From an uncultured Planctomycetota bacterium (GTDB lineage Bacteria; Planctomycetota; PUPC01; DSUN01), in assembly GCA_964506385.1 (NCBI GenBank), contig CAZDNN010000001.1, forward strand, positions 1 to 52,344: a stretch of DNA of 52,344 nucleotides, written 5' to 3'. The translations under genes were made by a program, and so were the position numbers. Below, piece by piece: positions 1 to 52,344 of the stretch (positions within the stretch are counted from its first letter, which is position 1; the number at the start of each line of letters is the position of its first letter). Under the pieces are notes generated by a model. That model was not told the origin of the DNA. It did not search any database and was given only the letters and a program-made list of their open reading frames with translations.

Positions 1-3000
1 CCACCGCCGTGCTCGTGGGCGCGCTCGTCGTCGGCGACTCGGTGCGCCACAGCCTCCGGACTTTCGCCCTCATGCGGCTGGGCCGCGTCCACGCCGCCAT
101 TGCGTCGGAGGATCGGTTCTTCCGCGCGCGGCTCGGCGAAGAGGTGGCGCGGCAACTGTCCGCCCCCGCGGCGGCAGCCCTGCAACTCCGCGGAGTCGCC
201 GTGCGAGGCGATGGGGAGGCCCGCGCCAACCAGGTGCACGTGCTCGGCGTGACGGCCGGCTTCTGGGAGCTGGGTGGCACGGAGGACCTGCTGGCCGGGG
301 GCGAGGAAGAGCAGGTGGTGCTCAACGAGCGCCTGGCGGGCCATCTGGGCGTCGGGGTGGGGGACGCAGTGCTCCTGCGGGTGGCGAAGCCGAGCCTCCT
401 GCCGCGCGACGCGCCGCTGTCGAGCGACGCCGACACGGCGGTTGCCTTCCGCCTGACCGTCAAGGGCGTGGCCTCGGACGAACAGTTCGGCCGCTTCAGC
501 CTGCGTGCGAGCCAGATTCCCCCCTACAACGCCTTCGTGCCACTGGGCTGGCTCCAGGAGCGAGTGGGGCTACCGGGCCGAGCGAACCTGCTGCTCGTGG
601 GCAAGGCCGTGAAGATGGAGCACCTGCGGGGCGCGCTCCGCTGGCAACTGGCCGATGCCGGGCTGGAGCTCCGACAGGTGAGGCTCCCCGAGTTGACACC
701 GATGGAGCGGCAGTTGCATGCCCTGCCGCCCACCGCCGCCTTCGAGTTGAGGTCGGAGCGCGTGTTCATCGATCCGCCGGTGGCGGAAGCGGCGATGCGG
801 GTGGCCCATGCGGAGGGTGTCCTGGCGTACTTCGTCAACGAGCTGCGCGTCGGGGACCGCACGACCCCGTATTCCATCGTCGCTGGAGGAGGGCTCCAAC
901 TGCGGCGCCACATCCAGTTGGGGGAGGACGACGTCCTCATCAACCAGTGGCTGGCCGACGACCTGGGGGCCAGGGCGGGTGACACGCTCGAGATGACCTA
1001 CTTCGTGCTCGGCCCGATGCGGTCGTTGAAGGAGCAGACCGCCAGCTTCCGCATCGTCGGCGTCGAGCCGATGGACAGGGTGGAGGCGTACCGCACGCTG
1101 ATGCCCGACTTCCCCGGCGTCGCCGAGGCCGAGAACTGCCGTGACTGGGAGCCCGGCATCCCGATCGACCTCGGCAGGATCCGCGACAAGGACGAGGCGT
1201 ACTGGGAGCGCTACCGCGGCACGCCCAAGGCATTCGTCACCCTCGCCGCGGCGCAGCGGATGTGGGGCAACCGCTTCGGGAATCTCACCGCCATCCGCTT
1301 CCCACTCGATGCGGGGACGAAGGAGAGGCTGGCCAAGGCCATCCGCGACGAGATCGATCCCGCGTCGGTGGGCCTCTTCTTCCGCCCAGTGCGGGAGGAG
1401 GCGCTGGCGGCGGGGGACCAGGCGCTGGACTTCGGCCAGCTCTTCCTGGGGCTGAGCTTCTTCCTCATTGTCGCCGCGCTGCTCCTGATGGGCCTGCTGT
1501 TTGCCTTCGGCATAGAGCAACGGGCCGCCGAGGTGGGCACGCTGCTGGCCGTGGGCTACCGGCCCCGTGACGCGCATCGGCTGCTGCTGCTGGAGGGTGG
1601 GGCGCTGGCCCTGGTCGGCGGTGCCGTCGGCGCGGTGCTGGGGACACTCTACACGGCGGTGATGCTCCGAGGGCTGGCGACGGTCTGGAGCGGCGCCGTG
1701 GGGGGAACGCCTGCCCTGATGCTCCACGCTGAGGGGACGACGCTGGCGATCGGGGCCGCATCGAGCATCCTGGTCGCGCTCGCCGCAATGTGGCTGGTGC
1801 TGCGCCGCCAGGCGCGGCGGCCGGCGCGGGAGCTGCTGGCCGGCGACGTCGGCGCGGGCCGGGCGGCCATCCGGCGCCGCGGCCGCGCGGCGCTTTGGGC
1901 GGGCCTGGTGGCGATCGTGCTCGCCGTGGGGCTGGTGGCGTGGGCAGGGGCGAGTCAGGATCGGCGTGCGGCGGGGGCCTTCTTCGGCGCCGGGGCGCTG
2001 CTCCTCATTGGGGGCCTGTGCCTGAGCCACGCGTTGCTCGGGCGGCTGGGACGTGCCGCGGCGTCGCGCCTGACGCTGGGCGGCCTGGGTGTGCGTAACG
2101 CGACTCGGCGGCGCGGCCGCAGCCTCGCGGTCGTCGGGCTGCTGGCGTGCGGCGCCTTCCTGGTCGTCTCGGTAGGCGCCAACCGCCGCGACCCGGCGGC
2201 CGATGCGGAGCGTCGCGACTCTGGCACGGGCGGCTTCGCGCTACTCGGCCAGTCGGCCCTGCCCATCCTGCGCGACCTCAACACCGACGGCGGCCGCGAT
2301 GCCTACAGTCTCGACGCCGACGCCCTGGCTGGCGCGAGCGTCGTCCACCTGCGCGTCCACGAGGGCGATGACGCGAGCTGCCTGAACCTCAATCGCGCTC
2401 AGGCACCGCGCCTGCTCGGCGTGCGGCCCGAGGAGTTGGCTTCCCGCCAAGCCTTCGCTTTCTCGCGCGTCATCCGCCGCAAGGCAGGGCAGAGCCCATG
2501 GCTGCTGCTCGGCAGCAACGAGGGGCCGGATGTCGTGCCGTGCATCGGCGACGAGGCCACGGTGGTGTGGGGCCTCGGCAAGAAGCTAGGCGACGTCATC
2601 CCGTCCACGGATGAGCGCGGCCGTCCGTTCCGGCTCCATCTCGTGGGCGTCATCACGAACTCGGTGCTCCAGGGCAGCCTGCTCATCTCCGAGGCCAGCT
2701 TCGAGAAGCGGTTCCCGTCGGAGGCGGGCTACCGCATGTTCCTGATCGACGCGCCGCGCGGGCGGCGTGAAGCGGTCGCGAAGGCGCTGTCGCGGGGACT
2801 CGAGGACGCGGGACTGGAGCTGGTGCCGACGGCGCGGCGGCTCGCCGATCTCAACGCCGTCCAGAACACCTACCTGTCGATCTTCCAGGCCCTGGGCGGC
2901 CTGGGATTGCTGCTGGGCAGTGCGGGGCTGGGGGTGGTGGTGCTGCGGAACGTGCTGGAGCGCCGGGCCGAGCTGGCTCTGCTGCGGGCCGTGGGCTTCC

Positions 3001-3248
3001 GCAAGGGGGCGCTGAGATGGCTGGTGCTCGCCGAGCACTGGGGGCTGGTGGTGCTGGGGCTGGGCTGCGGGGTGGTGGCCGCCCTGGTGGCTGTGGCGCC
3101 GGCCCTGCGTTCGCCCGGAGCGTCGATGCCGATGGTGTCGCTGCCGCTGACGCTGGCAGCGGTCCTGGCGAGCGGCCTGGTCTGGACGTGGCTCGCCGCG
3201 GCGTGGGCGCTGCGAAGCCCGCTGTTATCCGCGTTGCGGAATGAGTAG
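1..3248 (+). CDS. ABC-transporter permease of the FtsX/MacB type with two FtsX modules; 5' end lies outside the window
   Basis: The frame is open from the window edge to TAG 3246-3248. There are two FtsX-type signature regions (FGIEQRAAEVGTLLAVGYRPRD and VLERRAELALLRAVGFRKG). Each is followed by hydrophobic helices, and they are separated by large soluble domains. The first residues (VGALVVGDSVRHSLR) look like the end of TM1. Confidence 0.8.
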   Translation, partial: TAVLVGALVVGDSVRHSLRTFALMRLGRVHAAIASEDRFFRARLGEEVARQLSAPAAAALQLRGVAVRGDGEARANQVHVLGVTAGFWELGGTEDLLAGGEEEQVVLNERLAGHLGVGVGDAVLLRVAKPSLLPRDAPLSSDADTAVAFRLTVKGVASDEQFGRFSLRASQIPPYNAFVPLGWLQERVGLPGRANLLLVGKAVKMEHLRGALRWQLADAGLELRQVRLPELTPMERQLHALPPTAAFELRSERVFIDPPVAEAAMRVAHAEGVLAYFVNELRVGDRTTPYSIVAGGGLQLRRHIQLGEDDVLINQWLADDLGARAGDTLEMTYFVLGPMRSLKEQTASFRIVGVEPMDRVEAYRTLMPDFPGVAEAENCRDWEPGIPIDLGRIRDKDEAYWERYRGTPKAFVTLAAAQRMWGNRFGNLTAIRFPLDAGTKERLAKAIRDEIDPASVGLFFRPVREEALAAGDQALDFGQLFLGLSFFLIVAALLLMGLLFAFGIEQRAAEVGTLLAVGYRPRDAHRLLLLEGGALALVGGAVGAVLGTLYTAVMLRGLATVWSGAVGGTPALMLHAEGTTLAIGAASSILVALAAMWLVLRRQARRPARELLAGDVGAGRAAIRRRGRAALWAGLVAIVLAVGLVAWAGASQDRRAAGAFFGAGALLLIGGLCLSHALLGRLGRAAASRLTLGGLGVRNATRRRGRSLAVVGLLACGAFLVVSVGANRRDPAADAERRDSGTGGFALLGQSALPILRDLNTDGGRDAYSLDADALAGASVVHLRVHEGDDASCLNLNRAQAPRLLGVRPEELASRQAFAFSRVIRRKAGQSPWLLLGSNEGPDVVPCIGDEATVVWGLGKKLGDVIPSTDERGRPFRLHLVGVITNSVLQGSLLISEASFEKRFPSEAGYRMFLIDAPRGRREAVAKALSRGLEDAGLELVPTARRLADLNAVQNTYLSIFQALGGLGLLLGSAGLGVVVLRNVLERRAELALLRAVGFRKGALRWLVLAEHWGLVVLGLGCGVVAALVAVAPALRSPGASMPMVSLPLTLAAVLASGLVWTWLAAAWALRSPLLSALRNE

Positions 3249-3260
3249 AATAGAGGGACA

Positions 3261-3291
3261 GGGCGGTGGGGACGCGCACTCCTCACCGCCC
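3261..3291 (+). terminator. Stem-loop directly after the permease gene (possible terminator, no U-tract)
   Basis: Arms GGGCGGTGGGGA (3261-3272) and TCCTCACCGCCC (3280-3291) pair at 11 of 12 positions, with a 7-nt loop. Confidence 0.3.
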
Positions 3292-3340
3292 TGCGCGGCC
3301 TGAGGCCCTGGGGAATCCCCGGCCCGCATTCGGGATCGTG

Positions 3341-4735
3341 ATGCAGTTCCTGCTCGGCAAGCTGATGCCCGCCGCGACGGCTCTGGCTGGTGCCTTCGCG
3401 CTGGTCCTGTGGCTCAAGGCAGGCCCGCCGGTGGACGTCGAGGAGCGCCTGCCCGGCCAGGACGGCGCGCCGGAGCAGCGCGCGCTGGCGCAAGGCCCCG
3501 TCCACCTCACCAGCCGGCTCATCCGCGGCGAGGGCAAGCCGGCCGACCTTCCTGGCGCCTGGCCGCGCTTCCGCGGGCCAAGGCTCGACAACATCGTCCA
3601 CAGCGAGACGACCCTCGCCCGCGAGTGGCCCAAGGGCGGTCCGCCGAAGCTCTGGACCCTCGAGATGGCCGAGGGCTACGCCGCCGCCGCAGTCTGGAAG
3701 GGCCGGGTCTTCGTCCACGACTACGATCGCGAGGCGAGCCAGGAGGCCATCCGCTGCCTCTCCCTGGCCGACGGCGCGGAGATATGGCGGTTCGTCTACT
3801 CGCTGAAGATCAAGATGAACCACGGCATCACCCGCACGATGCCCGCCGTCACGGAGAAGCATCTGGTCGCCCTCGGCCCGCTGTGCCACGTCACCTGCCT
3901 CGATCCCGCGAGCGGCGCGAAGCGGTGGATGATCGACCTGGTGCGCGAGCACGGGGCGACCGTGCCGCCGTGGTATGCCGGCCAGTGCCCCCTCATCGAC
4001 GGCGAGCGGGCCATCCTCGCCCCCGGCGGCCCAGAGGCGCTGCTCATGGCTGTCGAGTGCGCCACGGGCAAGATCCTCTGGAAGACGCCGAACCCCGATG
4101 AGTGGCGGATGACCCACTCGTCGATCGTGCCCGTGACGCTCGCGGGCAGGCGGATGTACGTCTACTGCGCCCATCGCGGGGTGGTCGGCGTGTCGGCCGA
4201 CGACGGGCGGCTGCTGTGGAGGACGCCCGAGTGGCGGATCAGCATCGCCACCATCCCCTCGCCCGTGCCGCTGCCCGGGGACCGGCTGTTCCTGACGGGC
4301 GGCTACAACGCGGGCAGCCTCATCCTCCAGCTCAAGGCGCAGGGCGACGGCGTCGGCGTCGAGGTCGTGAAGCGGCTCCCGCCCAAGGTCTTCGACTCCG
4401 AGCAGCACACGCCGATCCTCTACGAGGGGCATCTCTACGCCGTCCGCAGCGACGGGCGGCTGGCGTGCGCCGACCTCGAGGGAAACCCGCTGTGGGACAG
4501 CGGGCCAGACAAGTTCGGCCTAGGGCCCTATCTCATCGCCAACGGCCTGATCTTCGTGATGGACGACGACGCGCGGATGGTGCTGGCCGAGGCCACGCCC
4601 GGAGGCTACCGCAAGCTGGCCGACGCCAGGATACTCGACGGCCACGACGCCTGGGGCCCCATGACCCTCGTCGAAGGCCGCCTCATCGTCCGCGACATGA
4701 CGCGCATGGTCTGCCTCGACGTCCGCGCCCGCTGA
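3341..4735 (+). CDS. PQQ-like (BamB-like) beta-propeller repeat protein 1, N-terminal membrane anchor or signal
   Basis: ORF 3266-4735. Start moved to ATG 3341 (MQFLLGKLMPAATALAGAFALVLWL, a hydrophobic segment). AWPRFRGP motif followed by repeated blade-like segments (G.VFV.D, LVALG, GRLLW..). Confidence 0.8.
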   Translation: MQFLLGKLMPAATALAGAFALVLWLKAGPPVDVEERLPGQDGAPEQRALAQGPVHLTSRLIRGEGKPADLPGAWPRFRGPRLDNIVHSETTLAREWPKGGPPKLWTLEMAEGYAAAAVWKGRVFVHDYDREASQEAIRCLSLADGAEIWRFVYSLKIKMNHGITRTMPAVTEKHLVALGPLCHVTCLDPASGAKRWMIDLVREHGATVPPWYAGQCPLIDGERAILAPGGPEALLMAVECATGKILWKTPNPDEWRMTHSSIVPVTLAGRRMYVYCAHRGVVGVSADDGRLLWRTPEWRISIATIPSPVPLPGDRLFLTGGYNAGSLILQLKAQGDGVGVEVVKRLPPKVFDSEQHTPILYEGHLYAVRSDGRLACADLEGNPLWDSGPDKFGLGPYLIANGLIFVMDDDARMVLAEATPGGYRKLADARILDGHDAWGPMTLVEGRLIVRDMTRMVCLDVRAR

Positions 4736-4752
4736 GGTCAGCGCGCGCGACT

Positions 4753-4773
4753 CCCTCTCCCGCCGGGAGAGGG
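4753..4773 (+). terminator. 9-bp stem / 3-nt loop hairpin after propeller 1 (REP-like or terminator)
   Basis: CCCTCTCCC-GCC-GGGAGAGGG is perfectly complementary. No U-tract follows. Confidence 0.25.
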
Positions 4774-4851
4774 CAGGGATGAGGGGCGCGGCGGCCAGTT
4801 GCCGCTCGAGGTGGGGCGGCGAGTTCGAGCAGGAGCACGAGCGAGAGCCTG

Positions 4852-5874
4852 ATGACCGACCAGCAGACCGAAACCCGGAAAGCCCTGTGGATCGTCCTCG
4901 GCGTAGTGGGGCTGTGCGTCCTGGCGGCGCTGCTCCTGGCCGTAGCCGGCGCGGTGGTGTACTTCATGCTGGCGGCGAAGGTCGCGGACGACAAGCCGAG
5001 CGGCCTGAGCCCCGAGTTCGACTACGCAGTCGAGGCGCTCCAGCCGGTGGACCCCGAGCTGATTGGCTACCTGGAGACAGGGTCCATCGCGGTCTCGCTG
5101 CGCGAGCCCCGCGGGATCGCGATCGGCCCGGGCGACAGCCTCTACGTCGCGGGCGACGAGACGATCCTCGTCCGCGGCAGCAAGGCGCAGGAGATCAAGC
5201 TGGCGGCACCGCCGCGGGCCATTGCCGTGGACGCCGACGGCACGATCTACGTGGCGATGAAGGACCACGTGGAGGTCTACTCGCCCGCGGGCGAGAAGAG
5301 GGCCGCCTGGCAGCGGCTGGCGGGCAAGGCCCTGCTTACGTCCATCGCGGTGGGCGAGCCTGGGGTGTTCGTCGCCGATGCGGGGAACCGCGAGGTCGTG
5401 CAGTACGACAGGGCCGGGAAGGCCCTTCGCCGCTTCGCCCGCAAGGACCCCGAGCGCGGCATCCCTGGGCTGATCGTGCCGAGCCCTTACCTCGACGTGG
5501 CCATTGGCCGCGACGGCCTCCTGCGGGTGGCGAACCCTGGGCGCCGCCGCGTCGAGACCTACACGATGGACGGCAGCCTCGAGCTGTCGTGGGGCAGGGC
5601 GGGCGTCGCTATCGACGCGTTCGGCGGATGCTGCAACCCGAGCCACCTCGCCGTGTTTCCTGACGGGCGGGTGGTCACCAGCGAGAAGGGCACGGTGCGG
5701 GTGAAGGTCTACGACGCGCAGGGCGTCCTGCTCACGGTTGTCGCAGCGGCGCCAGAGTCGTTCGATCAGGACGCCGTGGGTCTGGACCTGGCGGTGGACT
5801 CCCGGGGGCGTGTGTTCGTGCTCGACCCCGGCCGGAAGGTGGTACGCATCTTCTCGCGGAAGGAGGCGCAGTGA
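4852..5874 (+). CDS. NHL-repeat six-bladed beta-propeller protein with N-terminal transmembrane anchor
   Basis: N-terminal helix ALWIVLGVVGLCVLAALLLAVAGAVVYFML. Six NHL-like repeats (GIAIGPGDSLYVAGDE, AIAVDADGTIYVAMKD, SIAVGEPGVFVADAGNREVVQYD, DVAIGRDGLLRVANPGRRRVETY, HLAVFPDGRVVTSEKGTVRVKVYD, DLAVDSRGRVFVLDPGRKVVRIF). Confidence 0.8.
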   Translation: MTDQQTETRKALWIVLGVVGLCVLAALLLAVAGAVVYFMLAAKVADDKPSGLSPEFDYAVEALQPVDPELIGYLETGSIAVSLREPRGIAIGPGDSLYVAGDETILVRGSKAQEIKLAAPPRAIAVDADGTIYVAMKDHVEVYSPAGEKRAAWQRLAGKALLTSIAVGEPGVFVADAGNREVVQYDRAGKALRRFARKDPERGIPGLIVPSPYLDVAIGRDGLLRVANPGRRRVETYTMDGSLELSWGRAGVAIDAFGGCCNPSHLAVFPDGRVVTSEKGTVRVKVYDAQGVLLTVVAAAPESFDQDAVGLDLAVDSRGRVFVLDPGRKVVRIFSRKEAQ

Positions 5875-6095
5875 GCCGGCACCACGATAGGGGTGAAAGC
5901 CGCCGCGAGGCCGTGCGGGGCCTGCTCCGCTGGCTGGCCGCCGGCGCGCTCGCGCTGCTCGGCGGGTGGCTGGCGCTGCGGCGCCGCTCGGGCGACGGGT
6001 GCGCCGTGCGCCCCGCGTGCCGAGGCTGCTCGCGGCTGGAGGCGTGCGCCCTGCCGCAGGCCGAGAGCGCCCGACGGGCGGAGGCGAAGGGGTAG
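5871..6095 (+). CDS. Small (74 aa) single-TM protein with RR motif and C-x6-C-x2-C-x5-C tail
   Basis: GTG 5871 is preceded by AGGAGG (5861-5866) and overlaps the NHL stop (GTGA). The ORF ends 3 nt before the next ATG. Sequence ESRREAVRGLLRWLAAGALALLGGWLAL then GCAVRPACRGCSRLEAC. Confidence 0.5.
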   Translation: MSRHHDRGESRREAVRGLLRWLAAGALALLGGWLALRRRSGDGCAVRPACRGCSRLEACALPQAESARRAEAKG

Positions 6096-6098
6096 ACG

Positions 6099-6692
6099 AT
6101 GGCGGACGAGGACAAGACGGTGGATCGCCGCGAGGTCCTCCGCAGCGGCGTGCGCGGCGTCTGCCTGCTCGGTCTGGGCGGCGCCGCCGGCTTCCTGGCG
6201 ACCCGCAGCCGGGGGGACGACCTGGTCTGGCAGCTCGACCCCGAGGTCTGCATCCAGTGTGGGAATTGCGCCACCTACTGCGTGCTCAACCCCTCGGCGG
6301 TCAAGTGCGTTCAGTACTATCCGATGTGCGGGTACTGCGATCTATGCACAGGCTACTTCGAGGCCGAGCCGAACGACCTCAATACCGGCGCCGAGAATCA
6401 GCTCTGCCCTGTCGCTGCCATCAAGCGCACGTTCATCGAGGAGCCCTTCTTCAAGTACGACATCATCGAGGAGCTGTGCATCGGCTGCGGGAAATGCGTC
6501 GAGGGCTGTCGCGCCTTCGGCAACGGCTCGTTCTATCTCCAGGTGCGCCACGACCGCTGCCTGAACTGCAACGAGTGCTCCATCGCGGCCGCGTGCCCCT
6601 CTCAAGCGTTCCGCCGCGTCCCTGCTGCGCGGCCCTACATCCATCCCAAGGGACATCCCGATCGCCGAGCCGAGGACGACCGGCAGACGTGA
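6099..6692 (+). CDS. Tat-signal periplasmic poly-[4Fe-4S] ferredoxin (NapG/MauM-like)
   Basis: Twin-arginine leader (DRREVLRSGVRGVCLLGLGGAAGFLA). Cys motifs CIQCGNCATYC, CGYCDLC, CIGCGKCVEGC, CLNCNECSIAAACP. Confidence 0.8.
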   Translation: MADEDKTVDRREVLRSGVRGVCLLGLGGAAGFLATRSRGDDLVWQLDPEVCIQCGNCATYCVLNPSAVKCVQYYPMCGYCDLCTGYFEAEPNDLNTGAENQLCPVAAIKRTFIEEPFFKYDIIEELCIGCGKCVEGCRAFGNGSFYLQVRHDRCLNCNECSIAAACPSQAFRRVPAARPYIHPKGHPDRRAEDDRQT

Positions 6693-7978
6693 GACCGCGC
6701 GCCCACATCCTGATCGCCCTCGTGCTGCTCGTGATGATCGGCGGCGCGGCCCTGGGCGTCGAGCGCTTCCCGCCGCCCGATTTCGAGTCAGGGCACACCT
6801 TCCCCGCGACTCAGTATCCTGCCCCGCGGTCCGTTGTCCTCGAGTACCTGGACGTGGCGGTGCTGTTTGTGGCGCTGGTGCTGGCGTCGTTCTATGCCCT
6901 GAAGGTGCGGTCGCGGCGGTGGCTTTTCGTCCTGATGCTGGCGTCGCTGGCGTACTTCGGCTTCTGGCGGAAGGGCTGTGTGTGCTCGGTGGGGGCCGTG
7001 CAGAACGTGGCGCTTGGGGTCTTCAACTCGGGCTACGCCGTGCCGCTGACGGTGCTGGCCTTCTTCCTGCTGCCGCTGGCCTTCACGCTGCTTTTCGGGC
7101 GGACCTTCTGCGCCGCGGTGTGTCCGCTGGGGGCGATGCAGGATTTCGTGCTGGTTCGGCCGGTGCGGGTGCCGTGGTGGCTGGAGCAGGGGCTGCGGGT
7201 GCTGCCCGTCGTCTACCTGGCGCTGGCCGTCGTGCTGGCGGGGACGGGCAGCGCGTTCGTCATTTGCGACTACGACCCGTTCGTCGCCTTCTTCCGGCGG
7301 AGCGGGAACGCTTCGATGCTGATCTTCAGCGGCTGCATCCTGGCCATCGGGGTGTTCGTGGGACGCCCCTACTGCCGTTTCCTGTGCCCGTACGGGGTGC
7401 TGCTCGGGTGGCTGTCGCGTGTTTCGAGGTGGCGGGTGCGGATCACGCCGGACGAGTGCATCCAGTGCCGGCTGTGCGAGGACGCCTGTCCCTTCGGCGC
7501 GATTCGTGCGCCCGACGAGGCGCCGGCGCCGAGCGAGGTGGCGGCGGGTCGGCGGCGGGTCGGCTGGCAGCTCATGGCCGTGCCGGTGCTGGTGGTTGTG
7601 GGCGCCATGGTGTTCGGGGTGTTCCGGTTCTCGCTGGCCCGGATGCATCCTCAGGTGCGATTGGCCGAGCGGGTGTGGCAGGAGGAGAAGGGGGAGGTCG
7701 AGGGCCGGACCGACGCGAGCAAGGCGTTCCGCAGGACGGGCCAGCCGGTCGAGGAGCTGTATGCGGAGGCCCGTGCCATCCGCGCTGACGTGGGGCGTTT
7801 CGGGTGGGGTGTGGGTGCGCTGGTGGGGCTGGTCGTCGGGCTGCGGGTGCTCGGCCTGACGGTTCGCCGTCGGCAGACGGACTACGAGGCGGACCGCAGC
7901 GAGTGCCTGGCCTGCGGGCGCTGTTTCGAGTACTGCCCGAACGAGAAGCGACGACGGAAGGCGATCGAGGATGCCTGA
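6689..7978 (+). CDS. Integral-membrane polyferredoxin of the NapH/MauN type
   Basis: GTG 6689 overlaps the ferredoxin stop (GTGA). The upstream part of ORF 5966-7978 is out-of-frame overlap with two other genes. Several TM helices. Two CxxxCP motifs (FCAAVCPLG, YCRFLCPYG). Two 4Fe-4S motifs (CIQCRLCEDACP, CLACGRCFEYCP) separated by two further hydrophobic helices. Confidence 0.8.
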   Translation: MRPRAHILIALVLLVMIGGAALGVERFPPPDFESGHTFPATQYPAPRSVVLEYLDVAVLFVALVLASFYALKVRSRRWLFVLMLASLAYFGFWRKGCVCSVGAVQNVALGVFNSGYAVPLTVLAFFLLPLAFTLLFGRTFCAAVCPLGAMQDFVLVRPVRVPWWLEQGLRVLPVVYLALAVVLAGTGSAFVICDYDPFVAFFRRSGNASMLIFSGCILAIGVFVGRPYCRFLCPYGVLLGWLSRVSRWRVRITPDECIQCRLCEDACPFGAIRAPDEAPAPSEVAAGRRRVGWQLMAVPVLVVVGAMVFGVFRFSLARMHPQVRLAERVWQEEKGEVEGRTDASKAFRRTGQPVEELYAEARAIRADVGRFGWGVGALVGLVVGLRVLGLTVRRRQTDYEADRSECLACGRCFEYCPNEKRRRKAIEDA

Positions 7979-9776
7979 CGCCGCCGACAACGCGTGTGCC
8001 GAGAGCCGCGGTCTGTCCGACGCCGCCTTCCGCGGCGCCGTGGCGACCGCGGCGGTGGCAGGCCTCTTCGTCCTGATCGTCGCCGGCCTGCTGCTGTGGA
8101 ACCACGCTCGGACGGTGGCTCTCGACCCCCGCGACCCCGTGCGGATCGTCACGCTGAAGACGCAGCTCCGGGAGCGTCCGAAGGACGAGGCGCTGAAGAC
8201 CGGCATCCGCGCCGCCGACGCGGCGCTGCGGCGGGAGTTCTTCGCCCGCCAGGCATTCGCCGAGCGGGGCGCGTGGCTGCTGGCTATCGGACTGATCGTG
8301 TTCCTGGCCTCGGCCAAGAGCGCGTCCGATCTCCGCAAGAAGCCGCCCATGCCGACCGGCGCTCCGCCGCACCGCGACGAGCGCTCCAAGGCTGCTGCCT
8401 GGGCGCGGCATGCCGTGGCGGCGGTCGCCACCGTCACGGCGTTCGCCTTCGCCGTCCTTGCGTGGAGTTCGCTCCACACGCTGCCGAGGACTGCGCTCGC
8501 CGCAAAGCCGGCCACCAGCATCCCCGGCGACAGCGGGACCCCCGAGGGGATTGGGACGCCGGGCGTTGCGCTCACCGGCTATCCGTCGCCCGAGGAAATG
8601 GCGGCGCAATGGCCTCGCTTCCGCGGCCCTGGGGGCCTGGGCATCGCCACTTACACGAATGCCCCGATGGCGTGGAACGGCAAGACAGGCGAGGGCGTGG
8701 TCTGGAAGACCCCCGTGCCGCTCACCGCGCCCAACTCGCCGGTGGTCTGGGGTGACCGCATCTTCCTGTCGGCCGCGAAGAAGGACCGCCGCGAGGTCTA
8801 TTGCTTCGGCCTCAACGACGGCAAGCTGCTGTGGACGGGCGAGGTCGAGGGCGTGCCCGGCAGCCCGGCCAAGCCGCCCGAGGTGATGGAAGCCACAGGC
8901 TACGCCGCCTCCACCGTGGCGACCGACGGGAGGCGGGTCTTCGCCATCTTCGCCAACGGCGATCTCGCGGCCTTCGACTTCGGCGGCAGGCGCATCTGGG
9001 CGAAGAACCTGGGGAAGCCGGACAACAGCTACGGCCACGCCTCCTCCCTGCTCACCTGGCGCGACCGCCTCATCGTCCTGATGGACCAGGGGATGGAGGA
9101 CGACGACAAGTCGAAGCTCTACGCCTTCGACACCGCCACGGGCGATCAGGTGTGGGCCACCGTCCGCGAGGTCGGCCCAACGTGGGCCACCCCCATCGCG
9201 ATCGAGGCGGGCGGGCGCCAGCAGATCGTAACCGTGGCCGTGCCCTGGCTCATCGCCTACGCCGCCGAGACAGGCAAGGAGCTGTGGTCTGCCGATATCA
9301 TGGATGGCGAGATCGCCCCGTCGCCCGTCTTCGCCAACGGCTGCGTCTTCGTCGCCCAGGCATACGCCTACGCCGCAGCCGTCCGCGCGGATGGGACGGG
9401 TGACGTGACGAAGACCCACGTCGTCTGGAAGGCCGAGGACGGCCTGCCCGACACGTGCAGCCCCGTGACCAACGGCGAGCTGCTCTTCCTGTGCACCGCC
9501 GACGGCCTGATCACCTGCTACGACGCCAAGACGGGCGAGAAGGCCTGGGAGCACGAGACGAAGCCGCTGATGCACTTCCTGGCCTCGCCCACCGTGGTCG
9601 GCGACAGGGTCTACGTGATGAGCGACAAGGGCGTGACGATCGTCTTTGCGGCGGCCCGCGAGTGGAAGGAACTGGCTCGCTGCGAGCTCGGCGAGCACGC
9701 GGTGGCCAGCCCAGCGTTCCTCGACGGACGGATCATCTTCCGCGGCAGCAAGCACCTCTTCTGCATCGGGAAGTAA
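7971..9776 (+). CDS. PQQ-like beta-propeller repeat protein 2 with long N-terminal two-helix membrane region
   Basis: ATG 7971 overlaps the NapH-like stop by 8 nt. Hydrophobic helices VATAAVAGLFVLIVAGLLLW and AWLLAIGLIVFLASA, with a third near AVAAVATVTAFAFAVLAW. QWPRFRGP motif, then propeller blades. Confidence 0.8.
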   Translation: MPDAADNACAESRGLSDAAFRGAVATAAVAGLFVLIVAGLLLWNHARTVALDPRDPVRIVTLKTQLRERPKDEALKTGIRAADAALRREFFARQAFAERGAWLLAIGLIVFLASAKSASDLRKKPPMPTGAPPHRDERSKAAAWARHAVAAVATVTAFAFAVLAWSSLHTLPRTALAAKPATSIPGDSGTPEGIGTPGVALTGYPSPEEMAAQWPRFRGPGGLGIATYTNAPMAWNGKTGEGVVWKTPVPLTAPNSPVVWGDRIFLSAAKKDRREVYCFGLNDGKLLWTGEVEGVPGSPAKPPEVMEATGYAASTVATDGRRVFAIFANGDLAAFDFGGRRIWAKNLGKPDNSYGHASSLLTWRDRLIVLMDQGMEDDDKSKLYAFDTATGDQVWATVREVGPTWATPIAIEAGGRQQIVTVAVPWLIAYAAETGKELWSADIMDGEIAPSPVFANGCVFVAQAYAYAAAVRADGTGDVTKTHVVWKAEDGLPDTCSPVTNGELLFLCTADGLITCYDAKTGEKAWEHETKPLMHFLASPTVVGDRVYVMSDKGVTIVFAAAREWKELARCELGEHAVASPAFLDGRIIFRGSKHLFCIGK

Positions 9777-12130
9777 TGGCGGACGAGATCGACCTGAGCT
9801 ACGTGGACGAGGCGGTGGCGGCGATCGGGCGCGGCCCCGAGTGCGTCATCCCCCTCCTCCAGGCCATCCAGGGGCACTACCGCTACCTGCCCGAGGCCGC
9901 CCTGCGCCGCGCCTGCGCCATCACCGAGATCACGCCCGCCACCATCGCGGGCGTCTCGACCTTCTACTCGCAGTTCCGCCACCGCCCCATGGGCGAGCAC
10001 CTCATCCGCGTCTGCGTCGGCACCGCGTGCCACGTGAAGGGCGCCGGCCTCGTGTACGACGAGTTCGTCCGCCGCCTCGGCGTCCCTGACGGCGACGACA
10101 CTGACCCCGACGGCCTGTTCACCATCGAGAAGGTCGCCTGCCTGGGCTGCTGCACCCTGGCGCCGGTCATCCAGATCGACGACGTGACCTACGGCCATCT
10201 GAGCCCCGAGACGGTGCCCCGCGTCGTGCGCGACTTCCTGGAACTGGATCGCGGCGGCGAGCACCATCCCCACGAGAGCGACTCTGCGACGGGGGGGGAC
10301 ATCGAGAGCGAGATCCGCATCAGCCTCGACACCTGCTGCGTCGCCCGGGGCAGTGCCGAGGTGTACAAGGCTCTCAAGGATGCCGTCGAGCAGACGGGGG
10401 CGCGCGCCCTCGTGAAAGGCGTGGGGTGTACGGGCATGTCCCACCTGACCCCGCTGGTGGAGGTCGCCGCCAAGGGGCGTCCGCGTGCGCTCTACACAGC
10501 GGTGACACCGCTCGAGGCCAGGGCGATTGTCCTCCGCCACTTCCAGCCGAGGGGGCTCGGCAGGAGGCTTGCGGCGGCAGTCACGGGGTTGCTCGACACG
10601 GCATTCACCGACGATACCTGGGGGGCGGTGGACCGCCACGCGATCGACGTGCGCGACGCGCCCATCGCCGAGTTCGTCGGCAGGCAGAAGCAGATCGCGA
10701 CGGAGCATTCGGGCCAACTCAGCCCGCTCGACCTCGACGAGTACCTCGAGCACGACGGCTTCCAGGCGCTCGAGCGGTGCCTGCGAGAGTACACCGCCGA
10801 TGACGTGATCGCGGAGATCCGCCGCAGTGGCCTGCGCGGCAGAGGCGGTGCGGGCTATGCCACGGGACTCAAATGGCAGCACGTGCGCGCGGCCCCAGGC
10901 GACAGGAAGTACCTCGTGTGCAACGGCGACGAGGGCGACCCCGGCGCGTTCATGGACCGCATGATGCTCGAGTCGTTCCCCTATCGCATCATCGAGGGGA
11001 TGGCGATCGCCGCCTGCGCGGTCGGTGCCGATGAGGGCTACCTCTACATCCGCGCCGAGTACCCGCTCGCCGTACAGCGGATGAGGGCCGCGCTGCGCCG
11101 CTGCGAGGAACACGGCTACCTGGGCGACGACATCCTCGGCAGCGGCGTTCGCCTGCGGCTCCGCATCATGGAGGGTGCTGGCGCGTTCGTATGCGGCGAG
11201 GAGACGGCGCTCCTGGCGTCCATCGAGGGCCGCCGGGGGATGCCGCGCCTGCGGCCGCCGTATCCCGCTCTCGAGGGCCTGTGGGGCAAGCCCACGCTCG
11301 TCAACAACGTCGAGACCTACGCAGTGGTGCCCTGGATCATCCGCCACGGCGCCGAGGCCTTCGCTGCCATGGGCACGCCCGAGAGCAGGGGCACCAAGGT
11401 GTTCGCCCTCGCGGGCAAGGTGGCCCGGGGCGGGCTCATCGAGGTGCCGATGGGGATCTCGCTGCGCGAGATCGTCGAGGAGATCGGCGGCGGGATCGTT
11501 GGCGGGAAGGGCCTCAAGGCCGTCCAGATCGGCGGCCCATCCGGCGGATGCGTCCCCGCCCGGCTCGCACACACCCCAGTAGACTACGAGGACCTGGCCG
11601 ACGTCGGCGCCATGATGGGCTCCGGCGGCCTCGTCGTCCTCGACGACAGCGACTGCATGGTGGACATCGCCCGGTACTTCCTCGAGTTCACCCAGGACCA
11701 GGCGTGCGGCAAGTGCACTTTCTGCCGCATCGGCACCCGCCGCATGCTCGACATCCTCGAGCGGCTGTGTGCCGGCGAAGGCCGCAAGGGGGACCTCGAG
11801 GATCTCGAGACCCTGAGCCACATGGTCAAGCAGGGCAGCCTGTGTGGCCTGGGCCGCACCGCGCCGAACCCCGTGCTCACGACGCTCCGGTACTTCCGCG
11901 ACGAGTACGAGGCGCACATCGAGGGGCGCTGTCCCGCGGGCAGATGTCGCGCGCTCATCACCTACTCGATATCCGATGCGTGCATCGGCTGTACCCGCTG
12001 CGCCCAGCACTGCCCCGCCGAGGCCATCGCCATGACGCCCTACGAGCGTCACGAGATCGACCAGGAGAAGTGCATCAAGTGTGGGACGTGCAGGAACGTC
12101 TGCCCCGTTGATGCCGTCGAGGTCGAATGA
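9776..12130 (+). CDS. NuoE-NuoF fusion flavoprotein (NAD(P)H-binding FMN/FeS subunit of HydB/HoxF/NuoF type) with C-terminal 2x[4Fe-4S] domain
   Basis: ATG 9776 overlaps the TAA of the previous gene (TAATG). NuoE-like 2Fe-2S cysteines (CVGTACHVKG, CLGCCTLAP). NuoF signatures GRGGAGYATGLKW, VCNGDEGDPGAFMDR, CGKCTFCRIGT. C-terminal CIGCTRCAQHCP and CIKCGTCRNVCP. Confidence 0.9.
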   Translation: MADEIDLSYVDEAVAAIGRGPECVIPLLQAIQGHYRYLPEAALRRACAITEITPATIAGVSTFYSQFRHRPMGEHLIRVCVGTACHVKGAGLVYDEFVRRLGVPDGDDTDPDGLFTIEKVACLGCCTLAPVIQIDDVTYGHLSPETVPRVVRDFLELDRGGEHHPHESDSATGGDIESEIRISLDTCCVARGSAEVYKALKDAVEQTGARALVKGVGCTGMSHLTPLVEVAAKGRPRALYTAVTPLEARAIVLRHFQPRGLGRRLAAAVTGLLDTAFTDDTWGAVDRHAIDVRDAPIAEFVGRQKQIATEHSGQLSPLDLDEYLEHDGFQALERCLREYTADDVIAEIRRSGLRGRGGAGYATGLKWQHVRAAPGDRKYLVCNGDEGDPGAFMDRMMLESFPYRIIEGMAIAACAVGADEGYLYIRAEYPLAVQRMRAALRRCEEHGYLGDDILGSGVRLRLRIMEGAGAFVCGEETALLASIEGRRGMPRLRPPYPALEGLWGKPTLVNNVETYAVVPWIIRHGAEAFAAMGTPESRGTKVFALAGKVARGGLIEVPMGISLREIVEEIGGGIVGGKGLKAVQIGGPSGGCVPARLAHTPVDYEDLADVGAMMGSGGLVVLDDSDCMVDIARYFLEFTQDQACGKCTFCRIGTRRMLDILERLCAGEGRKGDLEDLETLSHMVKQGSLCGLGRTAPNPVLTTLRYFRDEYEAHIEGRCPAGRCRALITYSISDACIGCTRCAQHCPAEAIAMTPYERHEIDQEKCIKCGTCRNVCPVDAVEVE

Positions 12131-12134
12131 ACGC

Positions 12135-12190
12135 GTGATCCGTGATTTGTGATGCGTGACTGAAGGGAGGGCGAGGCTCCCGCCGAGCCG
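12135..12190 (+). repeat. Intergenic repeat: tandem heptads GTGATNN x3.5 followed by copy 1 of the 26-nt box GGGAGGGCGAGGCTCCCGCCGAGCCG
   Basis: GTGATCC GTGATTT GTGATGC GTGA (12135-12159). The box at 12165-12190 recurs at 16312, 26922 and, inverted, at 26965. Confidence 0.7.
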
Positions 12191-12210
12191 CGACCAAGGG
12201 GAAGCGACGC

Positions 12211-13788
12211 GTGCCGACGCTGACGATCGACAATCGCGAGGTGACGGTGCCCGAGGGGGCGACCGTGCTCGATGCAGCCCGGGCGCTGGGCATCGAGATC
12301 CCGACGCTGTGCCACCTCGCCGGGCGCGAGCCGGCCACTTCGTGCATGGTGTGCGTCGTCAAGGTGGCTGGCCGCAACGGGCTGGTGCCGGCGTGCGCGA
12401 CGGCGGCCAGCGAGGGGATGCGTGTGGAGAGCGAGACCGACGAGGTGCGCGCCGCGCGCCGCACGGCCCTCGAGCTCCTGCTCAGCGACCACGTCGGCGA
12501 CTGCGTCGGCCCGTGCCACAACCTGTGCCCGGCGCAGATGAACATCCCGGTGATGATCCGCCAGATCGCCCGCGGCGAGCTGCGCGAGGCCGCCGCGACG
12601 GTGAAGGCCGACATCCCGCTGCCCGCCACCCTCGGCCGCATCTGCCCGGCGCCGTGCGAGAAGGGCTGCCGGCGTGGCGAGGCCGATGCCCCTGTGTCCA
12701 TCTGCCTGCTCAAGCGCTACGTCGGCGACGCCGACCTCGCCTCGGGCGAGCCCTGGCTGCCGGACTGTGCGCCCAGCTCGGGCAAGCGGGTGGCCGTCGT
12801 CGGGGCTGGCCCGGCCGGCCTGTCCGCCGCCTTCTACCTGCTCGCGCGGGGCCACGCCTGCACGGTCTTCGACGACCACCCGGAGCCGGGCGGCGCCCTC
12901 CAGTACGCCGTGCCGGAGGAGAGGCTGCCGCGCGACGTCGTGCAGGCCGAGGCGGCCGCCATCGCGCGCCTGGGCGCCGAGTTGCGCCTGGGGACGCGGG
13001 TCGGCGAAGCCGTCTCCCTGGACGACCTGCGCCGCGAGTTCGACGCGGTGCTCGTCGCGGCGGGAGAGGGGAGCTCCGAGCACTTCGGTCTCCCTGCCTC
13101 GAAGCAGGGGGTGGCGGTGGACCGGCAGACGCTGGCGACGGAGCTCGAGGGCGTCTTCGCGGCGGGAAGCGCGGTGCGGCCTCAGCGCATGGCGGTGCGC
13201 TCGGTGGCCGACGGCAAGACCGCGGCCGCGTCGATCGGCCAACTCCTGCGTGGGGAGGCGGTCGTTGGGCCGCCCAAGCTGTTCACCACGCGGATGGGGC
13301 GCTTGCAGGATGGCGAGCTCGCTGCTTTCATGGAAGGAGCCAGTGAGGCCGCGCGGGTGACGCCATCCGGGAACGGCTTCTCGGACGACGAGGCCCGGGC
13401 CGAGGCGGCGCGCTGCCTGCACTGCGATTGCCGCAAGCCGGCGAGCTGCAAGCTCCGCCGCTACGCCGCTGCCTGCGGCGCGAGCCCCAGCCGCTACAGG
13501 GCGGAGCGCCGGCCCTTCGTCCAGCACGCGCATCACCCCGAGCTGGTCTTCGAGCCGGGGAAGTGCATTGACTGCGGGCTGTGCATCGGGATCGCGGCGG
13601 AGGCTGGCGAGGAGCTGGGCCTGGCGTTCATCGGCCGCGGCTTCAACGTCCGCGTCGGCGTGCCCTTCGAGGAGCCGCTCGAGCGGGGTCTGGCGCGGGT
13701 CGCGAGGGCGTGCGCAGCCGCGTGCCCGACGGGCGCGCTCGCACTTCGGGACGGGGAGGACACGGGTCGCAACCATGGAGGGTCGTGA
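12211..13788 (+). CDS. 2Fe-2S ferredoxin domain fused to GltD-like (glutamate synthase small-chain-like) FAD/NAD(P)H oxidoreductase with C-terminal FeS motifs
   Basis: GTG start. N-terminal TIDNREVTVPEGATVLDAARALGIEIPTLCH...CMVCVV. GltD-type CPAPCEKGCRRG. Dinucleotide fold GKRVAVVGAGPAGLSAAFYL. C-terminal CLHCDC and CIDCGLC...CPTGAL. Confidence 0.85.
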   Translation: MPTLTIDNREVTVPEGATVLDAARALGIEIPTLCHLAGREPATSCMVCVVKVAGRNGLVPACATAASEGMRVESETDEVRAARRTALELLLSDHVGDCVGPCHNLCPAQMNIPVMIRQIARGELREAAATVKADIPLPATLGRICPAPCEKGCRRGEADAPVSICLLKRYVGDADLASGEPWLPDCAPSSGKRVAVVGAGPAGLSAAFYLLARGHACTVFDDHPEPGGALQYAVPEERLPRDVVQAEAAAIARLGAELRLGTRVGEAVSLDDLRREFDAVLVAAGEGSSEHFGLPASKQGVAVDRQTLATELEGVFAAGSAVRPQRMAVRSVADGKTAAASIGQLLRGEAVVGPPKLFTTRMGRLQDGELAAFMEGASEAARVTPSGNGFSDDEARAEAARCLHCDCRKPASCKLRRYAAACGASPSRYRAERRPFVQHAHHPELVFEPGKCIDCGLCIGIAAEAGEELGLAFIGRGFNVRVGVPFEEPLERGLARVARACAAACPTGALALRDGEDTGRNHGGS

Positions 13789-13789
13789 C

Positions 13790-15037
13790 ATGGGGAAGAG
13801 CTGGGCGGCGGTGGGTGTGTTGATCGGGCTGGCCGCTCCGATCGCTTCGGCGAGCGCCGCGGACTGGCCGCAGTGGCGCGGCCTGACCCGCGACGGCGTG
13901 GCGGCCGGCGTCAAGCTCCCCGACCCGTGGCCGCCGGCGCTGACGCGGGCCTGGTCGCTGGAGGTGGGCCTCGGCCACTCCTCGCCGGTGGTCGCTGGCG
14001 GCAAGGTCGTCCAGCAGGCCCGCCAGGGCGAGGAAGAGGTGGTGCGCTGCATCGACGCGGCGAGCGGCAAGGTGGTCTGGCAGGCCGCCTTCGCCGCCGG
14101 CCCCTTCGCGCCGCGGCCCGTGGCCCGCGCGCACGGCAGAGGCCCGTTCGCCACGCCGACCGTCGCCGACGGGAAGGTCTACACCCTCGGCGTCTCGGGG
14201 GTGCTGGCCTGCTACGACCTGGCCAGCGGCAAGCGCCTCTGGCAGAAGACCTTCGCCAACGAGTATGAGAAGCCCTATCCCATCTGGGGCGCTGCGAACT
14301 CCCCGCTCATCGACGGCACCCGCTGCATCCTCACCGTGGGCACCGACGCCGACGGCGCACTGGCCGCCTTCCACAAAGACACGGGCGAGGCGCTCTGGCG
14401 GGTGACCGACGTCGGCCCCGCCTACACGTCGCCCCAGATCGCCACCCTGGCGGGAAAGCGGCAGGTCGTCACGCTCACGCACAAGCGTCTGTGCGGCGCC
14501 GACGACCAGACGGGGAAGCTGCTCTGGCAGATCCCCTTCAAGGTCCGCTACGACATGAACATCATCACGCCCGTCGTCCACGGCGACCTCGTGGTCTACT
14601 CGGGCTACCACGAGGGCACCGCCGCGGTGCGCGTCGCGGCGGGGGACGGGAAGCTGGCGGCCCAGAAGCGGTGGCACAACAAGGGGGAGTCCATGTTCAT
14701 GAGCTCGCCCGTCCGCCGCGGCGGCCACATCTACGGCCTGTCGATGCGCGGCAAGGGCACGCTGGTGTGCCTGGCGCTCGCCGACGGCAAGACCGCGTGG
14801 GCGTCGCCCGGCCGCATGGGCGAGTATGCGTCGCTGGTGCTCGTCGGCGACAGGCTGCTCGTGATGACCACGGGGGGCGACCTGCTGCTCGTTGCGGCCG
14901 ACCCCGGCGGCTACAGGGAGCTGGCCCGCTCACACCTGACCGACCGCCCTGTCTGGGCGCATCTCGCCGTGACTGACAAGGTCCTATGCGTCAAGGACAA
15001 GACGCACCTCACGTGCTTCGCGCTCGGCGCCGAGTGA
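13790..15037 (+). CDS. PQQ-like beta-propeller repeat protein 3, cleavable signal peptide
   Basis: ATG 13790 lies 1 nt after the previous stop; ATG 13775 is an alternative. Signal MGKSWAAVGVLIGLAAPIASASAADWPQWRG, then blades. Confidence 0.8.
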   Translation: MGKSWAAVGVLIGLAAPIASASAADWPQWRGLTRDGVAAGVKLPDPWPPALTRAWSLEVGLGHSSPVVAGGKVVQQARQGEEEVVRCIDAASGKVVWQAAFAAGPFAPRPVARAHGRGPFATPTVADGKVYTLGVSGVLACYDLASGKRLWQKTFANEYEKPYPIWGAANSPLIDGTRCILTVGTDADGALAAFHKDTGEALWRVTDVGPAYTSPQIATLAGKRQVVTLTHKRLCGADDQTGKLLWQIPFKVRYDMNIITPVVHGDLVVYSGYHEGTAAVRVAAGDGKLAAQKRWHNKGESMFMSSPVRRGGHIYGLSMRGKGTLVCLALADGKTAWASPGRMGEYASLVLVGDRLLVMTTGGDLLLVAADPGGYRELARSHLTDRPVWAHLAVTDKVLCVKDKTHLTCFALGAE

Positions 15038-15050
15038 AGGAGGCCCCGCC

Positions 15051-16298
15051 GTGCGACGTCACCGATTCCTGGAGGCGGTGGCCTTGTCGTGTCTGTGCTC
15101 GGCTGTGGCGGTCGCCGCCGAGACCCACCCCTGGCCCCAGTTCCACGGCCCGCGCCGCGACAACATGTCTACGGAGACCGGCCTGCTCGAGCAGTGGCCC
15201 GAGGGCGGACCCAAGCTGCTGTGGACCTTCCAGGGCCTCGGCCACGGCTTCTCCACCCTCGCCATCGCACACGGCCTCATCTACACCACGGGCAACATCG
15301 GCGCCGATACCGTCATCAGCGCACTCACCCTCGACGGCAAGCTCGCCTGGCGGGCCACCAACGGCCCCGCCTACCGTCGCCAGCACCGCGGCGCCCGGGG
15401 CACCCCTACCATCGACGGCGAGCGCCTCTACCACGAGAATGCCGACGGCGATCTCGTCTGCCTCGAGGCGAAGACGGGCAAGAAGGTCTGGGGGCTCAAC
15501 ATCCTCAAGAAGTTCGGCGGCCGCAACATCACCTGGGGCCTCGCCGAATCGGTGCTCATCGACGGCCGCAAGCTCATCTGCACCCCCGGCGGCCCCGAGA
15601 TCACCATGGTCGCCCTCGACAAGGCCAGCGGCGAGACGATCTGGGCCTGCAAGGGCGGCAAGCACAAGCCAGGCTACGCCTCACCCATCGTCTTCGACTA
15701 CAGGGGGCTGCGGCAGGTCACCACCATGCTCGCCAAGTCGATCATCGGGGTGAACGCGGAGACGGGCGAGCTCCTCTGGCAGGTCGGCCACACCACGCCC
15801 TTCGACGAGAACATCTTCACGCCCCGCTACCACGACGGCCACCTCTACTTCGCCACCGGCCACCGCGTCGGCAGCCGCCTGCTCAAGCTCAACGTCCAGG
15901 GCGACAAGTGCGCGGTCGATCTCGTCTGGAAGACCGAGCGCCTCGACAGCCACCACGGCGACGTCCTGCTCATCGACGGCTGCCTCTACGGCTACGCCCA
16001 CGGCAAGTACAAGTGGTGTTGGGAGTGTCTGGACTGGAAGACGGGCAAGCTGATGCACAGCGTCCGCACGCCGACAAAAGGCTCCATTACGTTCGCCGAC
16101 GGCCTGATCTACGCGCGGAACGAGAAGGGCCTCGTCGAGCTCATCAGGCCCACGCCCGAGCGTCGCGAGGTCATCAGCAGCTTCCACATCCCCAAGGGTG
16201 GCCGCGGCCCCACGTGGGCGCACCCCGTCGTCTGCGGCGGCCGCCTCTACCTCCGCCACAGCGACTTCCTCTACGCCTACGACATCAAAGGGAAGTGA
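15051..16298 (+). CDS. PQQ-like beta-propeller repeat protein 4, signal peptide
   Basis: GTG 15051 lies 7 nt after GAAGGAGG. Signal AVALSCLCSAVAVAAETHPWPQFHGP, then blades. Confidence 0.8.
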   Translation: MRRHRFLEAVALSCLCSAVAVAAETHPWPQFHGPRRDNMSTETGLLEQWPEGGPKLLWTFQGLGHGFSTLAIAHGLIYTTGNIGADTVISALTLDGKLAWRATNGPAYRRQHRGARGTPTIDGERLYHENADGDLVCLEAKTGKKVWGLNILKKFGGRNITWGLAESVLIDGRKLICTPGGPEITMVALDKASGETIWACKGGKHKPGYASPIVFDYRGLRQVTTMLAKSIIGVNAETGELLWQVGHTTPFDENIFTPRYHDGHLYFATGHRVGSRLLKLNVQGDKCAVDLVWKTERLDSHHGDVLLIDGCLYGYAHGKYKWCWECLDWKTGKLMHSVRTPTKGSITFADGLIYARNEKGLVELIRPTPERREVISSFHIPKGGRGPTWAHPVVCGGRLYLRHSDFLYAYDIKGK

Positions 16299-16311
16299 TC
16301 CCTGGCGGGCA

Positions 16312-16343
16312 GGGAGGGCGAGGCTCCCGCTGAGCCGCTCAGC
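16312..16343. repeat. Copy 2 of the 26-nt GGGAGGGCGAGGCTCCCGCTGAGCCG box, extended to a GCTGAGC-C-GCTCAGC hairpin between convergent genes (possible bidirectional terminator)
   Basis: Direct reading. Lies between stop 16298 (+) and stop 16348 (-). Confidence 0.6.
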
Positions 16344-16347
16344 CTGA

Positions 16348-18252
16348 CTACTTCCCGCGCGTTGGCGCACGGAAAAGGCCGATGGCCCGGATCGTCGGCG
16401 CCGCGCGGGCCGCCTCGATCACCAGCCGCACGCGGCGCGCCGCCACGTCGGCGAAGCGGTCGAGTTTCTTGTAGCCGATCGTCGTCCCCCGCGCAAAGGG
16501 CTTCCACGCCTTGCCGTCCCACGCCTCGAGCACGTAGCTCTCGACGCGCTGGCCGAGGGCGATGTGCTCCTGAAGCATCGAGCGGTTGAAGGTCGTTGGC
16601 GCGCCGAGGTCGATGACGAGCGATGCTGTGGTCGCGTCCTCGTCGGTGGCCCAGTAGGTGGCCCCATCGCCATCGAGCGCCTTGTCCGGGCCGTGCGCCT
16701 CGTCGCGGCTGCTCGACGCAGTAGCCTTCTTGCCGTGCGCGAGATTCGTCTTGAACGTGGCGTCGAGCGCCGCCCTCAGCTCGCGCAGGCGGCGGGCGTC
16801 GTTCTCGTGGATCAGGCCGCGGCGGTCGGGCGGCACGTTGAGCAGCAGCACCGAGTTGCGGCCGACGCTCTTGTAGTAGATGTCGAGCAGGTGGTCGAGC
16901 GACTTCACCTTGCCGTCCTGGCTCGCGTGGTAGAACCACCCCGGGCGGATCGACACGTCGCACTCGGCGGGATACCACACCGCCTTGCCGCCGCGCTGCT
17001 GCACGCTCCACTCCGTCTCCCGCGCAACGCCGCTCTCGTTGCCGACCCACCGCACGTCGGGCCCGCAGATGGCGATCACGGCGTCGGGCTGGAGCTTGCG
17101 AACGAGCCCATAGTAGCCCTCCCAATCGTAGGCCTGCCGCTTGCCGTTCGGCCCCTCCCCGCAGGCACCATCGAACCACACCTCCGTGATCTCGCCGTAG
17201 TTCGTCAGCAGCTCCGTGAGCTGGTTCTTGAAGTGCTGGTTGTAGACCGGCGAGTTGCCATACTGCGGATGATTGCGGTCCCACGGCGACAGGTAGACGC
17301 CGAGCTTCAGCCCCGCCTCGCGACAGGCGTCGGACAGCTCGCGCACCACGTCGCCCTTGCCGCCCCGCCACGGGCTGTGCTTCACCGAGTGCTCCGTATA
17401 CTTGCTCGGCCACAGGCAGAAGCCGTCGTGGTGCTTCGCCGTCAGGATGACCATCTTCATCCCCGCATCCTTGAAGACGCGGCACCACTGGCGGGCGTCG
17501 AGCGCCGTCGGGTTGAAGAGCTTGGGGTCCTCCTTGCCCGTGCCCCACTCGCGGTCGGTGAAGGTGTTGATGCCGAAGTGGACGAAGGCGATGAACTCCA
17601 TTTCCTGCCAGGCAAGCTGCTGGGGCGTGGGCCGCACGTCCGCGCTCGCGCGGCGCTGCTGCTCTTGCTCGCGGCGCAGGCTCTCGGGGAGCTGGCCCTC
17701 GGGGATCGAGTCCATCAGGTCGACGAACTTCCTTGCCTTGGCGGCCATGTCGGCGAGGTCGTAGAGCGTCTTGCCGCCGTCGACGATGCGCGGCTCGCCC
17801 CAGCAGGCGTAGTGCTCGCCCAGCGAGTCGACCGCCAGCTCGAGCGTCGCCGCCTTGCCTGCTAGTGATTTCAGGTCAACGGCGACGGCCTTCCATTTGC
17901 CTTCCCGGTAGAACTCGCTCCAGATCTCCTTCCCGCCCGCGGAGACGCGGTAGATGACGCCCTTGTCGGAGCCGTGGCCATCGTGGATGCCCATCGCGAA
18001 GGTCAGCTCGGGGGCCTTGGCGTCGTTGAGGTGGATGTCGAACTGCCCGACGACGCGGCCCTTCGCCCCCTTCCACGGCGGGTGGGCGAAGATCGCCTTC
18101 TTCTCCACGCCGCCGCATTTCGCCTTCGGCCGCAGCGCGAACTGCGCCCCGTGCCCGATCGGCTCGCGCCGTGCGCCAGCGTTCGCCTGACGCACGGCCG
18201 CCACGAGAAGGAGAGCTCCCAGAAGCCAGACCGCGTTGCTCATCGCATGCAT
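16348..18252 (-). CDS. Secreted GH29 alpha-L-fucosidase with extra N-terminal domain and C-terminal F5/8 type C (discoidin) domain
   Basis: Signal MHAMSNAVWLLGALLLVAAVRQANA. GH29 core FGINTFTDREWG..MKMVILTAKHHDGFCLWPSKYTEHSV. C-terminal KALDGDGATYWATDED...SYVLEAWDGKAWKPF. Confidence 0.85.
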   Translation of the reverse strand: MHAMSNAVWLLGALLLVAAVRQANAGARREPIGHGAQFALRPKAKCGGVEKKAIFAHPPWKGAKGRVVGQFDIHLNDAKAPELTFAMGIHDGHGSDKGVIYRVSAGGKEIWSEFYREGKWKAVAVDLKSLAGKAATLELAVDSLGEHYACWGEPRIVDGGKTLYDLADMAAKARKFVDLMDSIPEGQLPESLRREQEQQRRASADVRPTPQQLAWQEMEFIAFVHFGINTFTDREWGTGKEDPKLFNPTALDARQWCRVFKDAGMKMVILTAKHHDGFCLWPSKYTEHSVKHSPWRGGKGDVVRELSDACREAGLKLGVYLSPWDRNHPQYGNSPVYNQHFKNQLTELLTNYGEITEVWFDGACGEGPNGKRQAYDWEGYYGLVRKLQPDAVIAICGPDVRWVGNESGVARETEWSVQQRGGKAVWYPAECDVSIRPGWFYHASQDGKVKSLDHLLDIYYKSVGRNSVLLLNVPPDRRGLIHENDARRLRELRAALDATFKTNLAHGKKATASSSRDEAHGPDKALDGDGATYWATDEDATTASLVIDLGAPTTFNRSMLQEHIALGQRVESYVLEAWDGKAWKPFARGTTIGYKKLDRFADVAARRVRLVIEAARAAPTIRAIGLFRAPTRGK

Positions 18253-18255
18253 CCC

Positions 18256-18483
18256 TCAGTCGCGCGCCTCGGTGATCTTCGCCGTCCCGCGGTCGAGGCG
18301 CAAGGCCCACACGGTGACGGGGTTGTGCAGGAGCACGACGCCGAGCTTCGCATCGTAGTGGAGGGCCGCGTTCCGACTGAAGGGCGTGCGGCCCTTGCGG
18401 AACTGGTGCGGCTCGGGCAGCTCCGCGGCGTTGACCCGGGCAGCGAAGGCCAGAGCGAGGGCGACGGGTCCTATCCGTCCCAT
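18256..18483 (-). CDS. Small (75 aa) signal-peptide ORF with one Kelch-like motif; possibly a gene remnant
   Basis: GGAGGA lies 8 nt upstream of ATG 18483. The stop lies 3 nt before the fucosidase ATG. MGRIGPVALALAFAARVNAAE...HYDAKLGVVLLHNP. Confidence 0.35.
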   Translation of the reverse strand: MGRIGPVALALAFAARVNAAELPEPHQFRKGRTPFSRNAALHYDAKLGVVLLHNPVTVWALRLDRGTAKITEARD

Positions 18484-18520
18484 CGGTCCTATCCTCCGCG
18501 GGGGTGAGCCTGCTCTCCTT

Positions 18521-18653
18521 CCCGACGCTGGAGCATCGCTGCTTGTGTCCCGACGCTGCCCACGCTCCAGCGTGGGAGAGCGGGGTAGGCGCCTACTCCG
18601 CCTAACGACGCTGGAGCGTCGTCTGCTCCGTCCCGACGCCGGAGCATCGGGAC
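18521..18653. repeat. Cluster of REP-like inverted repeats
   Basis: Direct repeat CCCGACGCTGGAGCATCG (18521-18538) and CCCGACGCCGGAGCATCG (18632-18649). Hairpins or palindromes at CCCACGCTCCAGCGTGGG (18559-18576), GTAGGCGCCTAC (18585-18596), ACGACGCTGGAGCGTCGT (18605-18622) and GTCCCGA-N10-TCGGGAC (18630-18653). Confidence 0.7.
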
Positions 18654-18660
18654 GAGTATC

Positions 18661-18777
18661 GTTCTTCCTCTCTCCTTCCCGCTTGACTTCTCCTGCCTTC
18701 CTGGTTTCCTGAGAGTTCCTCTTCGTTCTCTCTTCTCTGCCTCTCCGCTGTCTCTGCCCCCTGATCTGTTCTCCGAT
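18661..18777 (-). other. 117-nt strongly strand-asymmetric tract (81% pyrimidine on +, purine-rich on the transcribed - strand) with nine GGA motifs
   Basis: Hand count gives 22 purines in 117 nt on the + strand. The - strand reads ATCGGAGAACAGATCAGGGGGCAGAGACAGCGGAGAGGCAGAGAAGAGAGAACGAAGAGGAACTCTCAGGAAACCAGGAAGGCAGGAGAAGTCAAGCGGGAAGGAGAGAGGAAGAAC. Confidence 0.6.
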
Positions 18778-20115
18778 TCAGTGGTATTCGGGCAGCATGT
18801 CGCCGTGGGCCTCGATGAGGTCGTCGCAAAGGGCGACGATCTGGTCGATGGTCAGCTCGGCTGAGGTGTGTGGGTCGAGCAGGGCCGCCTGGTAGATGGC
18901 GTCGCGGCGGCGGGTGAGCGCGGCCTCGACGGTGAGTAGCTGGACGTTGATGTTCGTGCGGTTCAGCGCCGCGCACTGCTCGGGCAGGTCGCCGACGTAG
19001 CAGCCCTGGACGCCGTTGCGATCGACCATGCACGGCACCTCGACGCACGCCGTGCGCGGCAGGTTCGTGATGAGGCCGGTGTTGAGGACGTTGCCGCCGA
19101 TGCGGTAGGGCACGTCGGTCTCCATGGCCTCCATGATCCAGGAGGCGTATTCGCCGGTGCGTCGGTGGGAGAGCTCGGGGTTGGCGACCAGCTCGTCGCG
19201 GCGGCGCTTCCAGCCCTCGATCTGCGCGACGCAGCGGCGGGGGTACTCGTCGAGGGGGATGCGGAACTCGTCGATGAGCTCGGGATACTGGCTCTTGATC
19301 CAGTAGGGCATGTACTCGGCGCTGTGCTCGGACGATTCGGTGACGTAGTAGCCGAAGCGGAGCATGATCTCGAGGCGGACCAGGTCCCAGTGCTTCACGT
19401 CGGGGTCCTTGCGGGCCTTCTCGTTCAGCCTTGCGGCGCGGCGCTTGATCTCTGGGTAGAGGTCGTGGCCACCGTCGGTGATCTCGAGGAGCCAACTCTG
19501 GTGGTTGATCCCTGCGATCTTCCACTGGAGCTTCTTCACCTCGTCGAGCATGCCAACCCGGCGAAGCAGCCCTCGGGCGCAGCCCTGCACGCTGTGGCAC
19601 AGGCCCACCGTCTTGACGTCCGTCGCCAAGAGCATGGCCCCCGTCACCATCGCCATGGGGTTGACGTAGGTGAGGAACCAGGCATCGGGGCACACCGCCT
19701 CGATGTCGCGGGCGAAGTCGAGCATCACCGGGATGGTCCGCAGCGCGCGGAAGATGCCGCCGATCCCCAGGGTGTCTGCGATGGTCTGCCGCAGGCCGTA
19801 GCGCTTCGGCACCTCGAAGTCGATGACCGTGCTCGGCTCGTAGCCGCCGATCTGGACGGCGTTGACCACGTAGTCGGCTCCGTCGAGCGCCTCGCGGCGG
19901 CTCTCGACGCCGAGATGAGTCGTCAGGGTCGCGCGGCCCTCGTTGACGTTGCGGTTGAGGACGTCGAGCATGAGCTTCGAGTCCTCGAGCCGCCCGCCGT
20001 CGATATCGTAGAGCGCGAGATGCGAATCCCGCAGCGCCTCGGTCAGCATCACGTCGCCGAGCACGGCCTTCGCGAACACCGTGCTGCCGGCACCCATGAA
20101 CGCGATCTTGGGCAT
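18778..20115 (-). CDS. melA: GH4 NAD-dependent alpha-galactosidase
   Basis: Start at ATG 20115, with AGGAG 8 nt upstream. Collinear with E. coli MelA as I recall it: MPKIAFMGAGSTVF, IADTLGIGGIFRALRTIP, YVNPMAMVTGAM, VGLCHSVQG, GINHQSW, YYVTESSEHSAEY, IPLDEYPRRC, TNINVQ. Confidence 0.85.
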   Translation of the reverse strand: MPKIAFMGAGSTVFAKAVLGDVMLTEALRDSHLALYDIDGGRLEDSKLMLDVLNRNVNEGRATLTTHLGVESRREALDGADYVVNAVQIGGYEPSTVIDFEVPKRYGLRQTIADTLGIGGIFRALRTIPVMLDFARDIEAVCPDAWFLTYVNPMAMVTGAMLLATDVKTVGLCHSVQGCARGLLRRVGMLDEVKKLQWKIAGINHQSWLLEITDGGHDLYPEIKRRAARLNEKARKDPDVKHWDLVRLEIMLRFGYYVTESSEHSAEYMPYWIKSQYPELIDEFRIPLDEYPRRCVAQIEGWKRRRDELVANPELSHRRTGEYASWIMEAMETDVPYRIGGNVLNTGLITNLPRTACVEVPCMVDRNGVQGCYVGDLPEQCAALNRTNINVQLLTVEAALTRRRDAIYQAALLDPHTSAELTIDQIVALCDDLIEAHGDMLPEYH

Positions 20116-20211
20116 TCGAGAAGCTCCTGTAGGTCTGCGGAAGCTCAAGTCTCCGGCGCGGCATAGCATACGCAAGGTCCGCCGCAGGTCAAATGCAGCG
20201 GGACGTCATGC

Positions 20212-20240
20212 TTGATTCACCTGAGCCTGCGGACTATCAT
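20212..20240 (+). promoter_or_regulatory. Sigma70-like promoter candidate for the TA operon
   Basis: TTGATT, 17-nt spacer, TATCAT. Lies about 80 nt upstream of ATG 20319. The consensus for this phylum is unknown. Confidence 0.35.
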
Positions 20241-20318
20241 TGGGTTGAGCGGGCGGGTACGTGTAACTGCGTTTGAGCGAAGCGCGCGACGAGGACCACA
20301 AGGGAAGGCCATAGACCC

Positions 20319-20501
20319 ATGACCACCAAAGAGAGAGTCGTTCAGGCCATTCAGGAATTGCCCGACGATGCGTCCATCGAGGACGCGATGGAGCGGCTGC
20401 TCTTCCTCGCGAAGATCGAGAGGGGGCTCCAGCAGGCTGACGCCGGACAGACGATCCCTCATGCAGACGTGAAAGCTCGGATGGCGAAGTGGCTGAAGTG
20501 A
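20319..20501 (+). CDS. Type II antitoxin-like small protein (partner of the RelE/ParE toxin)
   Basis: 60 aa, overlaps the toxin start. ERVVQAIQELPDDASIEDAMERLLFLAKIERGLQQADAGQTIPHADVKARMAKW. Confidence 0.65.
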   Translation: MTTKERVVQAIQELPDDASIEDAMERLLFLAKIERGLQQADAGQTIPHADVKARMAKWLK

Positions 20502-20785
20502 GGTGGACAGCTCAGGCCGCAGAGGACCTCGAGGCCATAACAGACTTCATCTCTCAGGACTCCTCGCACTACGCCAGTCTCTTCGCCATGGATGTCATTG
20601 CCGCGGCCGAACGCCTTGCCCGCTTCCCGAACTCGGGCAGGGTTGTCCCGGAGGCGAATGATCCCACCCTCCGCGAGGTCATCCTGGGGAACTACCGGCT
20701 TGTCTACCGAGTCAGGCAGCAGTTGGTCGAGGTCCTCACCGTATACCACGGCGCCAGGCTGCTCGACCCGTCGAAGCTCCGTTGA
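20489..20785 (+). CDS. RelE/ParE-family toxin
   Basis: GTG start overlaps the antitoxin by 13 nt. WTAQAAEDLEAITDFISQDS...FPNSGRVVPE...LREVILGNYRLVYRV....VEVLTVYHGAR is a typical ParE pattern. Confidence 0.8.
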   Translation: MAEVRWTAQAAEDLEAITDFISQDSSHYASLFAMDVIAAAERLARFPNSGRVVPEANDPTLREVILGNYRLVYRVRQQLVEVLTVYHGARLLDPSKLR

Positions 20786-20827
20786 GCCTGTCGGGCAGCG
20801 GGCCGAGGTCAGTTGAGTGGCGACGGG

Positions 20828-21022
20828 ATGGAAGAGGCGATGCCGGGAACCAAGGTTACCTACACCCTTGAGCACGGCGGGAAGTTCTACATCATCAAGC
20901 ACGTTCCCGCGCGCGTGTGTCAGGAAACCGGCGAGCAGTACTTCGCGCCGGAGACGGTCGAGCGCATCCAGGCACTGATCAAAGGCAATGCGAGCCCAGA
21001 CAGAGCAGCCGGGACGGAATAG
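20828..21022 (+). CDS. Degenerate YgiT-type zinc-ribbon-like microprotein (MqsA N-domain-like, Cys ligands mostly lost)
   Basis: KVTYTLEHGGKFYIIKHVPARVCQETGEQYFAPETVERIQALIKG matches the YgiT pattern (kvTYtle..g..vvienVPa.vC.qCGE.yf). Only one of the four Cys is retained. The start is uncertain (TTG 20813, ATG 20828 or ATG 20840). Confidence 0.5.
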   Translation: MEEAMPGTKVTYTLEHGGKFYIIKHVPARVCQETGEQYFAPETVERIQALIKGNASPDRAAGTE

Positions 21023-21025
21023 GGC

Positions 21026-22144
21026 GTGAGCGCGCTGATCTACAGTGATGACCTTGAAGAACCCTTCCGCGCCACCATCAGCGGATTGGTCGAGCGGACC
21101 TATGCGACCTATGACTCTCTCCGGGAGTACATGCAGTCTCCCTGGAGGGGTCGCCCCCTGGACATCCAGATCGTCGACGACGCGGCGCTGAATGCTGCCG
21201 TGACAGGGGATGGCAACGCCGACCACATCCGCATCAATCGTGGAGCGCTTGAGCAGACCTTTGGCACGATGCTGGGCCTCTTCAGTTCGCAAGCGTTTCT
21301 CCCTGAGGTCGGCGATCCGACAGCGGAGGAGACGCCAACCGATCTTGCCGACAGCGGATTCCCGGCGCTCCCTCTCGTTCGTTCCTGCGACCCCGATACG
21401 GGGCAGCGCGCCGTTCTCATCCCTCAAGACAAGCGACGGGCATCTATCGCGATTGCTCTTGGCGAGCTAGCACTCGAGTTCCTACTGTTCCACGAGGTGG
21501 GCCACGTCGTCGGTGGGCATCTGGAGTTGCTCAAGGCATATGGAAGCAGGGGCTTCATCTCGGAGCTAGGGCAAAGGTCCTCAGCCCCTGGAGAGCTCAT
21601 CTTCTCCCATGTTCTCGAGTGCGATGCGGATGCCTTTGCCTGTCACCACGCGCACTTCGTCTACACAGCCCGGGACGTGGGTGGTCCATTGCGCGAGGTC
21701 GCCGGGACCACGGCATGGGAAGCAGAAGACTTCGCCATGATTGCGTACCTCACAGCCGTCGGAGTCTTGTTCCGAGTGCTCTACCCTCGGGCTCCCGTGA
21801 AGATAGGCGCCCACAAGTCATCACACCCGCACCCAGTGGTCCGATCCTGTCTGGTGGCCTCTTCTGCCACGGCTCGCGCTCTGTTCAACCGGAGCATCAC
21901 GCTCGGCACCGTGGACAAGATACTTGGCGTGACGGTGCGCAACATCGAAGAGGTCTGGGCTGCCCTCCTCCTGCCGGGCCAGAATCCTGAGCCGGCGGGA
22001 GTTTGGGCTCGCAGTGTGCGGAACGGAGCAAAGCAGTTGTTCACTGCGTGGGGGAAGGCTAGACAGACGCTTGAGCGACATGCGCGCCTTCCGCGGCGCT
22101 GGGATGATTGGGACTGGTCGACAGGCTGGGAGGCGTCGATCTAG
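21026..22144 (+). CDS. Soluble HExxH metallopeptidase-like protein (M48-like arrangement), function unknown
   Basis: GTG lies 3 nt after the previous stop. IQIVDDAALNAAVTGDGNADHIRINRGAL resembles the M48 v.vvd...NAfa....i.v..gll segment. LFHEVGHVVGGH carries HExxH. Downstream ECDADAF. No TM helix or signal peptide seen. Confidence 0.55.
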   Translation: MSALIYSDDLEEPFRATISGLVERTYATYDSLREYMQSPWRGRPLDIQIVDDAALNAAVTGDGNADHIRINRGALEQTFGTMLGLFSSQAFLPEVGDPTAEETPTDLADSGFPALPLVRSCDPDTGQRAVLIPQDKRRASIAIALGELALEFLLFHEVGHVVGGHLELLKAYGSRGFISELGQRSSAPGELIFSHVLECDADAFACHHAHFVYTARDVGGPLREVAGTTAWEAEDFAMIAYLTAVGVLFRVLYPRAPVKIGAHKSSHPHPVVRSCLVASSATARALFNRSITLGTVDKILGVTVRNIEEVWAALLLPGQNPEPAGVWARSVRNGAKQLFTAWGKARQTLERHARLPRRWDDWDWSTGWEASI

Positions 22145-22193
22145 CTCGGCGTCCGTGTTCGCCTGAACCCCGAAGGAGCGTCCCGGTAGCGCC

Positions 22194-23159
22194 CTACCGG
22201 TAGTATGAACGGTACTTCTCCAGTGCGCAGCAGATGGCCTCGACGTTGTCGAGGGGGACGTCGGGGCCGATCTCGGCGCTGAGCCAGAGGCCGCCCTCAG
22301 GGGAGCCGAGGGCCTCGACGGCCTGGCGGACGTGGGCGTCGAGCTCGGCGGGGGTGGCGAAGGGGAAGAGCTGGCGGTCGAGGTCGAGGTTGACGCAGAT
22401 CCTGCCCTTGCAGACGGCGACGAGGTTATCGAGGCCGTTGGCGCGGATCTGGGGGTTGATGACGTCCACCCCGCACTCGGCGAGGTCGGGGATGACCTCC
22501 CAGATGTGCCCGTCGCTGTGCATGTAGACGCGCCACCCGAGCTCCTTGCAGCGGCCGTACATCCGCGCGTAGCAGGGCTTGAGGTACTTCCGCCATTTCG
22601 CGGGGCTGATGGGCAGGCTCGTCTGCATGCCCATGTCGTCGCCGAAGTACTGGAGCCGCTCGCCCGGGCCGTGCTGCTCGACCATCCGCTCGATCTGCCG
22701 CAGGTTGTAGTCGAGGACGATGTCGATGAGCATCTGGAGCTCGGGCGGCTCCTCGGCGAAGTCGAGCATCAACTCCTCGAAGCCGCGGAGGTAATAGAGG
22801 CGCATGAACATGAAGCCGTGGGGCGTGCCGTGGTCGCCCTCGGGGGCGGTGAGGGTGTGGACGTCGGCGCGGGTGGGCACGTTGTGGGTCCTCACGTAGG
22901 CGTCCATGCCCTCGGCCACGTTCTCCCACACATAGCCCCAGGGGTCGACGTGCTCGCCCTCGACGTAGAGGCCGCTGACGGCGTCGTAGTCGCGCTCGCC
23001 GACAGTCACGTCGCCGAAGATGATGGGATGGCGTGCGCAGATCGCGTCGAGCTTCTCGCGATGCTTCCTCCACGCGGCGGGCAGGATGCCGACGTTGACG
23101 GGGATGAACTCCGGGCCCTCGAACAGCATTGCCTTCCAGCGATCGTCGTGCTCGGCCAT
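22194..23159 (-). CDS. Uroporphyrinogen-decarboxylase (URO-D/MtaA-like) family protein
   Basis: Start at ATG 23159 (MAEHDDRW). TIM-barrel-like pattern with YMHSDGHIWEVIPDLAECGVDVINPQ, typical of the URO-D family C-terminal half. Confidence 0.6.
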   Translation of the reverse strand: MAEHDDRWKAMLFEGPEFIPVNVGILPAAWRKHREKLDAICARHPIIFGDVTVGERDYDAVSGLYVEGEHVDPWGYVWENVAEGMDAYVRTHNVPTRADVHTLTAPEGDHGTPHGFMFMRLYYLRGFEELMLDFAEEPPELQMLIDIVLDYNLRQIERMVEQHGPGERLQYFGDDMGMQTSLPISPAKWRKYLKPCYARMYGRCKELGWRVYMHSDGHIWEVIPDLAECGVDVINPQIRANGLDNLVAVCKGRICVNLDLDRQLFPFATPAELDAHVRQAVEALGSPEGGLWLSAEIGPDVPLDNVEAICCALEKYRSYYR

Positions 23160-23354
23160 CCGGTGGCTCCCGTCACGCCGCAATGGACGCTGGGGGGCGA
23201 TTATAGTGGCGTGCCGGCGCGCTGTCAAAACGCTCGGCGGGAAGTCAGGTCCTCCGAAAGGTATCGGACCTCATGAGGTGTGATATCATTCTGACGGGCT
23301 CGCGGCGACGACTGGTGAGTGGCTCAGCATGTTTTCGGAGGGGGGATGCGCGGG

Positions 23355-24359
23355 TCAGACGCCCCCGAGCGTGGCCTGGGCGAGGATGGTCTCGGCGACC
23401 TGCATGGTCTTGAGGGCGTCGGCGAAGCAGGAGGGGGGCTGCGCGCCGGTGGCAACGGCGTCGATGAACTGGCGGTTCTTGGCGCGGAAGCCGCCGTAGA
23501 TGTGGAACTCGTCGCTGCCGGCGACCTGGCGGGTGTCGTAGGCGACGCCCTCGGGGTCGCCGTCGGCGTAGAGACGGGCCTGGCCCTCGACCTCGGCCTC
23601 CACGCAGATGCCCGGGGCGTGCATCTCGACGTCGAAGATGCGGCGGCCGCTGGTCCACGAGTTGAGGATGTACCCGGTCGCGCCGTTGTCGAAGACCAGG
23701 GTGGCCGAGAGGAAGTTGATGTCGGGCACGAGCACGCGGCGGCAGACGCTCTGGACATCGACGACCTGGCCGCCGCACATCCAGCGCACGGTGTCGATGG
23801 CATGCACCCCGTCGTCCATCATGTGGTCGCGGGCGCTGAGCATGGGGCTGATGGCGCACTTGTAGAAGCGGCAGACGGCGTGGACCATGGGCCCGCGCTC
23901 GAGGCACTGCTCCCGCAGCCTCACCAGCAGCGGGCAGGCGCGGCGCTGGAAGCTGACCTGGGTGATGCAGCCGTGTTCGTCGGCGAGGTGGGCGAGGGAG
24001 CGCGCCTGGTGGAGGGAGATGCCCATGGGCTTCTCGATGCACAGATTCAGGCCCTGGCCGAGGCACCACGTCCAGACGTCGTACATGACGTGCGGCGGGC
24101 CGATGGCGTAGACGGCGTCGGGCGCGACGTCCTCGACCATCTTGCGGTAGTCGGCGTAGCGCTTCTCGATGCCGTACTGGTCGGCGGTCGCATTGAGCCG
24201 CCGAGGGTCGATGTCGCAGATGGCGGCGATCTCGACGTCGTCGAACGACGCGAGCGACGGGTAGTGCACGCGGTTGGCCATTGCGCCGGCGCCGATCATC
24301 GCGACGCGGGTCTTCTCCCTGCGTCTTCGCCGCGAGGTCAGCTTCTGCTTCTTCGCCAC
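23355..24359 (-). CDS. Gfo/Idh/MocA-family NAD(P)-dependent oxidoreductase
   Basis: GTG 24359 lies 9 nt after AAGGAG. VAMIGAGAMANRVHYPSLASFDDVEIAAICDID Rossmann N-terminus and EKPMGISL motif. Confidence 0.8.
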   Translation of the reverse strand: MAKKQKLTSRRRRREKTRVAMIGAGAMANRVHYPSLASFDDVEIAAICDIDPRRLNATADQYGIEKRYADYRKMVEDVAPDAVYAIGPPHVMYDVWTWCLGQGLNLCIEKPMGISLHQARSLAHLADEHGCITQVSFQRRACPLLVRLREQCLERGPMVHAVCRFYKCAISPMLSARDHMMDDGVHAIDTVRWMCGGQVVDVQSVCRRVLVPDINFLSATLVFDNGATGYILNSWTSGRRIFDVEMHAPGICVEAEVEGQARLYADGDPEGVAYDTRQVAGSDEFHIYGGFRAKNRQFIDAVATGAQPPSCFADALKTMQVAETILAQATLGGV

Positions 24360-24482
24360 GTTCGCGATCTCCTTGCACCCGTTCGGAGTGCGGCCTTCAG
24401 GCCGTATGGCGCTCAACGAAAAGGAGTCCACCTCCGTACCGATCGCATCCTGCCGCCTGAAGGCGGGACACCGAACGCGCGC

Positions 24483-25655
24483 TCACTTCGCGGAGCCGAG
24501 AACCTCTCTGGCCGCGGCCCTGATCTTGCGAATGATGGCGGTGACCTGTGGCCGCCGGCGGTCCGGGTGGTTGCCGATCATCACCGTGCGGTTCAGGATG
24601 TCGAGTGACGGGGCGCACATGTCCTTCGTGTAGTCCATGCGGCAGCCCTGGTTCTCGGCGAGGTTGTAGGGGTTGAGCGCGGGGTGGTGGGCGCCGCGGT
24701 GGTCGAAGAGCTGGTCCCACTCGGTGTAGACGTGGCGTCCGGTCTTGCCGGCGATGCCGCAGCCCGCGAGGGCGGCGAAGCGCGCGGCCTGCTCGGCCGT
24801 AGGCAGGGTGTACATGACGTGGGAGCCGCACTCCCAGTCCAGGCTGTTCGCTTTGATCGGCACCAGGCCGGTGTCGGCGGTTTCCTTGAGGATGCGGTGC
24901 TTCTGGCGGCGGAGGGCCCGGATCATGGGGTCGAGGCGGTCGAGCTGGGCGTTCATCATGGCGCCTTCGATCTCGGAGGCCCGGGCGCCGTTGCTGGTGA
25001 AGGGGCGGAGGTCCTTGTCGCGTCCGCTCCAGTAGAACCGGCAGCAGTCCACCATGCAGCGCATGCGCTCGGCGGCCTGGTTGGTCTTGGCAATGGCGGC
25101 GCCGCCCTCGCCGCAGGTCATGTGCTTGTAGTAGTTGAAGCTGAAGGCGGCGGCGTGGCCGATGGAGCCGACCTTCCTGCCGCGGTAGCCGCCACCGATG
25201 CACTGGCAGGCGTCCTCTACGACCAGGAGCTTGTGCGCGCGTGCGATGCGCATGATCGCCCGCATATCGCACACCAGGCCCCACATGTGGACGGGCACGA
25301 TGGCCCTGGTGCGCGGCCCGATGGCGGCCTCGACGGCCTCGGGCGAGAGGGTGATGGACTCGTCGATGTCCACGATCCACGGGATGGCGCCCGCGGCGAG
25401 CACCGAGACGGCGGTCGCCATGTACGTGCAGGCGGGCACGAGCACCTCGTCGCCCGGCCCGATGCCGACGCCCACAAGCGCCGCCGTGAGCGCCGTCGTC
25501 CCGCTGGAGGTCATCATCACGTGCTTGACGCCCAGGTACTTGGCGTACCGCCGCTCGAAGCGCCCGCACTCCCCCCCGATGTTGTAGCGGAAGACGTTCC
25601 CGCTGCGCAGCACCTTCGCGATGGCGTCGATCTCTTTCTGCCCGACTCGGTACAT
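24483..25655 (-). CDS. DegT/DnrJ/EryC1/StrS-family PLP-dependent sugar aminotransferase
   Basis: GGAGGA lies 6 nt upstream. FERRYAKYLGVKHVMMTSSGTTALTAAL, GDEVLVPACTYMATA, FSFNYYKHMTCGEGG. Confidence 0.85.
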   Translation of the reverse strand: MYRVGQKEIDAIAKVLRSGNVFRYNIGGECGRFERRYAKYLGVKHVMMTSSGTTALTAALVGVGIGPGDEVLVPACTYMATAVSVLAAGAIPWIVDIDESITLSPEAVEAAIGPRTRAIVPVHMWGLVCDMRAIMRIARAHKLLVVEDACQCIGGGYRGRKVGSIGHAAAFSFNYYKHMTCGEGGAAIAKTNQAAERMRCMVDCCRFYWSGRDKDLRPFTSNGARASEIEGAMMNAQLDRLDPMIRALRRQKHRILKETADTGLVPIKANSLDWECGSHVMYTLPTAEQAARFAALAGCGIAGKTGRHVYTEWDQLFDHRGAHHPALNPYNLAENQGCRMDYTKDMCAPSLDILNRTVMIGNHPDRRRPQVTAIIRKIRAAAREVLGSAK

Positions 25656-25715
25656 CGAGGTTCCTCCGATGCGAGGGGCCTACGGCTCAGCGGTACGTCG
25701 CGGGCGAGGGGGAGT

Positions 25716-25834
25716 GGATGAATGGATGGCTGGATGGTTGGATGATTGGAGGAGAAGAGCGACCCAGAGCGACCGCCCGGACGGCGGTTCCTCTCTTCCT
25801 CCATCCATCCACCCATCCATTCATCCACCCATCC
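25716..25834. repeat. Inverted arrays of tandem octamers: (GGATGNNN)x4 at 25716-25747 and (NNNCATCC)x4 at 25803-25834
   Basis: GGATGAAT GGATGGCT GGATGGTT GGATGATT ... ATCCATCC ACCCATCC ATTCATCC ACCCATCC. The right array overlaps the last codons and stop (25821-25823) of the deacetylase gene. Confidence 0.75.
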
Positions 25835-26573
25835 GCTCTTCCACGTACCGGCCAACCGCTTCCACGGTATCTGTCCAGATCCCGGTCGCGGGATCAGTGG
25901 CGTATCGGCACAGCTCGTCGAGCGCATCTGTCCTCGTGACCTGGCGGGCGCCCTGTGGGCCGACGTCGTGGCCGAAGAGCACGAGCCAGCCGCCGTCGTC
26001 CTCGACGGCGTGGTCGAGGAGCGCCTTGAGACGGGCGAAGGGCTCGTCGTCCATGGCCATGCCGAAGAGCTGGGCGAGGTCGCACGAGCGCGGGGCGTTG
26101 TGCGACTCGTCGAAGGCCCCGCGGCCCGCGATGAAGTGCTTCGCCACCAGCGGCACGTAGCTGACGACCCCCTCGCCACGGCCGACGAACTTCTGGCCGC
26201 AGGGGTAGGCGAACGTCGTGGGCGTGACGCCGATCATCCGCTCGATGGCCTCGGTGCCGCCCAGGATGTCCGCCTCGATCTGCTCGATGGTATAGTCCTC
26301 GAGGGCATTGCTCTGAGCGAAGCGGAAGTTGCCGCTGCACGGATGGGTGAGCGTGTGGTTGGCGATCTCGTGGCCATTGGCGGCCGCGGCCTTCCAGTCA
26401 TCGACGCGGCGCTCCATGTTGGCGGGCGAGACGTAGAAGGTGGCCTTCACCCCGTGGGCGTCGAGGACGGGCAGCCCCTGGTCGAGCTGCGACGGGCGGG
26501 CATCGTCGAACGACAGGCTCAGCGCAGCTCGCTTCCCCTCGGGCCATCGGAACGGCGCTGGCTCAGCACCCAT
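25821..26573 (-). CDS. Polysaccharide deacetylase (CE4 / NodB homology) family protein
   Basis: Start at ATG 26573, with GAGGAGGAG upstream. LSLSFDDARPSQ, HEIANHTLTHP. Confidence 0.8.
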   Translation of the reverse strand: MGAEPAPFRWPEGKRAALSLSFDDARPSQLDQGLPVLDAHGVKATFYVSPANMERRVDDWKAAAANGHEIANHTLTHPCSGNFRFAQSNALEDYTIEQIEADILGGTEAIERMIGVTPTTFAYPCGQKFVGRGEGVVSYVPLVAKHFIAGRGAFDESHNAPRSCDLAQLFGMAMDDEPFARLKALLDHAVEDDGGWLVLFGHDVGPQGARQVTRTDALDELCRYATDPATGIWTDTVEAVGRYVEERMGG

Positions 26574-26902
26574 GGCGCTCCTCCTCGATTGCCGCCCCCA
26601 CACTATACTCGCCGCGGCCGTTTGCGCAACCTCTGGGCCTGTGTTACGTCCATGGAGACTCGCAGAAGTAATGTCCTGCCCGCGCAGTTGCCGCCCCGCT
26701 GCCACCCGGTCTGTCCGCATCAATCCACTCGCCAAGCAGCTTCGATCCCCTTGCCCCGTGCCTTCTCCGCCCGTGGGGCGAGCGGGCCGCCCGATTCCCC
26801 GCACCCGCCCCCAACCGGCAATGACAGGGGGATGTCCCACGTGTTCTGAATCCAGTGAGGCCCCGCTGGGCAGGCTTCGGGACCGCCTGTTCGCCCTTCG
26901 TC

Positions 26903-27016
26903 TTGCGGAAAGTCCCGGTGCGGGAGGGCGAAGCTCCCGCTGAGCCGATTCAGGGGGCGAAGGGCGGCTCGGCAGGAGCCTCGCCCTCCCATTGGAGCGA
27001 TCCGCAACAGGAACTA
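26903..27016 (+). repeat. MITE/REP-like composite element, copy A
   Basis: Bounded by TTGCGGAAAGTCCC (26903-26916) and CGCAACAGGAACTA (27003-27016). Both boxes recur at 42761-42774 and 42833-42846. The interior holds an inverted pair of the 26-nt box (26922-26947 and 26965-26990). Confidence 0.6.
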
Positions 27017-27017
27017 G

Positions 27018-27037
27018 CTATTCAGCCGGCTGAATAG
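27018..27037. repeat. Perfect 20-bp palindrome CTATTCAGCCGGCTGAATAG
   Basis: Self-complementarity verified by hand. Lies in the 660-nt divergent intergenic region. Confidence 0.9.
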
Positions 27038-27236
27038 TTACGCCCGGTCGGGGCACTGGTGTTGTCGGGAGGCGAATCGAGGACGGGCACGACGCGGCCC
27101 CAGGGAGCGGCATGCCCCAAGACCCGGGGCAAGGCTCGGTGCGCAAGTGGCAATGGCCTCGCGGCCCCGATACGGGTACAATCTCTGCCAGAGGGAGGGA
27201 CCGTTCTCCAGGCTGGCCCTGCGTCTGAGGAGCATC

Positions 27237-28040
27237 ATGACCCTGAGGGACACCGCCGTCGCCGCTGCGCGTGCCGCCGGCGAGATCCAGAGCCGCTACT
27301 ACGGCCGCGCACTGGCCGTGGACGCGCGGACGGCGCACGACGTGAAGCTCGAGGCCGACCGCCTCTGCGAGCAGGCCGTGCTCGACATCATCCGGGCGGC
27401 GTGGCCCGACCACGCCGTGCTGAGTGAGGAGGCCGGCCTCATCGGCGGCGAGGGCGATCTCTACTGGCTCATCGACCCGCTCGACGGCACGGTGAACTTC
27501 TTTCACGGCATCCCCTACTTCGGCTCCTCGGTCGCCTGCTACCGCCGGCCCGAGGCCACAGCCGACGCGCCGTTCCCGCGGCCCCTTGCGAGCCTGGGCG
27601 AGCCAGTGCTGGGGGTCGTCTACATCCCGCCCACCGACGAGCTGTTCGTCGGCGAGACGGGGCAGGGGGCGACGTGCAACGGCCAGCCGATCCGCCCGAG
27701 CGGGATCACCAACCTGTCGGAGGCCATGGCGACCGTCGGCTTCGGCGCACGGGAGGGGAGCGACCGCAACTTCATCGAGCACTGCGCCCGGCTGGCGCCC
27801 CGCGTGCGCAAGCTGCGGTGCCTCGGCTCGGCGGCGTACGACCTGTGCAACGTCGCCTGCGGCCGCCTCTCGGCCTTCTACGAGATGCGCCTGCGGCCCT
27901 GGGACATCGCGGCGGGGCACGTCATCCTGCGCGAGGCGGGAGCCGTCCTCGACGCAGTCGAGCGCGAGCCCCAGACCTGGGACACCGTGGCCTCGGCCCC
28001 CGGCATCTACGAGCCCTTCCGAGACCTGGCCCGCGGTTGA
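27237..28040 (+). CDS. Inositol monophosphatase (IMPase/SuhB) family protein
   Basis: ATG 27237 lies after GAGGAG. LSEEAG, WLIDPLDGTVNF, WDIAAG signatures. Confidence 0.85.
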   Translation: MTLRDTAVAAARAAGEIQSRYYGRALAVDARTAHDVKLEADRLCEQAVLDIIRAAWPDHAVLSEEAGLIGGEGDLYWLIDPLDGTVNFFHGIPYFGSSVACYRRPEATADAPFPRPLASLGEPVLGVVYIPPTDELFVGETGQGATCNGQPIRPSGITNLSEAMATVGFGAREGSDRNFIEHCARLAPRVRKLRCLGSAAYDLCNVACGRLSAFYEMRLRPWDIAAGHVILREAGAVLDAVEREPQTWDTVASAPGIYEPFRDLARG

Positions 28041-28147
28041 TCGCACGCGGCAAAGCGATCTTCAGCACTCGATCCTGCGGAGTTTCTCTCTGCCCAGAGA
28101 CCGCGAATCCTTCACGCTCTGCCCCTTTGGCGGGGTTGTGCTACTGC

Positions 28148-28176
28148 TTGACAGCCGCGAGGCCGTGGGCTAGGCT
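28148..28176 (+). promoter_or_regulatory. Sigma70-like promoter candidate
   Basis: TTGACA, 17-nt spacer, TAGGCT. Lies about 60 nt upstream of ATG 28237. Confidence 0.35.
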
Positions 28177-28236
28177 GAGCACTGAGATGAGGCCCCGATG
28201 GCCCACCTTCCGATGGCGGACATGGAGGAGCTGACG

Positions 28237-29553
<1,317 letters not shown>

Positions 29554-29605
29554 CGGCGCGGCCATCCCATCACGGGGACACGTCTGGAGAGGGAAGGAAC
29601 ATCGC

Positions 29606-32074
29606 ATGGCGACACCGATCATGGAGTTGACTGCGGACCAGGTCCGCCTGGTCTGCGACGAGACGCTCTTCGACGGCGGCACCGCGGAGCTGGCGGGCCT
29701 CGAGGAGGTCATCGGCCAGGCGCGCGCCGTCGAGGCCATCGAGTTCGGCATGGACATTGATGGCGCCGGCTTCAACATCTATGTCCTCGGCCCACCCGGC
29801 ACGGGCAAGACGACCACGGTCATCCGCTTCGTCGAGGAGCGCGCCAAGGCCAAGCCCGTGCCCGACGACTGGTGCTACGTCCACAACTTCGACGACCCGC
29901 AGAAGCCCCACGCCGTCCGCCTGCCCGCGGGCAAGGGCGCCGAGTTCCGCGACGACATGGCGGAGCTGGCCCCGGCCCTCCGCCGCGGCATCCAGCGCGC
30001 GCTCGAGCACGAGGACTACCAGCGCGAGTCCCAGGAGATCATCCGCGAGCACGAGGAGAAGCAGGCCCGCCACTTCGCCGAGCTGGACGCGACGGCTCGC
30101 GAGCGCGGCTTCAAGATCCAGCGGGGGCCTCAAGGCGTGTTCATGGCGCCGATGGTGAATGGGAAGCTGGTGGCGCCGCAGGACTTCGAGAAGCTGCCAG
30201 AGGAGGAGCAGCAGCGCATCCAGGCGGCGGGTGAGACCCTCCAGGAGGACATCCACCGCACGGTCCGCGAGGTGCGCGAGTTGGAGCGTCAGACCCGCGA
30301 GCGGCTCCAGGAGCACGAGCGCAAGACCGTCCTGTTCGCCGTCTCCCACCACATCGACCGGCTCAGAGAGAAGTACGCTGCCATCGAGGCCGTGACCCGC
30401 CATCTGGACGGCGTGCGGGAGGACGTGGTGGCGAATGCTCAGCAGCTCGTCGCCGCCCATCGGGCGCAGGCGGCCAGCAGCGAAAGCTCCGGCGACGAGG
30501 ACGGGCAGCCCAATCCCCTCGCCATGCTCATGGGCGCCAGGCCCTGGGCCTTCCTCGAACGCTACACCGTCAACCTCATCGTGGACAACAGCCAGACCGA
30601 GGGCGCGCCCGTCATCGTCGAGCCCGACCCCACCTACCAGAACCTCGTGGGCCGCATCGACCGCCAGGCACAGTTCGGCATGCTCGTCACCAACTTCACC
30701 ATGATCACGCCCGGCGCCCTCCACCGCGCCAATGGCGGCTACCTGGTCCTACAGGCCGAGCACCTGCTTACCCGCCCCTACGCCTACGAGGCCCTCAAGC
30801 AGGCCATGGAAACCGGCCACGCCCGCATCGCCGACCTCGCCGAGCGCTTCAGCCTCGTCAGCACCGTCAGCCTCGAGCCCGAGCCCATCCCGCTCGACAT
30901 CAAGGTCATCATCACCGGCCACCCCATGCTCTACTACCTGCTCCACCAGTACGACGAGGCCTTCCCCGAGCACTTCAAGGTCATGGCTGACTTCAACACG
31001 TCCATGGAACGCACGGACGAGACCGTGGCGCTCTACGCGCGGTTCCTTGCCACCCAGTGCCGCTGCGAGGGCTGGATGCCCTTCGCCGCGAGCGGGATCG
31101 CCCGCATGGTCGAGTACGGCAGCGAGCTGGTGGGCGACCAGACGAAGCTCTCGACCCGCTTCTCCCACGTCTGCGACATGGCCCGGGAGGCGGCCTACTG
31201 GGCGCGGAAGAACGGTCGCGAGGCCGTGACCCGCGACGACGTCCAGCAGGCCACCGAGGCCAGGGTCCGCCGCGCCAACCGCATCGAGGAGCTGGTCCAG
31301 GAGATGATCGAGCGCGGCGACATCTACATCGACGTCGAGGGCGCCGTGGTCGGCCAGGTCAACGGCCTCGCGGTCATGGCGCTCGGCGACCACAGCTTCG
31401 GCAAGCCCTCGCGCATCACCGCACGCACCCACATGGGCAAGGGCCAGGTCGTCAACATCGAGCGAGAGGTCAAGCTCTCAGGCCCCATCCACGACAAGGG
31501 TGTCCTCATCCTCGCAGGCTACCTCAACGGCACGTTCGGACAGGAGCGGCCTCTCACCCTCTCCGCCAGCATCGGCTTCGAGCAGAGCTACGAGGGCGTT
31601 GACGGCGACAGCGCCTCGTCCACCGAGCTCTACGCACTGCTCTCCAGCCTCGCCGACATCCCGATCCGCCAGGGATTCGCCGTCACAGGCTCGGTCAACC
31701 AGCGCGGCGAGGTCCAGCCCATCGGGGGCGCCAGCGAGAAGGTCGAGGGCTTCTTCGACGTCTGCAAGGCAAAGGGCCTCACCGGCGACCAGGGCGTCCT
31801 CATCCCCAGAACCAACGTCAAGAACCTCATGCTCCGCCCCGAGGTCGTCGAAGCGGTCCGCGAAGGGCAGTTCCACATCTACCCCGTGGCCACCATCGAG
31901 CAGGGCATCGAGATCCTCACCGGCGTCCCCGCCGGCGAGCGTGGCGAGGACGGCGCCTACCCCGAGGGCACCGTCTTCCACGCCGTCGAGCAGCGCCTCG
32001 AGGACTACGCCGAGCGCTGGAAAGCGGTGGCCAAGGAGCTCGGCGCCGAGGGCGGCGAGGCGACGGAGGAGTAG
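29606..32074 (+). CDS. Lon-like AAA+ ATPase with C-terminal S16 protease domain (LonB/YcbZ-like, no N-terminal Lon domain recognised)
   Basis: Walker A GPPGTGKTT. S16 region GVDGDSASSTELYALLSSL and PIGGASEKVEGF. Confidence 0.8.
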   Translation: MATPIMELTADQVRLVCDETLFDGGTAELAGLEEVIGQARAVEAIEFGMDIDGAGFNIYVLGPPGTGKTTTVIRFVEERAKAKPVPDDWCYVHNFDDPQKPHAVRLPAGKGAEFRDDMAELAPALRRGIQRALEHEDYQRESQEIIREHEEKQARHFAELDATARERGFKIQRGPQGVFMAPMVNGKLVAPQDFEKLPEEEQQRIQAAGETLQEDIHRTVREVRELERQTRERLQEHERKTVLFAVSHHIDRLREKYAAIEAVTRHLDGVREDVVANAQQLVAAHRAQAASSESSGDEDGQPNPLAMLMGARPWAFLERYTVNLIVDNSQTEGAPVIVEPDPTYQNLVGRIDRQAQFGMLVTNFTMITPGALHRANGGYLVLQAEHLLTRPYAYEALKQAMETGHARIADLAERFSLVSTVSLEPEPIPLDIKVIITGHPMLYYLLHQYDEAFPEHFKVMADFNTSMERTDETVALYARFLATQCRCEGWMPFAASGIARMVEYGSELVGDQTKLSTRFSHVCDMAREAAYWARKNGREAVTRDDVQQATEARVRRANRIEELVQEMIERGDIYIDVEGAVVGQVNGLAVMALGDHSFGKPSRITARTHMGKGQVVNIEREVKLSGPIHDKGVLILAGYLNGTFGQERPLTLSASIGFEQSYEGVDGDSASSTELYALLSSLADIPIRQGFAVTGSVNQRGEVQPIGGASEKVEGFFDVCKAKGLTGDQGVLIPRTNVKNLMLRPEVVEAVREGQFHIYPVATIEQGIEILTGVPAGERGEDGAYPEGTVFHAVEQRLEDYAERWKAVAKELGAEGGEATEE

Positions 32075-32204
32075 CCGCTCCCGTCGCCCCGCACGTGGCG
32101 CGCCCGGCCCGGCCGCACGCCAGTTCCCGCTTGCAATCGCACGGTGCGGATCGTACGATAGGGGCCGCGGAGAGGGCCGTATGACAGGGCATTGAGGCCC
32201 CCCA

Positions 32205-35132
32205 ATGCGACGAGTGCTCTACGCTGTCGTGCTGCCGATCGCGGCGCTTCTTCTCACATCGGCCTCCGCGCTGGCCGCGGCGGCCGAGGCCATGGGCGAG
32301 CCGATGCGCGCGCTCGTCGAGGCCGATTGGATCGCCCAGGATGCGCGCTTCGCGCCCGGAAAGGCGCCTGCAAAGGCGAAGGCGCCCGCGTCGGCGAAGG
32401 TCAACGAGCACGGCGTGACGACCGCCGAGGACGCCAGCGGCGGCGTCGATGGCGTCAAGAACGGGCGGTGGGGCTTCCACGTCGCAAGCGGCGAGACGAA
32501 CCCCTGGTGGCAGGTGGACCTTGGCAAGGTCTACCGCCTCGGCCGCATCGTGGTCTACAATCGCACGGACGGCCATACGGCGAGCCGCAGCAGCCACCTG
32601 CTCATCTCCGTCGCCGGCGAGGACGGCGATCCCGCCTGCAAGACCTTCCGCCTCATCCACGACCAGGGCGGGAAGCCCTTCGGCGGTGTCAAGGCCGGCA
32701 AGCCGCTCGTGGTGGACCTCAAGGGCAAGGGCGTCGAGGCCCGCATCGTGCGCTGCCACATCCGGGGCCGCATGTCCTTCGCACTCGACGAGATCGAGGT
32801 CTACCCCGCCGACGACCCGAAGACGAACATTGCCCTGCGCAAGCCGGCCGACCAGATTAGCGTGAGCAAGTACTCCTATCCCGGCACCCTGCCTGCGGGC
32901 GTCACGAGTGCGGCGCCGCCTGGCAAAGCGCCCAGGGGCGGCGGCTTCACCATCGCCCACACCCGCGACGTGCTCGCGCGCGCGCAGAAGCTCGCCTCTC
33001 GCCTGGCGTCTTGCGCCGACCCGGAACGGCTCGCGCCGCTCACCGCACGCCTCAAGAGACTCGCCCAGGAAGTGGCCCGCCTCCAGAGCAGGGAGAAGCT
33101 GGCCGAGGCGGCCCGCCGGAAGCTCTACCTCGATGCCCGACGCCTCGCCCGCCAGATCGCCTTCTGCAACCCCCTGCTCGATATCGACAAGCTGCTCTTC
33201 ATCACGCGCCACGACCCCGGCGGGCCGTTCCACATGTGCGACCAGTACTACGGCTGCAACGCCAGGCCCGGCGGCGGTCTCTTCGTCCTCGAAGACCCCT
33301 TCGGCGAGAGCCCGAAGCTGCGGAACCTGCTGGCGGAGTCGGTGGTCGAAAAGGGGCGGCTCAAGGGGCAGAGGCTCGTCGGAGGCTCGTTTCTCTCGCC
33401 AGAGGTCTCCTTCGACGGCAAGACCCTCTACTTCGCCTACAGCGAGGCCAAGGCGAAGAAGACCTACACCTGGGGCCCTGCGATCAGCTACCATCTCTTC
33501 AGGTGCAACGCTGACGGCACGGGCCTCGTGCAGCTCACCGACGGCGACGCCGACGACTTCGACCCCTGCGAGCTGCCCAACGGCCGCATCGTCTTCACCA
33601 CACTGCGGCGCGGCGGCTACCTGCGCTGCGGCCGCCACTGCCCCGTCTACACGATGTTCTCGATGGAGCCGGATGGAAGCGACATCGTGTGCCTGAGCTT
33701 CCACGAGACCCACGAGTGGCACCCGAGCGTGACCAACGACGGGATGATCGTCTACTCGCGGTGGGACTACGTGGATCGGGACACGAACGTCGCTCACCAC
33801 ATCTGGCTGTGCTACCCCGACGGGCGGGACCCGCGGTCCTTCCATGGCAATTACCCGCTCGACCGCTCGAAGCGGCCCTGGATGGAGCAGAGCATTCGGG
33901 CGATCCCCGGCTCACACAAGTTCGTCGCCGTCACCGGCTCCCACCACGGCAATGCCTTCGGCTCGCTGGTGCTCATCGACCACCGCCTGCCCGACGACAA
34001 CGCCTGCTCGCAGCTCGAGCGCCTGACCCCTGAGGTGCCCTTCCCTGAGGCCGAGGGGCGCCCGACCAAGCGTTACATGTGCTACGGCACCCCCTGGCCA
34101 CTCAGCGAGGACGACTACCTGTGCGTCTATGACTACGACGCCCGCAACCGCGGCATCTACTGGATCGACCGCGACGGGAACAGGGAACTGGTCTACCGCG
34201 ACCCGAAGATCAACTGCCTGAGCCCCATTCCCCTGCGTCCGCGCACTCGGCCCCCTGTCATTCCCGACGCCACCACCCAGACCGTGCGGACGAAGCACCT
34301 CGGGCCGCGGCCAGCCACCGTCGCCGTGGTCAACGTCTACGACAGCGACTTCACCTGGCCCGACGGCGCGGTCGTCGAGGCCCTGCGGATCGTCCAGGTC
34401 CTGCCCAAGACCACCCCGCCGCCGAACCAGCCGCGGATCGGCGTCGCCAACCAGACCAACGCCCGCGCCGTGCTCGGCACAGTGCCCGTCGAGGCCGACG
34501 GCAGCGCCCACTTCGAGGCGCCCGTCGGCAAGGAGATCTACTTCCAGGCACTCGACGAGCGGGGCCTCGCCATCATGTCCATGCGCTCCGGCACCTACGT
34601 CCACCCCGGCGAGCGGCTCGTCTGCCAGGGCTGCCACGAGCGCAAGAGCCGGCAGGTCCCGCCGATGGCCCGCGTGCCCCTCGCGCTGCGGCGTGCCCCA
34701 TCGCCGATACAGCCCGACGTGGAGGGCTCGAACCCCTTCAACTACGCGCGGCTCGTCCAGCCCGTGCTCGACCGCAAGTGCGTCGCCTGCCACCGTGAGA
34801 AGAAGGCGCTCGGCCTCACGGGCGAGCCGGCGAAGCAGTTCACACGCTCCTATAACAATCTGGCGGGGAAGTACGGCTTCTACTTCCACGTCACCAACGG
34901 CTCGATCAACACCGGGGTGCACGGCGGGAGCCGCACGATCCCCGGCCAGTTCGGCGCCCGGGCAGCGCCGCTGCTCAAGTACCTGGGCGAGAGCCACTAC
35001 GGGGTGAAGCTCTCGGCAGAGGAGTTCCACAGGGTTGCCCTGTGGCTGGACTGCAACTCGGAGTTCCTCGGGGCCTACGAGCAGGCGGCGGAGCAGATTC
35101 GCGGCAAGCTCGTCCGGGCCTCGCTCGACTGA
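32205..35132 (+). CDS. Secreted 975-aa multidomain protein: F5/8 type C (discoidin) domain, TolB/PD40-like propeller region, two CxxCH motifs
   Basis: Signal MRRVLYAVVLPIAALLLTSASALAAAAEA. NPWWQVDLGKVYRLGRIVVYNR. HPSVTNDGMIVYSRWDY. CQGCH and CVACHREKKALGLTG. Paralogous to the protein at 48342-52344. Confidence 0.75.
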   Translation: MRRVLYAVVLPIAALLLTSASALAAAAEAMGEPMRALVEADWIAQDARFAPGKAPAKAKAPASAKVNEHGVTTAEDASGGVDGVKNGRWGFHVASGETNPWWQVDLGKVYRLGRIVVYNRTDGHTASRSSHLLISVAGEDGDPACKTFRLIHDQGGKPFGGVKAGKPLVVDLKGKGVEARIVRCHIRGRMSFALDEIEVYPADDPKTNIALRKPADQISVSKYSYPGTLPAGVTSAAPPGKAPRGGGFTIAHTRDVLARAQKLASRLASCADPERLAPLTARLKRLAQEVARLQSREKLAEAARRKLYLDARRLARQIAFCNPLLDIDKLLFITRHDPGGPFHMCDQYYGCNARPGGGLFVLEDPFGESPKLRNLLAESVVEKGRLKGQRLVGGSFLSPEVSFDGKTLYFAYSEAKAKKTYTWGPAISYHLFRCNADGTGLVQLTDGDADDFDPCELPNGRIVFTTLRRGGYLRCGRHCPVYTMFSMEPDGSDIVCLSFHETHEWHPSVTNDGMIVYSRWDYVDRDTNVAHHIWLCYPDGRDPRSFHGNYPLDRSKRPWMEQSIRAIPGSHKFVAVTGSHHGNAFGSLVLIDHRLPDDNACSQLERLTPEVPFPEAEGRPTKRYMCYGTPWPLSEDDYLCVYDYDARNRGIYWIDRDGNRELVYRDPKINCLSPIPLRPRTRPPVIPDATTQTVRTKHLGPRPATVAVVNVYDSDFTWPDGAVVEALRIVQVLPKTTPPPNQPRIGVANQTNARAVLGTVPVEADGSAHFEAPVGKEIYFQALDERGLAIMSMRSGTYVHPGERLVCQGCHERKSRQVPPMARVPLALRRAPSPIQPDVEGSNPFNYARLVQPVLDRKCVACHREKKALGLTGEPAKQFTRSYNNLAGKYGFYFHVTNGSINTGVHGGSRTIPGQFGARAAPLLKYLGESHYGVKLSAEEFHRVALWLDCNSEFLGAYEQAAEQIRGKLVRASLD

Positions 35133-35182
35133 GGGGAGTCCACCGCGGGCCACCGCGATGCCTGTGGGGAAGGAGGCTGGTG

Positions 35183-35503
35183 ATGGAAGCGATGCACCGG
35201 ATGCTGACCTATCGGCTGACCACGCGGGACAGGGCGGGGCGGATGGCGCAGATGGCCTGCTACATTGCCGGGGTCCTTCTTCTGTGTCTGGGTTTCTACA
35301 AGCTCAACACCATGGGCTCGGCCCTCAGCGAGATCGAGCTCTTCTATGGCATCCTCCAGGTCCTGGCCGTCGCCCTGCTCATGATCTGCCTGGGCACTCT
35401 GACCCGCATCGCGGCCATGTGGACCCACGCCCACGCCATCAAGCTCCAGCTCGAAGAGGCCGAGGCCAGCGAGGCGTCCAAGGCGGAGCCCGAGCAGGCC
35501 TGA
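35183..35503 (+). CDS. Small (106 aa) two-helix membrane protein, unknown function
   Basis: AGGAGG (35171-35176) lies 6 nt before ATG 35183. Helices MACYIAGVLLLCLGFY and ILQVLAVALLMICLGTL. Acidic C-terminal tail. Confidence 0.45.
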   Translation: MEAMHRMLTYRLTTRDRAGRMAQMACYIAGVLLLCLGFYKLNTMGSALSEIELFYGILQVLAVALLMICLGTLTRIAAMWTHAHAIKLQLEEAEASEASKAEPEQA

Positions 35504-35633
35504 CGGGCCCTTCATCACCCCACCCGGCTCTGAGGGAGTGCACGGCCACCGCGAAGGCGCATCCCTCGTGGCCCCTCGCGCTCTCCTGTCGTAGGGTGCT
35601 GGCCGAGCATTATCATCTGGCGAGGGCCTCCGT

Positions 35634-36707
35634 GTGCGTGTGAACCTGCTGGTCTTGGCAATGGGGACGAGTGTGATGGGCGCGCTTGTGGCAGGCCAGG
35701 TCGAGCCACCCTCGTACGCGGACAGGATGACGCTGCTGCTCTACATGGACGCCAGCGGACGCGAGCAGGCTGTCCGCAGTCCCGCCGACTGGCAGCGGCG
35801 CCGTGCGCATATCCTCGCGAGCATGCAGCTCGTGATGGGGCCGCTGCCCGACAGCTCCAGGAAGGTCCCGCTCGACGCCGAAACGCTCGGCGAGACGACG
35901 CTGCCAGAGGTCGTCCGCAGGAAGGTCGCGTTCGCCGCCGAGAAGGGCGACCGCGTACCTGCCTGGCTCTTCCTCCCCCGTGATCTGAAGGGCAGGGCAC
36001 CCGCCGTGCTCTGCCTCCACCCGACGTCGCCTCGCGGGAAGGACGTGGTGGCGGGTCTCACGCCGAAGCCCAACCGCAGCTACGCCCTCGAGCTCGCCCA
36101 GCGCGGCTACGTGACCCTTGCGCCCGACTACCCGCGGATGGGTGAGAACCGAGCCGACGCCTATGCCCTCGGCTACGCCAGCGCCACGATGAAGGGCATC
36201 TGGAATCACATCCGCGCCCTCGATCTGCTCGTCGCCTTGCCGCAGGTCGATCCCGATCGCATCGGCTGCATCGGCCACTCGCTCGGCGGCCACAACGCCA
36301 TGTTCCTCGCCGTCTTCGACGCGCGCATCAAGGCCGTGGTCTCGAGCTGTGGCTTCAACGCCTTCGCGAAGTACAAGGGCGGCGACCTGGCGGGCTGGAG
36401 CCACGCCGGCTACATGCCCCGCATCGCCAGCGTCTACGGCAAGGACCCGAAGCAAGTGCCCTTCGACTTCACCGAGGTCGTCGCCGCGCTCGCACCGCGC
36501 CCGTTCTTCGTGAACGCGCCGCTCCACGACGCCAACTTCGAGGTCAGCGGCGTCCGCGACTGCATCGCCGCCGCCCAGCCCGTCTACGAGCTGCTCGGCG
36601 CCAGGGACGCCCTCGTCGCCGTCTACCCCGACGCGGGCCACGACTTCCCGCCTGAGGTCCGCGAGGCCGCCTACCGATTCCTCGACAAGGCCCTGGTCAA
36701 GCCGTGA
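35634..36707 (+). CDS. Alpha/beta hydrolase (dienelactone hydrolase / esterase-like)
   Basis: Nucleophile elbow GHSLGG. C-terminal YPDAGHDF histidine motif. N-terminal signal-like segment. GTG start uncertain. Confidence 0.75.
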   Translation: MRVNLLVLAMGTSVMGALVAGQVEPPSYADRMTLLLYMDASGREQAVRSPADWQRRRAHILASMQLVMGPLPDSSRKVPLDAETLGETTLPEVVRRKVAFAAEKGDRVPAWLFLPRDLKGRAPAVLCLHPTSPRGKDVVAGLTPKPNRSYALELAQRGYVTLAPDYPRMGENRADAYALGYASATMKGIWNHIRALDLLVALPQVDPDRIGCIGHSLGGHNAMFLAVFDARIKAVVSSCGFNAFAKYKGGDLAGWSHAGYMPRIASVYGKDPKQVPFDFTEVVAALAPRPFFVNAPLHDANFEVSGVRDCIAAAQPVYELLGARDALVAVYPDAGHDFPPEVREAAYRFLDKALVKP

Positions 36708-36752
36708 TCCTGGCCGCGCGCCCCGGCCGATCTCTCCACCATGGCGCCTTGG

Positions 36753-39700
36753 TCACCGCGGCTGGGAGGGTGGCTTGCGTAGCAAGTTGGTGACCCGGAT
36801 GCTGTCCCCGGGCGGGACCTCGACGGTGCGGCGGAAGCCGCCGAAGAGGGGGGCGTGCGGCGGCGAGGCGATGGTGGTGCGGGTCGGCTCGTCGGTGGGA
36901 TTGTGGATCTCCAGGAACGGCTTCTTGCCGGGTGCCTGGCCCAGATGGACAAGGGTGAGGTCGAGGCGGGGGTCGGCGGCCGCGAAGACGTTCCCGATCC
37001 ACAGCGTGGCCTTGCGCTCGATGGGCTCCTGGAGCCACGCCGCGCCGTCGGCGACGGCGATGAAGCGGAAGAAGCGGCTGCGGCTCGACCACACGGCGGC
37101 GCAGCCGTTGTCCTCGATGCCCCGAACGCGAATGGGCAGGTCGCAGATCATCTCCCGAGGGCCTACCTCGACCACCGCCTCGCCGCCGTCGGCCTCGAGG
37201 GTGAGGAAGAACTCAGCGTCCACCAGCTTCCCGTGCTTGACGGCGAGGGGATAGCCGTCGCGGCCGCCGTCGAGATTCCACGCCCGCCGCATGTCCTCCA
37301 GCAGCTCGTTCGAGACCCGCTGGTCGTTGAGCGTCGCGAGCATGAAGCGATAGGGCAGGACGTCGCCGGCCTTGACCTTCTGGCCGTCGTGGCCGATGCC
37401 GATGAAGATGCGGCCGAACTTCGCGACGCTCTTGTCCCACTCCTGCGAATCGTAGACGAAGTCGCTGTCCGACGAGGTGAGGACCGCGAAGTAGCCGACG
37501 TCTGTGGGCATGGCGGCGATGTAGCCGCCGGGCGCGATGCGGCCTGCGATGCGGTGCACCTTGTCCTGGGGCCGCAGCGCGATGGCGAGGGTCCCGCGGT
37601 CGCGGTCGGTGACGAAGAGGTGGTCGAACTGGCGGTACGGCGCGCCGCCCTTCCCGTCCATGTCCACCAGCGGGATGGGCACGCTGCTGCGCAGGGTGAC
37701 GTCCTTCTTGAAGCGGACCTCGCCCTCGTGCCAGATGATGCCGCCTCGGTAGTCCTTCGTGCCCTCGAACTCGCGGCGGTGGTTCCACTTGAGGAAGTAG
37801 TTGACGCGGCTGCGCAGGCCGTAGCAGGTGTGGGAGCGCTCGAAGACCTCGAGGGGCCCCACGTTCCGGGGGATGCTGGCGAGCGACGGGCCGGGCCGCC
37901 TGTCATTGTCCCAGCCCTCGATGAGGTGGTCCATCGCGAAGCCGTAGATCTGGAGGTCGTGGGAGCACAGGCGCACGTCGAGGATCTTGTTGACCGCGCC
38001 CTGCTCGCGGGTCGGGTAGTGGCCCTGGGGGTAGCCGTCGAGGCGGACGAAGTCGTGCCGCCAGAGCTGGGGCTGGGAGGCGACGCCGCTCGAGGTGTCG
38101 AACCCTGCGATGGACAGGCGGCCGATGTCCTCGTGGTGCTTAGCCAGCGGCATCTCCGCGCGGTCGGGGTGCCAGGTCATGGCCGACGACGACAGGGTGT
38201 TGAGGTTATCGCCGCAGCGGTACAGGCCGCTCTTGTAGCAGTAGAGGAGCAGGTAGCGGGAGACGGCGCGGCGGCCCTCGGCGTCGAGGACCTCGAGGGT
38301 GAGGTAGTGCTGCTTGTCGTGGACGGCCTCGAACTCGCGGGCGAAGTGCCGCGCGCCCTTGGCGAGGAAGCGGCGGAACAGCCCAAAGTTGGCGTCGTGG
38401 ACCCGCACCTCGCGGATCCCTGCGTCGGAGGCGACTTCGAAGCGACAGCGCACCCGCTGGATGCCGCGGGTCACCTGCACCGGCTGCTCCATCTGGGTGT
38501 TGAGGCCCACCCACTGGAGGATCTGCGGGCCTTGCGTCACGTAGGGTCTGGCAGGGCTCCAGTGGGAGGCGCAGCGGTGGTCGAGCCAGTCGCGCGCGGT
38601 CTCGACGCTGCGGACCACCGTGACGCAGGTCCGCGCCGCCTCGGCGACCTGGGCGGGCGAGCGCATGCGGGTGAACGACGCGAGGTCCATCCACCGCAGG
38701 TCGCGGAGCGCGTAGAGCCACTGGTCGAAGTTGTCGGCGACGAGCTTCGTGCCGTCGTAGGCCCAGGGGAAGACGCGGAAGAACCACCACATGTTGGCGG
38801 GATGCGCCGGCGCCTTCGCCAGCGTCCCGTAGTCGATGATGCCGTTGGGGCGGAAGCCGCAGAGCAGCTCGTACTGGCCCGTAAGATGGATGCGCTCTCC
38901 GTCCCAGAGGACGAACTTGCGGCCGCGGTAGTCGAAGTGCGAGGGTGGGTAGATGACCTTCTCGCCGAACGCGGCCCAGCGGTTGCCCAGCACGTCGGTG
39001 TACTCGACCCCCGGGCAGGCGACGAAGTCGGGTGCCTTGCTCACCTCGGCGCACGCGGCCTTGAGCTGCCCGAGCTTCGCGGCGGTCAGCAGCTCGAGCG
39101 GCTCGGTGAAGACGATGAAGCCCAGCCCCGCCTTGCGCGCGGCTGCGACGTAGTCGGCCACCGTGCCCTCGCCATCGGTGAGGGCCGTGTGGGCGCCGAC
39201 AATGCCCTTGACGCCCGCGGCCGCCTTCGGCAGCTCGATGGGGCGCCCGTCGCCGTAGGCAGCCGCCTTCTCGGGCGGCACGACCGCGCCGAGGCTGTGG
39301 CGGTCCCAGTCAATCGACTTCGGGAAGACGATGGGCTTCGGCGGCTCGTCGCGGTAGGTGCCGAGGCCGGGGACCGCCAACGACGGCTCGCCGAGCCACT
39401 TCAGCGCGTTGAGGACCAGGCGGTTGCCGTGGCTGGGCTTCCCGTTCTCGGCGTCGCCCTCGGTCTCGACGACGTGGGGCCAGAGGCGGTTGCCGAGGTT
39501 GGCGAACACGTGCATGTTCGGCGCGGCGTAGACGAAGACCCGGCCCTTGCCGAAGTCGCGGGCCGCGGCGATCGGCGGCGCGGAGGCATAGGTCCCCTGC
39601 TTGTCCCAGTCTGGCTTGTTGTCGTTCGGATGCTGGACGATGCTCCGCGCCGTCTTCTCCCCCGCGACGACGGTCGTCCAGGGGCCGTCGAGGCCGAAGG

Positions 39701-40331
39701 CGGCGACGCCGGGCCGGGTGAACAGGTTGCGCGGCAGGTAGAGCCGCTCGACCCCCTTCGTGACGGGATGCTCGGCGATGTTCGACGTGAAGAAGTACTC
39801 CCACGCCGGCAGGCTCAGCGTCGCCGGGGCCTGGAAGGTGTGCTGGGGATCCCACGTGCCCTCATGGAGGAAGCGGACGCCGACGTTGGCGAGCAGGTGG
39901 TTGTAGAAGGTCTCGTCGTCGCTGTTGGGATAGCGATGGGCCTGGAGGAGGACGAAGAGGCCGCCGCCCTCGCGGACGTAGTGCTCGAGGGCGGCGCGCG
40001 CCGCCTCGCAGTTGGCCTTCACCCGCTCGAAGCCGTAGACGCCCTCCGTGGAGGTCACGAGCACGATCGCGTTGAAGGGCTTGAGCCGCTCGTAGAACTC
40101 CGCCTCATCCAGCCTCCCGCGCAACAGGCCGCGGTTGTCCACAAGCGACCCATCCATCCCGTCAGCGACGAGGGCCTTGCGATAGCCGTAGTCGCGCCAC
40201 TCCGCCCGATACTGCTCCGCCTCCCGATGCAGGAAACCGACCTTCACCGTGCCGCCGGCCTGAACAAACGCTGCCCATACCAGGAGGACGACGAGAGGGA
40301 TGAGGCCGTGTGCGAAGCGTCGTGCTGTCAT
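36753..40331 (-). CDS. Exported 1192-aa protein of unknown function (N-terminal GATase1/ThuA-like region, degenerate PHP-like segment)
   Basis: Real start at ATG 40331 (MTARRFAHGLIPLVVLLVWAAFVQAGG), with GAGGGA 7 nt upstream. The rest of ORF 36753-42698 overlaps two clear genes out of frame. FNAIVLV...GGGLFVLLQ. GAHTALTDGEGTVADYVAAARKAGLGFIVFTE. Confidence 0.7.
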   Translation of the reverse strand: MTARRFAHGLIPLVVLLVWAAFVQAGGTVKVGFLHREAEQYRAEWRDYGYRKALVADGMDGSLVDNRGLLRGRLDEAEFYERLKPFNAIVLVTSTEGVYGFERVKANCEAARAALEHYVREGGGLFVLLQAHRYPNSDDETFYNHLLANVGVRFLHEGTWDPQHTFQAPATLSLPAWEYFFTSNIAEHPVTKGVERLYLPRNLFTRPGVAAFGLDGPWTTVVAGEKTARSIVQHPNDNKPDWDKQGTYASAPPIAAARDFGKGRVFVYAAPNMHVFANLGNRLWPHVVETEGDAENGKPSHGNRLVLNALKWLGEPSLAVPGLGTYRDEPPKPIVFPKSIDWDRHSLGAVVPPEKAAAYGDGRPIELPKAAAGVKGIVGAHTALTDGEGTVADYVAAARKAGLGFIVFTEPLELLTAAKLGQLKAACAEVSKAPDFVACPGVEYTDVLGNRWAAFGEKVIYPPSHFDYRGRKFVLWDGERIHLTGQYELLCGFRPNGIIDYGTLAKAPAHPANMWWFFRVFPWAYDGTKLVADNFDQWLYALRDLRWMDLASFTRMRSPAQVAEAARTCVTVVRSVETARDWLDHRCASHWSPARPYVTQGPQILQWVGLNTQMEQPVQVTRGIQRVRCRFEVASDAGIREVRVHDANFGLFRRFLAKGARHFAREFEAVHDKQHYLTLEVLDAEGRRAVSRYLLLYCYKSGLYRCGDNLNTLSSSAMTWHPDRAEMPLAKHHEDIGRLSIAGFDTSSGVASQPQLWRHDFVRLDGYPQGHYPTREQGAVNKILDVRLCSHDLQIYGFAMDHLIEGWDNDRRPGPSLASIPRNVGPLEVFERSHTCYGLRSRVNYFLKWNHRREFEGTKDYRGGIIWHEGEVRFKKDVTLRSSVPIPLVDMDGKGGAPYRQFDHLFVTDRDRGTLAIALRPQDKVHRIAGRIAPGGYIAAMPTDVGYFAVLTSSDSDFVYDSQEWDKSVAKFGRIFIGIGHDGQKVKAGDVLPYRFMLATLNDQRVSNELLEDMRRAWNLDGGRDGYPLAVKHGKLVDAEFFLTLEADGGEAVVEVGPREMICDLPIRVRGIEDNGCAAVWSSRSRFFRFIAVADGAAWLQEPIERKATLWIGNVFAAADPRLDLTLVHLGQAPGKKPFLEIHNPTDEPTRTTIASPPHAPLFGGFRRTVEVPPGDSIRVTNLLRKPPSQPR

Positions 40332-40390
40332 GGGATATCCCTCATGGAGGCGTGCGTCGCCTCCACGCTGCCTCCTGCCGACTTCCCTTT

Positions 40391-41644
40391 TCACAGCCGC
40401 CACGGCTCGCGGTAGGACACGTGGCGCAGGCGATTGGCCTCGTCGTCGCCCTCGAAGCGCTCGGCGACGGGGTCCCAGCGCAGCTTGCGGCCGAGCTGGT
40501 AGGCGATGTTGCCCAGGTGCGAAAGGCTGGTGACGCGGTGGCCGATGGCCACGTCGCAGGCGGGGCGCTCCCGGCTGGCGATGCAGTCGAACCAGTTGGC
40601 GAAGTGGTCGTTGCTCTCGCGGAGGTGCTTCTCGGTCGCGTGGGTTGGCGACAGGTCGGCCTCGCCCTGGATCACACCCCAGTCCCAGAACCCGCTGAGG
40701 GTCGCGCGGTCGCCGATGAACTGAAGGTTGAGGCCGCCCACCCCCGGCTGCTCCCAGGTGAGGACGAACTTCGGGTCGGCGAACTCGTAGCGCACGCTCA
40801 TCGTAACCGGCACGTCGTAGAGGTTCTCGGGGTTCTCCTGGCCCGTCGCCTCGACGGTCACAGGCCCCGTCTCGTCCACGCCCATGGCCCAGGAGACGAC
40901 GCTGAACATGTGGGCACCGTTGTCGGCGATATAGCCGCCGCCGTAGTCCATCCAGTAGCGGAAGTTGAAGAGGCAGCGGAGCGGGTGGTAGGGTGCCCAC
41001 GGGGCGGGGCCGAGCCACAGGTCCCAATCGAGGTCGGCCGGCGGGCTCGACGGCGGGGTGATCTTCGCCGTGCGGTTGGGCGCGTGGGACATGCGGACGG
41101 TGTGGACGGTGCCGAGGCGGCCGTTGCGGACCCACTCGCAGGTCTGGCGGGTGCGGGCCATCGAGCGGTATTGGGTGCCCATCTGCACCACGCGGCCGTA
41201 CTTCCGCGCCGTCTCGACCATCCGCCGGCCCTCGGTGAGGGTGCGGCAGAGCGGCTTCTCGCAGTAGACGTCCTTCCCGCTCTTGCAGGCCAGGATGGTG
41301 ATGAGCGCGTGCCAGTGGTCGGGGGTGCCGGTCATCACGGCGTCGATGTCCGTGCGGTCGATGATGCGGCGGAAATCGGTGTAGACATCGCAGTTCCCGA
41401 CGGCCTTCTGTGCGCGGGCGGCGTGGGGCCCGTAGACGTCGCAGACGGCGGCGATGGAGCACCGCGGGTGGTTGCGCATCGACAGCAGCGCCATCCCGCG
41501 TCCGCCCGTGCCGATGGCGCCGCACACCACGCGGTCGCTCGCCGCCGACTTCGCCCCCGCGCCCAGCGCCGCGCTCGTCAGGAAGTACGGGGCGGACAGT
41601 GCCGCCGCTTGCGTCAGGAAGCCACGTCGCGTCGTCTGCCGCAT
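40391..41644 (-). CDS. Tat-signal Gfo/Idh/MocA-family oxidoreductase
   Basis: MRQTTRRGFLTQAAALSAPYF. VVCGAIGTGGRG. CEKPLCRT. Confidence 0.8.
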   Translation of the reverse strand: MRQTTRRGFLTQAAALSAPYFLTSAALGAGAKSAASDRVVCGAIGTGGRGMALLSMRNHPRCSIAAVCDVYGPHAARAQKAVGNCDVYTDFRRIIDRTDIDAVMTGTPDHWHALITILACKSGKDVYCEKPLCRTLTEGRRMVETARKYGRVVQMGTQYRSMARTRQTCEWVRNGRLGTVHTVRMSHAPNRTAKITPPSSPPADLDWDLWLGPAPWAPYHPLRCLFNFRYWMDYGGGYIADNGAHMFSVVSWAMGVDETGPVTVEATGQENPENLYDVPVTMSVRYEFADPKFVLTWEQPGVGGLNLQFIGDRATLSGFWDWGVIQGEADLSPTHATEKHLRESNDHFANWFDCIASRERPACDVAIGHRVTSLSHLGNIAYQLGRKLRWDPVAERFEGDDEANRLRHVSYREPWRL

Positions 41645-41656
41645 CGGTCGTTCTCC

Positions 41657-42736
41657 TCAGCCGGTCGGCTCGAAGGTCGATTCCACCTCGACGGTCCCGC
41701 CCGTCTCCGCAGCCTCGAAGGCGGCGAGGGAGACGTCGAGCACGTGGTAGGCCGCCTCGCCGGGACAGGTGAGCGGCGTCCCGTCGCGAAGGGCAGAGGC
41801 CATGTCGAGCAGGCCGCGAGCCCACTCGACGCCGGGGAACGGCTCGGCGATGTAGGGGAGGTCCGTCCACTCCCGCTCCCCGGGCTTGCACATCTGGAGC
41901 TTCGCATTGAACGACGGCACCTGGTCCATGCGGATCGAGCCCTCGGTGCCGTGGACCTCGATGCCGGCCTGCGCGCTCTTGACGGCGAAGAAGCTCGCCG
42001 TCAGCCGGCCGTGCGCGCCGCTGGCGAACTCCAGGAGTGCGACGGTGTGGTCGGGGTTCGTCGCCGTGAAGGCCTGGCCGGCTCTGGGGCCCGAGCCGAT
42101 GGTGCGCTCGGGCAGTCGGACGCCGCCCATGGCGCGGACGGCCCGCACCGAGCCGAGGATCTGGATGAGCACGCTCAGCGGGTAGCAGCCCACGTCGAGC
42201 AGCGGGCCGGCCCCCTCGCCGTAGAAGGGAGCGGGCGCGGGATGCCAGTACTCGATGCGGCTCCAGTTCATCTCCGCATAGACCTCGCGCACCTCGCCGA
42301 TCGTCCCATCGGCAATGGCTTTCTTGAGCGTCTGCTGCGCCTCGCCGAGGATCACGAAGGGCGAGCAGCCCAGCAGCAGGCCCTTCTCGGCCGCCAGACT
42401 CAGGCAGGCTTGGCCGTCCTCGCGCGTCGCGGCGAGCGGCTTCTCGCTGTGGACGTGTTTCCCGCCGGCCAGCAGCGTCTGCGTCACCCCGGCGTGGGCG
42501 AGGTGGACGGTGAGATTGAGCCCCACCTCCACCGCCTCGTCGTCGAGCAACTCGTCGAGGCTGCCGTACTGCGTGCAGCCGTAATTCGCGGCGAAGGCCG
42601 CCGCCGCCTCCTGATTGATGTCGAAGGCCCCGACGATCCGAAGCCTCTCGGAGTGCTTCTGCATCGTGTCCGCGTACGGCCCCGAAATGTTGCCGCATCC
42701 CACGAAACCCACGCCGACCACGTTGCTCTGACTCAC
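41657..42736 (-). CDS. Gfo/Idh/MocA-family oxidoreductase (cytoplasmic)
   Basis: VGVGFVGCGNISGPY. SEKPLAAT. Confidence 0.8.
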   Translation of the reverse strand: MSQSNVVGVGFVGCGNISGPYADTMQKHSERLRIVGAFDINQEAAAAFAANYGCTQYGSLDELLDDEAVEVGLNLTVHLAHAGVTQTLLAGGKHVHSEKPLAATREDGQACLSLAAEKGLLLGCSPFVILGEAQQTLKKAIADGTIGEVREVYAEMNWSRIEYWHPAPAPFYGEGAGPLLDVGCYPLSVLIQILGSVRAVRAMGGVRLPERTIGSGPRAGQAFTATNPDHTVALLEFASGAHGRLTASFFAVKSAQAGIEVHGTEGSIRMDQVPSFNAKLQMCKPGEREWTDLPYIAEPFPGVEWARGLLDMASALRDGTPLTCPGEAAYHVLDVSLAAFEAAETGGTVEVESTFEPTG

Positions 42737-42752
42737 GCCTGCTCCCCTAACC

Positions 42753-42847
42753 AGTTCCTATTGCGGAAAGTCCCCTCGTCGGAAGACCGCCTTCAGGCGG
42801 CTCTTTCCCCCGGGTGCGGAGACTTGGACTCCGCGCAACAGGAACTA
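42753..42847 (+). repeat. MITE/REP-like element, copy B, with terminal inverted repeats
   Basis: AGTTCCTATTGCGGAAAGTCC ... GGACTCCGCGCAACAGGAACT. Shares both end boxes with copy A. The interior has nested hairpins (CCGCC-TTCA-GGCGG; GCGGAG-N7-CTCCGC). Confidence 0.6.
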
Positions 42848-42952
42848 ACCACAACTCAGCGCCGGATGCGCGCGCCATCACCGTTTGGCTGTGAGCTTAG
42901 CGCACTGACGCCTGGGGGTCAACCAGGGGGCGGGTGGGGAGCCAGTTCCGTC

Positions 42953-42972
42953 TCGGAGTTCAAGAACTCCGA
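42953..42972. repeat. Palindrome family copy 1 (TCGGAGTTCAAGAACTCCGA)
   Basis: 9-bp arms around a central AA that does not self-pair (GGAGTTC core is 7 bp). Confidence 0.8.
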
Positions 42973-43102
42973 GGCGAAGTTGGACAACTCATGCTCACGC
43001 ACACGCGGCCTGCGTGTACGCGCAGACCAGCGGCGACATGCGAGAGGCGGAGAACGAGGACGGTACGCCCGGCTGCTGAGAGGGGTAGTGCGTTGGGGTG
43101 CT

Positions 43103-43122
43103 CCGGAGTTCTAGAGCTCCGG
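43103..43122. repeat. Palindrome family copy 2 (CCGGAGTTCTAGAGCTCCGG)
   Basis: 9 of 10 arm positions are complementary. Confidence 0.8.
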
Positions 43123-43199
43123 AAGCACACGGGACACCAAGGACGCGGGGGGCATGTCTGCGATCAGGGCTGTTTGGCCCTTGGGGGCGGGGCGCCATT

Positions 43200-43219
43200 G
43201 CGGAGTTCTAGAACTCCGC
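43200..43219. repeat. Palindrome family copy 3 (GCGGAGTTCTAGAACTCCGC), perfect 20-bp palindrome
   Basis: Self-complementarity verified by hand. Confidence 0.9.
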
Positions 43220-43269
43220 GATGCGCGAACGGCACACACCCTCCAGGCACCGCGCCTGCGGTCCGATGC

Positions 43270-43500
43270 CTATTTCTCCATCAGCCGCAGGCGGTCGCCC
43301 TCGAAGGTGTTGCGGCTGGCGAGGGTGTCGGTGGGCTGGTACCAGAAATGCTGCGAGCGGTTGTAGAGCTGGCAGGCCTCGCCGTAGCCCAGGACCTCGA
43401 TGAGCTTGGGCAGCAGGTGTTGGATCATGACGTCGTCGGGCAGCTCGACCCCGGTCTCGTGGTGCTGCGTGTCCATCATCACGACCGGGATCTGTCCCAT
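43270..43500 (-). CDS. 76-aa beta-grasp / ubiquitin-like microprotein (YukD/EsaB-like sequence pattern), no C-terminal GG
   Basis: ATG 43500 lies 6 nt after AGGAGG. MGQIPVVMMDTQHHETGVELPDDVMIQHLLPKLIEVLGY...DTLASRNTFEGDRLRLMEK fits the pattern v.LP.dv.v..Llp.l...lg ... tL...gi.dGd.L.L. Assignment by pattern only. Confidence 0.55.
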   Translation of the reverse strand: MGQIPVVMMDTQHHETGVELPDDVMIQHLLPKLIEVLGYGEACQLYNRSQHFWYQPTDTLASRNTFEGDRLRLMEK

Positions 43501-43559
43501 GGCCTCGCCTCCTGGTCGATGCCGATCCGGGGACCCGTTCACCTCCTCTGGCCGGCCCG

Positions 43560-43588
43560 ATTTTACTGAGGTGCTCGGCGACAGTCAA
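43560..43588 (-). promoter_or_regulatory. Near-consensus sigma70-like promoter for the ubiquitin-like gene
   Basis: The - strand reads TTGACT, 17-nt spacer, TAAAAT. The -35 overlaps the HEAT-gene stop codon. Confidence 0.45.
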
Positions 43589-46467
43589 GCCGGCGGTCGT
43601 GGCGTGGTTGGTGCCGGGGCGCGCCGGCGGCGCGAATCTGTCTTCGGCTGGATCTTCGTGAGCGCCTGTGCTGCGGCTTCCCGGACCGTCCGGTCGAGGT
43701 CGCTGCGCGCGCGGCTGAGGGTGGGAACGGCTGATCGGGCGGCCGGGCCAATCCTGCCCAGCGTGTCCGCCGCCGCGATCCGGGCCTCGACGCTCTGTGT
43801 CACGTCGTCGAGTGTCCCTGCGAGCGCGGGCACAGCGGGCGGCCCGATCTCCGCAAGGGCTCTCGCCGCAGCCCGTTCCCAGGGTCCCCCATCGAGTTCC
43901 TCGACGAGAACGGGGATGACGATGGGCTCGTGGGACCTGTCGATGCGCCAGAGCGCGATAGCGGCGCTGAGGCGAGTCGCGTGCAGCTCGTCCTTGTGGA
44001 GCGCCTGCTTGAGGACGGGCACGGCGGCGAGCGCCGCGGCCCCCATCTTCCCGAGTGCTCGGGCTGCCCACGGGGAAACCCGGCGCCTGTGGCGTTCGTC
44101 CCTCAGTGCGCGGACGAGCGCGGGCACGGCCGGCGGCCCGATCTCCGCCAGTGTCGCTGACGCCATACGGCGATACGGGTCGCCGCCATCCAGTTGCTGG
44201 ATCAGGTAAGGCACGGCCACTTCGCCGTAGCTGGGGTCGATCCTGAGCAGCGCCTCGACCGCGTAGGTGCGCGGGCAACGGGCTTCCTTGCCTTTGAGGG
44301 CCTCGACGAGGTGTGGGACGGCGTCGCTCGCAGCCCTGCCTAGGGAACCGAGAGCCTTGGCCGCGGCCGTGCGGACGCCCTCTTCCCTGTCCCTGAGCGC
44401 GCGGATCAGCACGGGCACTGCGGTGTCGCCCTGTGGGTCGATCGCGGCCACGGCGCGGAGGATGCAGCCGCGCGTGTGAGGGTCGGTTTCGTTCGGAAGC
44501 AGCTCGGTGAGCGTCTGGAGTGAGGGCCTCGCCTCTGGCCCGATGGCCGCCAGGGCGTTCGCGGCATCGGCCCGTCCGCCGGGTTCGTTCTTGAGCATGG
44601 CGGCCAGCGAAGGAACCGCCGCTCTCGGCGCGGGCCCCAGCTTGCGCAGCGCGGCAGCGGCGCTGCTGCGGACCTGGCGGTCGGGGTCTTTGAGCGCGGC
44701 GACCAGGTCGGGGACAGCGTCGTTCGCGGCCGCCCCCATCTCTCCGAGCACGTAGGCGGCGAGCGAGCGGGTCTCGGCGTCGTTCGCCTTCAGCTTCTCG
44801 CGGATGGCCGGGACGGCAGGCGTGCCGAGGCGCTTCAACGCGCCGAGCGTGGCCGCGGCGTTGTGCTCGCCCAGGGGCCACACAGGCAGGAGGTCGAGGA
44901 GAAGCTGCACGGTCTCCCTGTCCGCCTGCCCGATCTTCCCGAGCGCGGCGGCGCCCCAGAAGCAGACTACGAAGCCCTTCTTCCGCAACTCGCGGCGAAT
45001 GGCAGGCACGGCCGCCTTGGCCGCCGGGCCGATCTCCCCAAGGTCCTGAACCGCGCCCGACCGCACCACCCAATCCTCGTTCCCGAGCGCCTCCACCAGT
45101 ACGGGCACGGCGGCATCGGCGTCCGCTGCGATCCGCCAGGCGGCCAACGCGGCGTCCCGACGGGCCGGATCATTCCTGTCCTTGAGCAGTTCGCGGAGAG
45201 CCGGGAGGGCCGCCTTGGCCTGAGGCCCGAACTCGCCCAGGAGCCGCGCCGCGCGACAGCGCACCTTCTTGTGTTCGTGCTTCAGTGCATCGGTGAGCGC
45301 CGGCACGGCGGCCAGGCCCATCCGCTTCAGGATCGGGAAGGCGGGCGACTTGCCGTAGGCATCGAGTTCGCCCAAGTCCTCAACCAACTCCGGGATGTCT
45401 GCCGCGGCGGGCGGTCGGATCTGCCGTAGCGCCGCGGTCGCATCAGCACGCGCATGGGGGTCCGGGTCCTTGAGCATCTCGAGCAACGCCGGAACGGCAG
45501 CACGGGCTGCCGGTCCTATCTTGCCCAGCGCCTCTGCCGCTATGCGGCGGTACGGCCCGTGCCGCACATGGTTGGCAAGGACGGGAACGGCGTCCTTGCC
45601 CTCGCGCCCGAAGAGGCCGAGCGCCCAGACCGCTTGGCCACCCAGTTCGGGGTCGCGGCACGTCTCGATCAGGACTGGGACCGCCTCGGAACCGAAGGCC
45701 ACGAAGCGCGAAAGGATGCCCCGCTTCAGGGTCATCTGGTAGTCGGGGTGAAGGCGTGCGGCTTCGAGCAAGGCGGGCATGGCGCGCTTGCCGTGCTCGC
45801 CGAGTCCCGCGATGCCCCGGGCCGCATACAGCACGGTCTTCTCGTTGCTGAGAGCCTCGACAAGAGTGGGCAGAGCAACGGGGCCGACCTGCGCGAGAGC
45901 GTCGGCCGCGTCGCCGCCGAACCAGTGCCTCGCACCGTCCCCCAGCATCCCGACCAGCGGGGCTATGGCATCTTGCTCTCCCTGGATCCCGATCTTCTGC
46001 AACGCCCACACCGTGGTGCCTCTGACCCGCTTGTGCTCGTCGCCCAGCCGCTCGATGAGCGCGGGCACCGCGGGCCTCCCTTTCGGCCCAAGCCGACCCA
46101 GACACCCGGCGGCATTCTGGCGTACCCGCCAGTCCTGATCGCTCAGGGCTTCGACCAGCGCCGGGACCACTCGGCTCGGCTCGTCGGCCACGACGGCCAC
46201 AAGCGCCGAGGCGGCCAGCGCACGAGCCCACGGATCCTTATCCTGGAGCACTGCGAACAGCGCGGGGACAGCGTCCCTGGCCGGCGGGCCGATGGTGCGG
46301 AGGGCTCGTGCCGCCGCCTGGCGGACCGCAGGATCCTCATTGCGCAACTCCCGCATCCAGAAGCCGGCTGCGGCGTCCTCCCCGGCGCGAGATGGACGCG
46401 ATGCGGCAACGAGCAGCACAAGCAGGACGACCGGGCGCGCGCTGGGGAAGGTCATCCTTACCATCAT
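43585..46467 (-). CDS. Secreted HEAT-repeat (PBS-lyase HEAT-like) protein, about 960 aa
   Basis: About 30 tandem repeats of roughly 31 aa of the form R..AA.ALG.IGP.A..AVP.L...L.D. Signal-like MMVRMTFPSARPVVLLVLLVAASRPSRAGE. ATG 46467, 46464 or 46455 is preferred over 46512, which lies upstream of the predicted promoter. Confidence 0.8.
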   Translation of the reverse strand: MMVRMTFPSARPVVLLVLLVAASRPSRAGEDAAAGFWMRELRNEDPAVRQAAARALRTIGPPARDAVPALFAVLQDKDPWARALAASALVAVVADEPSRVVPALVEALSDQDWRVRQNAAGCLGRLGPKGRPAVPALIERLGDEHKRVRGTTVWALQKIGIQGEQDAIAPLVGMLGDGARHWFGGDAADALAQVGPVALPTLVEALSNEKTVLYAARGIAGLGEHGKRAMPALLEAARLHPDYQMTLKRGILSRFVAFGSEAVPVLIETCRDPELGGQAVWALGLFGREGKDAVPVLANHVRHGPYRRIAAEALGKIGPAARAAVPALLEMLKDPDPHARADATAALRQIRPPAAADIPELVEDLGELDAYGKSPAFPILKRMGLAAVPALTDALKHEHKKVRCRAARLLGEFGPQAKAALPALRELLKDRNDPARRDAALAAWRIAADADAAVPVLVEALGNEDWVVRSGAVQDLGEIGPAAKAAVPAIRRELRKKGFVVCFWGAAALGKIGQADRETVQLLLDLLPVWPLGEHNAAATLGALKRLGTPAVPAIREKLKANDAETRSLAAYVLGEMGAAANDAVPDLVAALKDPDRQVRSSAAAALRKLGPAPRAAVPSLAAMLKNEPGGRADAANALAAIGPEARPSLQTLTELLPNETDPHTRGCILRAVAAIDPQGDTAVPVLIRALRDREEGVRTAAAKALGSLGRAASDAVPHLVEALKGKEARCPRTYAVEALLRIDPSYGEVAVPYLIQQLDGGDPYRRMASATLAEIGPPAVPALVRALRDERHRRRVSPWAARALGKMGAAALAAVPVLKQALHKDELHATRLSAAIALWRIDRSHEPIVIPVLVEELDGGPWERAAARALAEIGPPAVPALAGTLDDVTQSVEARIAAADTLGRIGPAARSAVPTLSRARSDLDRTVREAAAQALTKIQPKTDSRRRRAPAPTTPRPPA

Positions 46468-46516
46468 CCCTCGACCCTGACAGGCGTATCGGGAGGGCCA
46501 CGTTCCCGCCATTCAC

Positions 46517-46545
46517 ACACTATTCCGCGAGCCACGGATCGTCAA
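46517..46545 (-). promoter_or_regulatory. Sigma70-like promoter candidate for the HEAT-repeat gene
   Basis: The - strand reads TTGACG, 17-nt spacer, TAGTGT. Confidence 0.35.
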
Positions 46546-46717
46546 GCAAAGGCGCACCAATGCAGCGCCGGTGACTGCGAATGCGCCCAGATCCCTGCAT
46601 TCTCGGTATTCCCGCGACCCGGGCGCGATCCCGCCACGGGCACTTTCCGCAGGCGGAATGCCGCTCGCGCCGGTCCTGGCGCTCCTGCGAGGGGACGAGG
46701 ACGAGCGCGGGGGGCGG

Positions 46718-47008
46718 TCACACGTCCCGGACGTGCCGGCAGAGGAAGTCGATGTTGGCGTCGGTGGTGTCGAGCTCGTGGCCGCCGTCGAACTCGCTGT
46801 AGCGGAAGCGGTCCGCGATGCCTAGGGTGCCGTAGCGGGCGGCGACCTAGCGGGCCTGCTTGCCCGCGTGCTTCACGTCGAAGAGCGTGTCGTTCGTGCC
46901 CACCTCGATGAGCTTGGGCACCAAGTGCTGGATCAACACGTCGTCGGGCAGCTCGATGCCAGTTTCCCTCCCCTCGGGGTCCATCATGTGGATCGCGATT
47001 TGCCCCAT
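46718..47008 (-). pseudogene. Chimeric ORF: 5' 36 codons paralogous to the ubiquitin-like gene, fused to the 3' end of an alpha/beta-hydrolase gene and interrupted by an in-frame TAG (46847-46849)
   Basis: MGQIAIHMMDPEGRETGIELPDDVLIQHLVPKLIEV is 26/36 identical to the 43500 gene. The rest, GTNDTLFDVKHAGKQAR*VAARYGTLGIADRFRYSEFDGGHELDTTDANIDFLCRHVRDV, matches the hydrolase C-terminal pattern G..D...(about 20)...G.....Y..GGHe....FL..H. Confidence 0.55.
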
Positions 47009-47031
47009 GGGGCTCTCCTGGGAAGCGGCGC

Positions 47032-47280
47032 TCACAGTTCCAGGTCGTCGGCCTCACGTCGGGTGCGCGACACCCATTCCTGAGCATCCTCGCCACCCAG
47101 GAGGCCTGGGGCGATGCCCGCCATCGGCATCCAGTGGTTACGCTCCTCGCAGGCGGCGCCCTCAGACGGCTCCGGGCCAGGCAGGTCGTCCACGATCCGC
47201 TGCGCCAGGCGCCGGCGCTCGGCGGGAGGCAGGCTCTTGACGATCTGCTCGTAGGCCTCGTCCGCGGTCTTCACGCTCAT
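47032..47280 (-). CDS. 82-aa antitoxin-like small protein (addiction-module-component-like), no cognate toxin evident
   Basis: GGAGGA lies 8 nt before ATG 47280. EAYEQIVKSLPPAERRRLAQRIVDDL ... GGEDAQEWVSRTRREADD resembles small antitoxins that precede PIN or RelE toxins. Confidence 0.45.
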   Translation of the reverse strand: MSVKTADEAYEQIVKSLPPAERRRLAQRIVDDLPGPEPSEGAACEERNHWMPMAGIAPGLLGGEDAQEWVSRTRREADDLEL

Positions 47281-47300
47281 GGCTGCGGTCCTCCAACGCC

Positions 47301-47330
47301 ATTGTACGCCGCGCGCTCGTGGAATCAGAA
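47301..47330 (-). promoter_or_regulatory. Weak sigma70-like promoter candidate
   Basis: The - strand reads TTCTGA, 18-nt spacer, TACAAT, followed by GGAGGA and ATG 47280. Confidence 0.25.
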
Positions 47331-47370
47331 GGTGGGGGCCATGGCCAACGGTTGCGCCAGCCCTCGCCGC

Positions 47371-48345
47371 TCACTCCTTGACTCGCGCGAGGTGCACCGT
47401 GACGATGCGGCGCGTCGGCTTGTCGGGGTCCATGACCTCGAGCTGGACGGTGTCGCCGGGCCGCTTCGCGCGGATGGCGGCCAGCACGTCGTCCACGAAG
47501 GCGACGGGCCGGCCGTCGATGGCGGTGATGAGCGACTCCTTGTTCAAGCCCGCCCTGGCCACCGGGCCGCCCTTCTGCGGCACGACGGTCACCACGCCCT
47601 GGGTGCCCTTGGGGAAGCGGGCGATGAAGCCGTGGGGCTGGGTCCACAGCTCGTCGAGCCGGGTGCCCAGGGTCGTCGTCTCTGCCGAGGCCCTGGTGGC
47701 GAGGAGCGCGCGGAGCGCGTCGGGCGGAGCGACAATGGCGATCCCTGCGGGGGCCTTCGCGCTATTGAGGTAGCCGCTCTGCACCCCCACGACGCGGCCG
47801 CGCCCGTCCACCCAACACCCGCCGGACGTGCCCTGCGGCGAGGTGCCGGTGACGAAGAATGCGCGGGTGTAGCATCCCGTCCCCGGGCTGTAGTCATAGG
47901 TCGGCCGCGCCACGGCGACTGCCCCCGCGAGGAGCAGGCGATGGCGGAATACGGGGTCGCCGAACAGGAAGACGGGGCTGCCGGCAGGCGGCATCCGCGC
48001 GGCGACGGGCAGGGCGGGGTAGGGCGCATCGCGCTTCGGCACCCGCAGGAGCGCGATGTCGTGGCCGAGGTCGATGGCGACCCGCTCGGCCTTCAGCCGC
48101 CCAACGGTGGGCGACACGATCTCGAAGCCGTCGGCCTTGCCCCTGACCACGTGGGCGGCCGTGGCGACGAGGCCCTCGGCGTCCACGAAGAAGCCCGAGC
48201 CCTGGTGCCGCCCGTTGAGCAGCACGAACACCGAGGCCCTGTGGACGGCGGCATAGAGCGCCTCAGGCGCTGCCGCGCGCCGGGGCACGCAGCCGCACGA
48301 GGCGGTGAGGATCAGCACGAGCAGCACTTCGGTGGCCTTCGTCAC
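47371..48345 (-). CDS. Trypsin-like (S1C, HtrA/DegP-like) serine protease with C-terminal PDZ domain; signal anchor or possible lipoprotein
   Basis: GTG 48345 overlaps the upstream stop (GTGA). N-terminus TKATEVLLVLILTASCGC. Triad contexts TAAHVV, HDIALLRV, GTSGGC. PDZ-like VVTVVPQKGGPVARAGLNKESLITAIDGRPV. Confidence 0.8.
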   Translation of the reverse strand: MTKATEVLLVLILTASCGCVPRRAAAPEALYAAVHRASVFVLLNGRHQGSGFFVDAEGLVATAAHVVRGKADGFEIVSPTVGRLKAERVAIDLGHDIALLRVPKRDAPYPALPVAARMPPAGSPVFLFGDPVFRHRLLLAGAVAVARPTYDYSPGTGCYTRAFFVTGTSPQGTSGGCWVDGRGRVVGVQSGYLNSAKAPAGIAIVAPPDALRALLATRASAETTTLGTRLDELWTQPHGFIARFPKGTQGVVTVVPQKGGPVARAGLNKESLITAIDGRPVAFVDDVLAAIRAKRPGDTVQLEVMDPDKPTRRIVTVHLARVKE

Positions 48346-51300
48346 TGACTGTGCGCTCCCGTTCGAGCTTGTTGGGGAAGAGCGACCACGCGAAAGCCGA
48401 CGTCGAAGACGCGCTGCCAGGGAGGATAGGCGAGGCGCCACGCTGATCGGGCGCGCATCGGGCGGTCGTAGAACGAGCCGCCGCGGACGACGCGGCGCGT
48501 GGTGCGCGATGCGTGATGCGTAATTGGAGAGCCCGGAACCTGGAACTCGGGACCTGTAACCTGCAACCCAACGCCCTTGGCCCCCGTGGGCCCGCCGTCA
48601 CGGTAGGGGTAAGGGCGGTACTCCGAGAGCGTCCACTCCGAGACGTTCCCGTGCATGTCGTGGAGGCCCCAGTGATTGGGCTTGTAGCTGCCGACTGGGG
48701 CGGTGACGCGGTGCCCGTCGTTCACAGTCTCGATGGCGGGTCGCCACGGCGGGACGGCGCCCGAGGGCAGGCCCCAGCCGAAGGTGTCCACGAACCGCAG
48801 CGAGTGGTCCGCGAGGTTCGCCACCTTCGCGAAGTCGGCGTCGAGGCCGCCATACCACAGCGGCGTGGCGGTGCCGGCGCGGCAGGCCCACTCCCACTGC
48901 GCCTCGGCCGGCAGGGTGAAGGTCTCGCCCGTCTGCTCCGACAGCCAGCGGCAGAAGGCCACAGCCTGGTGCCACGAGACGCGGACGACGGGCTGGGTCG
49001 GCGCGTCCATCGGATAGCCGCGCTCGCGGATGCTGAACTGGAGGAAGTCGCCGCTTTCGATGCGGCTGTCGTGGGTCGGGTCGAAGCGGGCGAACTGCTC
49101 GTTGGTGACCTCGCACTTCCCCATCCAAAAGGGCGCTACCTTCACGTGCGTCACCGGCCGCTCGTCGGCGGCCCCCTCGGTCGAGCCCATCAGGAACTCC
49201 CCGCCCGGTACCCGCATGAGCTCCAGCGCGACGCCCGCGCCTAGATCGACCGTTCTGGTTGTTGGTCCGAGCGCCTCCTGTCGCCTTCTCGCCTCCGCTG
49301 CATCGAACGGCCACCCTGGGCACTCGGGCTCGCGGCCCGCAGCTCGTGGCTCGCGGCCCACTTCTCCTGGCTTGGCGCTTGCGGCTTGTGGCTTGTAGCT
49401 GACCTCGTGGATCGCCTCGGGGTCCTCGTCGAGGTTGGCGTAGAGCTGGTTCATGGCGCGCCGCCGATCGCGCTGGTGGGCGACCTTCTTCATCCCGACG
49501 ATCTCGTGCCAGGTGCCGTGTGCGGGGGCGCCCAGGTCAATCCAGGTTAGCAGGCGGTCCCAGCCCTCGCGGTCAAGTGCGACCCCGTAGTGCCCCTTCT
49601 CGAGCCTCTGGACGAGCCTCGTCGTGCCGGCGTGGAACTCGAGCGGGGTCAGCAGATGGATGTCGCTCTCGATGGAGGGCGCGCGGACGTAGCTGCGCAG
49701 GGCAATGTAGGACGGCGGGAACTTCGAGCCGTTCCTGTAGCCGCCGGCCTTGCACGCCGCGGGGACCGGCGGGCGGTCGGTGAAGTCGGGGAGGGTCTTC
49801 CCGTCGTCGCGGGGCCTGGCGTTGTGGCAGCGGATGCAGTGGGCGTCGAGGACTGGCTGGACCTCGCGGACGAAGCTGAAGCCGCGTGCCGGCCCGTAGA
49901 AGGGCGCGATGTCTGCGGGCGCCTTCCGCAGGGCCATCGTGTCTGTGTTCGGCACAGCGGTGTTCTGGTGCTCGTGGCATCCGACGCAGGAGAGCACCTC
50001 GCCGGGCATCGCGGTCATCCAGCTTCGCATGAGCTGGAGGGCCTTGCCGTCGGCGTCGAGGGGCTGGAGCGAGAGGGGCGTGTTGGCGGGCACGCGGAAG
50101 TAGGCCGAGCCGTCGGGCTCGACGGGCACGGTGCCGACGATGCGCTTGACATCCCACGGGCCGTCGAGCCCCACGCGGTTCACCTGCCCGCCCATGCCGT
50201 GATAGGCGAACTGGTAGGTGAAGAGCCGCAGCCGCTTCACCGTGCCGCGCGGCACGCCGTCGAGGCCGCGACCGACGTAGACGTCGGCCATGTAGACCGT
50301 GGCGTCCTTGCGGCCGGGCTTCGCCTTGTCGGTGACGATGGGCGGCCGAGGGAGTTCCCTGAGCGGGATGGGCTCGAGGAGGGCGAACCACGGCTCCTCC
50401 TTGAGCAGCAGCAGATTGTCGAAGACGTCGGCCAGGTAGAGGCCCCATCGCGACTGGGGCGTCGGCTTGCACGACGCGAGGATGTACTTGTCGCTGAGCG
50501 GCCAGGGGTGGAGGAACTTCGGCCAGCTCCTGCGTACCAGGCCGTCGCGGATAGTCGGTTCGACCTTCTGCCCGCGGCCCGGGATGCGCTGGACCACGCC
50601 GTCGGCCTCGTGGCGGCCCAGGGTGGGGTCGAAGAGAATGAGCTCGCCCATCCGCGGCACGTCGTGATGGCCGCTCACCACGCCCACGAACCGCGTGGGG
50701 TGCCCTGGGCAGGGGCGGGCGAAGAAGGTGGAGTTGGGCCAGTAGGAGTTGCTGCCGTAATACTCCATCTGCTCGGTGCCGTCGGGGTTCATGTGGAACA
50801 GGATGCGGGAGACGTAGTGGGGGATGTCGCTGTATTCCCAGCGCAGGTAGAGCACGCGGCCGTTGTTGAGCACGGTGGGGCACCAGTCGTGGTCCTGCTC
50901 GAAGGTCAGGCGGCGGATCGACGGCGTCGCGGGGTCGTAGAGATAGATGTTCGAGACGTGGGAGGAGCCGGTGACGCAGGGCACGCCGACGAAGGGGGCG
51001 GTGGAGGTGAACAGGATGCGGCCGCCCGGCAGGTAGCAGGCGTCGTAGTTGTCCACGTCGGGCTCGTTGATGAGGGGCAGCTCGCGGGGCTCGGAGCCAT
51101 CGAGCTTGAGCTCGAAGATGCGCCAGCGCTTGTGGCTGCCGACGGCCGAGAAGAGCAGGCGGTCGGCGTCCCAGTGGAGGTCCACGTCGCCGACGAACGA
51201 GCCGTTCGCGGGCCTGTAGACGGTGGTGAGCTTCCCTTCGCCCTTGAGGTCGTCCAGGATGGCGATCTCGTTGTCGAACCCGCTTCGGGGCAGGGACGAG

Positions 51301-52344
51301 TTGCTCTGCCAGTTGGCCGGCAGGCCGAGATTGCGCTCGGAGCGGCGCACGAGGAGCAGGCGGCCGAAGCCCAGCAGCGGATTGGCGAGGAGTGCTTCGC
51401 GTCGGAGGGCTCGGAACGCCTCGGTCAGCTTCGCAATCTGCCTGTTGGTCTCCTCCGGGGTCATGTCGGCGGTGGCCGCCAGCGACTCGTGGGCCTTTTC
51501 GAGCCGGGCGAGACGCTGGAGGAACTCGTGGCCCTTCGGGTAGCGCTCGGCGAAGCTGTCCGTGAGGTCCTGGATGGCGAGGCGGACGGTCTCGGCATTC
51601 TCCTTCGTGAGCGGTGGCTCGGCGTATGCCTTGCCCGCGACGGTGCGCCTGGGCTTGGGCGGGGGCTTGACGACGACCTTCTGCCAGGTCTTGGGCGTCG
51701 CGAGATAGGCCAGGATGTTGGCGGTCAGCTTCTCGAGGTTTGCGCGATGGGGGTTGGGCGCGTGGGCGTAGTGGGGCAGGCGCCAGCCCATGACGATGAT
51801 GCGTCCCTTGCCGAGCTCGTACTCGGCCATGGGCCGCTCGCCCCCGTTGGGGGCCGCGTTGGCGAGCAGCATCCCTTTCGACGGCCCGCCCGAGCCGTGG
51901 AAGTCCGAGAAGGCGGGATAGCCGCGGTTGCTGAGCCGCGCCTGCCCGCCGTCGAACGTCAGGCCCTGGAAGATGGGGTGCCTGGGCACGGCGGGGCTCA
52001 GGCCGGCCTGGCCGCCGTCGTTGCCCGGTCCGCCGAGCCGCGTCGCGACGGGCTCGACCCGCAGCGCCTGGACCATCGCCAGCGCCGCACCCGACAGGTA
52101 GAGCCCTCCACCGTTGCTCACATACTTGCGTAACGCCTCGAGGGTCTTCGGGTGGAAGCTCTGTCCCGCCTGCCTGACGTCGTCGCCTTGGTGATACCAT
52201 ACGACCGCGAATTGGCCGAGCTCGGCGGCCTCCCCCCGCTCATCGACGAAGGCTCCGCCCTTGCCGACGGCGATGACGGTCGCCCCGTGTGCCTGCCTGG
52301 CCAGCGCGCACGCCGCCTGCGCCTCCCTGCGCAGCTTCTCCACC
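48342..52344 (-). CDS. Giant multidomain protein (more than 1333 aa, N-terminus outside window): GATase1/ThuA-like region, TolB/PD40-like propeller, two CxxCH motifs, C-terminal FGE-sulfatase (SUMF1-like) domain
   Basis: Open to the window end. GGGLYLSGAALAM. CPTVLNNGRVLYLRWEYSD. CVGCH and CIRCH. FGE-type MRVPGGEFLMGS, WEWACRAGT, HWGLHDMHGNVSEW, RVVRGGSF, GFRVV. Confidence 0.8.
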   Translation of the reverse strand, partial: VEKLRREAQAACALARQAHGATVIAVGKGGAFVDERGEAAELGQFAVVWYHQGDDVRQAGQSFHPKTLEALRKYVSNGGGLYLSGAALAMVQALRVEPVATRLGGPGNDGGQAGLSPAVPRHPIFQGLTFDGGQARLSNRGYPAFSDFHGSGGPSKGMLLANAAPNGGERPMAEYELGKGRIIVMGWRLPHYAHAPNPHRANLEKLTANILAYLATPKTWQKVVVKPPPKPRRTVAGKAYAEPPLTKENAETVRLAIQDLTDSFAERYPKGHEFLQRLARLEKAHESLAATADMTPEETNRQIAKLTEAFRALRREALLANPLLGFGRLLLVRRSERNLGLPANWQSNSSLPRSGFDNEIAILDDLKGEGKLTTVYRPANGSFVGDVDLHWDADRLLFSAVGSHKRWRIFELKLDGSEPRELPLINEPDVDNYDACYLPGGRILFTSTAPFVGVPCVTGSSHVSNIYLYDPATPSIRRLTFEQDHDWCPTVLNNGRVLYLRWEYSDIPHYVSRILFHMNPDGTEQMEYYGSNSYWPNSTFFARPCPGHPTRFVGVVSGHHDVPRMGELILFDPTLGRHEADGVVQRIPGRGQKVEPTIRDGLVRRSWPKFLHPWPLSDKYILASCKPTPQSRWGLYLADVFDNLLLLKEEPWFALLEPIPLRELPRPPIVTDKAKPGRKDATVYMADVYVGRGLDGVPRGTVKRLRLFTYQFAYHGMGGQVNRVGLDGPWDVKRIVGTVPVEPDGSAYFRVPANTPLSLQPLDADGKALQLMRSWMTAMPGEVLSCVGCHEHQNTAVPNTDTMALRKAPADIAPFYGPARGFSFVREVQPVLDAHCIRCHNARPRDDGKTLPDFTDRPPVPAACKAGGYRNGSKFPPSYIALRSYVRAPSIESDIHLLTPLEFHAGTTRLVQRLEKGHYGVALDREGWDRLLTWIDLGAPAHGTWHEIVGMKKVAHQRDRRRAMNQLYANLDEDPEAIHEVSYKPQAASAKPGEVGREPRAAGREPECPGWPFDAAEARRRQEALGPTTRTVDLGAGVALELMRVPGGEFLMGSTEGAADERPVTHVKVAPFWMGKCEVTNEQFARFDPTHDSRIESGDFLQFSIRERGYPMDAPTQPVVRVSWHQAVAFCRWLSEQTGETFTLPAEAQWEWACRAGTATPLWYGGLDADFAKVANLADHSLRFVDTFGWGLPSGAVPPWRPAIETVNDGHRVTAPVGSYKPNHWGLHDMHGNVSEWTLSEYRPYPYRDGGPTGAKGVGLQVTGPEFQVPGSPITHHASRTTRRVVRGGSFYDRPMRARSAWRLAYPPWQRVFDVGFRVVALPQQARTGAHSQ
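48504..48569. repeat. 66-nt block of tandem heptads lying in frame inside a coding region
   Basis: GCGCGAT GCGTGAT GCGTAAT (48504-48524), then a 10-nt linker, then GGAACCT GGAACTC GGGACCT GTAACCT GCAACCC (48535-48569). GTGATGCGT also occurs in the intergenic heptad array at 12149-12157. Confidence 0.7.

Follow-up and report, generated by a model that had tools for sequence, protein, structure and literature searches.

A conserved gene cluster encoding a predicted Bfu-type flavo-FeS module, a NapH-like polyferredoxin and exported beta-propellers

We analysed a 52,344-nucleotide stretch of DNA (the window) from an uncultured Planctomycetota bacterium, and found that a cluster of genes near its start is a real conserved unit, far beyond chance adjacency. 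Two cytoplasmic proteins of the cluster form, as judged from domain content and solved relatives, a module of the electron-bifurcating Bfu family whose nearest relatives of solved structure are the NfnABC/Stn transhydrogenases, with the NADPH and C-terminal domains deleted. Electrons are probably moved across the membrane to a putative periplasmic reaction. We tentatively favour, as plausible but short of probable, the reading that the cluster is a membrane-bound Bfu member (HydABC/NfnABC-type) in which an FeS route to the periplasm takes the place of the usual third substrate site.

Gene content, extent and conservation

From the window sequence we could reproduce every gene coordinate, overlap and domain call; re-reading of the open reading frames and junctions and a profile search bore out those given in the original prediction, including every Pfam call. 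Its count of ten genes at 4852-16298 plus the propeller gene P1 (3341-4735) is corrected here to nine genes in that interval, or ten in total, all on the forward strand. The NHL propeller gene (4852-5874) overlaps the gene for a 4-Cys microprotein (5871-6095) at GTGA, and a gap of 3 nt leads to the Tat ferredoxin gene (6099-6692), which shares a GTGA overlap with the gene for a NapH-like polyferredoxin (6689-7978). The latter overlaps propeller gene P2 (7971-9776) by 8 nt, and a TAATG junction joins P2 to a NuoE-NuoF fusion (9776-12130). The GltD-like gene (12211-13788) is followed after 1 nt by P3 (13790-15037) and, after a further gap of 13 nt, by P4 (15051-16298). P4 is the last gene before a convergent fucosidase gene on the minus strand (16348-18252).

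The 80-nt intergenic gap at 12131-12210 had been ascribed to a repeat element. It holds a short GTGAT heptad run (CGTGATCCGTGATTTGTGATGCGTGA) in 3-4 local copies with no further copy elsewhere in the window, and is thus not a dispersed repeat. The orthologous junction is tight in other loci (3 nt in locus L001, for example).

The NapH-like protein served as query to collect 80 species-level genomes, in which synteny was assessed with positions counted relative to its gene and only in loci with enough contig sequence. The order P1, NHL, microprotein, Tat ferredoxin, NapH-like protein, P2, NuoE-NuoF fusion, GltD-like protein was near-universal on contigs of sufficient length. The Tat ferredoxin was in place at 73/74 testable loci, NHL at 66/69 and P1 at 59/65; P2 followed the NapH-like gene at 69/71, and the fusion (59/61) and GltD-like gene (50/53) came after P2, so that the order of the seven-gene core was retained at 50-73 of 53-74 testable loci. 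Planctomycetota predominate among the host genomes, while others bear the labels Aminicenantes, Omnitrophota, KSB1, Aegiribacteria, Poribacteria and Verrucomicrobia, and the same order occurs in loci spanning 50-70% GC. NapH-like relatives were found in at least 578 species. Pairwise distances among the seven core proteins correlated with r = 0.84-0.95 (47 loci; no unlinked-gene control). The original prediction had treated these genes as a single unit, and loss of synteny in relatives, which would speak against this, was decisively not what we observed. Sub-modules do occur apart: L067 carries Tat ferredoxin, NapH-like protein, P2, P1 and NHL with no Bfu module in range, and L084 carries P1 and NHL without adjacent redox genes.

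Related loci indicate that the unit reaches upstream past the window through a glycosyltransferase/ABC/FtsX set. An FtsX-type ABC permease gene at 9-3248 (forward strand; two FtsX domains, Pfam FtsX 9.4e-19 over two stretches, about 9-10 hydrophobic segments) has lost its 5' end at the window start. In related loci FtsX comes after genes for a GT4 glycosyltransferase and an ABC ATPase, and the set GT4-ABC-FtsX lies upstream of P1 in L001, L002 and L022; in the Aminicenantes-labelled L070 it lies downstream of the GltD-like gene instead. FtsX adjoined the cluster at 35/46 loci with room for it, and was not adjoining in the remaining 11/46, nor in L086 and L087. The permease is an accessory module.

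FeS and flavin proteins of the cytoplasm and membrane

Domain searches, hydrophobicity and cysteine motifs confirmed a three-layer anatomy, which had been foreseen: a cytoplasmic flavo-FeS layer, a membrane polyferredoxin with a Tat ferredoxin, and exported propellers with the microprotein. In the cytoplasmic layer, the NuoE-NuoF fusion (Pfam 2Fe-2S_thioredx 2.8e-44, Complex1_51K 8.6e-44, NADH_4Fe-4S 1.9e-32, and Fer4_21) joins a NuoE-like (BfuC) to a HydB/NfnB-like (BfuB) part, and comprises a [2Fe-2S] thioredoxin-like domain, an FMN/NADH site, an N3-type [4Fe-4S] cluster and a C-terminal 2x[4Fe-4S] ferredoxin domain. Among solved structures its nearest relatives are B subunits of bifurcating enzymes, led by T. 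sibiricus NfnB (9n5u_B; 4e-214, residues 180-783), with C. saccharolyticus NfnB (9bov_B), Stn (8oh5_B) and HydB as others. Pfam and the solved relatives identify in it both the C-terminal 2x[4Fe-4S] domain specific to BfuB and the [2Fe-2S] domain of BfuC.

The GltD-like protein (Fer2_4, Fer4_20) consists of an N-terminal [2Fe-2S] domain, a GltD-type 2x[4Fe-4S] domain that retains the NfnABC-specific Lys signature (LKR), an FAD domain and two further Cys/His cluster motifs. Matches to DAO, Pyr_redox_2 and NAD_binding_8 are confined to residues 193-249, the N-terminal dinucleotide-binding stretch. Its solved relatives are 9bov_A (4e-105), 9n5u_A and 8oh5_C; the alignment with 9bov_A skips about 107 residues (303-410) and stops at residue 671 of 1178. 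The NADPH-binding Rossmann domain has been lost from 55/55 orthologues, and a C-terminal molybdopterin-like domain is also missing. The protein is a BfuA-like subunit of NfnA/StnC descent. The FAD fingerprint is kept among orthologues (GxGxxG in 56/56, D221 in 55/56, GGD in 41/56); the window's own FAD motif has Ser (S320) where Asp is usual. Because the NADPH domain is gone, the pair is predicted to be unable to act as a transhydrogenase, and with the FAD fingerprint retained the module would need another redox partner. For both cytoplasmic proteins the best matches of solved structure come from one set of bifurcating complexes: C. saccharolyticus NfnABC (9BOV/9BP5), T. sibiricus NfnABC (9N5U), S. 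ovata Stn (8OH5) and HydABC. The original prediction had assigned the pair to NuoEF and to a 2Fe-2S plus GltD-like FAD/NAD(P)H protein; its domain calls and FAD site stand, the NAD(P)H site of the GltD-like protein does not, and the specific Bfu-type (NfnABC/Stn-like) identity had been missed.

The NapH-like protein (Fer4_5 3.9e-15; about 8 hydrophobic segments) carries two CxxxCP and two CxxCxxCxxxCP motifs, and 15 Cys are invariant in 83/83 orthologues. It aligns with E. coli NapH at 29% identity over 243 aa, across four core helices and both CxxxCP motifs, and retains all NapH cluster motifs. E. coli NapH lacks the GCxC motif, C193 and two extra helices of the NapH-like protein. The family-specific invariant cysteines (C97, C99 and C193) fall in loops that are periplasmic in NapH, from which, together with hydrophobicity, we infer the topology. 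The Tat ferredoxin matches Fer4 families and resembles NapG in architecture, with similarity to E. coli NapG at motif level only. Conservation of its RR motif reaches at least 90%, and 17 Cys, conserved in 77-79 of 79 orthologues, would be enough for four [4Fe-4S] clusters. The likeness to NapG/NapH (MauM/MauN) proposed for this pair holds for the architecture and not for family membership: the NapH-like protein scored 43.6 bits against a cut-off of 213 for the NapH/MauN model TIGR02163, and no NapG/MauM model was listed for the Tat ferredoxin at E ≤ 0.001 among curated family models. A precedent for cytoplasmic-side FeS clusters paired with a periplasmic four-cluster ferredoxin is found in NapH/NapG (PMC5449189).

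Exported propellers and microprotein

P1 is an eight-bladed PQQ_2/BamB-like beta-propeller (PQQ_2 1.2e-38), exported or N-terminally anchored, and the best-conserved propeller of the cluster (orthologues at 52-78% identity). Its AF2 model (pLDDT 88.8) matched BamB, tetrathionate hydrolase and PQQ-dependent alcohol dehydrogenase in Foldseek (TM about 0.57), and its invariant polar residues include D127, Y128, D129, R138, K158, H161, R165, Q215, C216, H259, S261 and R451. The NHL protein (NHL 3.9e-11) is a six-bladed propeller with a long N-terminal transmembrane helix (helix 4-45 in the AF2 model; pLDDT 90.1). Foldseek matched the model to NHL domains of TRIM proteins and to the sensor domain of PknD, and PAL came at rank 43. 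A vicinal Cys-Cys pair within F-G-C-C-N-P (C260 and C261) is present in 72/72 orthologues, and the motif is also kept in L084. P1 and the NHL protein are candidates for the periplasmic business end.

The microprotein (74 aa, by translation) has a twin-arginine-like N-terminus, one hydrophobic helix, a basic stretch and the motif C-x5-7-C-x2-C-x5-6-C followed by LPxA. It had no Pfam or NCBIfam match and was left unannotated in most related contigs; an open reading frame sharing its Cys motif separates the NHL gene from the Tat ferredoxin gene in 67/73 loci, and one was also seen in L001. P2 (PQQ_2 1.7e-28), whose gene is translationally coupled to the NapH-like gene, has three N-terminal transmembrane helices (hydrophobic segments 24-42, 95-113 and 148-166), a linker and a PQQ_2/BamB-like propeller. 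P3 (PQQ_2 5.1e-35, signal-like N-terminus) and P4 (PQQ_2 4.2e-30) are PQQ_2/BamB-like propellers with Sec signals, and are accessory paralogues: P3 shares only about 30% identity with the downstream propellers of other loci, its number and order vary between loci, and many loci have P4-type propellers downstream of the GltD-like gene.

No PQQ signature or recognisable cofactor site was found in the propellers, whose models are generic BamB-like and NHL propellers. Motif and domain searches of the cluster proteins returned no haem (CxxCH), molybdopterin, copper or hydrogenase signature, in agreement with the original prediction that no recognisable terminal catalytic subunit is present. Its further statement that this is not a described system also stands, as no published description was found in the literature searched. 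Overall, its conserved unit, anatomy and missing terminal subunit hold.

Proposed electron route and alternative explanations

If the cluster is a membrane-bound Bfu enzyme wired to the periplasm, the BfuC-BfuB fusion would offer one binding site for NADH, at FMN, and another for ferredoxin, at the C-terminal 2x[4Fe-4S] domain. The NfnA-derived subunit would use its FeS chain and its FAD to hand electrons on to those clusters of the NapH-like polyferredoxin that face the cytoplasm. The polyferredoxin would carry them across the membrane through the CxxxCP pairs and the cysteine triad of the periplasmic loops, delivering them to the Tat-exported four-cluster ferredoxin, which would feed a membrane-anchored periplasmic assembly of NHL (with its vicinal Cys-Cys), the microprotein, P1 and P2. 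Trans-membrane flow, physical coupling of the modules and direction are all inferred. The most likely direction is from NADH and reduced ferredoxin to a periplasmic reduction serving as electron sink in mostly anaerobic lineages; the reverse is possible. Points that count against this route are the separate sub-modules of L067 and L084, the scaffold folds (BamB, TRIM NHL) nearest to the propellers, the Ser for Asp in the window's FAD motif, and L087, a variant whose GltD-like protein retains a GGGNTAMD NADPH domain and which could be an ordinary transhydrogenase.

A link through the quinone pool, with no protein wire, is unlikely but deserves consideration. The NapH-like protein and Tat ferredoxin would then form a (mena)quinol dehydrogenase like NapGH/NosGH that feeds the propellers, and the Bfu-like module would work apart from them as an NADH/ferredoxin:quinone enzyme whose exposed FAD is the quinone site (compare EtfABCX), or would only balance the redox pools. 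A quinol dehydrogenase function is ascribed to the NapGH complex (PMC5449189), the alignment with NapH covers the core helices and both CxxxCP motifs, L067 has the membrane and periplasmic genes with no Bfu module nearby, and loss of the NADPH domain leaves the FAD face free for another acceptor. However, the fusion and GltD-like genes follow P2 at nearly all testable loci, the periplasmic cysteine triad and extra helices are non-NapH features, and a quinone-binding signature was not identified. Somewhat more doubtful is a machine for envelope assembly or redox maintenance, in which the propellers are non-catalytic scaffolds acting with GT4/ABC/FtsX on a glycolipid, lipoprotein or outer-membrane component, and the FeS conduit reduces periplasmic thiols (the NHL Cys-Cys and microprotein Cys) as a functional analogue of DsbD/CcdA. 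In fold, P1 and NHL do come nearest to scaffolds or sensors (BamB, TRIM NHL domains, PknD), both cysteine motifs are conserved, and GT4-ABC-FtsX accompanies the cluster in Planctomycetota-labelled loci and, in another position, in one labelled Aminicenantes. Yet FtsX is missing beside a share of the loci (11/46, and L086 and L087), the many invariant polar residues of P1 are more typical of an enzyme or specific binding pocket, and for the upkeep of thiols a bifurcating-type NADH/ferredoxin module, with its roughly 15 FeS clusters, is oversized.

We consider it improbable that the cluster serves cofactor maturation of the mau/qhp type, with the microprotein, modified and paired with a propeller, as small catalytic subunit, the ferredoxin and polyferredoxin acting in biogenesis as MauM/MauN do, and ABC/FtsX in export. 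The set of parts is similar (a propeller, a small Cys-rich peptide with twin-arginine-like leader, a NapG/H-like pair) and an ABC transporter is linked to the cluster, but Pfam/NCBIfam searches found no match to MauA, MauB, MauG, QhpD or radical-SAM families in any cluster protein, there are just 4 Cys in the microprotein, which has neither an aromatic nor a Trp-rich core, the NapH/MauN score is far under its cut-off, and the mau and qhp clusters lack a Bfu-type module. The mau analogy drawn originally is conceptual only. Finally, an ordinary cytoplasmic Nfn-type enzyme beside unrelated exported propellers is strongly disfavoured and very hard to credit: the paralogues P3 and P4 are variable, Planctomycetota are rich in PQQ_2 propellers and L087 carries a complete Nfn-type A subunit, but the order is kept across several phylum labels and a wide GC range, start and stop codons overlap, and the uniform deletion of the NADPH domain would leave the pair no transhydrogenase activity.

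According to the authors who described the Bfu family, the third substrate of these enzymes is modular, predicted membrane-bound forms are included, and 17 BfuB clades carry no assigned function (PMC9304861). If the proposed wiring of the Bfu-type module to the periplasm is true, a periplasmic propeller module would be the third partner of a membrane-bound Bfu complex.

Gene order and its conservation

In the window, whose G+C content is ~70%, the genes of the cluster lie on the plus strand and begin with an FtsX-type permease gene (9-3248) whose 5' end is cut by the window start. It is followed by P1 (3341-4735), the first of four PQQ_2/BamB-like propeller genes (P1-P4), and by genes for a membrane-anchored NHL propeller (4852-5874), a 74-aa microprotein (5871-6095), a Tat ferredoxin (6099-6692), a NapH-like polyferredoxin (6689-7978), P2 (7971-9776), a NuoE-NuoF fusion (9776-12130), a GltD-like protein (12211-13788), P3 (13790-15037) and P4 (15051-16298); a convergent alpha-L-fucosidase gene on the minus strand (16348-18252) closes the unit. 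Counted from 4852 there are nine genes, and P1 makes ten; the original prediction had given ten plus P1. The junctions were as it had described them: 5871/5874 and 6689/6692 overlap in GTGA, 7971/7978 overlaps by 8 nt, 9774-9778 reads TAATG, and the other gaps measure 1-13 nt. Larger gaps inside the unit occur only at 4736-4851 and 12131-12210. The latter, the sole sizeable intergenic gap within the redox genes, had been said to be filled by a repeat element, which overstated a short local run of GTGAT heptads (CGTGAT-CCGTGAT-TTGTGAT-GCGTGA) with no second copy in the window; the orthologous junctions in other genomes are a few nucleotides long. A promoter and terminator scan of 3000-17000 returned nothing exceeding shuffled expectation, and tRNA and Rfam scans across the window gave no matches. 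Downstream, a patch of lower G+C (20200-22200; 0.62 vs ~0.70 elsewhere) carries a 98-aa ORF (20489-20785) resembling a ParE/RelE-type toxin and a 372-aa ORF (21026-22144) with a HEVGH zinc-protease motif, and may be a small mobile or toxin-antitoxin island.

All domain calls made from the sequence alone were recovered with Pfam. All of P1-P4 matched PQQ_2 (E 1e-28 to 1e-38), and the NHL protein matched the NHL repeat model. For the polyferredoxin, Pfam marked two stretches of Fer4_5 together with two Fer4 motifs; for the Tat ferredoxin, it marked Fer4 families. The NuoE-NuoF fusion matched 2Fe-2S_thioredx, Complex1_51K, NADH_4Fe-4S and Fer4_21, and the GltD-like protein Fer2_4 and Fer4_20, with residues 193-249 (an N-terminal dinucleotide-binding stretch) matching several FAD/NAD(P)-binding families. 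No cluster protein reached the curated cut-off of any NCBIfam model listed (NuoF model: 474 bits against 559). As predicted, no terminal catalytic subunit was recognised, the cluster having no molybdopterin, copper, hydrogenase or formate-dehydrogenase catalytic domain. Haem c was ruled out, as CxxCH occurs in no cluster protein.

Relatives of the NapH-like protein, ~433 aa long and 56-60% identical to it, number in the thousands. By scanning one genome per species (185,579 species), relatives were found in at least 578 species-level genomes, mostly of uncultured lineages (labelled Sedimentisphaerales, other Phycisphaerae, Aminicenantes, Omnitrophota and KSB1); judged from record titles and isolate names, the carriers come from settings such as cold seeps, a sulfidic spring, marine and lake sediments and an anaerobic digester. 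Synteny was surveyed in the best 80 of these loci, all from metagenome-assembled genomes, whose labels are Phycisphaerae, Sedimentisphaerales, Pirellulales, Planctomycetota, Aegiribacteria, Poribacteria, Aminicenantes, Omnitrophota, KSB1, Verrucomicrobia and Deltaproteobacteria/Desulfatiglans. Genes were located by tblastn and counted when they stood where expected with respect to the NapH-like gene, with only sufficiently long contigs considered. The Tat ferredoxin gene was in place in 73 of 74 testable loci, P2 in 69 of 71, NuoEF in 59 of 61, NHL in 66 of 69, the GltD-like gene in 50 of 53, P1 in 59 of 65 and FtsX in 35 of 46. The 74-aa ORF, for which most public records have no gene call, lies between the genes for NHL and ferredoxin in 67 of 73 loci and follows a common pattern there: RRxL, a hydrophobic helix, a basic stretch, C-x5-7-C-x2-C-x5-6-C and LPxA. 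Pairwise distances of seven core proteins, compared among core proteins only, correlated with r = 0.84-0.95 over 47 loci, which at the level of sequence fits inheritance as a block. Because P3 and P4 are variable paralogues (~30% identity between loci), the core comprises nine genes. The parts, their relationships and their co-inheritance are directly observed, and the initial observation of one gene unit was confirmed by an order kept across phyla.

In two relatives' neighbourhoods, one at 50% G+C, the same gene order was accompanied by an upstream GT4 glycosyltransferase, ABC ATPase and FtsX permease. In three of the relatives' loci, GT4, ABC ATPase and a 1100-1300-aa double-FtsX permease precede P1 (L001, 79-6648; L002, 17-6123; L022, 67-6670), and a further propeller gene is sometimes present with this set. 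The cluster extends upstream past the window start, where FtsX (9-3248) is truncated. In a KSB1-labelled locus (L074), TonB-dependent receptor and glycogen phosphorylase genes are inserted (11598-13733, 15672-18140) into a cluster that is syntenic in other respects, and upstream of it is a two-component pair of LytTR type. An Omnitrophota-labelled locus (L067) has the order Tat ferredoxin-NapH-like-P2-P1-NHL, with no cytoplasmic flavoenzyme genes in range. In a further locus (L084; GCA_041320515.1, 5.97-Mb contig, 10001-13169), there is a 4-nt overlap between P1 and NHL, a malectin-domain gene comes next, and within 10 kb no ferredoxin, NapH-like or flavoenzyme gene was found. There P1 is 61% identical to that of the window, and the NHL protein keeps its Cys-Cys (GCCNP motif) and has a lipoprotein-like N-terminus, not a long helix. 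From these variants we therefore describe a layered system, with P1-NHL innermost, then the membrane conduit and P2, then the cytoplasmic module.

The cytoplasmic module

The closest solved relative of the NuoE-NuoF fusion is the B subunit of T. sibiricus NfnABC (9n5u_B, 4e-214, residues 180-783); further matches are 9bov_B (C. saccharolyticus NfnABC), 8oh5_B (S. ovata Stn) and the B subunits of NiFe- and FeFe-HydABC. The GltD-like protein matches the A subunits 9bov_A (4e-105), 9n5u_A and 8oh5_C (entries 9BOV/9BP5, 9N5U/9N5V and 8OH5 were identified from PMC11829005 and PMC12018979). Because the closest solved relatives of both proteins sit in the same complexes, the pair is assigned to the Bfu type, the HydABC/NfnABC-type family of bifurcating flavoenzymes. 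In this family NAD(H) and ferredoxin bind to a BfuBC core that carries FMN and conserved clusters, and BfuA relays electrons to a third substrate that varies (PMC9304861). The smallest unit able to bifurcate is [B1-FMN-C1]. Non-bifurcating homologues of similar sequence exist (PMC9304861).

The fusion contains the BfuB FMN/NADH domain with its adjacent [4Fe-4S] cluster B1 (Complex1_51K 8.6e-44; NADH_4Fe-4S 1.9e-32), its CGKCTFCR and SLCGLG motifs aligning with NfnB. Also present is the C-terminal 2x[4Fe-4S] domain (B3/B4, the ferredoxin-reducing end; Fer4_21 and Fer4_7, residues 734-782), in which both CxxCxxCxxxCP motifs align with 9n5u_B and are kept in orthologues. The BfuC-type, NuoE-like [2Fe-2S] domain (C1; 2Fe-2S_thioredx 2.8e-44, residues 12-153) is joined to the N-terminal side of the B part, and its Cys motifs are conserved in orthologues. 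Compared with NfnABC/StnABC, the B part aligns end to end with NfnB through the FMN site, N3-type cluster and C-terminal 2x[4Fe-4S], and the NuoE-like domain is shared; the difference is that the C and B subunits are fused.

The GltD-like protein resembles the A subunit of NfnABC/StnABC in its N-terminal [2Fe-2S] domain (Fer2_4 5.6e-18; residues 3-100 match HydA, NuoG and HoxU N-termini), in two GltD-type clusters that include the Lys-ligated A7 signature (LKR; SICLLKRY) reported as conserved in all NfnABC, in an FAD domain and in two further cluster motifs after it. The FAD fingerprint is well kept among orthologues (GxGxxG 56/56, D221 55/56, GGD 41/56), but residue 320 of the window protein is Ser in place of the Asp of GGD, a substitution that may weaken FAD binding in the window organism. 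The subunit differs from NfnA in that its alignment to 9bov_A omits residues 303-410 (~107 residues, the NADPH Rossmann domain) and stops at 671 of 1178, the C-terminal domain of NfnA being absent entirely. The Rossmann domain is deleted in 55 of 55 orthologues, where 27-41 residues (30-32 in nearly all) stand in its place. Of the earlier description as an FAD/NAD(P)H protein, the FAD part was retained, whereas the NAD(P)H part was not. A third difference is that the cluster genes sit among membrane and periplasmic genes, NfnABC/Stn having no membrane link.

One variant locus (L087, 14915-16727), the only such locus, encodes an A subunit that keeps the NADPH Rossmann domain (GGGNTAMD). To judge by its sequence, it looks like the ancestral Nfn-type state of the truncated subunit found in the window and 55 other loci, and it points to descent of this subunit from an Nfn-type enzyme. 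The alignments thus describe the cytoplasmic module as Bfu-type with the NADPH site removed. With that domain deleted, NADP(H) cannot serve as third substrate, a transhydrogenase role is excluded, and another third partner is needed.

Membrane and periplasmic proteins

The NapH-like polyferredoxin and its neighbour share the layout of NapGH/NosGH, the quinol-dehydrogenase modules of periplasmic nitrate and nitrous-oxide reductase systems. In these a polyferredoxin, built from four core helices with two CxxxCP motifs and two ferredoxin motifs in the cytoplasm, stands beside a Tat-exported ferredoxin with ~16 Cys. NapH is reported to have four helices and cytoplasmic clusters and NapG to be Tat-exported with four clusters, the two together forming a quinol dehydrogenase (PMC5449189). 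The window protein and E. coli NapH align over 243 aa at 29% identity, a stretch that takes in all four core helices, the two CxxxCP motifs and the first of the ferredoxin motifs. The NapH-like call stood in architecture (four-helix core, two CxxxCP, two 4Fe-4S motifs) but missed the curated family cut-offs (NapH/MauN TIGR02163, 43.6 bits vs 213.05; NapH equivalog NF007013, 43.0 vs 234). Relative to NapH it has an N-terminal signal-like helix with an invariant ERFPPPDFESG-type segment and two additional helices between the ferredoxin motifs. It further differs in three cysteines, C97 and C99 (GCxCP) and C193, which are invariant in 83 of 83 NapH-like sequences, fall in loops that are periplasmic in NapH, and have no counterpart in E. 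coli NapH. By analogy with NapH topology (PMC5449189) and from hydrophobicity, its clusters are probably on the cytoplasmic side. Dual Sec-Tat insertion of its C-terminus (Tooke et al. 2017) was rejected, there being no conserved twin-arginine motif before the last helices. NapA, NapB, NapC, NosZ and cytochromes are absent from the cluster.

The Tat ferredoxin carries a conserved RR signal and 17 conserved Cys, fitting the NapG/MauM architecture; no NapG/MauM model matched it at E <= 0.001, and BLASTP against E. coli NapG gave motif-level matches only. P2 has three N-terminal helices ahead of its propeller. The mature part of all four PQQ_2 propellers starts with a W-P-x-F/W-R/H-G motif, and P1-P4 share a repeated blade motif, hxC(h)D..tGk..W, with a buried-looking Cys, so that most conserved P1-P4 cysteines look structural rather than like metal ligands.

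Structures of P1 and the NHL protein were modelled with AF2. The P1 model is an eight-bladed propeller (pLDDT 88.8), for which Foldseek returned BamB, tetrathionate hydrolase (6L8A) and PQQ-dependent alcohol dehydrogenase (7WMK). It superposes on these (TM ~0.57) but is only 13-18% identical. A large set of polar residues peculiar to P1 is invariant, H161 and H259 among them (64 of 64 sequences), which suggests a specific pocket. The NHL model is a six-bladed propeller on a 40-residue helix (pLDDT 90.1), its vicinal Cys-Cys is invariant (72/72), and it matched TRIM NHL domains and the PknD sensor domain, with PAL lower in the ranking. These structure matches hold at fold level only, to scaffolds and generic propeller enzymes, with no cofactor site transferable. 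Among solved structures, a sequence search with P1, the NHL protein and the NapH-like protein found nothing beyond BamB, NHL propellers (designed ones or those of TRIM proteins) and generic ferredoxin motifs. Identity as PQQ-dependent dehydrogenases was rejected (TIGR03075, 34-51 bits vs 480; PF01011 covers only ~40-90 of 595 model positions), and no PQQ-specific ligand pattern was identified in the cluster propellers. Identity as BamB was likewise rejected (TIGR03300, 36-77 bits vs 285; NF008351, 27-60 vs 423), the fold likeness being real but generic.

Proposed electron transfer and alternative readings

From its sequences the cluster would encode a Bfu enzyme that feeds a new third-partner module by way of a conduit like NapGH; the best-supported, though tentative, reading is a membrane-bound Bfu complex. 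We infer the contacts between modules, the sidedness, the direction of flow and the substrate. The fused BC core would handle NADH and ferredoxin, and the truncated A subunit would hand electrons on to the NapH-like protein at its cytoplasmic clusters. The CxxxCP centres and the cysteine triad of the periplasmic loops would then carry them across the membrane to the Tat ferredoxin, which would deliver them to an anchored assembly of NHL, microprotein, P1 and P2. The original interpretation as a trans-membrane electron conduit is accordingly supported in part: the unit is conserved, but the NAD(P)H role of the GltD-like protein was wrong and the cytoplasmic module is more specific, of Bfu type. 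Similar in concept are Mbh-Bfu and Nuo-Bfu, predicted membrane-bound Bfu complexes (Schut et al. 2022, PMC9304861) in which a BfuBC core is likewise wired to an integral-membrane module for the third redox partner. Theirs consists of complex-I/Mbh-type proton-pumping subunits with quinone or H2 as substrate, whereas the membrane partner here is a NapH-type polyferredoxin leading to periplasmic propellers. The survey of the Bfu family (PMC9304861) makes no mention of NapH, propellers or such an arrangement, and no description of this gene arrangement was found in the full-text literature searched by components, taxa and functions; an Omnitrophota preprint with some terms in common proved to be unrelated.

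The main rival keeps the same layout and links the modules through quinone as in NapGH; the paired architecture speaks for it and the added periplasmic-loop cysteines set the NapH-like protein apart, and we regard it as possible but somewhat unlikely. A role in envelope or thiol maintenance, in which scaffold propellers work with GT4/ABC/FtsX, is decidedly doubtful. That set is a frequent companion of the cluster, and in an Aminicenantes-labelled locus (L070) the GT4-(ABC)-FtsX set lies downstream of the GltD-like gene, not upstream. A maturation system of mau/qhp type is improbable. The comparison with mau drawn from the sequence alone holds for the parts list, namely a beta-propeller, a small Cys-containing exported peptide and a ferredoxin-polyferredoxin pair, but as an analogy only. 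The propellers here belong to the PQQ_2/BamB and NHL types, there are 4 Cys in the microprotein, and the Bfu module is one that mau clusters do not have; membership was rejected, no cluster protein having a Pfam or NCBIfam match to MauA, MauB or the dihaem MauG, nor a CxxCH motif. Membership of nos was also rejected (no NosZ, NosD or NosL match; NosR 34.7 bits vs a cut-off of 1000; ABC permease of FtsX type). That the genes are merely adjacent is very improbable beside the order kept across phyla.

Going beyond a membrane-bound Bfu complex, an all-FeS wire through the membrane, without haem, quinone or molybdopterin, could couple flavin-based NADH/ferredoxin confurcation to a cysteine-based periplasmic propeller reductase of a new class, with P1, the NHL Cys-Cys and the 4-Cys peptide as its parts, and so form a new respiratory or fermentative electron sink; we consider this specific proposal unlikely. 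Because Bfu third substrates are typically of low potential, sulfur-compound reduction is the most attractive candidate, with polysulfide or elemental sulfur, thiosulfate, and organic di- or persulfides as possible substrates. Several cultured anaerobic Planctomycetota reduce elemental sulfur, and if Planctomycetota sulfur reduction holds, the cluster could account for it. The modelled fold likeness of P1 to tetrathionate hydrolase would be a weak hint of sulfur chemistry.

Should the proposed coupling hold, the cluster would encode the first Bfu-type flavoenzyme with a third partner outside the cytoplasm and would be a rare case of trans-membrane electron transfer by iron-sulfur centres alone. 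It would provide a testable function for one Bfu lineage still without a known substrate, and a function for a large set of 'PQQ-like/BamB-like' and NHL propellers now annotated without meaning. The cluster may be an unrecognised route by which fermenters dispose of reducing equivalents, and this may have consequences for modelling carbon, and possibly sulfur, flow in sediments.
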